From a virus (taxonomy: Duplodnaviria; Caudoviricetes): a stretch of DNA of 64,000 nucleotides. The position numbers and the translations under genes were made by a program. Every line of letters begins with the position of its first letter. The stretch's first letter is position 1. The notes under the pieces are model-generated. The model saw only the letters and a list, made by a program, of their open reading frames with translations. It was not told the DNA's origin and did not search any database. Location: the IMG/VR virus record IMGVR_UViG_3300002307_000018, positions 32,001 through 96,000 of that record; one strand, given 5' to 3'. Of the stretch, positions 1 through 64,000 are shown in pieces.

Positions 1-1
1 A

Positions 2-3000
2 AAAGACTGGTTCAACAACACTGATGGTCTTGTTGTGACATATGTTCCCTACAGTCAAGCAACCTCATGGTGGGTTGACAAAGCTCCATTGCCAATGGTA
101 TCAGTCAACAACTTGAACAACATTTCAATTTACGACACCATCAACAATACTACGCTTGCGTATCTTGATTACATTGATCCAGTGCAGGGCAAATTGCTGG
201 GTGCAGTCACTACAAACTTAGACTACATTTCAGCCACTGACCCAGCAGTATACAACAGCGGTGTTGTATGGACAGCAGATCATGTGGGTCAAACATGGCT
301 TGACACAACCAACTTGCGTATGCTGAACTACAATCAGCCTGACTTGGTATACAACGCATCAAATTGGGGCAAAGCATTCCCGGGTTCATTGGCAGACATT
401 TACACGTGGGTCGAAAGCCCGCTACAACCAGTTGAATATCAGGGCAACGGTATCATTGTTGACTTCAACAAGTATACTATCACTCGCAGCTATGATCGTT
501 CAACCAATGCAATGGTCACCAACTATTACTTCTGGGTCAAGACTCTGAACACAATACCGCCTGGCAAAACACTATCTCCACAAGCATTGAGTCAGTACAT
601 TCTAAACCCAATCAACAGCGGCATACCATTCTTGGCAGCACTGACTACCAATGCTATTGCGTTGATGAACAACAACACATCAATTCAGAACAACAGTTCT
701 GCGCTGCATCTTGGATACGCACTTGGTGTATCTACCGATCAAAAGCACACATCATGGACATTGATTGAAGACAACAACAAGAATGAATTCTTGCCTGGAT
801 TGCCATCAGCAACAAATCAACAGCCTACTGACTTGTATGCCAAGTTCTTGGACTCATTTGCAGGACAAACACGTCAAGGGTTAACATTGCCAAATCAACG
901 TTTGCCCGTTCTAAATCGCTATGGTACCGATCAGTATCAAACAATGTTCGTCAATCGAGCTGTTGCATTGCAAAACTATATTGAGTACGCAAACAATATC
1001 TTGATCAAGTTCCCAATAGCAGAGTCACGCTCACTATACTTCTTGAACAAAAGCGGTCCGGGTTGGGACACAGCCAACTTCTACACGTTGGTTGACTGGT
1101 ATGCTCCTGAATACAGCTCAAAGAACAAAGTATTGTTTGAAGTGCAGTACTACAATGATTTGAAAAAAATACAACCAAACGAAATCATTCCAAACACAGA
1201 GTCATTACACATTGGTCTGCAAGAGGGCATGATTGCTCGTGTGACAGGTAATGCCAACGGACTATGGGAAGATTATGTATACTCTTCAGCACTGGGTTGG
1301 ACTCGCATTGCATTGCAAAACGGTACCGTTCAACTACTGTCTACCATTTATACTGAACTTACTGGTTGGGACGAGCAAAACTGGGACATCTTGGACTGGG
1401 ATCAATCTCTTGCAGAAGAAACATACTGGATCATTCGTTGGTTGAATGAAGAATGCTATATCAATGATCTGCAAATTGAGCGCAACAACTCACTAATCTT
1501 GATGTTTGACTATATTGCAAGCGAAGCACTACAGCAACAAAACTACTTGCCATGGCTCAACAAGACATCATTGATCAACGTCACACACAAGGTTCGTGAT
1601 CTGTTACCATACAAGAAATTCCAACAAGACAATCAAGAATTCTTGTCAGGATACTTGAACGAGATCAAGCCATTCCACGTCAAGATCAACGACTTCTTGT
1701 TCACATACAGTGCGTTCGACGAGTATCTTGCTGACCCAACTGACTTTGATGTGCCAGCAACATACAACACAGCTACCTCTCAGTTTGAGTCTCCTCAACT
1801 TGTGTACAACCCGCTGTATGTCAATCCCAACGAGTACTTGCCTACTGCTTCAATTTGGAAACAACCTGAGTATACTGAGTGGTTCAATCACTACGGTTTG
1901 TCAATCATTGATGATTTAGATGCCAACATACCAGCGGTAACAGTGATAGACGGTGCTCGTGGATACTTGACGGCTCCGATAGTCACAATATCGATTGACA
2001 CATCAGTTTTCCCTGCTCCACGAGTGGCGGCAGTACTGAACTCAGTATTGCTGGGCGATGCACTCAGTTCAATCACAGTTGCAAATCCCGGAAATGGATA
2101 CGCAACAGAACCAACAATGACAATTCAACCGTCATCAATCGTTGGACAGTTTGCCGCTGAAGATGTCAATACTGTATTCAACACAATTACAATCACTGCT
2201 CATCCATTTGAGACTGGTGATCCAGTAGTGTACTCAAGCGGCGGAATTACGCAACCTCCAAAAGGGTTGACACAAGCAACTTACTACTATGTTCGCTCAA
2301 TCGATGTCAACACAATTGCGCTGTATGATTCAAAAGCATCGGCGTTCAATTCTAACAAGTCAGAGTTCTTGGACTTAAATCGTATTGTCTTGGTAGATCA
2401 AGGATTTGGTGTCAACAACTTCTTGAGCGTTACCGCTGTGGCAACGTTTGCAACAACAAGCAAGCCTGTACGTGAGATCACAACTACAATCAAGTTTGAT
2501 CGTATATCTTATGGCAGCAAGATCACTGAGTGGTCACCAGCAGGATTCTATGCTGGACTATTGGTTGATATTGGCACAGAATCATCATCAACCTTGCTGG
2601 TTGACTCAACCTTACCGTGGGATTACTTGGCATGGGACGCAACTCCATACTCACCAGTAATGTTGGCAAGCGCACAGGGCGCACGATTCCCAATCACGTC
2701 AATCGACAACTATCAAACAGGTACTGGTGTCGTGACAATGAATATCAATTATGGAGAAACTGTTGTTTGTCCGGGACAATTGAATGGACAAAAAGTTGAA
2801 GTGTGGGCAAATGACTTTACATACGCATCATACGGTAGACCACGTTGGTCAACTAATCGCTGGTCACAAAAAGATCGTGGTCTGCTAGGTTGGAAAGACA
2901 TGAGAGAGTTTTACGTTCAGGTCAGAAGTTCAACTGAAATTGCGCTGTATTATGACGCAAACTTTAATCACCCTGTGCAACTGGCAGACTTTCCGTATGG

Positions 3001-4195
3001 CTCAGGCGACACAGTATTCTTGCCAGAACCGTTTACATTCCAACGCAGCATGGTCACCTATGCTGGCAAACTATGGAAGTGTGTAGTCAGCAATCGCAAT
3101 CCACAAAACACATTCAACTATGACGATTGGGAACAAATTTTCTCTGATGATCGTTCATTGACCGCGGCAGATCGTATTGCAGCGTTTTATGCACCAACAG
3201 TGAACATGACTGGTCGTGATCTACGTCAATTGATGAGTGGAATTGAGTATCCCGATGCAACATTCTTGGGCACACCGTTCTCGTACAGCAATCAGAATTA
3301 CGACATGACTCCATACGATAACAACTTGTATGATCAAGATGTTGTTTTTGATATTGATACCAACTTGACCAGCCCAGCATTCAATGCTGATCTGTTGACC
3401 AACCCAACCGTGTATGATGTACAGGGTGGAGTATTTCAACAGGGTTACGGCCCAGAAGAAATGGTGCCTGGACTTGTCACAGACACGCTTGAGTTCACTG
3501 TCATTACTGATCCTGCAACATTACCTGCTGGACAATACATTGATTTCCGTATTCAAGTTGATAAATTTGGAGCAGGCGCAATATACAACGTTAATCCGTT
3601 TACTCAAACTGTACTTGCACAAGACTTTGTATCAACGGGAACAATCAGTGATGTAATTTACGTAGACGACGTTACAAAATTAGTGTCAATTAACACACAA
3701 AATGTAACTACAAATAGTTCTGGTGTTGTGGTCATTACAGGCGTACTCAAATCAATGACAGTACCGATCACGCTTGATATTCCAAATGCATTTTCTGCTA
3801 CTCAAATATCAGATGCATTGATTGAACTTATTATTCAGGGCATTTCTTCACCTACGTTAGTAGCGGTGACTACTACTGAGGGTAGCGAATTGCTGATCAA
3901 CAGTGAGTTTATCAAGTTTACTGCGTTCGATCTTGCACTGAACTGCGTGACTGGACTATTGCGCGGGCGTAAGGGTACAATCACCAATACGTTTGTAGAA
4001 AGTGGAACTGTTGTACAAAGCGTGTTGCAACGTGACAGATTGCCACAACAATTCTACAATCAATGGTGGTACAATCTGGCAGGATGGTCTTTCTATCCAT
4101 GGGATTCGTATGGCTATGACAATGGATTCCAATATCAGACGCTTGAACAAAGCACCACCGATGCGGCGATATTCCTCAAACGCACTGCACCGTAA
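2..4195 (+). CDS. Large virion structural protein, baseplate wedge-like (5'-truncated by the window edge)
   Basis: The frame is open from base 2 (KDWFNNTDGLVVTYVP...), over 1390 aa. It has beta-rich modules (GNGYATEPTMTI; HPFETGDPVVY...YYVRSIDVNTIALYD) and aromatic-acidic WD/YD motifs, and lies upstream of structural genes. Confidence 0.7.
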   Translation, partial: KDWFNNTDGLVVTYVPYSQATSWWVDKAPLPMVSVNNLNNISIYDTINNTTLAYLDYIDPVQGKLLGAVTTNLDYISATDPAVYNSGVVWTADHVGQTWLDTTNLRMLNYNQPDLVYNASNWGKAFPGSLADIYTWVESPLQPVEYQGNGIIVDFNKYTITRSYDRSTNAMVTNYYFWVKTLNTIPPGKTLSPQALSQYILNPINSGIPFLAALTTNAIALMNNNTSIQNNSSALHLGYALGVSTDQKHTSWTLIEDNNKNEFLPGLPSATNQQPTDLYAKFLDSFAGQTRQGLTLPNQRLPVLNRYGTDQYQTMFVNRAVALQNYIEYANNILIKFPIAESRSLYFLNKSGPGWDTANFYTLVDWYAPEYSSKNKVLFEVQYYNDLKKIQPNEIIPNTESLHIGLQEGMIARVTGNANGLWEDYVYSSALGWTRIALQNGTVQLLSTIYTELTGWDEQNWDILDWDQSLAEETYWIIRWLNEECYINDLQIERNNSLILMFDYIASEALQQQNYLPWLNKTSLINVTHKVRDLLPYKKFQQDNQEFLSGYLNEIKPFHVKINDFLFTYSAFDEYLADPTDFDVPATYNTATSQFESPQLVYNPLYVNPNEYLPTASIWKQPEYTEWFNHYGLSIIDDLDANIPAVTVIDGARGYLTAPIVTISIDTSVFPAPRVAAVLNSVLLGDALSSITVANPGNGYATEPTMTIQPSSIVGQFAAEDVNTVFNTITITAHPFETGDPVVYSSGGITQPPKGLTQATYYYVRSIDVNTIALYDSKASAFNSNKSEFLDLNRIVLVDQGFGVNNFLSVTAVATFATTSKPVREITTTIKFDRISYGSKITEWSPAGFYAGLLVDIGTESSSTLLVDSTLPWDYLAWDATPYSPVMLASAQGARFPITSIDNYQTGTGVVTMNINYGETVVCPGQLNGQKVEVWANDFTYASYGRPRWSTNRWSQKDRGLLGWKDMREFYVQVRSSTEIALYYDANFNHPVQLADFPYGSGDTVFLPEPFTFQRSMVTYAGKLWKCVVSNRNPQNTFNYDDWEQIFSDDRSLTAADRIAAFYAPTVNMTGRDLRQLMSGIEYPDATFLGTPFSYSNQNYDMTPYDNNLYDQDVVFDIDTNLTSPAFNADLLTNPTVYDVQGGVFQQGYGPEEMVPGLVTDTLEFTVITDPATLPAGQYIDFRIQVDKFGAGAIYNVNPFTQTVLAQDFVSTGTISDVIYVDDVTKLVSINTQNVTTNSSGVVVITGVLKSMTVPITLDIPNAFSATQISDALIELIIQGISSPTLVAVTTTEGSELLINSEFIKFTAFDLALNCVTGLLRGRKGTITNTFVESGTVVQSVLQRDRLPQQFYNQWWYNLAGWSFYPWDSYGYDNGFQYQTLEQSTTDAAIFLKRTAP

Positions 4196-4199
4196 AGAC

Positions 4200-4205
4200 T
4201 AAATA
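4200..4205 (+). promoter_or_regulatory. T4-like late promoter core (TAAATA)
   Basis: actaaatag lies just after the stop of the large gene, 7 nt before the ATG at 4213; the motif recurs before most structural genes. Confidence 0.55.
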
Positions 4206-4212
4206 GTATATT

Positions 4213-4365
4213 ATGAATCAGAATTTGCCTAAACCCAGTCAACCCCCTGTGCAATCACAGGGTACAAAAAAGCCAAACGAACGAGTGGGCTTTAGTTTTA
4301 GTAGCGGTGTGACTATTAAAGATCCAGATAGCGGCAAAATTCTTGTTCAGTTGAGATGCAGTTAA
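4213..4365 (+). CDS. Small 50-aa protein (not in ORF track)
   Basis: Hand translation MNQNLPKPSQPPVQSQGTKKPNERVGFSFSSGVTIKDPDSGKILVQLRCS fills the gap. Its IKDPDSGKI resembles KIYDPDSGEV in the next gene. Confidence 0.65.
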   Translation: MNQNLPKPSQPPVQSQGTKKPNERVGFSFSSGVTIKDPDSGKILVQLRCS

Positions 4366-4377
4366 CGGATAACCATT

Positions 4378-4995
4378 ATGAAAACAACTATTACTCTAGA
4401 TGTGCGAGGCTTTCTCAAGATATATGATCCTGATTCAGGAGAAGTGTTTGTTGACAAGAACAACGCAATCAACTATGAGAACATGAGCGAGTCAATGGCA
4501 CTGACATTGGCAGACAAAGGATACGGATACATCTACCAAATGGCATTTGGTAACGGTGCTGCAAGTATTGATGCTACTGGATTGATCACATATTTGCCAC
4601 CTAATACTACAGGTCAAAACGCCACACTATACAATCAAACCTACGCTAAAATCGTTGATGATACCTTAATTTCAAACAACGATCCACTGCGTAACAACAT
4701 GACAGTCAATCACGTGGTTGGTAACTTATACACTGACATCTTGGTTCAGTGTTTGCTGGGATACGGTGAGCCACAGGGTCAAATGGCATTTGATAACGGT
4801 ACAAATTTTGACAGTACATATACGTTTGACGAACTAGGATTACTTGCAAACTATGGCTTAGACGGAGAGGGCAATATTCAAACACGATTACTTACTCATG
4901 TTGTTTTTGCTCCAGTTCAAAAAGCACTTAACAGACAAATTCAAATTGATTACACTGTTAGAATTCAAGCTCTCACGAACTTGGTTACAATTTAA
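4378..4995 (+). CDS. Virion structural protein (baseplate/tail-collar-like), 205 aa
   Basis: ORF track; MAFGNG...FDELGL...LLTHVVFAPVQKALNR pattern; structural context. Confidence 0.6.
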   Translation: MKTTITLDVRGFLKIYDPDSGEVFVDKNNAINYENMSESMALTLADKGYGYIYQMAFGNGAASIDATGLITYLPPNTTGQNATLYNQTYAKIVDDTLISNNDPLRNNMTVNHVVGNLYTDILVQCLLGYGEPQGQMAFDNGTNFDSTYTFDELGLLANYGLDGEGNIQTRLLTHVVFAPVQKALNRQIQIDYTVRIQALTNLVTI

Positions 4996-5007
4996 GATAA
5001 ATAAATA
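4996..5007 (+). promoter_or_regulatory. Tandem late promoter motifs gATAAATA/aATAAATA
   Basis: gataaataaata is followed by a GGAG Shine-Dalgarno and the ATG at 5031. Confidence 0.6.
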
Positions 5008-5030
5008 CATAACGGAGATTATTCCAAATC

Positions 5031-5948
5031 ATGGCCTATACACTACAATACTCGCTTGGTACTATTACAGTAGTAGATACCACACTTAACAATCAAACAA
5101 GTCTAAACTTACCAGGAAGAAACTATGCTGGCTACGGTTCGCCTGTTGATCAAAATCAACTGTCGATCTTAGAAAACTTTGCTAGTTTCCCAACAGTTGG
5201 CCCATCAAATCCAATTCCTGGACAAACATGGTTTGATACTGGTACTAAACACTTTAATGTTAATATCAGCAACACATCAACCGCAAACTGGGCAACGCTA
5301 ATTACTAACGGTTCAATTGACGATATTACGCTTGCAAACGTATTCATCACGGGAAATCTCAAGACCAACAACATTACCACTGGCGGACCAACAATTCCTG
5401 GATCAATGACAGGTGCATGGGCACTGACAGCGGGTAGTTCATTCAACACATCAAACGGTTCGTTGATCACTAACTTTATCACAACAGGCGGTCCAACGAT
5501 CCCGGGTGAAATGGTAGGTGCATGGACTCTGGGTGCAGGTTCAACATTCAATGCTACATACGCTGACTTGGCCGAGCGTTTTGAAGCAGACATGGAATAT
5601 GATCAGGGTACAGTCGTAGAACTGGGTGGAGACAAAGAAATCACGGCCGTTCGTGAAGATATGTCTGAAGTAGTTTTCGGTGTGGTCTCTAAGACAGCCG
5701 GCTACACAATGAACGCAGCCGCAGGAACAGATGAAACTCATCCAAAGATCGCAATGGCAGGCCGTGTACCAGTCAAAGTACGTGGAGTTGTCAAGAAGGG
5801 TGATCGTTTAGTATCAGCAGGTCAGGGCTATGCTCGTGCTGCTGCAAAAGGCGAAGCAACATCATTCAACACTGTGGGTCGCAGTCTAGAAGACAAACTA
5901 ACCGATGGCGAAGGCAAAGTATTGGCAGCAGTCAGCGCAAAACTATAA
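5031..5948 (+). CDS. Short tail fibre/baseplate protein with C-terminal intramolecular chaperone (peptidase G2/IMC-like) domain
   Basis: ATYADLAERFEAD...GTVVELGG...GVVS...GRVPVKVRG.VKKGDRLVS...GRSLE; N- and C-termini are paralogous to 29021..30739. Confidence 0.75.
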   Translation: MAYTLQYSLGTITVVDTTLNNQTSLNLPGRNYAGYGSPVDQNQLSILENFASFPTVGPSNPIPGQTWFDTGTKHFNVNISNTSTANWATLITNGSIDDITLANVFITGNLKTNNITTGGPTIPGSMTGAWALTAGSSFNTSNGSLITNFITTGGPTIPGEMVGAWTLGAGSTFNATYADLAERFEADMEYDQGTVVELGGDKEITAVREDMSEVVFGVVSKTAGYTMNAAAGTDETHPKIAMAGRVPVKVRGVVKKGDRLVSAGQGYARAAAKGEATSFNTVGRSLEDKLTDGEGKVLAAVSAKL

Positions 5949-5969
5949 TAATCAACCTGGAGCAATAAT

Positions 5970-6908
5970 ATGACATACGCACAAGGTGGATTGATAGAAG
6001 CATCAGACTATAACAGGTTCGCAACTACAGGTTCGCCGAACTTGAATCAGTTCTGGTCCACTGGTAGCGGCTCAAGCGGTTATGGACAACCAACATTACC
6101 AACGGTAGTTGCGGGCGCCTCGGCGTTTATTACCGCCGCACAATGGGATCAATTGATGGGCGGGATCAATAATTCTGCGCTGCATCAGGGTACTTCCATA
6201 ACGCCATTACCACTGCCATCAGTAGATGGTCTTATCACATACGTAAGCACGTTACAATCAGCATTAGCTGCAACATACGCAGGAAGATTAAATTGCTCAG
6301 CAGTTGGTACAGACATCACTGCTACTGGTACAAGAACTGCAGACTGGGGAGCACAATTATCAATCCCTATAATTACTTCAGTTATTACAGTTGATTTTGC
6401 CAGTGCTAATCAAGCACGTTATTTTTTTAATGCAGGCGGCACAATATTACTGACTTGCTCACGCACGGGCGGTGCAGGAACAGGAAGTGATCTTCAATGG
6501 TCAATATTATGTGCAGACGTAGGAACTCTTGGATTACCTGCGGTTAGCACTGAACAAAATATTGCTGGGGCAGCTTATCAAGGGCTAACTCAGTTTGGCG
6601 GCGGCGGAACTAATACAGTATACAACAGACTAGGTTATTACGATCTAACTTCGACACCTCAAGTATTGTTCAGACAATTCTTAGGATCACCCTATTCATA
6701 TGCGTATTATGCAGATCACATTGCTATGAGATACGCTATTAGTGGTTCTACAGTAACGATTGAAGTTACTTTTAATGACAATACTCACTCTTATCCAGTT
6801 CCTATTACGGGTTCATTGTCAGTTACTGGTATTGTAAGACCGCCTGAGTCAACACACATAACAAATACATGGGGTACGCCAACTATTTCAGTAACGGCGC
6901 CAGCATAA
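5970..6908 (+). CDS. Virion structural protein, paralog of 6932..7855
   Basis: MTYAQGGLIEASDYN...ARYFFNAGG...NTWGTPTISVTAPA; GGAG SD; collinear with the next gene. Confidence 0.7.
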   Translation: MTYAQGGLIEASDYNRFATTGSPNLNQFWSTGSGSSGYGQPTLPTVVAGASAFITAAQWDQLMGGINNSALHQGTSITPLPLPSVDGLITYVSTLQSALAATYAGRLNCSAVGTDITATGTRTADWGAQLSIPIITSVITVDFASANQARYFFNAGGTILLTCSRTGGAGTGSDLQWSILCADVGTLGLPAVSTEQNIAGAAYQGLTQFGGGGTNTVYNRLGYYDLTSTPQVLFRQFLGSPYSYAYYADHIAMRYAISGSTVTIEVTFNDNTHSYPVPITGSLSVTGIVRPPESTHITNTWGTPTISVTAPA

Positions 6909-6931
6909 TAAATAGATATTCGGAGATATAG

Positions 6932-7855
6932 ATGACATACAGTGCAGGTGGTTTAATACAAGCGGCAGACTTTAATGCCATTCTGAACAGCAATTCGCCA
7001 AACTTTAACAGCATTTGGTCTACTGGTGCAGGATCAAGTGGCTACGGTCAAACTGCTATTGGAACAGTATCCGCCGCTGCTCCAGTCGCTGCATCAGCTT
7101 GGAATTCTCTTATCACCAACATGGCAAAATCTGCCACTCATCAAGGTTCAACGATCACAGCACTTACGCCTCCTGTAGCAGGCAATAATATTGCTTATTT
7201 GGCAGCAATTGCTACCAACATGACTACACTGAATACAAACAGACTAAATTGTGCATCAGTTGGCACTGATATCACTAACAGCGCAACTCGTGTTGCTCCA
7301 TGGGGTAGCGGTCAAAGTATTCCTACAGTTACTTCAACAATTACTGTTGTATTTTCTAGCGATGCAACCGCTAGATATTTCTTTAACGCAGGCGGATCTA
7401 TTTTAGTAAGTGCTTCTAATAGTGGTGGCACTGGTGGAGAAGATATTGCTTGGAACAATCTATGTACAGATATTGGTACAATAGGACTCCCAGCTGTCAA
7501 CACTGCTCAAACTCTAGCCGCTGCATCTTATCAAGGTCTGACAAAATTTGGTGGTGGCGGTACTGCTCCTATTACATACACACGTAGTGGTTTCTACAAC
7601 TTAGGCGCATCAACTACATTGTTTCGTCAGTACTCAAACTACTCAGTATACACAAACGATTACATCAATATTGCTTACGCATATAATGGAACAGGAACAG
7701 TAACTATCACAATGCAGTTTGTCGATACTAGCACATTCTTTGCTAACACAGTAAACGGCAATTTGCAAGTAACTGCTGTAGCACGTCAGCCAGAATCAAC
7801 CAATATTTCAAACAGTTGGGGCACTCCTTCTGTAAACGTAACAGCTCCAGCATAA
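6932..7855 (+). CDS. Virion structural protein, paralog of 5970..6908
   Basis: MTYSAGGLIQAADFN...ARYFFNAGG...NSWGTPSVNVTAPA; aataaata at 6907-6914 and GGAG SD. Confidence 0.7.
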   Translation: MTYSAGGLIQAADFNAILNSNSPNFNSIWSTGAGSSGYGQTAIGTVSAAAPVAASAWNSLITNMAKSATHQGSTITALTPPVAGNNIAYLAAIATNMTTLNTNRLNCASVGTDITNSATRVAPWGSGQSIPTVTSTITVVFSSDATARYFFNAGGSILVSASNSGGTGGEDIAWNNLCTDIGTIGLPAVNTAQTLAAASYQGLTKFGGGGTAPITYTRSGFYNLGASTTLFRQYSNYSVYTNDYINIAYAYNGTGTVTITMQFVDTSTFFANTVNGNLQVTAVARQPESTNISNSWGTPSVNVTAPA

Positions 7856-7868
7856 AATTCTTTGCACT

Positions 7869-7895
7869 CATACTGATACGCTAAGTATCAGTATG
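7869..7895 (+). promoter_or_regulatory. 11-bp perfect hairpin containing a TAAGTA late-type motif and the start codon
   Basis: catactgatac-gctaa-gtatcagtATG; taagta at 7882-7887 is 5 nt before the ATG at 7893. Confidence 0.6.
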
Positions 7896-8201
7896 AATAT
7901 CGATACCATCAAGAAGACCAGCAGAGCAAAATATCTACACTCTTTGGCCAAACTCTCAGCAAAAGAAAATCATGAGGCTCAGTTATTACTGACTCAATAC
8001 GGTGGCACATTCAAGGTCACTCCAGAACTGATTTCATTTCTTGCAGTCGAACATCTAGGCGTTAAGACAATAATCTTAGATATCTTTGATAATCCCATTC
8101 AAGTTGATCGTGTTTGTATGCTGCATATGTGTATCGATCTGTACAATCTGGTCATGCAGTCATGGCTTGATGCAACTAACGAGATCAACAGTAAACGATG
8201 A
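7893..8201 (+). CDS. Hypothetical protein, 102 aa, first gene of the enzyme cluster
   Basis: ORF track; ATGA-coupled to the next gene. Confidence 0.7.
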   Translation: MNIDTIKKTSRAKYLHSLAKLSAKENHEAQLLLTQYGGTFKVTPELISFLAVEHLGVKTIILDIFDNPIQVDRVCMLHMCIDLYNLVMQSWLDATNEINSKR

Positions 8202-9013
8202 GTAAAGGCGTACTACTATTCGCACGAGATACCGAAACACGCTCGTACACCAATATGGCTGCTTACTGTGCTAAGCGAGTCAACCAATATCTTAAACTTC
8301 CAGTAGCATTGGTAACTGACATTGATGCCGTAGTTGACGAAGCAATTTACGATCATGTTATACGAGTATCATCAGAAACACAGTCACAAAATCGCAAGAT
8401 GTCTGAACTCACGCAAGTCGAACGTTGGCGCAACTTCAATCGCTATCAAGCATACAACTTATCTCCATATACTGAAACAATCTTAATGGATACCGACTAT
8501 ATAGTCAACTCAACAAGACTGTTACATTTGTTTGATATGAATCAACCGTTCATGTGTCACAAACGCAGAATATATTTGGGCAAAGAGAAATTTTCTGAGA
8601 TTGAATCATTTGGGCGTGACAATGATATGTATTGGGCAACTGTAGTATATTTCAAACGATCATCTGAGGCTGAATCTATATTCAATATGATGCAGATGAT
8701 TCAAGAGAACTATGATCATTATTCAAAAATATACAGATTCAGTACCAGTACATTCAGAAATGACTTTGCAATTTCAATTGCCATCAATGCGGTATATGGA
8801 CATATCATGACGCCTGAGGTTGAGATACCATGGCCACTTATGAACGTAGAGTTTACCACTGATGTCAAGAAACTAAATCAAGACTCATATGAATTAAACT
8901 TTGAGCGTGTGATTGATCAAGACAAGAAGAAATTTAAGATCACAACTTACAGACAAGACTTACACATCTTGAACAAAGACGCATTATTCACCATCATTGA
9001 GAACGATACATGA
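8198..9013 (+). CDS. Glycosyltransferase-like protein (GT-A, DxD)
   Basis: AYNLSPYTETILMDTDY, WATVVYF, FRNDFAISIA; GT8/mannosyltransferase-like pattern. Confidence 0.65.
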   Translation: MSKGVLLFARDTETRSYTNMAAYCAKRVNQYLKLPVALVTDIDAVVDEAIYDHVIRVSSETQSQNRKMSELTQVERWRNFNRYQAYNLSPYTETILMDTDYIVNSTRLLHLFDMNQPFMCHKRRIYLGKEKFSEIESFGRDNDMYWATVVYFKRSSEAESIFNMMQMIQENYDHYSKIYRFSTSTFRNDFAISIAINAVYGHIMTPEVEIPWPLMNVEFTTDVKKLNQDSYELNFERVIDQDKKKFKITTYRQDLHILNKDALFTIIENDT

Positions 9014-9783
9014 CCGAAGGATATGTCATTTATGCACTCAACACAGCAGACGTAGACTATGAATGCTGCGCCAGTGTATTGGCCAAATCTCTCAAAGCAG
9101 TAGGCGATACTAGACCCGTTACGATTCTTACTCGCAAAACACTGCTGTGGGATTCAGTCAGCAATCTGACACACGGACCCTATGCCGATGATTGGCAAGT
9201 ATTCTATCGTTCACCCTATGATAGAACGTTCAAGCTTGAAGCTGATATGATTGTCACACGACCTCTAGACAGTTGGTGGACCCTGCTTAAACATCGTGAA
9301 CTACATATCGCACAAGGTTGCAGAGACTATAAGCAGCGTATGGCCACGTCTAGACACTATCGCTATAACAATGATCAGAACAACTTGCCTGATCTGTACA
9401 ACGGTATCACATACTTTACAAAGTCACTGAATGCAGAAACATTCTTTCACACAGTACGAAAGATATTCAAACATTGGACAAAGATCAATGCAAGCTTAGC
9501 ACATCCATCAATGCAACCATACGGAGACACTGATACCGTGTATGCAATTGCCGCTCAAGCACGTGGAATCGAACATTGTACAATGCCTAATGATATGATT
9601 CAGTTTGTACACATGAAGCAAAAGATAAATGGTACATTAGCAGAAGACTGGACTCGTGAATTGGTATATGAATTGGTTGATACTGACTTTAGAATCAATA
9701 CCATTTCGCAATTGTATCCAGTACACTATCATATCAAATCATTGGCAAAAGAACTAGAAGCGTATTATGATAAGCAAGTATAG
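9010..9783 (+). CDS. Glycosyltransferase-like protein (GT-A), related to the previous gene
   Basis: SPYDRTFKLEADM, LYNGITYF, DTDTVYAIAA, FVHMK. Confidence 0.6.
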   Translation: MTEGYVIYALNTADVDYECCASVLAKSLKAVGDTRPVTILTRKTLLWDSVSNLTHGPYADDWQVFYRSPYDRTFKLEADMIVTRPLDSWWTLLKHRELHIAQGCRDYKQRMATSRHYRYNNDQNNLPDLYNGITYFTKSLNAETFFHTVRKIFKHWTKINASLAHPSMQPYGDTDTVYAIAAQARGIEHCTMPNDMIQFVHMKQKINGTLAEDWTRELVYELVDTDFRINTISQLYPVHYHIKSLAKELEAYYDKQV

Positions 9784-10060
9784 ACTGTATTATAACTCAG
9801 ATGGAACGCCCAAGTACTATAGCATGGAAGAGCTAGAGGGTACATTCATATACGTAGATCAGCAAACATTCCAAAACTGCCGTTATGATATTACAGTAAT
9901 CAAGGGTGTGATAAAATCATTGAGCGAGGGCATGATATCACGATATCATAGAACTGATCAAGAAACCTCAACCACAATACGAACCGATCCTACCGATATC
10001 TTACTTGTAGTTGGCCAAACAGATAGCTATATTTTATGGGACTACACAGCTAGCATATAA
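9767..10060 (+). CDS. Hypothetical protein, 97 aa
   Basis: ORF track; overlaps its neighbours in operon fashion. Confidence 0.6.
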   Translation: MISKYRLYYNSDGTPKYYSMEELEGTFIYVDQQTFQNCRYDITVIKGVIKSLSEGMISRYHRTDQETSTTIRTDPTDILLVVGQTDSYILWDYTASI

Positions 10061-10063
10061 ATA
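10056..10063 (+). promoter_or_regulatory. T4-type late promoter TATAAATA
   Basis: Exact consensus, 5 nt before the ATG at 10069; no SD. Confidence 0.7.
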
Positions 10064-10068
10064 TTCAC

Positions 10069-11016
10069 ATGAGTGAATATATAAGCACAGATGAATATGT
10101 AGATGTAGCAGACTTAGATACCATCTATCTCTCCTATGACGAGCCCAAAAAGGAAGAATTCTGGGTCAAAATCAAGAACATGATTCCGTGGGCCAAACGT
10201 GTAGATAACGTTGATGGTTCGGATGCCGCGCACAAGGCAGCGGCAGCAATGAGTGAAACTGAGCGTTTCATACTGATTGACGGTGACAACATGCCCTCAT
10301 CAAAGTTCTTTGACATGACGCTGCACTTACACGAGGGCAATAAGAATGCACAGTTTCGCTGGCGTGCGTACAATCACGTGAACGGTCTGTTCTACGGCAA
10401 CGGTGGCATGAGTTGTTGGACACGCACATTCGTCAACAATATGCGTACACACGAGAACACAGATGGCAGTGACACTACCAATATTGAGTTTTGCTTTGAC
10501 CCACAGTACTGGGCAATGCACGACTGCTATTCAACCACATACATCAATCAATCTGCCAAACAGGCATGGCGTGCAGGCTTTCGTGAGGGTGTCAAGATGT
10601 GCACCAGAAATGGAACACCTCCAGCAACTCCACAAGATTTTATGCGTTGGGTTTGGCCATCTAACTTGACAAACCTATCAATATGGCATACAATAGGAAG
10701 AGATGTTGAGAACGGTTTCTGGGCATTACACGGCGCACGTTGCGGTACACACTACTTGATGCTGAACGATAACTGGGATCATACTGATGTGCGTGACTTC
10801 AAGAAGTTAGACCTACTGTGGGAAGATCATAAGAATGACACTGATGCGTACTCGCAAAAAATCGCCACAGAACTCAATCGACATCTTGGAACAAACATAG
10901 TAGAGTTCGATAGTAAACAAAGCAAATTCTTCAAAGACTATATCAGTAAGAATTGGAAGAACACGGGGCCAATGATACGAGAAACATATGGCCCACCACA
11001 ACAGGTGACTTGGTAA
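10069..11016 (+). CDS. Glycosyltransferase-like protein (GT-A)
   Basis: YLSYDEP...RVDNVDGSDAAHKAAA...FILIDGDN (DxD)...AWRAGFREGVKM; homologous to the C-terminal domain of 26367..28985. Confidence 0.65.
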   Translation: MSEYISTDEYVDVADLDTIYLSYDEPKKEEFWVKIKNMIPWAKRVDNVDGSDAAHKAAAAMSETERFILIDGDNMPSSKFFDMTLHLHEGNKNAQFRWRAYNHVNGLFYGNGGMSCWTRTFVNNMRTHENTDGSDTTNIEFCFDPQYWAMHDCYSTTYINQSAKQAWRAGFREGVKMCTRNGTPPATPQDFMRWVWPSNLTNLSIWHTIGRDVENGFWALHGARCGTHYLMLNDNWDHTDVRDFKKLDLLWEDHKNDTDAYSQKIATELNRHLGTNIVEFDSKQSKFFKDYISKNWKNTGPMIRETYGPPQQVTW

Positions 11017-12302
11017 TGATAGATAAAAATAACAAAAGCTTTTGTGCTGTACCATTTGTAAGCACAATGATTAACTCCGATACAACGGTAAGATACTGCT
11101 GTATGGTCAAGGGCGCACACAATAAGATCAAGAAGCCTGACGGCACATTCTACACTTGCAAAGATGACTTTATCAAAGAAGCTTGGAACTCGCAAGACAT
11201 GAAAGACATCAGATTGGCAATGATCGATGGTAAAAAGATCGAAGGTTGTAGTGTGTGCTATGAGCAAGAAGCGAACGGTCGCACAAGCAACAGACAGCAC
11301 TCAATACAAGAGTGGTCGTGGCGTCTTGGCAATGAAGGTCTAAACAAGTTAGTAGCAGAAGCAGTTGATAACAACGGTCACGTAGAAAGTGAACCAGTAT
11401 ACTTAGACTTACGCTTGGGCAACTTGTGCAATCTTAAATGTCGCATGTGCAACCCGTGGAATTCGAGTCAGATTGTCAAAGAGCACGAAAGCTTAGCACA
11501 AAACCCAGAGTACAGCGAAGTATGGCGCAAGACATTTGGTAAGTTCCCTATCACAGTTATGGATGATCAGCAATGGTTTGATCATGATATCATGTGGGAT
11601 CAAGTGATCTCGCTGATACCCAAACTCAAAAAGGTATACATGACAGGCGGCGAACCCACGCTGATCAAGAACAACTTTAAGTTTATGCAAGCGTGTATTG
11701 ATCAGGGGCGCACTGACATTGTTATGTTCTTTAATACCAACTGTACCAACATCAACAAACAATTCTTGAACTTGATTTCACAATTCAAGCAAGTCAACAT
11801 CAATGCATCAATGGATGGTATTGGTATTATCAATGAATATATTCGTGCACCAAGTGATTGGAAGCTGATATCAGAGAACATTGAAAAGCTGGCACAAATG
11901 CCAAATGTCAATCTTGGTGTGACACCTACCATTCAAGTGTACAACGTGTTTGACATTGTGAACATGTTAGAGTGGGTAGATGCACTGAACACTAAGTACA
12001 ACAAGAAAATCTTTGTTGACTTCTTGGTCAATCATCATCCGCATCATCTAGCTGTTAGAATCTTAGACGATGAGTTGCGTAAGACTGCACTAGACATGAT
12101 CATGAACTATAAAGATGAAAGCAAGCATACTCATGACACTAGAAATTCGCTCAAAGGTATCATTGGTCTGCTACAGCAGTCACGAGTCAATGATTGGGCA
12201 GAGCAACTCAACAGATTCAAAGTGTATACCAATGCACTAGATGCGGAACGTGGCCAGTCTATTGCTGATATTGATTCACGACTGGCGGCACTATGTCACT
12301 AA
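11016..12302 (+). CDS. Radical SAM protein with N-terminal twitch/SPASM-like Cys cluster
   Basis: CAVPF...YCC, CSVCYEQE, LGNLCNLKCRMC, MTGGEP, NTN. Start reassigned to the TAATG overlap at 11016. Confidence 0.9.
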   Translation: MIDKNNKSFCAVPFVSTMINSDTTVRYCCMVKGAHNKIKKPDGTFYTCKDDFIKEAWNSQDMKDIRLAMIDGKKIEGCSVCYEQEANGRTSNRQHSIQEWSWRLGNEGLNKLVAEAVDNNGHVESEPVYLDLRLGNLCNLKCRMCNPWNSSQIVKEHESLAQNPEYSEVWRKTFGKFPITVMDDQQWFDHDIMWDQVISLIPKLKKVYMTGGEPTLIKNNFKFMQACIDQGRTDIVMFFNTNCTNINKQFLNLISQFKQVNINASMDGIGIINEYIRAPSDWKLISENIEKLAQMPNVNLGVTPTIQVYNVFDIVNMLEWVDALNTKYNKKIFVDFLVNHHPHHLAVRILDDELRKTALDMIMNYKDESKHTHDTRNSLKGIIGLLQQSRVNDWAEQLNRFKVYTNALDAERGQSIADIDSRLAALCH

Positions 12303-13561
12303 ATGACAAGAAGAACTTTTGCATACAGCCATTCATTCATCTTGCAAGTTGGAATGATGGAGCAGTTCCGCTATGCTGTATTGCAAGTCCAGAGCAGGGT
12401 CTGAATCTTAACAAACAAACACCTGTTGAAATATGGAACAGTGAGCAATTCAGAGCAGCTAGATTGAAATTCATTGCAGGAGAGAAATTACCGCAGTGTG
12501 CTAGCTGTTGGAAAGAAGAAGCTAGTGGCATCAAGTCACATAGAATCATTGAGAATTACATGTGGTCTAAGAAGCTGGGAGAAGAATTCTTAGAAGACTT
12601 AATTGCCAAGACTCACAGTGATGGCGCAGTAGATCATAACCCACTTACTCTTGATCTAAGACTAAGCAACGTATGCAATTTACAATGTGTAATGTGTCGC
12701 CCACGCGACTCAAGTAAATGGTTAGCTGACAGTAAGAAGCTTGGTGCTATACTAGAATCACCCAACGCTAAGTCAGACTGGCAGCACAAGTCCATATCTA
12801 TTCAGAATACCAATGTGTTTGATTGGTTCGAGCAACTGCGTACACAAGAAGCACTAGACGAGTTCATTGGTGATATCAGACACATTATCTTTGGTGGTGG
12901 TGAACCATTGCTGATCAAAGATCACGATAGATTCATTCGTCGTTTAGTAGAAACTGGTAACTCTAAGCATATCTCATTACGCTATCATACCAATGCCACA
13001 CAACTCAATGAAGAAATTCTAGAGCTATGGTCGCACTTTGAACAGGTTGAGCTATTACTATCTATCGACGATTGGGGCACACGTAATGAATACATACGCT
13101 ATCCGGCCAAGTGGGACATTATTAAACAGAATCTAGACAGACTAGACAACACACCAGACAACATTGTAGTCAATATTCTTGCATCAGTACATGCAATGAA
13201 CATATACACACTACCCGATTTTGCAATGATGATACTAAACAGCGATTGGAAAAAGATATGCGCTCGTACAGGTAAGATGATTAACGTTGGTACAGTACAC
13301 TGGCCACGTTATATGAGCACCAAGATACTACCTAAGCACGTTAAACGCAAGATCGCAGAACACTGGGCATCATTTACCCAACTCAACGAGAACAAACACT
13401 GGCGTGATAGAATCATTCCGCAAATTGAGTTTATGTTAAGTGGAGATGACAGTGTTTTATTTCCCGATTTACTAGACTATATCGAGAAGTTGGATTCTAT
13501 TAGACCAATTAAGTTCACTACTGTATACGCAGAATATTATAATATTCTAAAGAGCACATAA
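12293..13561 (+). CDS. Radical SAM protein with N-terminal twitch/SPASM-like Cys cluster
   Basis: CIQPF...LCC, CASCWKEE, SNVCNLQCVMC, GGGEP, HTN. Confidence 0.9.
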   Translation: MSLNDKKNFCIQPFIHLASWNDGAVPLCCIASPEQGLNLNKQTPVEIWNSEQFRAARLKFIAGEKLPQCASCWKEEASGIKSHRIIENYMWSKKLGEEFLEDLIAKTHSDGAVDHNPLTLDLRLSNVCNLQCVMCRPRDSSKWLADSKKLGAILESPNAKSDWQHKSISIQNTNVFDWFEQLRTQEALDEFIGDIRHIIFGGGEPLLIKDHDRFIRRLVETGNSKHISLRYHTNATQLNEEILELWSHFEQVELLLSIDDWGTRNEYIRYPAKWDIIKQNLDRLDNTPDNIVVNILASVHAMNIYTLPDFAMMILNSDWKKICARTGKMINVGTVHWPRYMSTKILPKHVKRKIAEHWASFTQLNENKHWRDRIIPQIEFMLSGDDSVLFPDLLDYIEKLDSIRPIKFTTVYAEYYNILKST

Positions 13562-14586
13562 TGGATTTAATAAAACAAAACAAATTCATTGAGGTAGTGG
13601 TCGAGAATGATACCAAAGAAACAATGACTCTAATCTATAGACTATATGATCTAGACATTGTTGATCGTTGGACTGCACTGATCGACAAGAACAATGCAAT
13701 GAAGCACACACTACGCTACAACTATAGAAGAATATTGAGCGATGGTGATATTCTTGATAGATTCATTGAGTTTAAAGACAACATTGATTATATTAACAGT
13801 CACTATGACAGAGTGTTAGCTGATATTGTTAGCATTGATCACTTGTTGAATAATCAAACTATACTAAATGATCTACACGAAGAATACGAAATATACGGTG
13901 ATCGATTGGATAGATTGATCAAGATCAGATACTTTAATAATCCCAAAGCTCATCCAGATTTTTACGCAGAGCCATGGCCTGGTGATCGTAATGAGAATGA
14001 CAAAGTATTACACGAAGCGTTCTTACTATTGAACGAACAAATACATAACTTTGAAGCCTTATTCAAGAACTGGGACAATCGCTTAAAGACACTGTGTACT
14101 TGCTTGACAGATTTTGTACCAGCAGGTCTGCATGAAGATTTAAAGCCAGAAGATTACTTTTTATTTACATGTGATCATGAATGGGGCACAATGTGCTTGG
14201 GATATAATACCTTAGGCAAACACTGGTCATCAGTGTATCGTGACAACGACATTGATGTAGTCAAGCGTGGGGCAGTTAGACCACAGCATAGATTTGCAGC
14301 AGAGTTTTATATGATCTTTGGAATTCGTCAAAGTGCCACCAATACTAGAATGCAATTGTACAAGTGGTGGATGGATAATAATATCAGCGAGTACTGTGAT
14401 CCTAGTATGAAATTAGAAGACTTTGCATTAGGATTCATTCCAGTAGCCAAACTATATAGCTATACAATTAAAAATGTCACTACAAAGATATCATTAGACA
14501 TGACAAGAGAAGAAAAGCAAGCTTGGAATCAAAATATGTGGAGTAAATTTAGCACTGTTATTAGCGTGAGAACAATAGAAAAATGA
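13561..14586 (+). CDS. Hypothetical protein, 341 aa
   Basis: ORF track, translationally coupled; LGYNTLGKHW motif; no family recognised. Confidence 0.7.
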   Translation: MDLIKQNKFIEVVVENDTKETMTLIYRLYDLDIVDRWTALIDKNNAMKHTLRYNYRRILSDGDILDRFIEFKDNIDYINSHYDRVLADIVSIDHLLNNQTILNDLHEEYEIYGDRLDRLIKIRYFNNPKAHPDFYAEPWPGDRNENDKVLHEAFLLLNEQIHNFEALFKNWDNRLKTLCTCLTDFVPAGLHEDLKPEDYFLFTCDHEWGTMCLGYNTLGKHWSSVYRDNDIDVVKRGAVRPQHRFAAEFYMIFGIRQSATNTRMQLYKWWMDNNISEYCDPSMKLEDFALGFIPVAKLYSYTIKNVTTKISLDMTREEKQAWNQNMWSKFSTVISVRTIEK

Positions 14587-15536
14587 AAAAGATTATTAAA
14601 GTACAACAACGACCAACTGCACCATTGAATCTAACATGGGTGATTAACAATATCTGTACAAATCAGTGTAGTTATTGTCCACCCGGTTTACACAACGGTC
14701 AAAATCATAACTATGATTGGGAAAATGCACGTAGATTCTTTATTGATTTATTCAAGCGTTATTCTAAGATACACTGTAGCGTAGCTGGTGGTGAGCCATC
14801 ACTTAGTCCGTTCTTTCGTGAGATCGTAGAGATATTCAAAGACAATAACAGTACCATTGGTATTACCTCTAACGCAGCTAAGCCTGTTAGTTACTGGTCT
14901 GATATCTCTAAGTATCTAAACTATATTTGCTTTAGCTGGCATGCCGAATTTATAGACGAAAAGTTTGAAGAAAAGGTCTTAGCTTCTGCTAACAATTGCC
15001 CTGTCACTGTACGTATCATGATGAATACCAGTCATTGGGAACGCAGTGTAGCAGAGTATAATCGTTGGGTCAATAATCCATTAGTGCTAGTAGAACCAGT
15101 TAGAATATTGAACTGGAACTTTGGCGCACAGAACCCATCTACTTACACTTACAACGAAGAACAACTTGAGTGGTTCAAGAATACAGTACCACCCTCTAGA
15201 TATCTAAAACATTTAGATCATCTTAATATTGTTCATCCTGATGTTGCAAGTGCTGATTTTTACTTTGAAGACAATACAGTAGAATCATTTCCCAATATCG
15301 TTAGCTTAATCAACAACGGACAAACAAACTTTAATGGCTACAAATGTGATGCAGGTATAAAGGCATTGTTCATTGATTGGCGTGGAAAGATATACTTGGC
15401 CAATTGTTTGATTGACGGATTCATTGGTTCAATTAACGAGCCTGATACTATTAAGTGGCCTACTGGACCAATCACATGTAACAAGAACATTTGTCATTGT
15501 GCCAGTGATGTGATTATTAGTAAATGGAAAGAGTAA
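14583..15536 (+). CDS. Radical SAM protein with C-terminal Cys cluster, paralog of 23409..24488
   Basis: NNICTNQCSYC, AGGEP, TSN; C-terminal CDAG...ANC...CNKNICHC. Confidence 0.9.
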   Translation: MKKIIKVQQRPTAPLNLTWVINNICTNQCSYCPPGLHNGQNHNYDWENARRFFIDLFKRYSKIHCSVAGGEPSLSPFFREIVEIFKDNNSTIGITSNAAKPVSYWSDISKYLNYICFSWHAEFIDEKFEEKVLASANNCPVTVRIMMNTSHWERSVAEYNRWVNNPLVLVEPVRILNWNFGAQNPSTYTYNEEQLEWFKNTVPPSRYLKHLDHLNIVHPDVASADFYFEDNTVESFPNIVSLINNGQTNFNGYKCDAGIKALFIDWRGKIYLANCLIDGFIGSINEPDTIKWPTGPITCNKNICHCASDVIISKWKE

Positions 15537-16201
15537 TGCATCAATTTCCACAAGAGATCATTGATTTTCGTGACATGAACGCACAGTGTACATCACCTGT
15601 GCATGTTACCTTTCGTGCAAGCAAAGATGATCCTGAGTGTTGCTATTATCCAATAAAATTTGATTTCGATACTGAGTTACTGTTAAAAGAATGTCAAGCA
15701 GCAGATGATCTATATGTTGATCACAGAGCTAACGACAAGAAAGGAAGCTATGGTCACAGTGGTTGGAAATCATTAACGCTGCATGGGCTTGACAAGCACA
15801 AGACTGAGCATTATGTACAGTACGGATTTAACACACTAGAAGAGGCTAACTATCATTGGACTGATGCTTGTGATCGTCTGCCCAATCTAACACTGTTCTT
15901 GAAATCACTTCCATTCAAACTATTTGATCGTGTACGCATTATGCGATTAGAGGCAGGAGGTTACATAATGCCGCACTCGGATAATAAATTTGAACGTGCG
16001 TTTTCACCCTTAAATATTGCTATCAACAATCCTACAGGCTGTGCATTTATTATGAAAAATGGTGGAGAAGTACCATTTGTAGCAGGCACAGGAATGATCT
16101 TAGATGTTGGTCGTGAGCACATTGTAGTGAATGATAGCAATACAGTTAGATATCACATTATTGCTCACGGCCATCATGCACCTGAATTTTATAAACTATG
16201 A
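15536..16201 (+). CDS. 2OG-Fe(II) oxygenase, aspartyl/asparaginyl beta-hydroxylase-like
   Basis: RVRIMRLEAGGYIMPHSD (HxD), LDVGREHIVVN (distal His), RYHII. Start at the TAATG overlap. Confidence 0.8.
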   Translation: MHQFPQEIIDFRDMNAQCTSPVHVTFRASKDDPECCYYPIKFDFDTELLLKECQAADDLYVDHRANDKKGSYGHSGWKSLTLHGLDKHKTEHYVQYGFNTLEEANYHWTDACDRLPNLTLFLKSLPFKLFDRVRIMRLEAGGYIMPHSDNKFERAFSPLNIAINNPTGCAFIMKNGGEVPFVAGTGMILDVGREHIVVNDSNTVRYHIIAHGHHAPEFYKL

Positions 16202-17562
16202 CCAAAGTATACTTAAATCATAATATGTTTGCCAATAAGCGTGTAGTATTTGCAATTGTAGATCAAATGCAAGTACGATCACGTCACAAGCCATTGTTTG
16301 ATAAGATGTATGATCTAACTTTATTCTATACTACACGACTGGCATACACTATTAACAGCCCAGTAGTATATTATGACACTGTTGACATGGCATTAGAAGC
16401 ACTGCAAGACTATGACATTGTAATACTTCAAAGCGTGGGCAACATGATTCAAGAAAATGAATACTTGGAATACGTAGATGAATACATCAATAATAATCCA
16501 GATTTCTTCTATGTAGGTTTCACACTAGACTGGCAGGGTACTGACTGGGTTGAACTGCATCATCAAATGATTGTATTCAATGAACAACGTTGGATAGAAT
16601 TGGGCAAACCTATTTACGGTGATTGGGAACGTACTACTGAAGAGTTGCCTAATTACAGTCGTAGTGAGGAAAACTTTCACGATCATTATACACCATTATG
16701 GATCAAGGGCGAACCAGGCACTACAATGCAGCAACGTACCAAGCAAGGCTGGGGCATGATCAAGTGTGCTCTTAAGAATGGCATCAAGATCGATAACTTT
16801 ACGCAGCAAATGCGTGACTGTAGATTGTTCTTGTACCCAGAGTCAGACAGTACCAAGTTCTTTGAGTGTATTGTCAATCGTGCGATCACTGATGGTAATA
16901 TCAATCCTAATCAAAAACGTTTTATACGTACGTTTCAATTTAGAGAACAAGTATGGATTTATAATAGCGAATCATATCAGTTTCCAAAGTCAGTGTCAAA
17001 GAACATTGACACGTATATGGGACCAGCAGCAGGGTTCAAATACTTAGACGTACTCAAGTACAGCGAAAATGTAAACTATGTACTGTATGACTTTATGCCC
17101 ATATCAATAGCATGGATCAAAATGCTGCGTGAAGAATGGGACGGGCGTAATTATCCTGCATTCTTAGAGTCTAAGGCTTCAGAATGGCATCAGTATTACA
17201 AGTATATCTCGGGTGATATTGACTTGAATCAAAGATTGCTATTTGATGAGTTTGAGAACGAAGATACTTTTGCTGCATTATGGCAACGATTCAAGAACAG
17301 TCAAGTAGAGTTTGTACAGTGTGATCTATTTGATTTAGATACAGTTATGGATCTAAGTAAAAAGATTGCGGGTAATACACTGTTTTATTATAGCAATATT
17401 TTTGCAACTGACTTTCAAATCAAACGTAAGTCACTGGCAGAGATTACTACTAGCTATAACAATATTATTGATATTTTTAATCAACCTGATGTTGTATTAT
17501 ATGGCACCAATCCAGTAGGAGAATGGGTTATACACAAGGAGAATACCCTATGTTTAAGTTAA
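16198..17562 (+). CDS. Hypothetical protein, 454 aa, probably two domains
   Basis: ORF track; no family confidently recognised. Confidence 0.7.
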   Translation: MTKVYLNHNMFANKRVVFAIVDQMQVRSRHKPLFDKMYDLTLFYTTRLAYTINSPVVYYDTVDMALEALQDYDIVILQSVGNMIQENEYLEYVDEYINNNPDFFYVGFTLDWQGTDWVELHHQMIVFNEQRWIELGKPIYGDWERTTEELPNYSRSEENFHDHYTPLWIKGEPGTTMQQRTKQGWGMIKCALKNGIKIDNFTQQMRDCRLFLYPESDSTKFFECIVNRAITDGNINPNQKRFIRTFQFREQVWIYNSESYQFPKSVSKNIDTYMGPAAGFKYLDVLKYSENVNYVLYDFMPISIAWIKMLREEWDGRNYPAFLESKASEWHQYYKYISGDIDLNQRLLFDEFENEDTFAALWQRFKNSQVEFVQCDLFDLDTVMDLSKKIAGNTLFYYSNIFATDFQIKRKSLAEITTSYNNIIDIFNQPDVVLYGTNPVGEWVIHKENTLCLS

Positions 17563-17783
17563 AAGAAAGAATACCACGCAGCATACTCAAGGTTATTACA
17601 TGGCGCATTGCGGTAACTATTACTAACTTCTTTGGTGGTTGGATCGCTAGTGGTAACCCTTGGGTTGGTCTTGGAGTAGTAGGTTTCGCACTAGTAGTCA
17701 ACAGCATACTATACTTCTTTCATGAACGTATCTGGAATGCTAGCAATTATGGTCGCATTGTAGAGGAAAAATCAGACGCATGA
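17550..17783 (+). CDS. Small membrane protein, DUF2061-like
   Basis: RSILKVITWRI...LYFFHERIW; AAGGAG SD before the ATG at 17550. Confidence 0.75.
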   Translation: MFKLKERIPRSILKVITWRIAVTITNFFGGWIASGNPWVGLGVVGFALVVNSILYFFHERIWNASNYGRIVEEKSDA

Positions 17784-18484
17784 AGATACTAGTATGTGGG
17801 ACATCAGTGATGATGACTAATATATTATATCCCAATGGATCAAAATCTTGGGTACATTATTTACAACAACGACTGGGCTGCGAAGTTGTCAATATTTCAC
17901 GTGCTGGATGTGGTAATCAATATATACACGATGCAGTATTGGCTGAAGTTACTGAGCGTGATTATGATTTAGTACTGGTAAGTTGGAATCTGTCAGACAA
18001 AGTAGAGTTCAGAACTTGTCACAATGTAAAGCTTGAAGACTGGGAAATGTTTGGCGGTAACACTCACGAAGAGCATATGCAACGTGACTGGATATGGTCA
18101 CATACAACAGACGAAGCAATGACATTTCCTGGTGCAGCCGCAGCAAAGAATGATCTATTTAAGAATAGATTCAAATTGCTTCCTGATTATGAAATTCATC
18201 ATCAAACTATGCTAACTCAGGTAATATCATTACAGTCTGCTCTTAAGCAGTACAATGTACCCTATATGTTTACGTTTTATAGAAAGTTATTTAAAATTGC
18301 TAAGTTTAATAAGTATTATGACCGTCTAGACTTTAATAATATCTATACAAACAGTTTATATAGATTTTCCAAGAATACCAATACTTGGGATGCGGCATCT
18401 AAACATCCTACGAATCGTGCTTATGCAGCATATGCAGAACTAGTATATGAGTTTCTTAATACAAAGAATCTAATAACGCTCTAG
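17780..18484 (+). CDS. SGNH/GDSL-like hydrolase
   Basis: LVCGTSV, VNISRAGCGNQYI, C-terminal DAASKHP. Confidence 0.65.
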   Translation: MKILVCGTSVMMTNILYPNGSKSWVHYLQQRLGCEVVNISRAGCGNQYIHDAVLAEVTERDYDLVLVSWNLSDKVEFRTCHNVKLEDWEMFGGNTHEEHMQRDWIWSHTTDEAMTFPGAAAAKNDLFKNRFKLLPDYEIHHQTMLTQVISLQSALKQYNVPYMFTFYRKLFKIAKFNKYYDRLDFNNIYTNSLYRFSKNTNTWDAASKHPTNRAYAAYAELVYEFLNTKNLITL

Positions 18485-19535
18485 AGATTTTACCACCGCT
18501 AGTCAGTGATATAGTATCAACCTGCTCTAGCACTGCTGGCCTACAATGCTTACCTAGACTGATCAAAAATCGTTTAATGGCATCTTTGTCACAGTCACCC
18601 ACGTACAAACACTTAACACTATATGATCCAAACACTACCACTTGTTCTAAATTAGGTATGGCTTCTAATAGCTGACGCTCAATACTAACAGGATTCAACT
18701 TAGACCCTTTGACATTGATTTGATCACGACTGCGACCTAATATCTTGTAGTAGCCCAGTTCATCTACTTCAGCCAAGTCACCTGTATCATACCAATCATT
18801 GTACGCAACGTTAAAGCCCTTGATATACAAGTGATTGTTTTCAATCTTAGCCTCGATACCATCAGGTAAACCTACTGTGCCCATACGTTGCGGACCCTCT
18901 AGTGGGTTAGTAAAGCAATGACTCATAGCTTCGGTCATACCAAATGCTTCAATAATTGGTATCTTGAACTTAGTCTGTAGTGCAGTATACAAATCATTTG
19001 ACATTGGAGCACTGGCGCCACGTATGAAACGTAGATTATCAAGCTCAAGCTTAGCAACAACGTTTAGTACATCTGGTATAGCAGTGATAAATGTAGGATT
19101 GGTACTGGGAAAGGTATTGATTTCTTTCATTGTAATATACTTGACTTCACAACCAGCTAACTGTGTAGCCCAGTAGAAACCTTGACCATGTGCGTGCCAT
19201 AAGCTCATAATGCTAGTATAACGATCATTGGCAGTTAGCTTGTATGATCGCATAATAGTAGCAGCCATATTGTTTAACTGTGCTTGTGTGAATGAGCAGA
19301 ACTTACTATCGCCTGTAGTACCACTGGTATACCATAGTACACGCTCGTTGGGATAATCACTGCCATCACGATGCTTTTCTTCATCGCTAGTGATAAGCAA
19401 GCTCCAATCAGAATTCTCTAGTAGATAACGATTACGCGCCTCAGGCGCAGAAGGATTGATAATCATGATTGAATAATCATTTAATTGTGGAATATAGTCT
19501 TGCGGATTATTCACGCATAATATGGCTCTTTTCAT
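18456..19535 (-). CDS. AMP-binding (ANL superfamily) acyl-CoA synthetase-like enzyme
   Basis: YTSGTTGDSK, EAFGMTE, YDTGDL, GRSRDQINVKG, GGKISR. Start moved to 19535, 5 nt after TAAATA on the minus strand. Confidence 0.85.
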   Translation of the reverse strand: MKRAILCVNNPQDYIPQLNDYSIMIINPSAPEARNRYLLENSDWSLLITSDEEKHRDGSDYPNERVLWYTSGTTGDSKFCSFTQAQLNNMAATIMRSYKLTANDRYTSIMSLWHAHGQGFYWATQLAGCEVKYITMKEINTFPSTNPTFITAIPDVLNVVAKLELDNLRFIRGASAPMSNDLYTALQTKFKIPIIEAFGMTEAMSHCFTNPLEGPQRMGTVGLPDGIEAKIENNHLYIKGFNVAYNDWYDTGDLAEVDELGYYKILGRSRDQINVKGSKLNPVSIERQLLEAIPNLEQVVVFGSYSVKCLYVGDCDKDAIKRFLISLGKHCRPAVLEQVDTISLTSGGKISRALLDSLY

Positions 19536-19540
19536 AATGT

Positions 19541-19572
19541 TATTTATTGAATCGATCATGACCCTATAAATA
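19541..19572. promoter_or_regulatory. Back-to-back late promoters (minus TAAATA 19541-19546; plus TATAAATA 19565-19572)
   Basis: Each motif is exactly 5 nt from its ATG (19535 minus, 19578 plus). Confidence 0.65.
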
Positions 19573-19577
19573 TTAGT

Positions 19578-20663
19578 ATGTCATTCTGCAAATTTCTCAC
19601 TAATACCTATCACTTTACCTATGACGTGGTCAAACCATGCTGTTGGATTAGTGACACTAGCGTTAGTATACTAAATCATAAGATGATTAAATCAGATTTT
19701 AAATGGTTAAATCAAATTGATACTTGGATTCCTGAATGTAGTTATTGCTTTAAGTTAGAAGCAAATGGGACCGATTCTCCTAGAACAATGTCGCTGCGTG
19801 AGGATATTTTTAATCAGCCACATGAACTAGGTGACAGTATCAAGATTGAGCTACAGTTAGATGAAGACTGTAACGCTGCTTGTATTATGTGTAGCGACTT
19901 TAACAGTACTACTTGGAAGAAGTATAACGAGAACACTGTTAAAATAATACCAATTAAGATTCATCATAAGACTACAGTAGAAGAACGTATTGCTGCGGTA
20001 GAAGCAATCATTGACTTTGATACTGTCAGACAAATACATTTCTTTGGTGGTGAACCATTTAACACTGATACACATCTTAGAATCATAAGACAAATCAAAC
20101 ACCCAGAGCGTACAAACTTAGTGTATGTATCCAATTGCAGTGTGTTCCCGTGTGAAGAAACATTAGAATTATGGTCTCGCTTTAAGAATGTTAAGTTGAC
20201 CGTATCTATAGACGGTATCGGTGAGCATTTCAACTACTTACGCTGGCCATTGCAATGGAGTCAAGTTGAAAAGAACTTGACGAAATATAAAGCATTGCTA
20301 TCAGATAAGTTTGATTTTAACAATAGCTTTACCGGAAGCCCACTTAACTTATACTACATTGATCAGTATACACAATGGTCAACCGAATTCTTCAAAGACA
20401 CTAAGATAACTGGTTCAACATGGTTTTTAAATCCACATCCAGTGATTGGCGTCATGAACTTAGAGTCAGTGCCCTCTGGTCTTGCTCATGCACTATCTGA
20501 CAAGTACGGAACTGACAGTAGAATCTACAAGATAATCAATAAGTTTGATTTAATTAAGTATAAAAAATTCATTGAGTATATTGAATTTCATGATCAGCAT
20601 AGAAAGCTAAACTTCAGAGTAACTTTTCCAGAAGTGGCCCAACACTTTACACACGTGACATGA
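19578..20663 (+). CDS. Radical SAM protein with N-terminal Cys cluster (divergent twitch type)
   Basis: MSFC...KPCCW, CSYCFKLE, DCNAACIMC, FFGGEP, VSN. Confidence 0.85.
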   Translation: MSFCKFLTNTYHFTYDVVKPCCWISDTSVSILNHKMIKSDFKWLNQIDTWIPECSYCFKLEANGTDSPRTMSLREDIFNQPHELGDSIKIELQLDEDCNAACIMCSDFNSTTWKKYNENTVKIIPIKIHHKTTVEERIAAVEAIIDFDTVRQIHFFGGEPFNTDTHLRIIRQIKHPERTNLVYVSNCSVFPCEETLELWSRFKNVKLTVSIDGIGEHFNYLRWPLQWSQVEKNLTKYKALLSDKFDFNNSFTGSPLNLYYIDQYTQWSTEFFKDTKITGSTWFLNPHPVIGVMNLESVPSGLAHALSDKYGTDSRIYKIINKFDLIKYKKFIEYIEFHDQHRKLNFRVTFPEVAQHFTHVT

Positions 20664-21475
20664 GAAGAATCTACGCATACGGAGATAGTTTTATTGCCAA
20701 TGAATCTAAGATTTATCCTGAATGGGCACAGATACTATCGAATAATTTGAATACTTCTTTATTTAATAAAGGAGTTAGCGCAGGCAGCACAGAAAATGCA
20801 ATGACTAAGTTGTACAATGACATGGACAATAATAACATTACTGACAATGACATTGTATTATTTCAGACCAGTACTCCGGGAAGACTTCATTTTTTATTTC
20901 AACGTGATAGACCTGAAACGGCATCATTGTATACTCAAGATTCACACAGTGACTTTCATCTTCCAGAACATACTTGGTATCGTGAAAATAAACAGTACAT
21001 CAATTGGTATCTAAGAAACTTTGACATTAACTTAATGTCATTGAATCATTATTGCTATCTAAACACTGTTATTAACTTTGCCGTATCTAACCCTAATATC
21101 AAGATAGTAGTACTAAGCAATATATTTACTAACAATCATGCTAAGTTACCCAAATCACCCACAAATTGTATCATGATTCCAATTGAGTTGCACATGATTA
21201 GTAAGAATGAATTTGTCAATCCTAAGCATGATCATAATGATTGGCTTAAACATACAGTATATGACACTAGAATAAATCATCTAAGCAACAAGAATCTCGC
21301 ACTGTTGGCAGAGTTGATAGAAGAATCCATTGACACAGGCAGAACCGATAACTTTAGTTATAGTCGCTTTGTGCAACGTATATTTGAACCAATACGCACT
21401 GACAGTGACTATATAAGATACGTCGAACAGGGCCATTTACATTATGTACCTGACTGGTTGAAATTTAAAAAGTAA
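20660..21475 (+). CDS. SGNH hydrolase-like protein, paralog of 21606..22442
   Basis: YAYGDSF, NKGVSAGST, YDTRINH. Confidence 0.7.
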   Translation: MRRIYAYGDSFIANESKIYPEWAQILSNNLNTSLFNKGVSAGSTENAMTKLYNDMDNNNITDNDIVLFQTSTPGRLHFLFQRDRPETASLYTQDSHSDFHLPEHTWYRENKQYINWYLRNFDINLMSLNHYCYLNTVINFAVSNPNIKIVVLSNIFTNNHAKLPKSPTNCIMIPIELHMISKNEFVNPKHDHNDWLKHTVYDTRINHLSNKNLALLAELIEESIDTGRTDNFSYSRFVQRIFEPIRTDSDYIRYVEQGHLHYVPDWLKFKK

Positions 21476-21478
21476 CAT

Positions 21479-21604
21479 ATGATAAACAAACTTAAACTAT
21501 ACTATCAGATCATTATGGAGCGTACTGTACGCAGACTCGTTCGAGAGATCAAGTATCGTAAACGGCTTAAAGAGCAGCGTAAGAAAAATCCATTTATATA
21601 CTAA
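21479..21604 (+). CDS. Small basic 41-aa protein ending NPFIY (not in ORF track)
   Basis: Hand translation MINKLKLYYQIIMERTVRRLVREIKYRKRLKEQRKKNPFIY fills the intergenic gap exactly. Confidence 0.7.
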   Translation: MINKLKLYYQIIMERTVRRLVREIKYRKRLKEQRKKNPFIY

Positions 21605-21605
21605 T

Positions 21606-22442
21606 ATGAGAACGTTACACATTTACGGTGATAGTTATGCATCTAATCATGAAGTGGATGATTTAGTCCATAGTTCTAATAGTAGACAGTGTTGGACTAA
21701 TTTGGTTGCCGATAATCTAAAGATGCGACAGAATAATCATGCACGTGCGGGAACCAGTACATCATACAGCTTATTCAAATTTCAGCAGTGTATCAATGAC
21801 ATACTGCCCAACGATGTAGTAATATTTTGCGTTAGTTCCTTTGAAAGACTGACATTTATTCATCAACTTGAGTTTCCAGATACCGCAGCAACATTGACTT
21901 ATGAGGAATTGCCAAAGTCAATTGCTCATATGCGTAGACATGTATGGTATAAAGAGAATGCCACTCAATTAGAATGGTTTGCAAGAAACGCAGACGCTGA
22001 TAATCAAAAATTATCACACGAGGGATATATTCACATTATTAGAAACTTTGCCGAGTGCAATCCAAATGTCACAGTATTACTAATGTCATTGGACCATTAT
22101 AACATTAAGTTTCCAATGAGTATACCACGTAACTTGTTGATTCCAGCAACCACATTGTATTCGATATCAGCAACTGAGACTAAGATTAGTTATCGTGAAT
22201 TTACTAAGTATACTGGCTATGATCCTAGAATAAATCACTATAGTGTCAATAATTCTAGAATATTTGCAAACTTAGTAACTGAAGTTTTTCAAACTAATAG
22301 TGTAGAAAATTTAACATCGGATAAATTTGAATCAAACATTTATACAAGACCAATCGATACTGTAGAGGAGTATGATCGTCATATCGTGGCTGGTCATTTA
22401 TTAGATCGAATCTCCGTTAGAAAAATACTTAAAAAATTATAA
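21606..22442 (+). CDS. SGNH hydrolase-like protein
   Basis: HIYGDSY, NHARAGTS, YDPRINH. Confidence 0.7.
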   Translation: MRTLHIYGDSYASNHEVDDLVHSSNSRQCWTNLVADNLKMRQNNHARAGTSTSYSLFKFQQCINDILPNDVVIFCVSSFERLTFIHQLEFPDTAATLTYEELPKSIAHMRRHVWYKENATQLEWFARNADADNQKLSHEGYIHIIRNFAECNPNVTVLLMSLDHYNIKFPMSIPRNLLIPATTLYSISATETKISYREFTKYTGYDPRINHYSVNNSRIFANLVTEVFQTNSVENLTSDKFESNIYTRPIDTVEEYDRHIVAGHLLDRISVRKILKKL

Positions 22443-23404
22443 TGAACTATATTGGATTATCATGTGGATTTCACAATGCGTCATTGGCTGTAGTCAATAA
22501 AGATGGAGAGATAGTCTATACAGCACGTAGCAGTGAGTTTAGCGGTATACCTAATGACAAAAACTTAGACAGTAGACTAGTACTTAAAGCATTAGAGTAC
22601 TGTGACAATGAGTATGAACTACATTACTATGAGAATCCTTTACTCAAGTACTTACGACAATTACGAGCAGGTGAACGACCTAGTATTAAAACAATCAGTG
22701 CCAGTTATATGATCGGGCGACACAATCATAAACTGTTAAACAATAAACCAATACATACACACAAACATCATTTAACACATGCGGCTGGGGGATTTCAAAC
22801 ATCCACATTTGATCGTGCCACAGTAGTAGTGATTGACGCTATAGGCGAGTTCGACACAATCACAATATGGAGTGCAGAATATAAAAACAATCAAGCACAG
22901 TATCGAAGATTATACAGTCAAACGTATCCCGACAGTATTGGTTTGTTCTATAGTGCAATGACAAAACAAATTGGTCTTACGCCATTACAGGATGAATACA
23001 AGTTGATGAAGTATTCTGAGCATGGCAATAGATATAATGATTGTACATCAATATTGCTGGGCTCAGTTGTAAACAGTGTACGTGACTGTACATTATATGA
23101 TAACTTACACATTGGTTTGAATAAATCTGTTAGTGATTCACTGTTACAGTACTCAGTAGTAGACGTGGCAGCCAGTACTCAGTATGTGACCGAACAACTT
23201 ATTTACAGTGTCATGCAGCGAGCCAAATCATTTAACTTCAGCAACAATTTAGTATACAGTGGCGGCGTTGCATTAAATAGTATAGCAAACAATAATCTCT
23301 CAGACTTTTTCGACAATGTATGGATTATGCCAGACCCAAGCGATAGTGGCTCTAGTATTGGAGCCTGTGCATTGGCTTACGGCAGTAGATTGACATCACT
23401 ATAA
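22442..23404 (+). CDS. NodU/CmcH-type carbamoyltransferase, N-terminal Kae1-like domain only
   Basis: GLSCGFHNASLA, HHLTHAAGGF, VIDAIGEFDT, SIGLFYSAMT, YSGGVALN, PDPSDSGSSIGA; stops at 320 aa with no YrdC-like domain. Confidence 0.85.
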   Translation: MNYIGLSCGFHNASLAVVNKDGEIVYTARSSEFSGIPNDKNLDSRLVLKALEYCDNEYELHYYENPLLKYLRQLRAGERPSIKTISASYMIGRHNHKLLNNKPIHTHKHHLTHAAGGFQTSTFDRATVVVIDAIGEFDTITIWSAEYKNNQAQYRRLYSQTYPDSIGLFYSAMTKQIGLTPLQDEYKLMKYSEHGNRYNDCTSILLGSVVNSVRDCTLYDNLHIGLNKSVSDSLLQYSVVDVAASTQYVTEQLIYSVMQRAKSFNFSNNLVYSGGVALNSIANNNLSDFFDNVWIMPDPSDSGSSIGACALAYGSRLTSL

Positions 23405-23408
23405 TAAT

Positions 23409-24488
23409 ATGACAAAGAAACTTATTCAAGTACGTACACATTTAAACTCAATGACTGTTACATGGGTCATGAACAACATTTGCACCAATCACTGTGACTA
23501 TTGCCCACCTGTATTACACAAGGGTAGTAATCACAACTATAGCTGGGATCGTGCCAAAGAGTTTATGGAACGATTGTTTAAACGATATCTGCGTGTTAAT
23601 CTTAGCTTAAGTGGGGGCGAACCTACACTGTCTCCTTTTTTGCCTGAGCTAGTCAAGATGTTTAATGATCGTAAACAGGCAATAGGTATTACCACTAACG
23701 GAGCCAGAACAGTTAGATACTACGAAGAACTTGCCCCTATGCTTAGCTTTCTTACGTTCTCTTATCATCCTAGTTATCCAGAAGAGCAATTGATTGAAAA
23801 GATTCGTGCGTGTGCACCACACACAGTAGTACTGACACGTATCATGATGGACAGCAGACACTGGGATCGTGCTGTTGCTATGTACAATGAGTGCTTAAAT
23901 AATCTAGAGCATACTGCCGTTGAAGCGGTTATAATTCTGTCTGATATTAGTGATCGTCATGTAGGCAATGAGTATACGTCTGAACAATTGCAATGGATCA
24001 AAGATCATGAGTATACTGTATATCGTAGCAATGCTGATTATCAAAAGAATCCTAAGTGGAAAAAGTTCGACACATTGTCTTCATTTTGGTACAATGATGG
24101 ATCAATTAAGACTGATGATCCAAATGAATTAGTAAATCGTGGTGAAAATGACTTTCGTGGGTGGGCATGTAACATAGGTATCGAAAGTCTTTGTATACAT
24201 TACAATGGTTGGGTAGGTAAAGCTACTTGTGGAGTAGGACAAAACATGTTTCATATTGATGATCATGCTGCTCATCCGCTACCAGAACGAGCAGAGATAT
24301 GTACACAAGCTGTATGTGCTTGTGGTACTGATATTAGAATCTCAAAGGTACCAATCATGGACAAAGATGATCCCTATGTACTGGCAAGAACCGTAGTCAA
24401 TGAGCCTAAGAGCGAAGAAGAGTACAATAAGAAATACTATGACGAGAATGGTCGAGTAATTATACCTATTAGGCCTGTAACACAATGA
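23409..24488 (+). CDS. Radical SAM protein, paralog of 14583..15536
   Basis: NNICTNHCDYC, SGGEP, TTNG; C-terminal CNIG...ATC...CTQAVCAC. Confidence 0.9.
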   Translation: MTKKLIQVRTHLNSMTVTWVMNNICTNHCDYCPPVLHKGSNHNYSWDRAKEFMERLFKRYLRVNLSLSGGEPTLSPFLPELVKMFNDRKQAIGITTNGARTVRYYEELAPMLSFLTFSYHPSYPEEQLIEKIRACAPHTVVLTRIMMDSRHWDRAVAMYNECLNNLEHTAVEAVIILSDISDRHVGNEYTSEQLQWIKDHEYTVYRSNADYQKNPKWKKFDTLSSFWYNDGSIKTDDPNELVNRGENDFRGWACNIGIESLCIHYNGWVGKATCGVGQNMFHIDDHAAHPLPERAEICTQAVCACGTDIRISKVPIMDKDDPYVLARTVVNEPKSEEEYNKKYYDENGRVIIPIRPVTQ

Positions 24489-25699
24489 TCAATGATAAAC
24501 TGTGCGTGATACCATGGATTCATATGAACGTAGAAAGCAATGGTAGAGTTATACCATGCTGCATGACTGCTGCTCACAATTACACTGTAGGTGATGCTAA
24601 CACTCAAACTATAGAACAGTTATGGAACAATGACTCAATGACTGCACTACGCAAAGATATGATCAATGGCATTGAACCACGTATCTGTAACAAGTGTTTT
24701 GATCAAGAGCGAGTATTGGGCCATAGTAGTAGAACACATAACAATGATTTTTTTAAAAAGTCGTACGAGAATATTCCTAATATTACCAACAGTGACGGTA
24801 CAGTCATCGAACTAAAACTCAAGTACTGGGACTTTAGATTTTCAAACATATGTAATTTTAAGTGTCGTAGCTGTGGGCCACGATACAGCTCAGCATGGGT
24901 GCCAGATGCCAATAAAATGAAATTGTCATCGCAAGATAAGGTATGGCATATTGAGCAAGTAGATAATAAACCTAACTATGAGTTCTTAGAACAACACATA
25001 GACTATGTAGAAAAGATTTACTTTGCTGGTGGCGAACCACTTATGATGCAAGAACATTGGGATACACTGGAACTAATAGACAAACACAATCGATATGATG
25101 TTCGTGTACTGTATAATACCAATTTATCTGTGCTGTCATACAACAAACGTAATGTCTTAGACTATTGGAAAAATTGGAAAAAAGGAAACCTACATATTTC
25201 TGTCAGCATTGATGAGATCGACGAACGAGCAGAATACGTACGCAGTGGTACCAATTGGTCTAAGTTAGAAGACAATCTTGTAACAGTTAATAAGCTTGAC
25301 AATGTTATACTGTGGCCAAGCTTTACTGTTAGTATATACAATGTGTTTAGAATTCCAATGATCATTGATAGACTGATTGCTCTCAATGTCATTACTAAAG
25401 AATTCAATTATAAAAATTTTCATATTAACGTACTAACTGGCCCAAATCAATTAAGAATCAATGTGCTGCCAACTGAGTTTCGTCGTGAAATTTTAAAACA
25501 GTACAGTGACTATTGCATATCTTATAAGCAACGTTACAATGTTGATCTTGGATCTGTGTTTGATTATATCATTGATCATCTCAAGCAGCCACAGAATGAA
25601 CCAATGGTCAAGAATTTTATTAAATATTCCAATACACTAGATGAAATTAGAAATGAAAGTACGTTTACTGTGATTCCAGAGCTACAGTGCTTACTGTAA
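24485..25699 (+). CDS. Radical SAM protein with N-terminal twitch/SPASM-like cluster
   Basis: CVIPW...IPCC, CNKCFDQE, SNICNFKCRSC, AGGEP, NTN. Confidence 0.9.
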   Translation: MINDKLCVIPWIHMNVESNGRVIPCCMTAAHNYTVGDANTQTIEQLWNNDSMTALRKDMINGIEPRICNKCFDQERVLGHSSRTHNNDFFKKSYENIPNITNSDGTVIELKLKYWDFRFSNICNFKCRSCGPRYSSAWVPDANKMKLSSQDKVWHIEQVDNKPNYEFLEQHIDYVEKIYFAGGEPLMMQEHWDTLELIDKHNRYDVRVLYNTNLSVLSYNKRNVLDYWKNWKKGNLHISVSIDEIDERAEYVRSGTNWSKLEDNLVTVNKLDNVILWPSFTVSIYNVFRIPMIIDRLIALNVITKEFNYKNFHINVLTGPNQLRINVLPTEFRREILKQYSDYCISYKQRYNVDLGSVFDYIIDHLKQPQNEPMVKNFIKYSNTLDEIRNESTFTVIPELQCLL

Positions 25700-26326
25700 T
25701 TACTTGCGCCATATGCTCATGTAACGAGTGTATTCATTGGTATGATATTGCCCACTGAATATTGGCCCACGAACTTGATTCATCATCTCAAAATCTTTAA
25801 GATCAGTACTACAACGAACGTGTTCTAAACACGCAAAGAAGTTATTGCCCTGCACAACGACCAATGATCCTGGTGTAATGTTACGATACCAAGTATCGTA
25901 CTGCTGTTGTGTAACATGTTCGCTTGAAGTGTTGATTACTACATCACTAGACATACCCCAGTCATAGTCGTAGCTACACATATCAGCAGTTACAGCTTTG
26001 AAACGCCAACCATCCATTTCATACTGTTTGTTTATCGTGTCTGCTATATTTTCACACCATGGATCAATGTCGATTGAGCGAATCTTCTTGACACGAATAT
26101 CACTGTCATCTTGAAACATCATTGACGCTAGTACACCAATCCAACCTCCAAAGATGTATATATTCACTGGTCTGTAGTGTAACACTGTTGATAATTGTTT
26201 AACCAGCCAAGCTTTGCTTTCAAGCTGTCCAGACCACATACCATCTAAAGCACGAGTGCGTTCGTTGTCGGGTAAGTTACGTATGGCGTTAAACCAATAT
26301 CTTAGATCATCAATGTGTATTTTCAT
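25700..26326 (-). CDS. Class I SAM-dependent methyltransferase-like protein
   Basis: IYIFGGWIGVLA, IRSIDIDP, VTADM, VINTSSEH. Start moved to MKIHIDD at 26326. Confidence 0.7.
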   Translation of the reverse strand: MKIHIDDLRYWFNAIRNLPDNERTRALDGMWSGQLESKAWLVKQLSTVLHYRPVNIYIFGGWIGVLASMMFQDDSDIRVKKIRSIDIDPWCENIADTINKQYEMDGWRFKAVTADMCSYDYDWGMSSDVVINTSSEHVTQQQYDTWYRNITPGSLVVVQGNNFFACLEHVRCSTDLKDFEMMNQVRGPIFSGQYHTNEYTRYMSIWRK

Positions 26327-26331
26327 AAAAA

Positions 26332-26361
26332 TATTTATACAGATATAGTATATAGTAAATA
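26332..26361. promoter_or_regulatory. Back-to-back late promoters (minus TATAAATA 26332-26339; plus TAAATA 26356-26361)
   Basis: Each motif is 5 nt from its ATG (26326 minus, 26367 plus). Confidence 0.65.
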
Positions 26362-26366
26362 TTACT

Positions 26367-28985
26367 ATGAACACAATTGATGATACCGTTTGGAAAATAT
26401 TAGGTCCCGTAGACTTAGATAAATTTGATTTTAATTGGACACCGCCTGAGAATAGTGAACCCTATATCTATGTATGGGGTAACAAGTGGAACGATTGTAG
26501 TACTGATCCAATGATCGAATATCATCAACCAGAGGGAACAAGCAGAGTGTATATGAATGAACCAGTTGAACTATTGGTAGAAGAAGATCGCTGGAAGATA
26601 CTGATCGTCGGGGCTACAATGGATAGAACATGGCGCCCTAATCCCTATGATCCACCCTATATACATGTATTTGGTAACAAGTGGAACAACGCGACAATCG
26701 AACCTACAATTGAGTACTATGTAGAGGGCGCCACTGAGTGCAAGTACGTTGACAATATTATAGCAGAGTTACCACAGTGTCACGACAACTGGACACGATT
26801 GGGCTTAGAATCGTTTGACTATAGTTGGAGACCTAACCCATATGCTCCTCCGCAAACGTATGTGTGGTGGGAAAATAACGGCCCAATATATACAGTACCA
26901 GATTCAATTGGTACAGTGTACATGGATCGTGATCCGGCAACTATTCTACCAGCCCCACGCTACTATGTAGAAACAACCTTAGAAGACTTGATTGCTCAAC
27001 ACCCAGACGAAGTATTTTGGGCACTTAACAAAGAACTTAAGTATGAACATTTTGACTTTTCATGGAGATCACCAAGAGAAATTCATGATCATCTTAATGC
27101 TTTTGGTAACGAAACTAGCAAAGACACTGGTACATATTATGTTAATGCGCCCTCTTGGTTAGCAGGTCATCGTGATGTTAACTATATCAATGATGTTAGC
27201 TTTAATATTAGCACAGAACTTGATATGTTTTATATCAATCGTGGAGATGACTCACGATTCGCGGCACTTAAACAACGATTCCCGAATCTACAAAAGACAC
27301 GATACTTAAACAGTTGGGTCGATACCATTTTACGTTGCTTGAAAAAGGCCACTACTAAGCATGTTTGGATTCTAAGTAGCGACTGTGACTACACTGACTT
27401 TAAGTTTGACTTTTATCCGTCATCATGGCAATCAAATATGATTCATGTATTTGGTACACAATGGTCGCACTGGGGCAATACCTATATGGTCAATCGTGAC
27501 ACGTTTGAGCAAACTGCTAATGGTATAAAAGTCATTGAACACTGTAACAATATCAATCATGTACGTTCTAAACGTGCTAAATTGGTTGACTGTGCGTATG
27601 ACATACTGTACATAGATCATGGTAGCAAATCAACAGCACTAGAACAATTGCAAAGCTTAGCTACACCGCATAATATTATTACACTTAAGTACAGTGGTAG
27701 TTACTTAGACACGCTACTATCGTATGTTAATTCATTGAGCGAATATGAAATTCCTAACGAATCGTTTGTATGGATATGCAGCGGCTTATGTGATTACAGT
27801 AACTTTGATTTTAGCTATGCGTGTGATCCATTTGAGCGTGAGCAATTGCATGTATTCGCTAGTGAGTATCAACGTGCTAAACAAAAATTTGGAGATACGT
27901 TCTTACTGAACTTAGCTGAGTTCTATCGTGAGCGTTATCATTTAGAATCATTAGATGAGTATTCTAAAAGTGTGTCGTATATTGAACATGTTACAGTACC
28001 TAGATGGGACCATCCAGTGATATATCATGATCATGACAGTCAAGCTACGGCTATTTGTGAGAACAAGAATATTGATTATCCATATTATGAATTGATCAAT
28101 CGTAGTGCTGCACCCACTACTAATAGACCATTGGTGCCCAATATGTGGGACTCCTATGAGTCTCCTATTATAGTGCCCTCTACTGGAGCTACTAGAATTT
28201 TGGTGCCTGTAAGTACAACCGAATTCATATTCAATGAAGTGTATGACTATCATAATATTGAATTCGTAGACAATAAAGATGAATCACAGCCGCTTGACAT
28301 TGTATTCTTTTCCAATGGTGAGCCTGCCGCCAATGATAATTATGCACGACTACAGCAGATTATAATCGACAAACAGTTGCCCAACAGATTGGTACGTGTA
28401 GATGGAGTAGTCGGGCGTGTAGCAAGTCAACATGCGGCTGCTCGTTCCAGCAATACTGAGTGGTACTTCTTGGTCAACTGTAAGCTAAGCGTGAACACTG
28501 ACTTTGACTTTAGCTGGCAACCTGATAGACTGCAACAACCTAAACATTATATCTTTGTTGCTACTAACCCAGTGAATCACTTAGAGTACGGTCATCAAGC
28601 TATTGTGGCTAACAACAGAACCTTGACACTGAATACTGAGGTAGACGGTCTAGACTTTACCATGAGTAGCTTACATCAAGTAGTTAATAAGAATTGTGGT
28701 GTTGCAATATACAATACTGATCAATGGACTACATGGCGTACTGCGTTTAGAGAAGTCATCAAGCTTAAATACGCAAGTGATATAACCAATAATCGAGAAA
28801 CAAATCACAGACTAAAAACATGGTTATCAGTTGGTGACGCAGAGTATGGGCAATATAGTACTGGCGGAGCCTACGATGCTATTGAGTACTACGAAAGCGT
28901 AGAGGGCAATCTAGATGATCTAATGAACAGTTACGACTGGGAATGGATTCAAACTTACTATAAAGCCAAGTACGCTAACACGTAA
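26367..28985 (+). CDS. Multi-domain glycosyltransferase-like protein, 872 aa
   Basis: Repeated FDFSW(R)P..PYI(Y/H)VxGNxW units; C-terminal FFSNGEP...RVDGVVG...TWRTAFREVIKL domain homologous to 10069..11016. Confidence 0.6.
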   Translation: MNTIDDTVWKILGPVDLDKFDFNWTPPENSEPYIYVWGNKWNDCSTDPMIEYHQPEGTSRVYMNEPVELLVEEDRWKILIVGATMDRTWRPNPYDPPYIHVFGNKWNNATIEPTIEYYVEGATECKYVDNIIAELPQCHDNWTRLGLESFDYSWRPNPYAPPQTYVWWENNGPIYTVPDSIGTVYMDRDPATILPAPRYYVETTLEDLIAQHPDEVFWALNKELKYEHFDFSWRSPREIHDHLNAFGNETSKDTGTYYVNAPSWLAGHRDVNYINDVSFNISTELDMFYINRGDDSRFAALKQRFPNLQKTRYLNSWVDTILRCLKKATTKHVWILSSDCDYTDFKFDFYPSSWQSNMIHVFGTQWSHWGNTYMVNRDTFEQTANGIKVIEHCNNINHVRSKRAKLVDCAYDILYIDHGSKSTALEQLQSLATPHNIITLKYSGSYLDTLLSYVNSLSEYEIPNESFVWICSGLCDYSNFDFSYACDPFEREQLHVFASEYQRAKQKFGDTFLLNLAEFYRERYHLESLDEYSKSVSYIEHVTVPRWDHPVIYHDHDSQATAICENKNIDYPYYELINRSAAPTTNRPLVPNMWDSYESPIIVPSTGATRILVPVSTTEFIFNEVYDYHNIEFVDNKDESQPLDIVFFSNGEPAANDNYARLQQIIIDKQLPNRLVRVDGVVGRVASQHAAARSSNTEWYFLVNCKLSVNTDFDFSWQPDRLQQPKHYIFVATNPVNHLEYGHQAIVANNRTLTLNTEVDGLDFTMSSLHQVVNKNCGVAIYNTDQWTTWRTAFREVIKLKYASDITNNRETNHRLKTWLSVGDAEYGQYSTGGAYDAIEYYESVEGNLDDLMNSYDWEWIQTYYKAKYANT

Positions 28986-28990
28986 AACGA

Positions 28991-28998
28991 GATAAATA
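28991..28998 (+). promoter_or_regulatory. Late promoter gATAAATA
   Basis: Followed by an AGGA SD and the ATG at 29021. Confidence 0.55.
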
Positions 28999-29020
28999 AG
29001 TGAATAGGACGTAAACACAT

Positions 29021-36737: not shown

Positions 36738-36956
36738 ATGAAAAAAATCTTATCAATTGCAGCATTATCAGCAGCAACACTGGGACTCACAGGCTGTGTA
36801 GTCACTCCATCATACGTATCTTCGGCGCCAGTATACTACTCGCCAGCACCCGTGTATGTTGCACCACGCCCAGTATACGTTACTCCAGTTTGCTACACTC
36901 AGCGACAATGGAACTCATATTACAGAATGTATCAAAACGTCAGAGTATGTCGTTAA
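36738..36956 (+). CDS. Small lipoprotein with PAPVY/PRPVY repeats
   Basis: MKKILSIAALSAATLGLTGC lipobox; YYSPAPVYVAPRPVYV. Confidence 0.75.
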   Translation: MKKILSIAALSAATLGLTGCVVTPSYVSSAPVYYSPAPVYVAPRPVYVTPVCYTQRQWNSYYRMYQNVRVCR

Positions 36957-36978
36957 GCATTGCGTAATAAAAACTCTC

Positions 36979-37008
36979 AGAGTGTTGTAATCCCACGGCA
37001 CTCTTTTT
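36979..37008 (+). terminator. Putative Rho-independent terminator
   Basis: agagtg...cactct stem followed by a T run. Confidence 0.5.
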
Positions 37009-37018
37009 ACATCAACTA

Positions 37019-37047
37019 TTGACATTAAATACATTTTTTGCTATACT
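37019..37047 (+). promoter_or_regulatory. Sigma70-type early promoter TTGACA-17-TATACT
   Basis: ttgaca ttaaatacattttttgc tatact. Confidence 0.8.
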
Positions 37048-37076
37048 ACTGTATTGTCTGAAAATAAGGAAGTAAA

Positions 37077-37244
37077 ATGTTTATCGTGTATCACGTTGAA
37101 AGCTCTAAAGAATTTCGGGGAAACTATCAAACTCTGGCTGGCGCAAAACGCTCAGCTACGGCACTTAATAAGCAATTTGGAATTGGCAAATACGCTGCTA
37201 CTGATCTAGCCAATTACAAAGACAATATCATCAATAACGCTTGA
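37077..37244 (+). CDS. Hypothetical protein, 55 aa (not in ORF track)
   Basis: AAGGA SD; MFIVYHVESSKEFRGNYQTLAGAKRSATALNK...; its TGA stop overlaps the next -35 box. Confidence 0.7.
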   Translation: MFIVYHVESSKEFRGNYQTLAGAKRSATALNKQFGIGKYAATDLANYKDNIINNA

Positions 37245-37269
37245 CAATAAATCAAGCATCAGCTATAAT
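37241..37269 (+). promoter_or_regulatory. Sigma70-type early promoter TTGACA-17-TATAAT
   Basis: ttgaca ataaatcaagcatcagc tataat. Confidence 0.85.
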
Positions 37270-37302
37270 AGAATCTAATCAAACTTACATCAGGAGTATT
37301 AC

Positions 37303-38406
37303 ATGGCAACAGTTAAGACTGACGATTATACCGTCACGGCACCACAGGCACGAAAAGCACTTCTCGCCGCTTTCAAAACAAAACGTCCTGTTTTCTTGTG
37401 GGGCCCGCCAGGAATTGGCAAGTCTGAAGTAGTAGCAGAAATCACTAAAGAACTTGGTGGTCACATGATCGATCTGCGTATGGCGCAAATGGAGCCTACT
37501 GATCTACGTGGAATTCCGTTCTTCAATCGTGACAATGGCAAAATGGATTGGGCACCCCCAATTGATCTGCCTGACGAAGAACTGGCAGCAAAACATCCTA
37601 TTATCGTCTTATTCTTGGACGAAATGAACTCAGCCGCACCCTCTGTGCAAGCCGCTGGTTATCAACTTATTCTCAATGGTCAAGTCGGCAAATATAAACT
37701 GCCTGACAATGTAGTTATCGTGGCTGCGGGTAATCGTGAGTCGGACAAGGGCGTGACTTATCGTATGCCAATGCCGCTTGCTAATCGTTTCTTGCATATT
37801 GAAATGCGCTCTGATTACGCTACATGGTTGCCATGGGCAGTATCGAATGACGTACATAAAGACGTTGTATCATACTTGTCATTCGCTAAAAATGACTTGT
37901 ACAACTTTGATGCAAAATCGTCATCACGTGCGTTTGCTACTCCACGTTCATGGGTGTTTGTGTCACAATTGCTCAAGCAAGAAAATGACATGGATGCAGA
38001 TACAGTATTCACGTTGGTTGCTGGTGCTGTTGGAGAAGGTCTTGCCGCTAAGTTTGCCGGTCATCGCCGTATCGCAGCAAAACTGCCTAACCCTACTGAC
38101 ATTCTGACTGGTAAAGTCACTGAGCTTGATGTCAAAGAAGTGTCGGCAATGTACTCATTGACAGTTTCAATGTGCTATGAAATGAAGGATATCGTAGACA
38201 ACAAGCGTATGAAGCCTAAGGAAATCGATGCAATGTTCGATAACTTCTTGGCGTACGTTATGAAGAATTTTGAAACAGAATTGGGTATTCTTGGAACTAA
38301 GATTGCCATTCAGACCTACAAACTGGATTTTGATGGCACTCGTCTCAAGCATTTCACAGAGTTTCACAAGAAGTTTGGCAAATACATTATTGCCGCAAAC
38401 AAGTAA
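37303..38406 (+). CDS. MoxR-like AAA+ ATPase
   Basis: WGPPGIGKS (Walker A), LFLDEMN (Walker B), AAGNR, LANRF, ATPRSW. Confidence 0.9.
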   Translation: MATVKTDDYTVTAPQARKALLAAFKTKRPVFLWGPPGIGKSEVVAEITKELGGHMIDLRMAQMEPTDLRGIPFFNRDNGKMDWAPPIDLPDEELAAKHPIIVLFLDEMNSAAPSVQAAGYQLILNGQVGKYKLPDNVVIVAAGNRESDKGVTYRMPMPLANRFLHIEMRSDYATWLPWAVSNDVHKDVVSYLSFAKNDLYNFDAKSSSRAFATPRSWVFVSQLLKQENDMDADTVFTLVAGAVGEGLAAKFAGHRRIAAKLPNPTDILTGKVTELDVKEVSAMYSLTVSMCYEMKDIVDNKRMKPKEIDAMFDNFLAYVMKNFETELGILGTKIAIQTYKLDFDGTRLKHFTEFHKKFGKYIIAANK

Positions 38407-38408
38407 AC

Positions 38409-38430
38409 AAAAGGGGCCTAGCCCCTTTTC
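38409..38430 (+). terminator. Rho-independent terminator
   Basis: aaaagggg-cctag-cccctttt. Confidence 0.75.
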
Positions 38431-38431
38431 G

Positions 38432-38460
38432 TTGACAATAAATCAATGCTATGCTATAAT
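38432..38460 (+). promoter_or_regulatory. Sigma70-type early promoter TTGACA-17-TATAAT
   Basis: ttgaca ataaatcaatgctatgc tataat. Confidence 0.85.
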
Positions 38461-38481
38461 GTGTAATTGACTGGAGAAAAT

Positions 38482-39735
38482 ATGAGCGAAGTAATCAACA
38501 AAAGTAAAAGTAAAAACAAGTCGAGCAAATTCGATAAATTGATTGGCGTAACCGATCCCAAAGTCGATGCCAAAGCACGTGATATGCTGATCAATGCTCG
38601 TGTTAGTTTACTGTTCAAGAATTCGTTTTTTGGCAACCTAGCTACTGGTCTTAAAATGGTTAATGCCGATGACTGGTGCGGAACTGCCGCAACTGACGGT
38701 CGTTTCTTCTATTACAATTCCAACTTTATCTGTTTGCTTGAACAAAAAGAAGTAGAATTTCTTTTTGGGCATGAGGTACTGCACGTTGTTTATGATCACA
38801 TGGGTCGGCGAGGTGATCGTGACGCTCGTATGTTCAACGTTGCCAATGACTATGCGGTCAACGCCGATTTGCGCCGTCATAAAATTGGTGAATTCATCAC
38901 TTCAGTTCCCTGCTTGTACGAAGCCAAGTATGATGGAAAACCATCAGAATGGATCTATGATGATCTTATGAAAAACGTTCAAACCATTGATCTGGAAACC
39001 TTGCTTGGTATGCTGATCGATGAACACATGGACGCCGAAGAAGACGATAACGACAAAAATTCCAATCGTCCCAAGAAAATGACTGAGGCAGAGCGTGAGC
39101 AACTGCGTCAAGAAATCAAGCAAAACATTCTGAATGCTGCCAAGGCTTCTCAAGCAGGAGACTTGCCAAAGGGTGTTCAACGCTTGCTTGGTGATATCAC
39201 TGACCCAACAATGCCATGGCGTGAACTGATTCAGACCAGCGTAACATCAGCTATCAAGAATGACTATTCATTCTCAAAGCCAAATCGTCGTGGATGGCAC
39301 ATGGATGCTATTCTTCCGGGTATGACTCCGGGGGAAGAAATCGATATCTGTGTGGCACTGGATATGTCTGGCAGTATTTCTACCAAAGTTGGCAATCAGT
39401 TTGTCACTGAAGTGGGCGCCATGATGGATATGTTTGACGGCTACAAGATTCATATCTTCTGTTTTGATACCAATGCTTATGCACCCGCTGACTTCAACTC
39501 AGATAACATGGACACAATCGATCAGTACGAACCCAAGGGCGGTGGCGGTACAGACTTCCGCGCCATTTTCGATCATCTGAAAGAACGTGGTGAGCCAGTC
39601 AATCGTCTTATTGTGTTTACTGACGGTATGCCATTCGGTTCATGGGGAGATGAGGACTTCTGTGATACTACTTGGATCATTCACGGTAGCAAGGACATTG
39701 TGCCACCGTTCGGGACCCATGCTTACTTCGACTAA
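38482..39735 (+). CDS. HExxH metallopeptidase-like plus vWA-domain protein (MoxR partner)
   Basis: TAATDG, GHEVLH, NVANDYAVN; vWA DMSGS, GGGGTDF, VFTDG; GGAG SD before 38482. Confidence 0.85.
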   Translation: MSEVINKSKSKNKSSKFDKLIGVTDPKVDAKARDMLINARVSLLFKNSFFGNLATGLKMVNADDWCGTAATDGRFFYYNSNFICLLEQKEVEFLFGHEVLHVVYDHMGRRGDRDARMFNVANDYAVNADLRRHKIGEFITSVPCLYEAKYDGKPSEWIYDDLMKNVQTIDLETLLGMLIDEHMDAEEDDNDKNSNRPKKMTEAEREQLRQEIKQNILNAAKASQAGDLPKGVQRLLGDITDPTMPWRELIQTSVTSAIKNDYSFSKPNRRGWHMDAILPGMTPGEEIDICVALDMSGSISTKVGNQFVTEVGAMMDMFDGYKIHIFCFDTNAYAPADFNSDNMDTIDQYEPKGGGGTDFRAIFDHLKERGEPVNRLIVFTDGMPFGSWGDEDFCDTTWIIHGSKDIVPPFGTHAYFD

Positions 39736-39761
39736 TGTAAGTTAACTGTAATTTTTCTACC

Positions 39762-39788
39762 AAGTGCGTGTTTATCACGCACTTTTTT
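39762..39788 (+). terminator. Rho-independent terminator
   Basis: aagtgcgtg-tttat-cacgcactt-tttt. Confidence 0.8.
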
Positions 39789-39870
39789 ATGCGCCACGTA
39801 AATAAAAATATTTCAGCTAAAGATATCACGAGTAAATACTTCAGCAGTAATACATACAAAGGAAAATATT

Positions 39871-40665
39871 ATGGCGAAATTTATTAAACACGTGGGCAAA
39901 ATCGGTGATCGTAAGGTCGCTGTAGTATTCAGAGAAATTCCAGGTGAAGAATGGATGTGTCTGGTTGTCTATACAGAAACATTGAATCAAAATATTCATG
40001 ACCCACTGATCATGTGTATCGAAAGTGAGCCAGCACAGTCAGCTACAAATCTAGCAGACGCACTGAACAAGAACTATACTCGGGACGGTAAAATTCTGTT
40101 GCAAGTTCTTCATCATGAGGGTATGATGAAAAAGGTTCAAACTTCACAAGTTCTTATGACACCAGCTCCAAATCAAAGTGTCCGTTTAGACGAATTAAAC
40201 AAGATTCTGAACGAAATGGCACAGGGTGAAGAAGCTGTTAAGAAAATGGCTGAGATGGATGCAAGTCGTGGTTTACAAGACCCAAAAGACATTGCTCGTC
40301 GTATGCGTGAACAACAGCCTACTATCGATGCAGCTAAGGCAGCAGTAGATGCAGCTAATAACCCACATCGTACTCCAGTTACAGCAGCATCACCTGATGT
40401 ATACGGTGACTCAGATTTAGCTAATCAACGCTTGCAGCAAGCACAGCGCATGGCAGCAGAAGCTCGTGGTCTGTTAGCAGAGAGTCAGCGTCTTGAACAA
40501 GAAGCATACTCAATGAACCCATCACTGGCTCCAGCATCAGCAGCACCAGCCAAGCCAAAGAAAGCCAAGACAGAGAAGATTGTTTCTCCAGAAGCAATTC
40601 TAGCGGAGATGAGCACCACTAAAAGAAAAGCAGGACGTCCTCGCAAGACAGCAGTAACTGGATAA
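39871..40665 (+). CDS. Hypothetical protein, 264 aa, coiled-coil with basic GRPRK tail
   Basis: ORF track; AAAGGA SD; taaata motif upstream; ends KRKAGRPRKT. Confidence 0.75.
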   Translation: MAKFIKHVGKIGDRKVAVVFREIPGEEWMCLVVYTETLNQNIHDPLIMCIESEPAQSATNLADALNKNYTRDGKILLQVLHHEGMMKKVQTSQVLMTPAPNQSVRLDELNKILNEMAQGEEAVKKMAEMDASRGLQDPKDIARRMREQQPTIDAAKAAVDAANNPHRTPVTAASPDVYGDSDLANQRLQQAQRMAAEARGLLAESQRLEQEAYSMNPSLAPASAAPAKPKKAKTEKIVSPEAILAEMSTTKRKAGRPRKTAVTG

Positions 40666-40677
40666 TAGGATTCAACA

Positions 40678-40977
40678 ATGTCACCTGATCTTTTAGCAAA
40701 GTGGGAGCACATAGTCGATGGTGTTGAGAAAACAAAGATACCAGTCGAGTTTATAAAAAAGATCGTTATCAAGTTAAACGGCCGTCGCCAACGCACAATC
40801 AATATTCAAGCCTTATTCAAACAGGGCTTGGATACTGAGGACATCGAACTGGCAATCGTTCGTAAGTTGGAAGACTACGATGAAGAAATGATCGGTATGG
40901 AATTCATTCTCGACATCGAAGGTATTGCCGAAATCGTTCAGCCCACAACCGATGCACTTTTAAAATCGGCTAAGTAA
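40678..40977 (+). CDS. Hypothetical protein, 99 aa
   Basis: ORF track; AGGA SD. Confidence 0.7.
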   Translation: MSPDLLAKWEHIVDGVEKTKIPVEFIKKIVIKLNGRRQRTINIQALFKQGLDTEDIELAIVRKLEDYDEEMIGMEFILDIEGIAEIVQPTTDALLKSAK

Positions 40978-40981
40978 GCTA

Positions 40982-41010
40982 TTGACAACGTGCTAGATTC
41001 GTGAGATAAT
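40982..41010 (+). promoter_or_regulatory. Sigma70-type promoter TTGACA-17-GATAAT
   Basis: ttgaca acgtgctagattcgtga gataat; thyA ATG 6 nt downstream. Confidence 0.7.
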
Positions 41011-41016
41011 AGCACA

Positions 41017-41892
41017 ATGAAAACATATCTAGAACTACTATCTGACATATTATCAAACGGCGAAATTCGAGGCGACAGAACTGGCGTTGGTACCATATCG
41101 GTATTCGGACGCCAGTTACGTTTTGATCTCTCACAGGGATTTCCCGCAGTTACAACAAAGAAACTGGCATGGCGTGCAGTCAAGGGAGAACTGTTATGGT
41201 TCTTAGAAGGGTCGGGCGACGAACGCAGACTGGCAGAAATCACACATGGTATAGCAGAGGGTAAAGTTACCATCTGGACACCCAACGCACTATCATCAGC
41301 TTGGCGATCACACTCAAAGTATGAGGGTGATCTTGGTCGAGTCTATGGAGTACAGTGGCGTGACTGGCGCACACATCAAAAACGTTGGACAAGCAGTAGT
41401 GAGTCCGAAGATGTATCAGTTGATCAGATCGCAGTCTTAATCGATGGCATCAAAAACAATCCCAACAGTCGCAGACACATTCTCACGGCATGGAACGTAG
41501 CAGAGCTTGATCAAATGGCATTGCCACCCTGTCATGTACTGGCTCAGTTTTATGTCAGCAAAGATGGACAACTATCATGCCATATGTATCAACGTAGTGT
41601 TGATGTATTCTTGGGTCTGCCATTCAACATTGCATCGTACGCCTTACTTACGCACATGATAGCGCATGTATGCTCACTCAAGGTGGGTGAACTTGTGATC
41701 TCAACTGGAGATACACACATCTATCTTGATCATCAAGATCAAGTGCGTGAACAACTAGGACGTGACACACTAGCATTACCAGAATTATGGTTGAACCCAG
41801 AAGTACGTGACATTGATAAGTTTACAATGGATGACATTCAGCTTGTAGGCTACACTAGTCATGAATCAATCAAAGCGAACATGGCGGTATAA
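41017..41892 (+). CDS. thyA: Thymidylate synthase
   Basis: DRTGVGT, GELLWFL, LGRVYGVQWR, SRRHI, MALPPCH, YQRSVDVFLGLPFNIASY, GDTHIY. Confidence 0.97.
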   Translation: MKTYLELLSDILSNGEIRGDRTGVGTISVFGRQLRFDLSQGFPAVTTKKLAWRAVKGELLWFLEGSGDERRLAEITHGIAEGKVTIWTPNALSSAWRSHSKYEGDLGRVYGVQWRDWRTHQKRWTSSSESEDVSVDQIAVLIDGIKNNPNSRRHILTAWNVAELDQMALPPCHVLAQFYVSKDGQLSCHMYQRSVDVFLGLPFNIASYALLTHMIAHVCSLKVGELVISTGDTHIYLDHQDQVREQLGRDTLALPELWLNPEVRDIDKFTMDDIQLVGYTSHESIKANMAV

Positions 41893-42236
41893 TGGCTAGA
41901 TTTGACACACGTTATAATGAAACCGAACAAGGGTTTCAAACAAAATATGTAATTGTTGATGATCATATAAAGAAGATCATACCGTTGGCAGTACATTCAT
42001 ATTCACTTACTAATTACTGGGGACTTGTAAATAACAAATTGGGTAATCACAGTGACGATGATTATCTGCTCACCGAATGGATTGAAAGTGAAAAAGGTCA
42101 ATGGGTCATTAAGCGTACGCAGCGTACACCAGAGCTGGTCAAGGGTTATCATTCCACGACCTACGAAACTATGGTTCAAGTTGTAGCATTTCTGTACGAA
42201 GAAGATGCTACCATGTTTCATTTAAAATGGAGTTAA
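41892..42236 (+). CDS. Hypothetical protein, 114 aa
   Basis: ORF track; coupled to thyA; ends EDATMFHLKWS. Confidence 0.65.
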   Translation: MARFDTRYNETEQGFQTKYVIVDDHIKKIIPLAVHSYSLTNYWGLVNNKLGNHSDDDYLLTEWIESEKGQWVIKRTQRTPELVKGYHSTTYETMVQVVAFLYEEDATMFHLKWS

Positions 42237-42237
42237 C

Positions 42238-43212
42238 ATGAGGGTATTAGTAACAGGTGGCTGCGGCTTCATCGGTCATCATGTAGTTGAACGATTACAG
42301 CAAGAGGGTCATCATGTCAGAATCATTGACAGTATGACTGACTATCATGGTATGATTCCCGAGGATGAACTCAAATATCTTGTATTCGAACGCAAGAAAA
42401 AGTTCGAATATGATACTATGATTCATGAAGTCGGTATTGAAAGTCTAAACTGTCGCTTGGCATTTGAGATGTTCATGCCTGAGATGGTGATTCATCTTGC
42501 TTCAATGCCAAGACAAAAGATAGTCAACAGTAATCCCAATCGTGGCGCAGATGTCATGATCGGCGGTCTGTTAACCTTACTTGAAGCATCAGTCAATCAT
42601 TATGTTCGTAAGTTTGTGTATATCAGCAGTAGCATGGTGTACGGTGACTTCACTGACAACGTAAAAGAAGATGCTCAGTGTAACCCACAGGGCGCATATG
42701 CTATCATGAAGTACACAGGAGAACAACTTGTCAAAGATTACGCTCGTCGCACAAATCTTAATTATACTATTATTAGGCCCAGTGCTGTATACGGTCCACT
42801 GGATGTTGAAGATCGTGTGGTTAGCAAGTTCTTGTTGGGTGCTATGCGAGACGAAGTTCTAAAAGTCAACGGACCAGAAGAACGTCTAGACTTCACATAC
42901 GTCGAGGACACAGCAGAGGGCATAGTAGGGGCTGCACTAAGCGAGAACACCGATGACAAGACATACAACATCACTCGCAGTCGGTCAATCACACTGCTTG
43001 AAGCAGCGCAAACTGCTATCGAACTAGCAGGCAAGGGATCGTTCGAGATTCATGATCGTGATCTAGAGTTCCCAAGTCGTGGATCACTGAACATTGACGC
43101 AGCAAGACAAGACTTTGACTATGATCCGTACTGGAACTTCAAAGACGGTCTAGAACAGTATCATGATTGGATATATCATAGCCCGTATTGGCGAAAGAAA
43201 CTATCGATCTAG
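42238..43212 (+). CDS. NAD-dependent nucleotide-sugar epimerase/dehydratase (extended SDR)
   Basis: VTGGCGFIGHH, YISSSMVYG, YAIMK (YxxxK), RPSAVYGP, DFTYVEDTA. Confidence 0.9.
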   Translation: MRVLVTGGCGFIGHHVVERLQQEGHHVRIIDSMTDYHGMIPEDELKYLVFERKKKFEYDTMIHEVGIESLNCRLAFEMFMPEMVIHLASMPRQKIVNSNPNRGADVMIGGLLTLLEASVNHYVRKFVYISSSMVYGDFTDNVKEDAQCNPQGAYAIMKYTGEQLVKDYARRTNLNYTIIRPSAVYGPLDVEDRVVSKFLLGAMRDEVLKVNGPEERLDFTYVEDTAEGIVGAALSENTDDKTYNITRSRSITLLEAAQTAIELAGKGSFEIHDRDLEFPSRGSLNIDAARQDFDYDPYWNFKDGLEQYHDWIYHSPYWRKKLSI

Positions 43213-44012
43213 TTGCACTTTGCACGTTTAGCCCTGGTAAGTGCACCATAATCAACTGACCATTCTTTGCCAACAGGCAATTCAACACCGTTAGCGGGAA
43301 ACGTAAATCGTATTCCGCTAATTTTTTGTACTTGATCAACAGAAACTCGATACTTAGTCAGATCATTACCCAAATTTGGGTATGGAGCAACATGTGGGAA
43401 CATCCACGCAGCATACTGACCGGTCGACTCATCAATTACGATTTTATAAAAGGCATGTGGAACAACAACTCCCTTGCCTATTTTTTTGTCTGTGCTATCA
43501 TACACGGCTCCTACGTAAATCTCAAGTGAATGATTCATTTGAGTACTCCATCCATTCACGCTAGTTTCTAGTAATTTCCAAATTCCACGATTTAAACTAC
43601 CAGCCTGTGGGGCCATGTTTGTCATCAAAAACGATTCTAACTCTACTTGTTGATCCCATGACATATCTCCATCGGGTGCCTGATGTCCCTGATCATACCC
43701 AGTTCCTACGTAATCATTGGGCGTAGCACCATCGGATACGCTTTGATCGGCAGCAAATGCGTTTGAGCGAATTACACATCCTAGCACATTCTGCGGCTGT
43801 AATGAATATAGCACAAATTTAGGAATCTTAGCAGAGGAATCATACCCAACTAAGTAACCCTGTCTACATATTGGAGTAACTCTCGATACTCCCGGCAAAC
43901 CATAGGGCGCATGAACAGAACATTGTTGAAGCGACAGCGGTTCACGTTGCTGCCAAGCAAATGCTGGCAATGATATGAGAATAGATACGAGTATTACGAT
44001 TAGTTTTTTCAT
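43209..44012 (-). CDS. Exported DNA/RNA non-specific endonuclease (NucA/EndoG family)
   Basis: Signal peptide MKKLIVILVSILISLPAFA; YDQGHQAP (DRGH-like), NMAPQ...LNRGIWKLLE, VPHAFYKIV. Confidence 0.88.
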   Translation of the reverse strand: MKKLIVILVSILISLPAFAWQQREPLSLQQCSVHAPYGLPGVSRVTPICRQGYLVGYDSSAKIPKFVLYSLQPQNVLGCVIRSNAFAADQSVSDGATPNDYVGTGYDQGHQAPDGDMSWDQQVELESFLMTNMAPQAGSLNRGIWKLLETSVNGWSTQMNHSLEIYVGAVYDSTDKKIGKGVVVPHAFYKIVIDESTGQYAAWMFPHVAPYPNLGNDLTKYRVSVDQVQKISGIRFTFPANGVELPVGKEWSVDYGALTRAKRAKCN

Positions 44013-44017
44013 ATAGT

Positions 44018-44057
44018 TATTTATTAGAAAATGTAGATTTTTGATAGACGATAAATA
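44018..44057. promoter_or_regulatory. Back-to-back late promoters (minus TAAATA 44018-44023; plus gATAAATA 44050-44057)
   Basis: 5 nt and 7 nt from the ATGs at 44012 (minus) and 44065 (plus). Confidence 0.6.
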
Positions 44058-44064
44058 CTTTATC

Positions 44065-44484
44065 ATGAGATTATTTGAATTTTCCGACAATAAAGAAAAA
44101 CGTGTACGTCAGCTTAAAGAATTTGAGCGTTGGGTGTGTGAAAAACTTGACTGTCAAGTGCCTGATGTTGATTATGGATTTGATTTAGATAAAGTCAAGC
44201 AAATGAGAACGTTTGGCAGCACTTCAAGCGATGGAAACATCTGGGTGTATGTAGGCGATAGAAACATGGCTGACACAATGCGTACTTTAGCACATGAATT
44301 GATTCACCTTAAGCAATTTGGAAAAGGAACTGCTAGCGATGACATGGACGAAGATCAACGTCAACACATAGAAGACGAAGCCAACGCTATAGCAGGCAGA
44401 TTGATGCGAGAATACGGTGGAGAACATGAAGAAATTTACGAGAACAAAAAATCTCAGATGACTAAGTATAGCATAAATCGATAA
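44065..44484 (+). CDS. Zincin-like metallopeptidase (HExxH)
   Basis: MRLFEF start; DTMRTLAHELIH...EDEANAIAG. Confidence 0.75.
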   Translation: MRLFEFSDNKEKRVRQLKEFERWVCEKLDCQVPDVDYGFDLDKVKQMRTFGSTSSDGNIWVYVGDRNMADTMRTLAHELIHLKQFGKGTASDDMDEDQRQHIEDEANAIAGRLMREYGGEHEEIYENKKSQMTKYSINR

Positions 44485-44511
44485 ATACAAGAATAAGGAA
44501 CACTCACCATC

Positions 44512-45186
44512 ATGACAAGACCACTAACCTCCGCTATTATTAACGAAAGACTCAAAGAGTCTGGTCGTGATATTAGTTTGATTGGTGAATACAAAAATAA
44601 CAGAACAAAGGCTCTGTTTGAGTGTGCTCGTGGCCATCGTTGGGAATCCATAGTTCTGGGAGTATTGACAAGAAATGGATGTCCGCACTGTTCTGGAAAA
44701 TTTCCAATCACCCAAGAAGAAGTTAATAATAGAATAAAAAATAGAGAAATAACACTGATACAGAATTTTAAAAATATCAAAACAAAGGCACTATTTGAAT
44801 GCAAGAATGGCCATCGATGGAGTACCAACGTACATCATGTGTTATCTGGAAGAGGGTGCCCATCCTGCGTTGACAATGGGTTTAAACCACATGACCCTGC
44901 GTATGCATACATTCTAAACTATGGCGATTTTTTGAAGTATGGAATCACTAATTCGTTAACGAGACGATTAAAAGAACATAAACAAAACGGGCATTATGTT
45001 ATTGTTGATGTCAAATCATATAATGTCGGACATGACGCACTTTTATGGGAAAATAGCATAAAATCAAGATTCGGTGGTCGATTTGCTTCTAGAGAACAAT
45101 GCCCCGATGGATATACTGAAACACTATCGCTGTCCTTGTTAGAACAGTTACAACAAACATTTAAAAATAAATATAACGAGGCATAA
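44512..45186 (+). mobile_element. Putative homing endonuclease: two Zn-ribbon repeats plus GIY-YIG-like domain
   Basis: ALFECARGHRW...GCPHC and ALFECKNGHRW...GCPSC; YAYI...LKYGITN...RRLKEH; AT-rich. Confidence 0.7.
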
Positions 45187-45190
45187 TATT

Positions 45191-47917
45191 ATGGCAATTC
45201 GTAGGGATGATAATAAGTACACTCGCCTATCACTGGCGCAATATAATGGTCAAGCAAGAAATGGCGAAATCGTCATTGACTTGGATACATATACGGTCTG
45301 GGTGGGCGATGCTAGCGGTACCCTATTACCTGTTGGTGGCGGAAATATAGCTAACTCAACTATTGGAAATCTAATAGTAACCGGAACGTCAAATCTTGGT
45401 GATATAGCCAACATTACTATTCTTGGCGGAACACCCGGTTCAGTTATTAGCACAGATGGTGCAGGCAATCTAGTTTGGTCTCCTGCTATCCCAACTACAT
45501 ACGGTAATAGTAATGTAACAACACTACTAGCAAGTGGTAATATTGCAACAGACATTGTTACAACTGCCAATGCCAACGTAGGAAACTTTAATCTATCTGG
45601 CATAGCAAATCTAGGAGACGTAGGAAACGTATCTATTCTTGGTGGTAATAACGGACAGTTCTTACAAACTAATGGTAGTGGTAATCTAATTTGGGCCAAT
45701 GCTAGTGGTGGCTCAGCAAACACCGGCAACATTACGTTTGCCAACACTACACTATCGACCGCAGCAACGCTAAGTAACATTACGCTATCAACATACGATA
45801 CTGCTAACTCTATTACCAACAACTGGGTCTATGGTACTGATGGTAACTTAACTCTACCTGGTGGCGCAGGTGCTACTAGTGTTAGCATTAACTTTGCTGG
45901 TGTTGGATATACTACTGCGACCAACGTACCAACTAATGCGTTAACTGGTTCTGGTTCTGGAATGACAGTAGACATTATAGCCAGCCTTAGTGGTAACAAT
46001 CCTATTACTAGTGTTACTATTAACCAAGCTGGAACAGGCTATGCTCCCGGCGATAGCATTCAGGTTGCTCAACCAAGTAGTACTGGTAATGGCACACTTA
46101 TTGTCAATAGTGTAGGTTCAGTTATCGTACCAAGTATTAACTACGCTAACGGACAACCATATGGTGGCGGTAGTGCAAACGTTGTTTCGATTCCTGCGAT
46201 TTACTTTGCGGCACCAGCAACAGGCAACAATCAAACATTTACCAACGGCAACTTAGCACTGTACCCAGCGAACACTGACATCACACTGTTCTACAACGGT
46301 GCGCTGATCGAGAACACAGGCTATACATTAAGCGGTAGTACACTAACAGTCAACTTCCCAATCAACCTTGGCGACAGCATTGACATCATTCAGACTGCTG
46401 TTGGTAATGCCGCAAGCGTCTACTCTAATGTTACAGCAAATGCGTTCTTAGCAGCGGGTCAGGTCGGCAACGTTATTCCTAGTGGTAACGCCGTTTATTC
46501 ACTGGGTAACGCAACTAATCAGTGGAAAGATGTTTGGGTCAGTAACGCAACGATTTACTTTAACGGCGTAGCACTATCGGCCAATACTAACACACTGACA
46601 TTTGCCGGTGAACCACTGCTAATCAGCAACGGCGACTCCAACATTGCTACCACCGGTAGTCTAGATGTTGGTAACGTAACCGCTACTGGTAATATTACAG
46701 CAAACACTGGTTACTTCTTTATCGGTGATGGCGGATTGCTATCTAACATCAGCGGTGGTGGTAACAGCAACTATTCTAACGCAAACGTAGCCAACTACTT
46801 ACCAACATATACTGGTAACTTGGGTAACGTTGATACGCTTACAGCGGCTAATGCAATCTACTTAGGCGATACAGCGTTTGCCAACTCGGGCGGACAATAC
46901 TTCTACTCAAACTCATCAGGAACAGGATTTGGCTTTACTGCCGCTGGAGGTATTGGTGTCACAACATCGGGCCCTATCTCTATCGGTGGTACTGCTGGTG
47001 TCAACATCTTCGGTGTTGTTGGTTCAGGAATTTCTATCGGTGGTGGTACAGGCGGTCCCATTTCTCTACTAAGCAATGTCAACTCAAATAGTAATATCAC
47101 AGTTGCGTCGGGTGCTTTCTTTATCGGTGATGGTGGATTACTATCTAACATTAGCACCGGCACAGTTTACTCTAACTCTAACGTAGCGGCTTACATGCCT
47201 ACGTACACAGGTAACTTGGGCAACGTAACTAACATTACGGCATCAGGCACTATCACTGGCAACGGTGTTGGACTATCAAACATTGCTGGTGCAAACGTAA
47301 CTGGGCAAGTTGGTAACGCACTTGTATCAGGTACAGTGTACACAAACGCACAGCCTAACATTACATCAGTCGGACAACTTACATCATTGGGCGTCACGGG
47401 TAACGTCACGCTAGGCGTTGGCGGATTCTTTATCGGCGACGGCGGATTGCTATCTAATATCTCGGGTGGCGGTGGTGGCTATGGTAACGGTGACGTTGCG
47501 CTGTACATGCCGACATACACAGGTAACTTGGGCAACGTTGACTCAATCACTACAACAGGTAACATCACAGTAGGCACAGGCTCATTCATCATTGGTGATG
47601 GTACTTACATAACAAACGTGCCAGGAGCTGTTGCGGAAGCACCGTTCAGTATTCAGACTACATCGTTCTTGGCAGTAGCAGGCGCACGATATGGAGTCAA
47701 TACAACAAGTGCAGCAATCACTGCTACACTACCAGCCACTCCGGGAGTGGGTCAAGCAATCTTCTTTGCTGATGCCGGTGGAGCGTATGCTACTAACAAC
47801 TTAACAGTGTCGCCTAATGGTCTGACGATCATGGGTGACCCAAGCAACATGATAGTAAATACAAAAAATCAAAACTTCGGGTTGTTCTACAACGGAACAA
47901 CTTGGCGCACATACTAA
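45191..47917 (+). CDS. Tail fibre protein, 908 aa
   Basis: GEIVIDLDTYTVWVGD anchor; G/N/T-rich stalk repeats (FIGDGGLLSNIS; YxPTYTGNLGNV); C-terminal adaptor-like domain. Confidence 0.8.
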   Translation: MAIRRDDNKYTRLSLAQYNGQARNGEIVIDLDTYTVWVGDASGTLLPVGGGNIANSTIGNLIVTGTSNLGDIANITILGGTPGSVISTDGAGNLVWSPAIPTTYGNSNVTTLLASGNIATDIVTTANANVGNFNLSGIANLGDVGNVSILGGNNGQFLQTNGSGNLIWANASGGSANTGNITFANTTLSTAATLSNITLSTYDTANSITNNWVYGTDGNLTLPGGAGATSVSINFAGVGYTTATNVPTNALTGSGSGMTVDIIASLSGNNPITSVTINQAGTGYAPGDSIQVAQPSSTGNGTLIVNSVGSVIVPSINYANGQPYGGGSANVVSIPAIYFAAPATGNNQTFTNGNLALYPANTDITLFYNGALIENTGYTLSGSTLTVNFPINLGDSIDIIQTAVGNAASVYSNVTANAFLAAGQVGNVIPSGNAVYSLGNATNQWKDVWVSNATIYFNGVALSANTNTLTFAGEPLLISNGDSNIATTGSLDVGNVTATGNITANTGYFFIGDGGLLSNISGGGNSNYSNANVANYLPTYTGNLGNVDTLTAANAIYLGDTAFANSGGQYFYSNSSGTGFGFTAAGGIGVTTSGPISIGGTAGVNIFGVVGSGISIGGGTGGPISLLSNVNSNSNITVASGAFFIGDGGLLSNISTGTVYSNSNVAAYMPTYTGNLGNVTNITASGTITGNGVGLSNIAGANVTGQVGNALVSGTVYTNAQPNITSVGQLTSLGVTGNVTLGVGGFFIGDGGLLSNISGGGGGYGNGDVALYMPTYTGNLGNVDSITTTGNITVGTGSFIIGDGTYITNVPGAVAEAPFSIQTTSFLAVAGARYGVNTTSAAITATLPATPGVGQAIFFADAGGAYATNNLTVSPNGLTIMGDPSNMIVNTKNQNFGLFYNGTTWRTY

Positions 47918-47933
47918 TAACTAGGGAACATAG

Positions 47934-50900
47934 ATGTCAAACTTAAGCAACTACAATTTCGTCAGCGGTAACACAGCAACGTTTAGTGGAAACATAACTG
48001 CCAATAACTTTATTGGTAACGGATCGCAACTAACCGGTGTGCCAACCCTAGCAGACTTAGAAGCATTTTTACCAACGTACAACGGTAACCTAAACAATGT
48101 CAACACAGTAATAGCTATCACTCTTAAGGGTGAAGGCGGCAACATCGGAAACATTCAGGGTGCTAACGTCAGTGGTACGGTCGCTTCGGCAACAGTAGCA
48201 ACAAGTGCAAACTCAGTAGCAGGAGCAAACGTAACGGGCACAGTGGCATCGGCTACTGTCGCAGCAAGTGCTAATAGTGTAGCGGGTGCTAACGTAAGTG
48301 GCGCAGTCGCATTCGCAACTACTGCCAATGCAGTAGCAGGTGCTAATGTAAGCGGTCAAGTAGCCAACGCATTAGTCGCTGGTACTGTTTATACTAACGC
48401 ACAACCAAACATCACATCTGTTGGAACGCTAACCAATCTTTCAGTGACTGGCAACGTAATCGCCGGATATCTGTATGGCGATGGCTCAAACATCACAGGA
48501 CTACCAGCAGGATACTCTAACGCAGACGTAGCAAACTACTTGCCAACCTACACAGGTAACTTGGGCAACGTTGATATCGTAGACGCTAACACACTTAAGG
48601 GCGAAGGCGGTAATATTTCTAACATCGCTGGAGCAAACGTAACTGGTACTGTAGCATCAGCAACAGTGGCAGCAAGTGCAAACAGCGTAGCGGGAGCAAA
48701 CGTCAGTGGAGAAGTTGCATTCGCCGCAGTCGCTAATAGCGTAGCAGGTGCTAATGTCAGCGGAACCGTGGCAAGTGCTACAGTTGCGGCATCAGCAAAT
48801 ACCGTAGCCGGAGCCAACGTGACTGGCACAGTATCAAGCGCAACTGTGGCTGGAACAGCAAACTCAGTTGCAGGGGCTAACGTAACCGGAGCAGTCGCAT
48901 TCGCAACTACCGCTAATAGCGTAGCAGGTGCTAATGTAAGTGGTGAAGTTGCATTCGCAGCGACCGCAAATAGTGTTGCTGGTGCTAACGTCAGTGGTGA
49001 AGTCGCATTCGCAGCAACTGCAAACTCAGTAGCGGGAGCAAACGTAAGTGGACAAGTAGGCAACGCACTAGTAGCCGGTACAGTATACACAAACGCACAA
49101 CCAAACATTACATCGGTCGGTACACTTATCGATCTAACAGTAAACTCAGCCAACGCCATTGGTCTTGCTGGCAGCAACTCAACATCAATTGTAGTAGACG
49201 GTGCTAACAGTCAAGTATCGATCAATCAAAACGCTAACATCGACATTTACGGTAACATTACAACACCAAGCGACATTACAGCAGACGGTACTATCACCGG
49301 CGCTAATGTTATTGGTGACGTTATCGGTAATGCAGCATCAGTACTATTCGGCGATGGCGCTAACATTTCAGGTATTCCAGGTCAGACAGGAAATCTCGCA
49401 ATCGTAGGAACAACAATTGAACTATCACCTCTTGCATCAGAGGCTATCATTCAAATTTCTCCAAGTGGCAACACTGGACAAGCATATCTATTGATTCCTA
49501 GTGACGGAAACACAACTAACTACGACACTAGATTGGCTACAGACGGCAACATATCATTGAATGCGGGCGTATCAAGCATATTCTTGAACGCTAATGGTAA
49601 TGTTGCGGTCAATACTATACTTCTTGACACCAACGGAGACATTACCAATGTCTCAAATATCAGTGCGATAGGAAATATTGTTGCGCCGACTTTGGGTAAC
49701 TCATCAACAGTATTGTTCGGCGATGGCGCAAATATCACCGGACTTCCAGCAGGTTACTCTAACGCAGACGTATCGACATACTTAGCAAGTGGTACAGACA
49801 CGGCAGGTTTCACGACAGCCGGAGATATCGTAGCTAATAACATCATAGGTTCAAACGTTAGTTCTACAGGCGATGGTATCTATGTTGGCAACGTATCAGC
49901 AGCGTACTTAAACGGCAACGGTATCGGTATCACATACGTGGCGGCATCAAACGTCAATGGTTTTGTAGCAAACGCAGCGTATGCAAACGCAGCGACAGTG
50001 GCATCCAGTGCTAATACTGTAGCGGGTGCGAACGTCACAGGACAAGTAGCCAACGCAGCACTTGCTGATGTAGCAACATCGGCTGTAACAGCAATCACAG
50101 TTACCGCAAACGCACAACCTAACATTACATCAGTTGGCACACTAAGTTCACTGACAGTAACTGGCACAACTACAAGTGGCAATCTATCAACAGGCGGCGA
50201 CTTAACAGTTACTGGTAATAGTACTGTTGGTAACTTGACAACTGCCGGCACCATTCAAGGCGCAGATGTTATCTCTACTGGCAATATGCTAGTACAGGGT
50301 AACTTAGTAGTTAACGGTAACACAACACAGATTAACATCAACGAACTACAAGTAGAAGATCCAATACTTACAGTTGGTACCGGTCCAAACGGCGCACCAT
50401 TGACATCAAACGATGGTAAAGATCGTGGCACTGCTATGGAATACTATGATACTGCTAACTCATCAACAGCAACGGCGTTCATGGGTTGGATCAATACAAG
50501 CGGAAATATGCTTGTTGCCAGTAACGCATCTATCTCTAACAACAACGTAACAGTCAACGAGTTAGGTACATTACAAGCGGGTAACGCATTACTAACAGGC
50601 GCAACGGTAAGTGGTAATGTTAGTGCGGGTAACTTGTCAACAACAGCAATCAACGCATCGGGTGCCGCCAACCTGAACTCACTATCAGTTGTCACATCAG
50701 CGTCAATCTCAAATAACTTGACAGTCAATGGCAACATCAGCGGTACTAAAGACATGAACATTACTGGCAACATTTTTGTTGGCGGTAACATCAACTTGTC
50801 AGGCAATGTTACACAGATCACTGGTAATAGCGGTACATTCTACGGTGACCCAACAACAGGCTTCAACGCACTGTACGCTGGACGTATCGGCGCAACAGTT

Positions 50901-53900
50901 GTGCCTACATCAGTTATTCAGGCAAGTGCAGACGCTAACGACTACTCACAGATTAACTTTCAAAACATCAACGGTTCAGCGGCAGCATCGGCTGAGTATG
51001 TGATCACGGCTGACAACGGTACTGACACATCATACTACATTGATATGGGTATGGCGTCATCAACTTGGGACGGCACACAAACAAACTCATTGGGCACAGC
51101 AGTAGGCCCTAACGACGGCTACTTGTACGTACAAGACGGTAACTTAGTTACTGGTACTACAACTCCTGGCAAGACATTCAAGGTTAACGTGGGTGGCCCT
51201 AACGCTGCTAACTTAACAGCGACATTCAACCCACCAGGCACAGTGTCAACATCAAACACAAGTGGCGCACTGATTCTAATTGGCGGTCTAGGTGTTAGCG
51301 GCAACATCAACGCTCCATCATTAGACACAGCGACAGTAACGGCAAGCGGTAATATCGCTGGCGGTAACTTAACTACCACTGGTACTGTGTCTGGCGCTAA
51401 CATCGTTGGTAACGGTGCAGCACTTACATCATTGACTGGTGCTAACGTAACTGGCACAGTTGCTAGTGCAACCGTAGCAACTAGTGCGAACGCAGTAGCG
51501 GGCGCCAATGTAAGTGGTGAAGTCGCATTCGCAGCAACTGCAAACAGTGTAGCCGGAGCAAACGTATCGGGTACTGTAGCATCGGCAACGGTAGCGGCAT
51601 CAGCGAACAGTGTAGCCGGAGCAAACGTAACTGGCGCAGTTGCATTTGCAACAACAGCCAATAGTGTAGCAGGTGCTAACGTATCGGGTCAAGTCGCTAA
51701 CGCACTAGTAGCAAGCACTGTTTATACAAACGCACAGCCAAACATCACTAGTGTCGGTACACTAACATCAGTAACAGTAACAGGCAACGCAGCCGCTGGT
51801 AACTTAACAACCGCTGGTCAAGTCGTCGCAACTGGTAACATCACTGGTAACTTCTTCCTGGGTAACGGCTCACAACTAACTGGTGTAGCAGCACAGATAC
51901 TATCTAACGGCACATCAAACGTAAGTATCGCTACATCAAACGGTAACATCACTGAGTTCGTAAACGGCATTCAAACTGGTAAGTACTCAACAACATCACT
52001 TGCTATCGGTGCTAATGCCGGTCTAACATCACAGGGTGCTAACTCGGTAGCCTTTGGCGTTAACGCCGGTGCAAACACACAAGCCGCAAACTCTGTCGCT
52101 ATCGGTATCAACGCAGCCAACACACTACAGCAGGCAAACGCAGTTGCTATCGGTCTTAACGCATCATCAATTAACCAAGGTGCTAATGCTATCGCTATCG
52201 GCTCAAACGCTGCTTCAGGCTCACTAACAGCAACTGGTACTGGTAACATCACCACTGGTACAATGACTGTGTACGGCATTACCGGAACATTCACCTCAGG
52301 TATGCTATTAAGCGGTACTGGCGTAACATCAGGAACTATAATCTCTGGTGTAAGTTCTACGACATTAACATCAGCACAGATCACTGGAACAACATTGACC
52401 GTAGTTGGCAGCACTAGCGGATCATACCCAATCTCCGTGGGAGCCGTAATTACTGGAACTGGCGTTGCTGCTAATACGATTGTAACCGCCCGTCAACTGG
52501 CAACAATGCCTCTATCATCCATCTCTGGTACAACACTAACAGTTGGTACTGGAAGCAGTGGCGACCCAATCCAGGTAGGTATGTACATTACTAACGGTGG
52601 AGTAACTGCCGGCACATACATCGTGTCTAACATCTCTGGAACAGGCGATGGCTCAACTTGGGTAGTTAGCGTAAGTCAGACGTTATCATCAGTAACACTG
52701 ATTGGTACATTGTACACAGTGGATACAAGTCAGACGGTTGGTCCTGTTGCCATGGCAGCAAACTGGTATACAATCACTCCAAATCAGACAGTTACAACCA
52801 CGACTATCACTGGTCAAAGCGGTCAGGGTGCCAACGCTATCTCTATCGGACGCATCGCTGGCAACGTAGGACAAGGTTCAAGCGGTATCGCCATCGGTGA
52901 GCGCACAGCAAACTTAAATCAGGGCGCTAACGCAGTTGCGATTGGTGTTCTAGCGGGCGCAAACACACAAGGTATACAGGCTGTCGCTATCGGCACTAAC
53001 GCTGGCGGTAACACACAGGGTAACTACTCTGTCGCAATGGGCTACCAAGCCGGATTGACTACTCAGGCTTCACTAGCAGTCGCAATCGGCTCAAACGCAG
53101 CACAGACATCTCAGAGCGCATCGGCAATTGCTATTGGTCCAAATGCAGCCACGACATCTCAGGGTGCCTCGTCAATTGCTATTGGCTCAACCGCAGGCAA
53201 CAATACACAAGGGACAGCGTCTGTTGCTATCGGTTCCGGTGCAGGAACAACTACTCAAGGCAGCGCCGCCGTTGCTGTTGGACAGGCTGCAGGTGGCACT
53301 ACACAAGCAGTAAACACGGTCGCGGTGGGCGCATTCGCAGGTCAGACTAATCAAGGCGCACAAGCAGTTACAATTGGTTACGGTAGCGGCCGCTCGTATC
53401 AGGCTACAAACGCTATTGCTATGGGCTATAACACCGCAGTTAACTGGCAAGGTACCGGCGCAGTTGCTCTAGGTGCCCGAACAGCGCAAGATGCTCAGGG
53501 TGCTAACGCTATCGCTATCGGTTATCAGGCGGGACAGACGGGTAACGTAGCAAGCGGCAACGTATCTAACATTAGCGGCACAACACTAACGGTCGGCGGT
53601 ACTGTCACTGGTAACTACGTAGTAGGTATGGCAGTAACAGGCGGCACAGTTGCCGCTGGTACATACATCACTGCGCTAGGAACAGGTACAGGTGGCGCCG
53701 GCACATACACGGTTACGCCATCACAGACGGTCGCTAACGCTAACATTGCTGCCTATACGGCACAGGGTAATGCAGCAATCGCTATCGGTGCAAACGCTGG
53801 TTACAGCGGACAAGGTTCCAACGCAGTTGCGATTGGTTATCGTTCAGCAGAAACCACACAGGGCATCAACGCTGTTGCTATTGGTTATCAAGCAGGTCAA

Positions 53901-55913
53901 ATCACTCAGGGTAACTACACAACCGCAGTTGGTTTCAATGCGGGCTACTCAGGTCAAGGCACAAGTGCTACTGCCGTTGGTTGGGATGCTGGTCTTACAA
54001 ACCAAGGAGCAAGTGGTACCGCAGTAGGTCAAAACGCTGGTGCTACAAGTCAGGGTGTTGCCGCGGTTGCGGTAGGCCTTAACGCTGGTAATGCTAGTCA
54101 GGGAACACAGTCTGTTGCGATTGGTGTAAGTGCTGGTAAAACATCACAGAGTGCCAACGCAATTGCAATTGGTCAGTATGTTGCAGCAAATAATCAAGGT
54201 CTAAACGCTATTGCGATTGGTTACATTACCGCTAACAACCAGGGCGCAAACGCTATCGCTATCGGCGGTGTTGCTAACGCTCAAGCAGGTAACAGTATCG
54301 CTATCAACGCTACTGGTGCTAACATTACAGCGACTAACGCTGGCTTCTACGTTGCTCCTGTTCGTAACGATACGGGTAATACTACTAACGCTGTGTACTT
54401 CAACACATCGACTAACGAAGTTACCTACGGCCCAACAAGCGCCGGCACAAGTATCAGTAATGGTACATCAAACGTTAACATTGCAGCAAGTGGCGGCAAC
54501 GTTACAATGGGCGTGGCTGGTGTAGCAAACGCATTTAACTTGACTAGTTCGCAGATATCAATCGGTAACGGTTCAGGTGGCACAACACAGTCAGCACAAG
54601 CAATCGCAATCGGACAAGCATCTGGCTATACCAGTCAGGGCCAATCGGCAGTTGCCATTGGTTACGGTTCTGCTCAAATCAGTCAAGGACAAAACTCAGT
54701 TGCCATCGGTTCATTAGCCGCTGATAACACACAGGGTGCTAACGCAGTCGCTGTTGGTAAATCAGCCGGCGGTGCAGGACAAGGTATCAAAGGTGTTGCA
54801 ATCGGTTCATACGCAGGTGGTGGTCAGGGTGCTAACTCTGTTGCTATCGGAGCCAACGCTGGTGCTAGTGGTCAAGCGGCAAACACTATCATTATAAACG
54901 CTACAGGCGCTAACTTGAATGGTGTGGCAGCACAAGCAAATAGTTTCTACGTTGCTCCAATTCGTAACGACACTGGCAATACAACTAACGTTATATACTA
55001 CAACACTACGACCAAAGAAGTTACTTACGGACCAACATCAGCCGGTGCAAGCATCTCTAACGGAACAAGTAATGTACGTATTGCTACATCTGACGGTAAC
55101 ATATCATTCAATCTCAACGGATCTGCAGCGGGCTTTATTACATCAGAGTTCCCTCTCAAGAGTTCAGTTGCGCTTGGTGTAGGCGCCGGGACCACGGGAA
55201 ATGGTAGTATTGCTATTGGTTATACTGCTGGCTTAACTCAAAGCTTTGGTGCGATTGCGATGGGATCAGAAGCCGGGCGAGATAATCAGGGTGTTACCGC
55301 AATTGCAATCGGTACTCAAGCCGGATATTTAACACAAGGTCAACAAGGTATCGCTATCGGTGTTCTTGCTGGTAGTACTGGTCAAGGTAACAACGCCATT
55401 GCTCTTGGCGCCAACGCTGGCAAGACTAATCAATCAGCCAACAGTATTATTATAAATGCCACTGGGTCAGACCTTAACGGCGCTAATAGTGGATTGTATG
55501 TAGCGCCTGTTCGTAATGACACTGGTAACGTAACTAATGCCGTGTACTACAACACAACTACAAAAGAAGTTACTTACGGCCCAGGATCAACAACGTATCT
55601 GAGCAAGAACACGATCAGTGGTAACACAACAATGACTTTAGCACAAGCAGGTTCATTCTTGTACTCAACATCGACAACTGCACAAACACTAACTATCCCA
55701 ACCAACGCATCAGTAGCGTTCCCAGTAGGAACTACTGTTACTGTGGTGTTACAGGGTACTGGTAGCGTAGCACTGACACCGGCATCGGGTGTTTCACTTT
55801 ACATTGGCGGTAACAGTACAAGCGCAACACGTACAGTAAGTCCTTATGGTATTGCTACACTGTTACAAGTTGCGGCTGATACTTGGTTCATTAACGGTAC
55901 AGGAGTTTACTAA
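47934..55913 (+). CDS. Giant tail fibre/adhesin, 2659 aa, with 18/21-aa stalk repeats and YadA-like 14-aa repeats
   Basis: ANSVAGANV(S/T)G repeats; dozens of AIAIGxxAxxxxQG units; three FYVAP(V/I)RNDTGN-type modules; C-terminal PTNASVAFPVGT domain. Confidence 0.85.
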   Translation: MSNLSNYNFVSGNTATFSGNITANNFIGNGSQLTGVPTLADLEAFLPTYNGNLNNVNTVIAITLKGEGGNIGNIQGANVSGTVASATVATSANSVAGANVTGTVASATVAASANSVAGANVSGAVAFATTANAVAGANVSGQVANALVAGTVYTNAQPNITSVGTLTNLSVTGNVIAGYLYGDGSNITGLPAGYSNADVANYLPTYTGNLGNVDIVDANTLKGEGGNISNIAGANVTGTVASATVAASANSVAGANVSGEVAFAAVANSVAGANVSGTVASATVAASANTVAGANVTGTVSSATVAGTANSVAGANVTGAVAFATTANSVAGANVSGEVAFAATANSVAGANVSGEVAFAATANSVAGANVSGQVGNALVAGTVYTNAQPNITSVGTLIDLTVNSANAIGLAGSNSTSIVVDGANSQVSINQNANIDIYGNITTPSDITADGTITGANVIGDVIGNAASVLFGDGANISGIPGQTGNLAIVGTTIELSPLASEAIIQISPSGNTGQAYLLIPSDGNTTNYDTRLATDGNISLNAGVSSIFLNANGNVAVNTILLDTNGDITNVSNISAIGNIVAPTLGNSSTVLFGDGANITGLPAGYSNADVSTYLASGTDTAGFTTAGDIVANNIIGSNVSSTGDGIYVGNVSAAYLNGNGIGITYVAASNVNGFVANAAYANAATVASSANTVAGANVTGQVANAALADVATSAVTAITVTANAQPNITSVGTLSSLTVTGTTTSGNLSTGGDLTVTGNSTVGNLTTAGTIQGADVISTGNMLVQGNLVVNGNTTQININELQVEDPILTVGTGPNGAPLTSNDGKDRGTAMEYYDTANSSTATAFMGWINTSGNMLVASNASISNNNVTVNELGTLQAGNALLTGATVSGNVSAGNLSTTAINASGAANLNSLSVVTSASISNNLTVNGNISGTKDMNITGNIFVGGNINLSGNVTQITGNSGTFYGDPTTGFNALYAGRIGATVVPTSVIQASADANDYSQINFQNINGSAAASAEYVITADNGTDTSYYIDMGMASSTWDGTQTNSLGTAVGPNDGYLYVQDGNLVTGTTTPGKTFKVNVGGPNAANLTATFNPPGTVSTSNTSGALILIGGLGVSGNINAPSLDTATVTASGNIAGGNLTTTGTVSGANIVGNGAALTSLTGANVTGTVASATVATSANAVAGANVSGEVAFAATANSVAGANVSGTVASATVAASANSVAGANVTGAVAFATTANSVAGANVSGQVANALVASTVYTNAQPNITSVGTLTSVTVTGNAAAGNLTTAGQVVATGNITGNFFLGNGSQLTGVAAQILSNGTSNVSIATSNGNITEFVNGIQTGKYSTTSLAIGANAGLTSQGANSVAFGVNAGANTQAANSVAIGINAANTLQQANAVAIGLNASSINQGANAIAIGSNAASGSLTATGTGNITTGTMTVYGITGTFTSGMLLSGTGVTSGTIISGVSSTTLTSAQITGTTLTVVGSTSGSYPISVGAVITGTGVAANTIVTARQLATMPLSSISGTTLTVGTGSSGDPIQVGMYITNGGVTAGTYIVSNISGTGDGSTWVVSVSQTLSSVTLIGTLYTVDTSQTVGPVAMAANWYTITPNQTVTTTTITGQSGQGANAISIGRIAGNVGQGSSGIAIGERTANLNQGANAVAIGVLAGANTQGIQAVAIGTNAGGNTQGNYSVAMGYQAGLTTQASLAVAIGSNAAQTSQSASAIAIGPNAATTSQGASSIAIGSTAGNNTQGTASVAIGSGAGTTTQGSAAVAVGQAAGGTTQAVNTVAVGAFAGQTNQGAQAVTIGYGSGRSYQATNAIAMGYNTAVNWQGTGAVALGARTAQDAQGANAIAIGYQAGQTGNVASGNVSNISGTTLTVGGTVTGNYVVGMAVTGGTVAAGTYITALGTGTGGAGTYTVTPSQTVANANIAAYTAQGNAAIAIGANAGYSGQGSNAVAIGYRSAETTQGINAVAIGYQAGQITQGNYTTAVGFNAGYSGQGTSATAVGWDAGLTNQGASGTAVGQNAGATSQGVAAVAVGLNAGNASQGTQSVAIGVSAGKTSQSANAIAIGQYVAANNQGLNAIAIGYITANNQGANAIAIGGVANAQAGNSIAINATGANITATNAGFYVAPVRNDTGNTTNAVYFNTSTNEVTYGPTSAGTSISNGTSNVNIAASGGNVTMGVAGVANAFNLTSSQISIGNGSGGTTQSAQAIAIGQASGYTSQGQSAVAIGYGSAQISQGQNSVAIGSLAADNTQGANAVAVGKSAGGAGQGIKGVAIGSYAGGGQGANSVAIGANAGASGQAANTIIINATGANLNGVAAQANSFYVAPIRNDTGNTTNVIYYNTTTKEVTYGPTSAGASISNGTSNVRIATSDGNISFNLNGSAAGFITSEFPLKSSVALGVGAGTTGNGSIAIGYTAGLTQSFGAIAMGSEAGRDNQGVTAIAIGTQAGYLTQGQQGIAIGVLAGSTGQGNNAIALGANAGKTNQSANSIIINATGSDLNGANSGLYVAPVRNDTGNVTNAVYYNTTTKEVTYGPGSTTYLSKNTISGNTTMTLAQAGSFLYSTSTTAQTLTIPTNASVAFPVGTTVTVVLQGTGSVALTPASGVSLYIGGNSTSATRTVSPYGIATLLQVAADTWFINGTGVY
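48150..49090 (+). repeat. Coding tandem repeats (54/63-bp units) in the giant fibre gene; further block at about 51430-51740
   Basis: ANSVAGANVSGEVAFAAT (18 aa) and ANSVAGANVTGTVASATVAAS (21 aa) with synonymous variation. Confidence 0.85.
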
Positions 55914-57499
55914 TGGGTATCGCTCAGTCGGTACTGATATCCGGCGATCTTCAACCTCAAGCACAGACCCCGTTGTTTGAGGTTTACAACCCAGAGTGGG
56001 CGGGACTTCTCATTCCCACTTCTAATGCAAACTATGCAAATCTGTATCCAGGAACTCAAGATTTTTGTTGGGAAACTTGGATTAAGCCATCTGCTTGGAA
56101 TAATCAGCGAGTTCCTTTAGTTGCTTGGGACAACAGCAACTCACTCGGTAGTACGCTTTTTGGTTTGAGTATGAGTCCTGATTCTACTGGTGGTGCAGCC
56201 GGTATCATAGCATTTAGTATCGTGCTCACTGCATCCACATCAACGCAAATTTCTACACTGGCACCATCATACTGGAATACCTGGTTTCATCTGGCATTCT
56301 CCAAGACGGGTTCCACAATTAACGTATGGGCCGCGGGACAGTTGATGGCGCAAATGACAGGTGTTACTACTACACTAGACTACGCTACGCTAGGAGGCAA
56401 TGGATTCTGGACATTTACTGGACCAGTCGGTGATCGTGACGAGACATATTCTTTCCCACTAGAATGTAATTTTAGAAACATGCGCTATGTTATTGGTAGT
56501 AGTGTGTACGGTAATGTATCTACTATTACTCCGCCCTCACTATCAACAAACATACCAGTTGTTTCTGGTACGCAATACATAATTTATCCAAGTTCCTCTT
56601 CACAAATAGTGTATAATGGAACATATGTTCCGGACTATAATGGAGCAAGTTGGCAATTCACAGCATATAACGGGTCAGGTTCTAGCGCCGCCACCTCTTC
56701 TTTTTTATACGCATATCCAAGTGACACATCAATTACACCCACTGCTTATCCATTTGGTAATAGTGGAAAAGGAACATGGACAAACAATGGAACAAACCCA
56801 AATCAACCAAAGATAACAACCACCGGACCTACACCGTTATATGGAACAAGTTGCGGAGACTTTACTGCATCAGGAACTAATGTTAGAATAAGTTCTAGCG
56901 ATACTTCCATGGCCGACTTTTCTGCAGCGTCGTTGTACTATATTTGGTTCTATGTTCCGGCAAATATCACTAATGAATGTAAATCTATCATAACCGTTGA
57001 AAATACCGATGGATTTCAACTAAACATAGGTCGCCCGGGACAAGGTCTTGATTGGCTATCAGTATATGCATTTGGCAGTACAGAAAAAGCATATGCTCCG
57101 CATATTTGGGCAAGAAATGCTTGGAATTTTCTGTGCGTTCAAAAACGGTATGATGGAAGTCCTGGTCTAATATCAGCATGGGCAGGCGCCAACGGAGATA
57201 CAGTTGCAACTAACTTGAATCTTACAGATACCGGAGGATCAACATTTACCTTTGCATCATCTGGTACAGTTTCTATCGGTTGTACAACAGGTTCAACTGT
57301 ATCAAGTCAAATGTATTTTAATCAAATACTTGGGTTTAGCGGTCTATACTCCGGTATCGGCAGTCCCATAGTTTACGCAGATGATGCGCCAACTATTCCA
57401 ATAATTGCAATACCATCGCAAACCTATACATCAGAAACCGTATGCTTTGATTTTCAGGGAACGAACGGACAAACTAGCATTCAACCAGCATACCCGTAA
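55913..57499 (+). CDS. Probable fibre-tip protein with two LamG/ConA-like lectin domains
   Basis: DFCWETWIKP...WNTWFHLAFSKTGSTINVW...RNMRYVIG, plus a second YYIWFY...WNFLCV unit; TAATG-coupled to the giant fibre. Confidence 0.7.
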   Translation: MGIAQSVLISGDLQPQAQTPLFEVYNPEWAGLLIPTSNANYANLYPGTQDFCWETWIKPSAWNNQRVPLVAWDNSNSLGSTLFGLSMSPDSTGGAAGIIAFSIVLTASTSTQISTLAPSYWNTWFHLAFSKTGSTINVWAAGQLMAQMTGVTTTLDYATLGGNGFWTFTGPVGDRDETYSFPLECNFRNMRYVIGSSVYGNVSTITPPSLSTNIPVVSGTQYIIYPSSSSQIVYNGTYVPDYNGASWQFTAYNGSGSSAATSSFLYAYPSDTSITPTAYPFGNSGKGTWTNNGTNPNQPKITTTGPTPLYGTSCGDFTASGTNVRISSSDTSMADFSAASLYYIWFYVPANITNECKSIITVENTDGFQLNIGRPGQGLDWLSVYAFGSTEKAYAPHIWARNAWNFLCVQKRYDGSPGLISAWAGANGDTVATNLNLTDTGGSTFTFASSGTVSIGCTTGSTVSSQMYFNQILGFSGLYSGIGSPIVYADDAPTIPIIAIPSQTYTSETVCFDFQGTNGQTSIQPAYP

Positions 57500-57500
57500 T

Positions 57501-58244
57501 GTGAATACTTATTTTTACGACACAAAATATATCAGCCCACTGGGCGCACAAATGTACGAGTACAGTCGATTAGATAGCAACATCGACTTCTCGACGTTTT
57601 ATCATGATGATATGTACGAGCGTGGTATTTTAGACAATACTAGTAAGAGTTTGATAGAACAATACAAAATAGTACCACTAGTAGCGTCACATCTTTCAAT
57701 GGGATTAGAGTTTGACTGTGGTAGTCGATTACCGGCACTGTTTGCACGATTACATCCACGTGATCAAACATTTAATCAAACAGTATTTCAATCACTAGCA
57801 AACATTGTTAATGCGCCACTGGCAACGATCCCAACAATTCCCGTCTTTATCAAGATAGAAGATGTGGGTGTGTTCCCCGAACGAGCTACTGGATTGTTTC
57901 GCTTGTTATTACGTGGCCCAAAACAACATCTCAAACAATTCGCTGATGATAATAACTGTGTCAACACAGAAATAATAAGTGAATCTACTGATACAATCAA
58001 CGAAAGTATGGGTCTTAGTTTTGACTGGGACGGCACAACAATGACTAACTTTATGTACCACAGCGCAACCATACATCAGACACATCCATGGGTACGTAGT
58101 GTAGCAGAACACGCACACGATCAGATTGCACAGTTAATAACTGATAAACAGTATCGCATCACTCAGTTTGTCAAAGTATCGCTGACTAACAATACACATC
58201 AAGACTATATGAAAGCGTACTTTACGGTAAGAATCACACAGTAG
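57501..58244 (+). CDS. Hypothetical protein within the fibre cluster (start uncertain: GTG 57501 or ATG 57552)
   Basis: ORF track 57405..58244; globular composition unlike its neighbours. Confidence 0.55.
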   Translation: MNTYFYDTKYISPLGAQMYEYSRLDSNIDFSTFYHDDMYERGILDNTSKSLIEQYKIVPLVASHLSMGLEFDCGSRLPALFARLHPRDQTFNQTVFQSLANIVNAPLATIPTIPVFIKIEDVGVFPERATGLFRLLLRGPKQHLKQFADDNNCVNTEIISESTDTINESMGLSFDWDGTTMTNFMYHSATIHQTHPWVRSVAEHAHDQIAQLITDKQYRITQFVKVSLTNNTHQDYMKAYFTVRITQ

Positions 58245-58298
58245 AGTTCAGACAAATTTGATAAATACATGATAACAATTCTATCATAGGAACTCATC

Positions 58299-59699
58299 AT
58301 GGGTATCAGAAACAAAGTCACAGGCGAAATGTATTCCATTACCAGTTACAATCCAACAACTGGTAACATCACGGGTATCAACAACGTAGGCGGTAACTCC
58401 GATCTTGGAAACGTAACGGTATCAAACATTACTTTTCCTAACACCAGTACAATTACAGAGGTCAATGCCCCAATATCAGGTCAAGCGATTGTATTGGCGC
58501 CCTACGGTGGCACTCCGACTCAGATACTCAGCATTTATCCTACCGCAGTTGATGGCGACCATGTTCACTTGACATCAGGTAATCTATGGCAGTCAGAACT
58601 ATTTTTAGGTAGTGACGCATTGTATGTCAAACTGGCAAACACAGGTAACATTGGATTTCAGGCGAATGATGACAACGGTAACATCGCTCAATGGACAATG
58701 GGCGTTGACGGTTCAACAACATTTCCCAACGGTGCAAAGTTAAATGCCACGGTATCAACACAGTTTGCCACAGACAACGGCGTGGTTACTAGTATTGATA
58801 TGAGAGATACATCTGGCGCTGGTTTCTACACTAACGGTGGCGGATACACACTGCGCTCAAACGGTACAAAAAACTGGATATTTGACACAGACGGTAATTT
58901 AAGAACTCCGGGTAATGTAGATATATACGGCGCTATCAATTTCCCACAACAAGTTAGTTCTATCAATTGGTCTACATATAATATAGAATTAAGTCAGTAT
59001 GGTAGAATCAATACCAACGTTGATTTTTTTGCCAACGCTAATGTCATCGGCGCACAATATTTAAAAGGTGATGGTAGTAACATAACAAATGTCAATGCAG
59101 TACAAGTAATTAACGGAACAAGTAATGTAACAGTTCCTACTACTAATGGTAACGTTGCTGTTAGTGTAGGCAGCAACTCGTGGGTATTCGGCACAGATAG
59201 TAATCTAACACTAGCAGACGGTGGATTTCTAGTTGTATCTGGCGGAATCGTAGGCGGAGGAGCATCTCCGGCACCATACTTATCAGGCTTTAGTTCACTG
59301 GCCACAGTTGGTACACTTGGTAACATCACAGCAAGTGGGTTCTTTGTAGGCGACGGCTCACTGTTGACAAACTTACCAACTCCGGCTCCTGTAATTGATT
59401 TTGTTGCCTCTGCTAGTACTATTGCTCCGCCTGTTGGAGCCACACAATATAATATAACAGCTTTAGCAGAAAGTGCTACTATAGCGGCACCTGTTGGAAC
59501 ACCACTAGACGGTCAGAAGTTGACTATCAGAATACTTGACAACGGCACACCACAAACATTAACTTGGAACGCAATCTATCAAGTGATTGGTACTATACTG
59601 CCAACAACTACGGTCGCTAACAAGTATGTGTATGTCGGCTGTATCTACAACGCTCAAGACACAACTTGGGACGTGGTGTCGGTTGCCACCCAAGCGTAA
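58299..59699 (+). CDS. Tail fibre protein, 466 aa, with C-terminal adaptor-like domain
   Basis: MGIRNKVTGE N-terminus shared with 61459; WxFxTDGNL modules; gataaata at 58260-58267 and AGGA SD. Confidence 0.75.
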   Translation: MGIRNKVTGEMYSITSYNPTTGNITGINNVGGNSDLGNVTVSNITFPNTSTITEVNAPISGQAIVLAPYGGTPTQILSIYPTAVDGDHVHLTSGNLWQSELFLGSDALYVKLANTGNIGFQANDDNGNIAQWTMGVDGSTTFPNGAKLNATVSTQFATDNGVVTSIDMRDTSGAGFYTNGGGYTLRSNGTKNWIFDTDGNLRTPGNVDIYGAINFPQQVSSINWSTYNIELSQYGRINTNVDFFANANVIGAQYLKGDGSNITNVNAVQVINGTSNVTVPTTNGNVAVSVGSNSWVFGTDSNLTLADGGFLVVSGGIVGGGASPAPYLSGFSSLATVGTLGNITASGFFVGDGSLLTNLPTPAPVIDFVASASTIAPPVGATQYNITALAESATIAAPVGTPLDGQKLTIRILDNGTPQTLTWNAIYQVIGTILPTTTVANKYVYVGCIYNAQDTTWDVVSVATQA

Positions 59700-59709
59700 A
59701 GGATAAATC

Positions 59710-61359
59710 ATGGCGGCTAGATATTGGGTAGGCGGTTCGGGTAGTTGGACATCTGCTTCTACAACTAACTGGAGTGCGACATCGGGTGGTGCTGGTGGTG
59801 CTACGGCGCCCACCAGCACTGATGATGTATACTTTGATGCTAATAGTGCGGCAGGTAACTACACCGTTACAGGTACTGGCACACTAAGCGTAGGAAGTTT
59901 AAATATTGCCAAACCAGCATCGGGCATCTTAACTTTTTCCGGCACACCTGTTGTCAACGTCAACGGTAATCTTGACGGAAGCGGCGCCGGTGGTAACGTC
60001 ACTTGGTCAATCGTAGGTCAATTTAACTTTGCTGGTGCTGGCAGCTACACAGTAACAACTGGTGATATTCTTTTTGATAGATTTGCGTTTAATAACGGCA
60101 GCGGCACTTGGACGTTGCAGGATACGGTTAATGTTAAAACTGCATTTGGTATAAATACAGGAATACTTAATCTCAACGAACAAACGGTCAATACTCCTGC
60201 TCTTGGTAACTCGGGCGTGGCAGCGAAAACATGGAACATGGGCACTAACAGTGTGATAAATGTTACTGGCAATGCCACTACAGTTGTCAACTTCATTACC
60301 GCCAGTGGTATGACCGTTACAGGAACAGGTTACATCAATCTTAGTTACAGTGGAAGCACCGGCACAAGAACAGTAAACACAGGATTGACCGCTAGCGGTG
60401 CGTTTAACATTAAAGTAAGTGCTGGTAGTGATACGGTTGTATTATCAACCTATGTTAACGACTTAGACTTTACTGGTTTTAGTGGAACACTAAGTCCGAT
60501 AGCCAGAACTATATATGGTAATCTAACACTAAGCGGTAGCATGACGGTTACTCCGAGTGCCACAGGCACTACATTTGCCGGAACTGGCGCTAGTAAGACA
60601 ATCACTACAAACGAAACGTTCTTAGACCTCGCTTTGATCTTCAACTCTACTAATCCAGTGTTGTTAAATGGCAATCTTTATGCACCAACAAAAGCAATAA
60701 CAGTTACCGCTGGAGGCATTGTTACTAATGGTTATTCCATTACAACAAATGCGATATCATCAAGTAATACTAATGTCAGAACTATTGATATTACTAATTC
60801 AACAGTAACCATAAATTCCATTGGATCTCCGTGGAACTTGGCTACATCAACCAATCTTACATTTGTTAGTACGGGTAGTACTATTATATTGGCCAGTGCC
60901 GCAGCAAATGCTAAAACATTTGCTGGCGGTAATTTAACATATAACAACTTAGTTATTGGCGGACTCACTGGAACTACGGTGACCGTCACCACTACGTTCA
61001 CCGGTAATAATACATTTACTGGAACACTATCATCTACTAAAACCGTGACACACAATGTGCTATTTACTGCTGGTACTACAAATACTTTTGGTGGATGGAC
61101 GATTACAGGAACGGCAGGTAATATTGTTTATATTAATTCAACTGGCTCTCCTCCGGTCGCCACTCACAATTTAGTATTCACTGGCAGTGGCACTGTTAAT
61201 GTAAATTACACAAGCATCAGTTATTCTAACGCAAGTCCGGCAAATAAATGGTATTCACTGTTAACAAATAACAACATTGATGGCGGCAACAATACAGGTT
61301 GGATATTCACCGATGTTCCGCCTGTAGCGTCATCATCAAACTTCTTTTTGGTATTTTAA
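59710..61359 (+). CDS. Probable fibre-tip/adhesin, beta-helix-like, 549 aa
   Basis: MAARYWVGGSGSW...NWSATSGG...DDVYFDANS; T/G/N-rich; ends NNTGWIF...NFFLVF. Confidence 0.7.
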   Translation: MAARYWVGGSGSWTSASTTNWSATSGGAGGATAPTSTDDVYFDANSAAGNYTVTGTGTLSVGSLNIAKPASGILTFSGTPVVNVNGNLDGSGAGGNVTWSIVGQFNFAGAGSYTVTTGDILFDRFAFNNGSGTWTLQDTVNVKTAFGINTGILNLNEQTVNTPALGNSGVAAKTWNMGTNSVINVTGNATTVVNFITASGMTVTGTGYINLSYSGSTGTRTVNTGLTASGAFNIKVSAGSDTVVLSTYVNDLDFTGFSGTLSPIARTIYGNLTLSGSMTVTPSATGTTFAGTGASKTITTNETFLDLALIFNSTNPVLLNGNLYAPTKAITVTAGGIVTNGYSITTNAISSSNTNVRTIDITNSTVTINSIGSPWNLATSTNLTFVSTGSTIILASAAANAKTFAGGNLTYNNLVIGGLTGTTVTVTTTFTGNNTFTGTLSSTKTVTHNVLFTAGTTNTFGGWTITGTAGNIVYINSTGSPPVATHNLVFTGSGTVNVNYTSISYSNASPANKWYSLLTNNNIDGGNNTGWIFTDVPPVASSSNFFLVF

Positions 61360-61380
61360 GCATCAAAACTGATGAAAAAT

Positions 61381-61405
61381 AGACCAGCCACGTGCTGGTC
61401 TTTTC
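61381..61405 (+). terminator. Rho-independent terminator
   Basis: agaccagc-cacgt-gctggtct-tttc, followed by gataaata at 61413-61420. Confidence 0.75.
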
Positions 61406-61458
61406 GTTTAATGATAAATACTGTATCAACGCAATGTTTTAACTAACGGGAATACAAC

Positions 61459-64000
61459 ATGAACTTACGTAACAAAGTCACCGGCGAACTATCAACAATA
61501 ACAACATACGATCCGACCACTGGCAATATAACTGGTCTAGTGCCTATTGGTAATACCACGCTTGGTAGCAATGCCAACGTTATTATCACAGGCGGTAACG
61601 TAGGTGAGGTACTGACTACTGACGGAGCAGGCAACTTAAGTTGGTCTGCGGGCGGCAGTGGTACATACTCAAACGTAGATGCAAATGCATTCATGGCAGC
61701 CGGACTGGTAGGCGATATCATTCCTGCCGGCAACAACGTATCTAATCTCGGTAGTGTATCAAATCAGTTTCAACACTTGTTCCTGTCCAATGCTACTATC
61801 TACTTCAACGGATTCCCACTGACTGTTGGTACAGCAAACGGCGTAGCAAATACCCTGTTATTCAACTCATTGCCTATCGTTACCAGTGACGGTAACTCAA
61901 ACATTACAACTAGCGGTAACATTGTTGCCGGTAACATTGTCGCTGAGGGTAACATTGTAGCAAATACAGGTTACTACTTCTTAGGCGACGGCGGTCTGAT
62001 GTCTAATCTTACCATCAATGCTGGTAGTCAAATTTCTGATGGTACTTGCAACGTAGACGTTAACGGCACTACCGCCAACATTATTACAATGGGCGCAAAC
62101 GGTGTCGCTAACATTGCAACATTCGACGAAAGTAACGCTACATTCATCGGTAACGTAATTGCAACCGACTACGTGTATGCAAACGGTCAAAACATCTTAG
62201 TAAACTACTCGAACAGTAACGTATTCGGATACTTACAAACATATGACGGTGATCTACCAATGGTTGGTAACATCGTTGCTGGAAATATTACATCAGCGCC
62301 TGGCAACTTCTTTATCGGCGATGGCGGCCTATTATCTAACGTAGTATCATATGGTAACGCAAACGTAGCAACCTATCTTGCTGGTGGCACTGATACACAG
62401 GACATTATTACAACTGCTAACGTAGGTGCAGCAAACGTAAACGTAGGTGCAGCCGGAGAAATCACATTTGCCAGCGGCGGGAATATCTTCTCGATTCCAA
62501 CCGGCGGGTTGACAGGAACAATGGAAGTCAACGGTATCAATGATCGTGGTATCTCCTTAACAGCAGGCGGCCCAACTCCAGGTTCGGGCTACGCACAGCT
62601 ACAGTGGGTTGAAGACGTTACAAGTTATAACCCATACGATGCCGCAGGTTCAATCACTAATTGGGTATACACACAGAATGACGGTACTTACATTGAGAAC
62701 TTCGATCTAGTTAATGTACCAGGCTACAGTTACACTTGGAAGTTTGGTACAGACGGTAACCTTACAGCAGCCGGCAATATCAACGCAGCGGGCAACGTAG
62801 TAGCGCCGTACTTTATTGGTGACGGCTCACAACTAACAGGTCTGCCAGCAGGCTACGCTAATGCTAATGTAACAACACTACTAGCAAGCGGTACCGTAAC
62901 ATCAAACATTATTACAACAGGCAATGTTGCAGCAGGAAACTTAACAGTCACTGGTCTTACAGCACTGGGTAACGTTGGTAACGTAGCAATCACTGGCGGT
63001 ACTACTGGACAAGTACTAAGTACAGATGGCACAGGAAATCTGACCTGGGCGGACAACTTAATCTACACAGTACCACCTGTTTACATTACTGCTCCATTCG
63101 CAGGAAACAATCAAACATTCTCGAACACTATTCTAGCAAGTTACAATAGTAATTTGGAAATGACAGTGTTCTACAACGGTGCTCTCTTAGAAAACACATA
63201 CTACACACTAAGTGGCGACACGATCACTGTTAATATCCCACTACAAATCGGTGACGGTATTGACGTAGTAACAACAGTAGCATCATCAGTTAACTCAATC
63301 GTATCGAGTGGTTACGGTAATAGTAACGTAGCGGCATACTTACCGCTGTATACAGGCGCACTTGCTAACTTAGCAGGTGATGTCACTACAACTGCTAACG
63401 TAACTGCAACAAAGATATCACTGGGTAGCGGTAACATTCAGATTACTGGCAACAACATCTCAACATCTGGCGATACTATCACGATTGATCCATTAGGTGG
63501 TGGTCTGCCAAACGGTAATGTAATCGTTGCTGGTAACCTACAAGTTACAGGCAATCTAACATACAATGACGTTGTTAATGCAACAACAAACGATCTACAG
63601 TGGATCGCAGCAAACAACGCTATCAACCCAGCCGCAGCACAGGGCGGTGGTATTTCGGTTGGTCCATTGGGCGCATACGCATCGTTCACTTACAATTCAG
63701 GTTCTAATCTGTGGCAGTCATCATTGCCTATTCTTGCTAACGGCGGCATCAATGCTAATGGAGCACTATCGGGTGCTACAACAGGTTCGTTTAGTGGCAA
63801 CGTAACTGCTCCTTACTTTATTGGTAACGGCTCACAACTAACAGGTCTGCCAGCGAACTATGGTAATAGCGAAGTAACAACATATCTGGCAAGTAACGCT
63901 AACGTTGTTGTTACTACAACAGGAAATATCACAACAACATCAAACGTAGCAGCCAACTTCTTTATTGGTAATGGTTCACAACTAACAGGTCTGCCAGTAC
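61459..64000 (+). CDS. Tail fibre protein (3'-truncated, >845 aa; missing from the ORF track because it has no stop in the window)
   Basis: Hand translation MNLRNKVTGELSTITTYDPTTGNITG...; shares IPAGN...SNATIYFNG and GNNQTF...FYNGALLEN modules with 45191; spot-checked in frame. Confidence 0.85.
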   Translation, partial: MNLRNKVTGELSTITTYDPTTGNITGLVPIGNTTLGSNANVIITGGNVGEVLTTDGAGNLSWSAGGSGTYSNVDANAFMAAGLVGDIIPAGNNVSNLGSVSNQFQHLFLSNATIYFNGFPLTVGTANGVANTLLFNSLPIVTSDGNSNITTSGNIVAGNIVAEGNIVANTGYYFLGDGGLMSNLTINAGSQISDGTCNVDVNGTTANIITMGANGVANIATFDESNATFIGNVIATDYVYANGQNILVNYSNSNVFGYLQTYDGDLPMVGNIVAGNITSAPGNFFIGDGGLLSNVVSYGNANVATYLAGGTDTQDIITTANVGAANVNVGAAGEITFASGGNIFSIPTGGLTGTMEVNGINDRGISLTAGGPTPGSGYAQLQWVEDVTSYNPYDAAGSITNWVYTQNDGTYIENFDLVNVPGYSYTWKFGTDGNLTAAGNINAAGNVVAPYFIGDGSQLTGLPAGYANANVTTLLASGTVTSNIITTGNVAAGNLTVTGLTALGNVGNVAITGGTTGQVLSTDGTGNLTWADNLIYTVPPVYITAPFAGNNQTFSNTILASYNSNLEMTVFYNGALLENTYYTLSGDTITVNIPLQIGDGIDVVTTVASSVNSIVSSGYGNSNVAAYLPLYTGALANLAGDVTTTANVTATKISLGSGNIQITGNNISTSGDTITIDPLGGGLPNGNVIVAGNLQVTGNLTYNDVVNATTNDLQWIAANNAINPAAAQGGGISVGPLGAYASFTYNSGSNLWQSSLPILANGGINANGALSGATTGSFSGNVTAPYFIGNGSQLTGLPANYGNSEVTTYLASNANVVVTTTGNITTTSNVAANFFIGNGSQLTGLPV

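Follow-up and report, generated by a model that had tools for sequence, protein, structure and literature searches.

What mode of expression is implied when a promoter ends only a few bases before a start codon, as many do in this DNA? The source is an uncultivated freshwater T4-relative jumbo phage (record of 264,637 bp, 74% complete), and the window analysed here is the whole 64,000-nt stretch. T4-type late promoters are, to our knowledge, the simplest bacterial promoters known, and the sigma70 -10 box occupies positions -12 to -7. The T4 late sequence TATAAATA occupies positions -13 to -6 (PMC1524935). Spacings of 5 nt from a late motif and of 6 nt from a -10 box are predicted to place +1 on the A of the ATG. 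About 40 genes of the whole record (33 late-type and 9 sigma70-type) are arranged as such promoter-plus-ATG cassettes, 9 late-type and 3 sigma70-type ones lying within the window, where they stand among leadered promoters of both classes:

4200..4215, + strand: TAAATA, 7-nt spacer, ATG 4213 of a 50-aa ORF; a weak case because the ORF is small.
4995..5033, + strand: gATAAATAaATAc as a leadered late promoter, about 23-27 nt upstream of ATG 5031, which also has a GGAG; 6932, 29021, 35433 (-), 35972 (-), 45191 and 58299 have leadered late promoters of this design too.
7868..7895, + strand: TAAGTA 7882-7887 within a hairpin, 5-nt spacer, ATG 7893.
10058..10071, + strand: TAAATA 10058-10063, 5-nt spacer, ATG 10069 of a 315-aa gene.
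19533..19580, both strands: back-to-back late pair with a 42-nt intergenic gap; on the - strand TAAATA 19541-19546, 5-nt spacer, ATG 19535 of an AMP-binding enzyme; on the + strand TAAATA 19567-19572, 5-nt spacer, ATG 19578 of a radical SAM gene.
26324..26369, both strands: back-to-back late pair with a 40-nt gap; on the - strand TAAATA 26332-26337, 5-nt spacer, ATG 26326 (208 aa); on the + strand TAAATA 26356-26361, 5-nt spacer, ATG 26367 (872 aa).
31372..31433, both strands: mixed late/sigma70 pair with a 56-nt gap; on the - strand TAAATA 31380-31385, 5-nt spacer, ATG 31374 of a kinase-like gene (N-terminus MKPLEILSE); on the + strand TTGACA 31396-31401, 17-nt spacer, TACAAT 31419-31424, 6 nt, ATG 31431 (61 aa).
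36006..36043, + strand: TTGACA-N17-TATAAT (12/12 matches), 6 nt, ATG 36041 (84 aa).
36299..38484, + strand: leadered sigma70-type promoters at 36299, 37019, 37241 and 38432, with a 21-33-nt leader and SD, before ATGs 36357, 37077, 37303 and 38482.
40982..41019, + strand: TTGACA-N17-(TGa)GATAAT with an extended -10, 6 nt, ATG 41017 of thymidylate synthase.
44010..44067, both strands: back-to-back late pair with a 52-nt gap; on the - strand TAAATA 44018-44023, 5-nt spacer, ATG 44012 of a non-specific endonuclease with a signal-peptide-like N-terminus; on the + strand TAAATA 44052-44057, 7-nt spacer, ATG 44065 of an M78-peptidase-like gene (139 aa).

All 16 coordinates cited in the original prediction read back correctly. 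Of the eight late cases that it listed at a 5-nt spacing, seven are solid, the TAAGTA before 7893 being the weak point, and the three sigma70 promoters ending 6 nt before 31431, 36041 and 41017 were confirmed. These promoters, at 31396, 36006 and 40982, have 11-12 of 12 consensus matches, and the best eight sigma70 matches of the interval 25500-45400 all lie on the + strand, from 31396 to 41010. Two abutting cases, 44065 and 4213 (TAAATA plus 7 nt in each), were absent from the earlier list. At 7893 a 12-bp hairpin (-17.4 kcal/mol) has the TAAGTA as its loop and 3' arm and pairs the AUG as well. A genome-wide count gave no enrichment of TAAGTA-N5-ATG, and TAAGTA was rejected as a variant late motif on both grounds; it is probably a different kind of element from the TAAATA cases.

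Could the pattern simply reflect wrong start codons, or chance in an A/T-rich genome? The unsupported TAAGTA case would fit such an explanation, as would four minus-strand genes in whose frames other possible starts occur upstream (19559, 26374, 31413 and 44066/44090). However, TAAATA-N5-ATG occurs 17 times in the whole record, against 3.3 +/- 2.0 (maximum 7) in 40 third-order Markov simulations, and TTGACA-N17-TAnnnT-N6-ATG occurs 8 times against 0.15 +/- 0.4 in the same kind of simulation. Orthologue N-termini confirm the starts at 19535, 31374, 44012 and 41017, the last of these giving MKTYLELL, which aligns with residue 1 of ThyA homologues. No possible start precedes the ATG within the open frame at 10069, 19578 or 26367, and the upstream alternatives on the minus strand have no SD and would run into the divergent partner gene. 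Error or coincidence is thus so improbable an explanation that we give it almost no weight. Relatives of 26367-28985 and of 8198-9013 were not found in the viral contigs searched; megablast of 10 kb against the phage collection also gave no match.

A genome-wide histogram of motif-to-ATG distance, which the original prediction had proposed as a check, is bimodal in both promoter classes. In the late class the distance peaks at 5 nt, with 33 genes at 4-8 nt and almost none at 9-15 nt; the second mode consists of 25 genes at 16 nt or more, with an SD. Among 72 sigma70-like promoters, nine lie exactly 6 nt from an ATG, none at 2-3, 5 or 7-10 nt, and one, before a 41-aa ORF, at 4 nt; the main mode is at 28-34 nt, with AAGG. 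An SD core (GGAG, GAGG, AGGA or AAGG within -20 to -1) is found in none of the 33 late genes of the 4-8-nt class. The earlier claim that promoter spacing places the predicted +1 on the A is supported in that both classes are phased and the late one lacks SD cores. For late-class ORFs of at least 100 codons the phased start codon is ATG in 28, GTG in none and TTG in one, a count whose weight is limited because start codons in this phage are nearly all ATG anyway. In 18 of the 33 late cases the spacer is not 5 but 4 or 6-8 nt long, and with an unshifted start point the transcript would be clipped at its start or carry 1-3 leader nt; the start site that T4-type holoenzymes choose can vary by at least one base.

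The abutting late motif looks like the promoter used elsewhere in the genome. Abutting and leadered late classes share the consensus gATAAATAct: an A directly precedes TAAATA at 67% of the leaderless-type sites and 76% of the leadered ones versus 20% of other TAAATA sites, and before that A there is a G at 42%, 48% and 19%, respectively. No conserved base was found further upstream in either spacing class. The late motif precedes baseplate wedge, virion structural, fibre and holin genes, and the phage encodes a gp55-type late sigma of 309 aa (phrog_12791, E 9e-79; phrog_234, E 1e-22), matched by a T4 gp55 query at 10874-11155 (E 1.9e-6). At least 599 stretches in IMG/VR carry a gp55 homologue of the long form.

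These observations bear on the suggestion that TAAATA-N5 is no promoter at all, and is instead an enhancer that binds ribosomes or S1 and takes the place of the SD on a leadered mRNA. The motif is indeed A/U-rich and sits at the SD position. However, gATAAATAct also lies 17-40 nt upstream of SD-led virion genes, where it could not serve as an SD substitute, and in the second class a complete sigma70 promoter of 29 bp stands at an invariable 6 nt. Moreover, in the seven divergent pairs only 26-56 nt separate the two ATGs, so that a further promoter could fit only within the opposite gene. A translation signal of this kind is very unlikely.

In related phages the spacing persists within a divergent sequence context, and the proteins are conserved from the proposed ATG onwards. 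At the AMP-binding gene, three upstream contexts that are unrelated to one another all end in TATAAATA-N5-ATG; identity is 0.73 in the coding part versus 0.38 upstream, and MKRAVLCV is conserved from residue 1. One relative (L107) retains TTGACA-N17-TATACT-N6-ATG with a different spacer sequence, and another (L007) retains TAAATA-N5-ATG on the nuclease gene. A gp25-like baseplate wedge gene follows TAAATA-N4/5-ATG in 25 related contigs whose flanks are otherwise divergent, and a large baseplate wedge gene does so in one related contig. Among the genomes counted, enrichment of TAAATA-N5-ATG is clade-specific. A 524-kb relative (G001) has 45 copies versus 12 in the control and Xanthomonas phage XacN1 has 11 versus 1, three of four checked phased ATGs in XacN1 being annotated starts (ORF233, 234 and 267); the cultured Agrobacterium relative Atu_ph07, with 15 versus 9, shows little enrichment.

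A different view accepts the promoters and holds that they abut the ATG only for compaction, most protein coming from read-through transcripts by coupling or reinitiation, with leaderless transcripts minor or poorly translated. Operons in 8000-25699 have an SD core in only 2 of 18 genes versus 129 of 270 elsewhere, so the phage clearly manages internal initiation without an SD. Reinitiation on read-through transcripts could also serve co-directional genes: at 10069, which heads an SD-poor operon extending to about 18484, the TAA of the motif doubles as the stop of the preceding gene (9767-10060). Orthologues in relatives also alternate freely among coupled, leadered and abutting forms. On the other hand, the seven divergent pairs have no upstream cistron for coupling, and in six thyA relatives a terminator-like hairpin and T-run directly precede TGnTAyAAT, 5-6 nt and the ATG. 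Compaction alone would also not need exact 5- and 6-nt spacing. (In this record a simple terminator scan found 12 versus 13.2 expected in shuffles, no enrichment.) We consider compaction with read-through unlikely, although it deserves some weight.

Promoter statistics, the absence of SD cores, the late sigma gene, shared flanks and spacing conserved in relatives together point to leaderless transcription as the best reading of the promoter-abutting ATGs, and we regard it as probable. It is read from the spacing alone, and 5' ends at the A of the ATG are its prediction. In the mechanism that we propose, host RNA polymerase bound to the phage gp55-type sigma would, at the late stage of infection, read (g)ATAAATA(ct) as a -10-only promoter; with initiation some 6 nt beyond the motif, the first transcribed base would be the A of the ATG. 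At the early stage the sigma70 holoenzyme of the host would read TTGACA-N17-TATAAT and initiate 7 nt beyond the -10 box, which is once more that A. Messengers made in this way would have AUG at their very 5' end, or 1-3 bases ahead of it where the spacer is 6-8 nt, and ribosomes would load on the 5'-terminal AUG with no need of an SD. The SD-poor cistrons further along these operons are probably read by translational coupling. The design would permit divergent intergenic regions of 26-56 nt to hold two promoters. The motifs, their spacing, the missing SDs, the sigma gene and the conservation are established observations, from which we infer where transcription starts, how ribosomes load and how strongly the genes are expressed.

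The original prediction went further and divided the genome into SD-led structural mRNAs and leaderless enzyme mRNAs. Its longer-leadered genes were confirmed: 5031, 6932, 29021, 35433 (-) and 58299 have a late motif 17-31 nt upstream and GGAG, AGGA or AAGGA. As a tendency in this genome the split holds: most leaderless-type late genes code for enzymes or have no assigned function, and the large virion proteins are SD-led. As a rule it fails, because a MoxR-type ATPase, an HNH endonuclease and a holin are SD-led as well, and relatives have abutting baseplate genes. The auxiliary enzymes would probably form a weaker translation tier, with an SD-led tier for bulk virion proteins; the case for weaker translation consists entirely of gene function and a lower G+C content (0.398 vs 0.436, p 3e-4).

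The suggestion of an alphaproteobacterial host was not supported. The phage tmRNA is of betaproteobacterial type, scoring as Rfam beta_tmRNA (this permuted tmRNA was detected with Rfam and gave no ARAGORN call), and the Agrobacterium phage Atu_ph07 has the little enrichment noted above. The tmRNA tag ANDEMFALAA had no matches in genome contigs, and no close bacterial relative of a TctC-like protein was found. The phage also encodes an IF-1, its gene lying behind TAAATA plus 6 nt; this protein is 50-60% identical to the IF-1 of many phyla and is therefore uninformative on the host.

The late promoters resemble those of T4 in their core motif, the lack of a -35 element, the gp55 homologue and the placement of the motif before virion genes. 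They differ from T4 in that about half of the gene-preceding motif copies abut an ATG at 4-8 nt; in the T4 genome TAAATA-N5-ATG occurs only 10 times versus 5 in the reversed control. The 309-aa sigma has an extra N-terminal half compared with T4 gp55. Because a T4 gp45 query found no match in this 74%-complete record, the late machinery may differ from that of T4; phage CBB is reported to lack gp33 and gp45 (PMC5259590). Judged by gp25 and by gene order (sigma beside gp47 and gp46), the closest cultured phages are CBB, GAP32 and PA5oct. ATAAATA is the predicted late motif of CBB and GAP32 (PMC5259590), and ATAAATA late promoters are described for all three cultured jumbo phages (PMC5259590, PMC7318152), where, as here, the motif precedes structural genes. 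In 40-kb stretches of PA5oct and GAP32, however, it stands some 20-35 nt upstream with an SD after it, and TAAATA-N5-ATG is not enriched (15 vs 12 in PA5oct, 5 vs 8 in GAP32).

The lambda PRM-cI transcript begins on the A of the AUG, carries no SD and requires AUG. Phage transcripts are often leaderless, as PMC5312081 remarks, and leaderless translation occurs in mycobacteria (PMC4633059). The present cases are like PRM-cI and other leaderless phage mRNAs in that the promoter would put +1 on the A and no SD is present. Those precedents are single genes or traits of leaderless-rich hosts, whereas here two promoter classes, one presumably read by a phage sigma, serve at least one-tenth of the genes, often in back-to-back pairs. 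A search of the open-access literature (leaderless with T4-like, gp55, cyanophage or jumbo phage) found no description of T4-type late promoters yielding leaderless mRNAs.

If transcription starts do map to these ATGs, T4-type late promoters would serve as promoter-plus-start-codon units, allowing genes with no untranslated region and divergent pairs as little as 26 nt apart, and the phage would sort its proteins into a strong SD-led tier and an SD-free tier purely by promoter placement. Gene callers that favour SDs would extend genes to the wrong starts at 19559, 26374, 31413 and 44090. Enrichment of motif-N5-ATG provides a sequence-only marker that separates the aquatic clade from the cultured phages counted, PA5oct, GAP32, RsoM2USA, Vibrio 2.275.O, Atu_ph07 and T4, and Xanthomonas phage XacN1 is a possible laboratory model. 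A bolder and doubtful proposal is that the entire uncultivated aquatic clade of T4-type jumbo phages runs a dedicated SD-free tier, made up of promoter-plus-AUG cassettes that the phage's long gp55 reads and of SD-poor coupled operons behind them, and maybe aided by the phage IF-1. Were that so, expression of auxiliary genes would be largely independent of the host SD/anti-SD system, and the genes could move between phages as minimal cassettes.

The spacings on which the original prediction was built were read back correctly at all sixteen of its coordinates. The genes concerned are as follows (window coordinates, plus strand unless marked):

10069, 19535(-), 19578, 26326(-), 26367, 31374(-), 44012(-): TAAATA 5 nt before ATG
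7893 (+): TAAGTA 5 nt before ATG
31431, 36041, 41017: near-consensus sigma70 promoter ending 6 nt before ATG

The three sigma70 promoters rank among the eight strongest sigma70-like matches between 25500 and 45400. The five genes chosen for comparison do have longer leaders, with a TAAATA-type motif 17-31 nt upstream plus a Shine-Dalgarno (SD) sequence. A genome-wide histogram, proposed earlier as a check, was made from every TAAATA in the record to the following ATG opening at least 50 codons, without the use of gene calls. It has a sharp peak at 5 nt (15 cases); the 4-8 nt range contains 33 cases and the 9-15 nt range hardly any, before a second, broad mode sets in at about 16 nt. Third-order Markov simulations of the whole record predict 3.3 +/- 2.0 occurrences of TAAATA-N5-ATG (17 observed) and 0.15 +/- 0.4 of TTGACA-N17-TAnnnT-N6-ATG (8 observed). 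Among 72 sigma70-like promoters, the ATG lies at exactly 6 nt in nine and at 2-3, 5 or 7-10 nt in none, with one 41-aa ORF at 4 nt; the distribution has its main mode at 28-34 nt, where an AAGG-type SD is present. An SD core within the last 20 nt before the ATG was found in 0 of the 33 close-spaced late cases (TAAATA at 4-8 nt), and ATG occupies the phased position 28 times, TTG once and GTG never. Early promoters follow one highly uniform design, present in about 30 copies in the record: TTGACA and TATAAT separated by 17 nt that usually end in TGC, then a leader of roughly 30 nt, AAGGA and the ATG. Examples lie at 36299-36357, 37019-37077 and 37241-37303.

When the close-spaced and SD-led late classes are aligned on TAAATA, common flanks emerge. 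An A precedes TAAATA in 67% of close-spaced and 76% of SD-led cases vs 20% of other TAAATA sites, and a G stands ahead of that A in 42%, 48% and 19%, respectively; C and then T follow, giving the consensus gATAAATAct. This agrees with ATAAATA, the element predicted upstream of structural genes in phages CBB and GAP32 (PMC5259590), and with the T4 late motif TATAAATA at -13 to -6 (PMC1524935). Because the late motif ends at -6, a 5-nt spacer would set +1 on the A of the ATG. The sigma70 -10 box lies at -12 to -7, and so a 6-nt spacer would do the same. The strongest argument from within the sequence is that two different promoter classes each have the spacing proper to them. Judged from this spacing, the best explanation, and probably the correct one, is that both promoter classes drive leaderless or near-leaderless transcription. 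Leaderless phage mRNAs as such are already known; no account in which T4-type late promoters produce them was found in the open-access literature.

Six late/late divergent pairs have ATG-to-ATG gaps of 26-52 nt, and a late/sigma70 pair has a gap of 56 nt (window numbering, carried past the window end):

19535/19578, 26326/26367, 44012/44065, 174905/174932, 191082/191130, 198445/198487: late/late
31374/31431: late/sigma70

These genes could have another promoter only within the opposite gene.

TAAGTA at 7893, the eighth late-type case of the original prediction, was rejected as a late promoter. TAAGTA-N5-ATG is not enriched genome-wide, and at 7893 the motif is part of a 12-bp hairpin (7868-7895 (+), -17.4 kcal/mol), making up its loop and 3' arm, with the AUG in the stem. 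The hairpin may mask the start of this 102-aa gene on read-through transcripts from the 6932 unit.

The viral record, of which the window covers bases 32001-96000, is 264,637 bp long (G+C 41.7%; CheckV completeness 74%). A DNA comparison with the phage collection found no near relatives; proteins and gene order place it closest, among cultured phages, to the T4-distant jumbo myoviruses PA5oct, GAP32, CBB, RaK2, 121Q, XacN1 and Atu_ph07. The record encodes homologues of the T4 late sigma factor and of a translation initiation factor (G000:C1, whole-record numbering):

G000:C1:10770-11699 (-): gp55 homologue, 309 aa
G000:C1:147072-147284 (+) (window numbering 115072-115284, outside the window): IF-1 homologue, 71 aa, behind TAAATA+6+ATG

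The gp55 gene adjoins gp47-like and gp46-like genes, an arrangement shared with the cultured jumbo kin. Its match to the short T4-type family phrog_234 is limited to residues 172-300; at least 599 IMG/VR stretches conserve the additional N-terminal half. A T4 gp45 query found no match in the 74% complete record. The IF-1 homologue (Pfam PF01176, 69 bits) shares 50-60% identity with IF-1 from many phyla.

The proposed ATGs are upheld as true starts by the N-termini of relatives at 19535(-), 31374(-), 44012(-) and 41017. For the AMP-binding gene 19535(-), all 14 related contigs (10 distinct sequences over a 120-nt stretch) open with MKRAVLCV or something close to it and carry synonymous changes, with an identity of 0.73 coding vs 0.38 upstream. 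TATAAATA-N5-ATG occurs there in three unrelated upstream contexts, an N8 spacer in one contig, and 19-30-nt leaders in more distant contigs. Two relatives of the kinase-like gene 31374(-) have TAAATA-N7-ATG, and one of them keeps a divergent TTGACA-N17-TATACT-N6-ATG with a different spacer sequence. Relatives of the nuclease 44012(-) share its MKK start; one keeps TAAATA-N5, one has the motif and a 21-nt leader with AAGGA, and the rest are without the motif, their ATG directly following the upstream reading frame. For thyA (41017), MKTYLELL aligns with residue 1 in relatives, in six of which a terminator-like hairpin and its T-run precede TGnTAyAAT, 5-6 nt and ATG. Across 80 loci around long gp55 genes, TAAATA-N4/5-ATG precedes a gp25-like baseplate wedge gene in 25 contigs with otherwise divergent flanks, and a 667-aa baseplate wedge gene in one. 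By these comparisons, the motif-abutting arrangement is selected, evolutionarily labile and not confined to enzymes.

TAAATA-N5-ATG sites in related and reference phages, observed and (in brackets) reversed-pattern control:

Uncultured relative, 524 kb: 45 (12)
Uncultured relative, 266 kb: 18 (2)
Uncultured relative, 327 kb: 18 (5)
XacN1: 11 (1)
Atu_ph07: 15 (9)
T4: 10 (5)
PA5oct: 15 (12)
GAP32: 5 (8)
RsoM2USA: 5 (3)
Vibrio phage 2.275.O: 3 (3)

In the cultured relative Xanthomonas phage XacN1 (AP018399.1), three of four sites checked are at annotated starts (126974, ORF233; 128288, ORF234; 158321, ORF267). Unlike the abutting form, the motif in 40-kb stretches of PA5oct and GAP32 stands 20-35 nt upstream, with an SD after it.

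The suggestion of an alphaproteobacterial host finds no support, because the two-piece phage tmRNA at 33878-34198 (+) scores best as Rfam beta_tmRNA (108.9 bits, gathering score 84) and as tmRNA_permuted (116.9 bits), and the motif signal in Atu_ph07 is weak (15 vs 9). ARAGORN did not call this tmRNA, and its tag ANDEMFALAA had no exact match in the genome contigs searched. A search with the TctC-like protein yielded no close bacterial relative, and the IF-1 homologue, similar to IF-1 of many phyla, does not point to a host.

Operons behind close-spaced starts are SD-poor: an SD core is present in 2 of the 18 genes in 8000-25699 vs 129/270 (48%) elsewhere (Fisher p 0.0025), and many genes there overlap as ATGA. 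This block, a radical SAM and tailoring cluster of lower G+C (0.36-0.38), is either a translationally coupled block of low expression or DNA acquired from an SD-poor source.

The proposed division into SD-led structural and leaderless enzyme genes holds as a tendency in this phage. Auxiliary functions predominate among its close-spaced late genes, which include two radical SAM enzymes, an AMP-binding enzyme, a non-specific nuclease, an HNH nuclease, a MazG-like protein, two kinase-like proteins, an M78-like peptidase, a QueC-like protein, superoxide dismutase, a fatty-acid desaturase, an amidoligase, a TctC-like protein, IF-1 and many unknowns. They have a lower median G+C than SD-led genes (0.398 vs 0.436, p 3e-4), and 23 of 33 have Lys, Asn or Arg as second residue; SD-led genes favour Ala, Thr or Ser. 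Baseplate, virion and fibre proteins are among the products of SD-led late genes. However, so are a holin and an HNH nuclease, a MoxR-type ATPase is among the SD-led early genes, and baseplate genes of relatives are close-spaced; such exceptions make the split no stricter than a tendency. Two HNH nucleases matching the same HNH/endonuclease families (phrog_681, phrog_559) differ in arrangement, one behind TAAATA+24 with an SD and the other behind TAAATA+8:

44512-45183 (+) and 80819-81481 (+, window numbering): HNH nuclease pair

Capsid-targeting-like N-terminal peptides (MRELITLLEA of superoxide dismutase, MKIADILTE of a kinase-like protein, MRIKDVLSE and MKPLEILSE) occur on close-spaced late genes at 115902, 150055 and 176555 (window numbering) and at 31374 within the window, and thus packaged low-copy proteins may be part of the SD-free tier.
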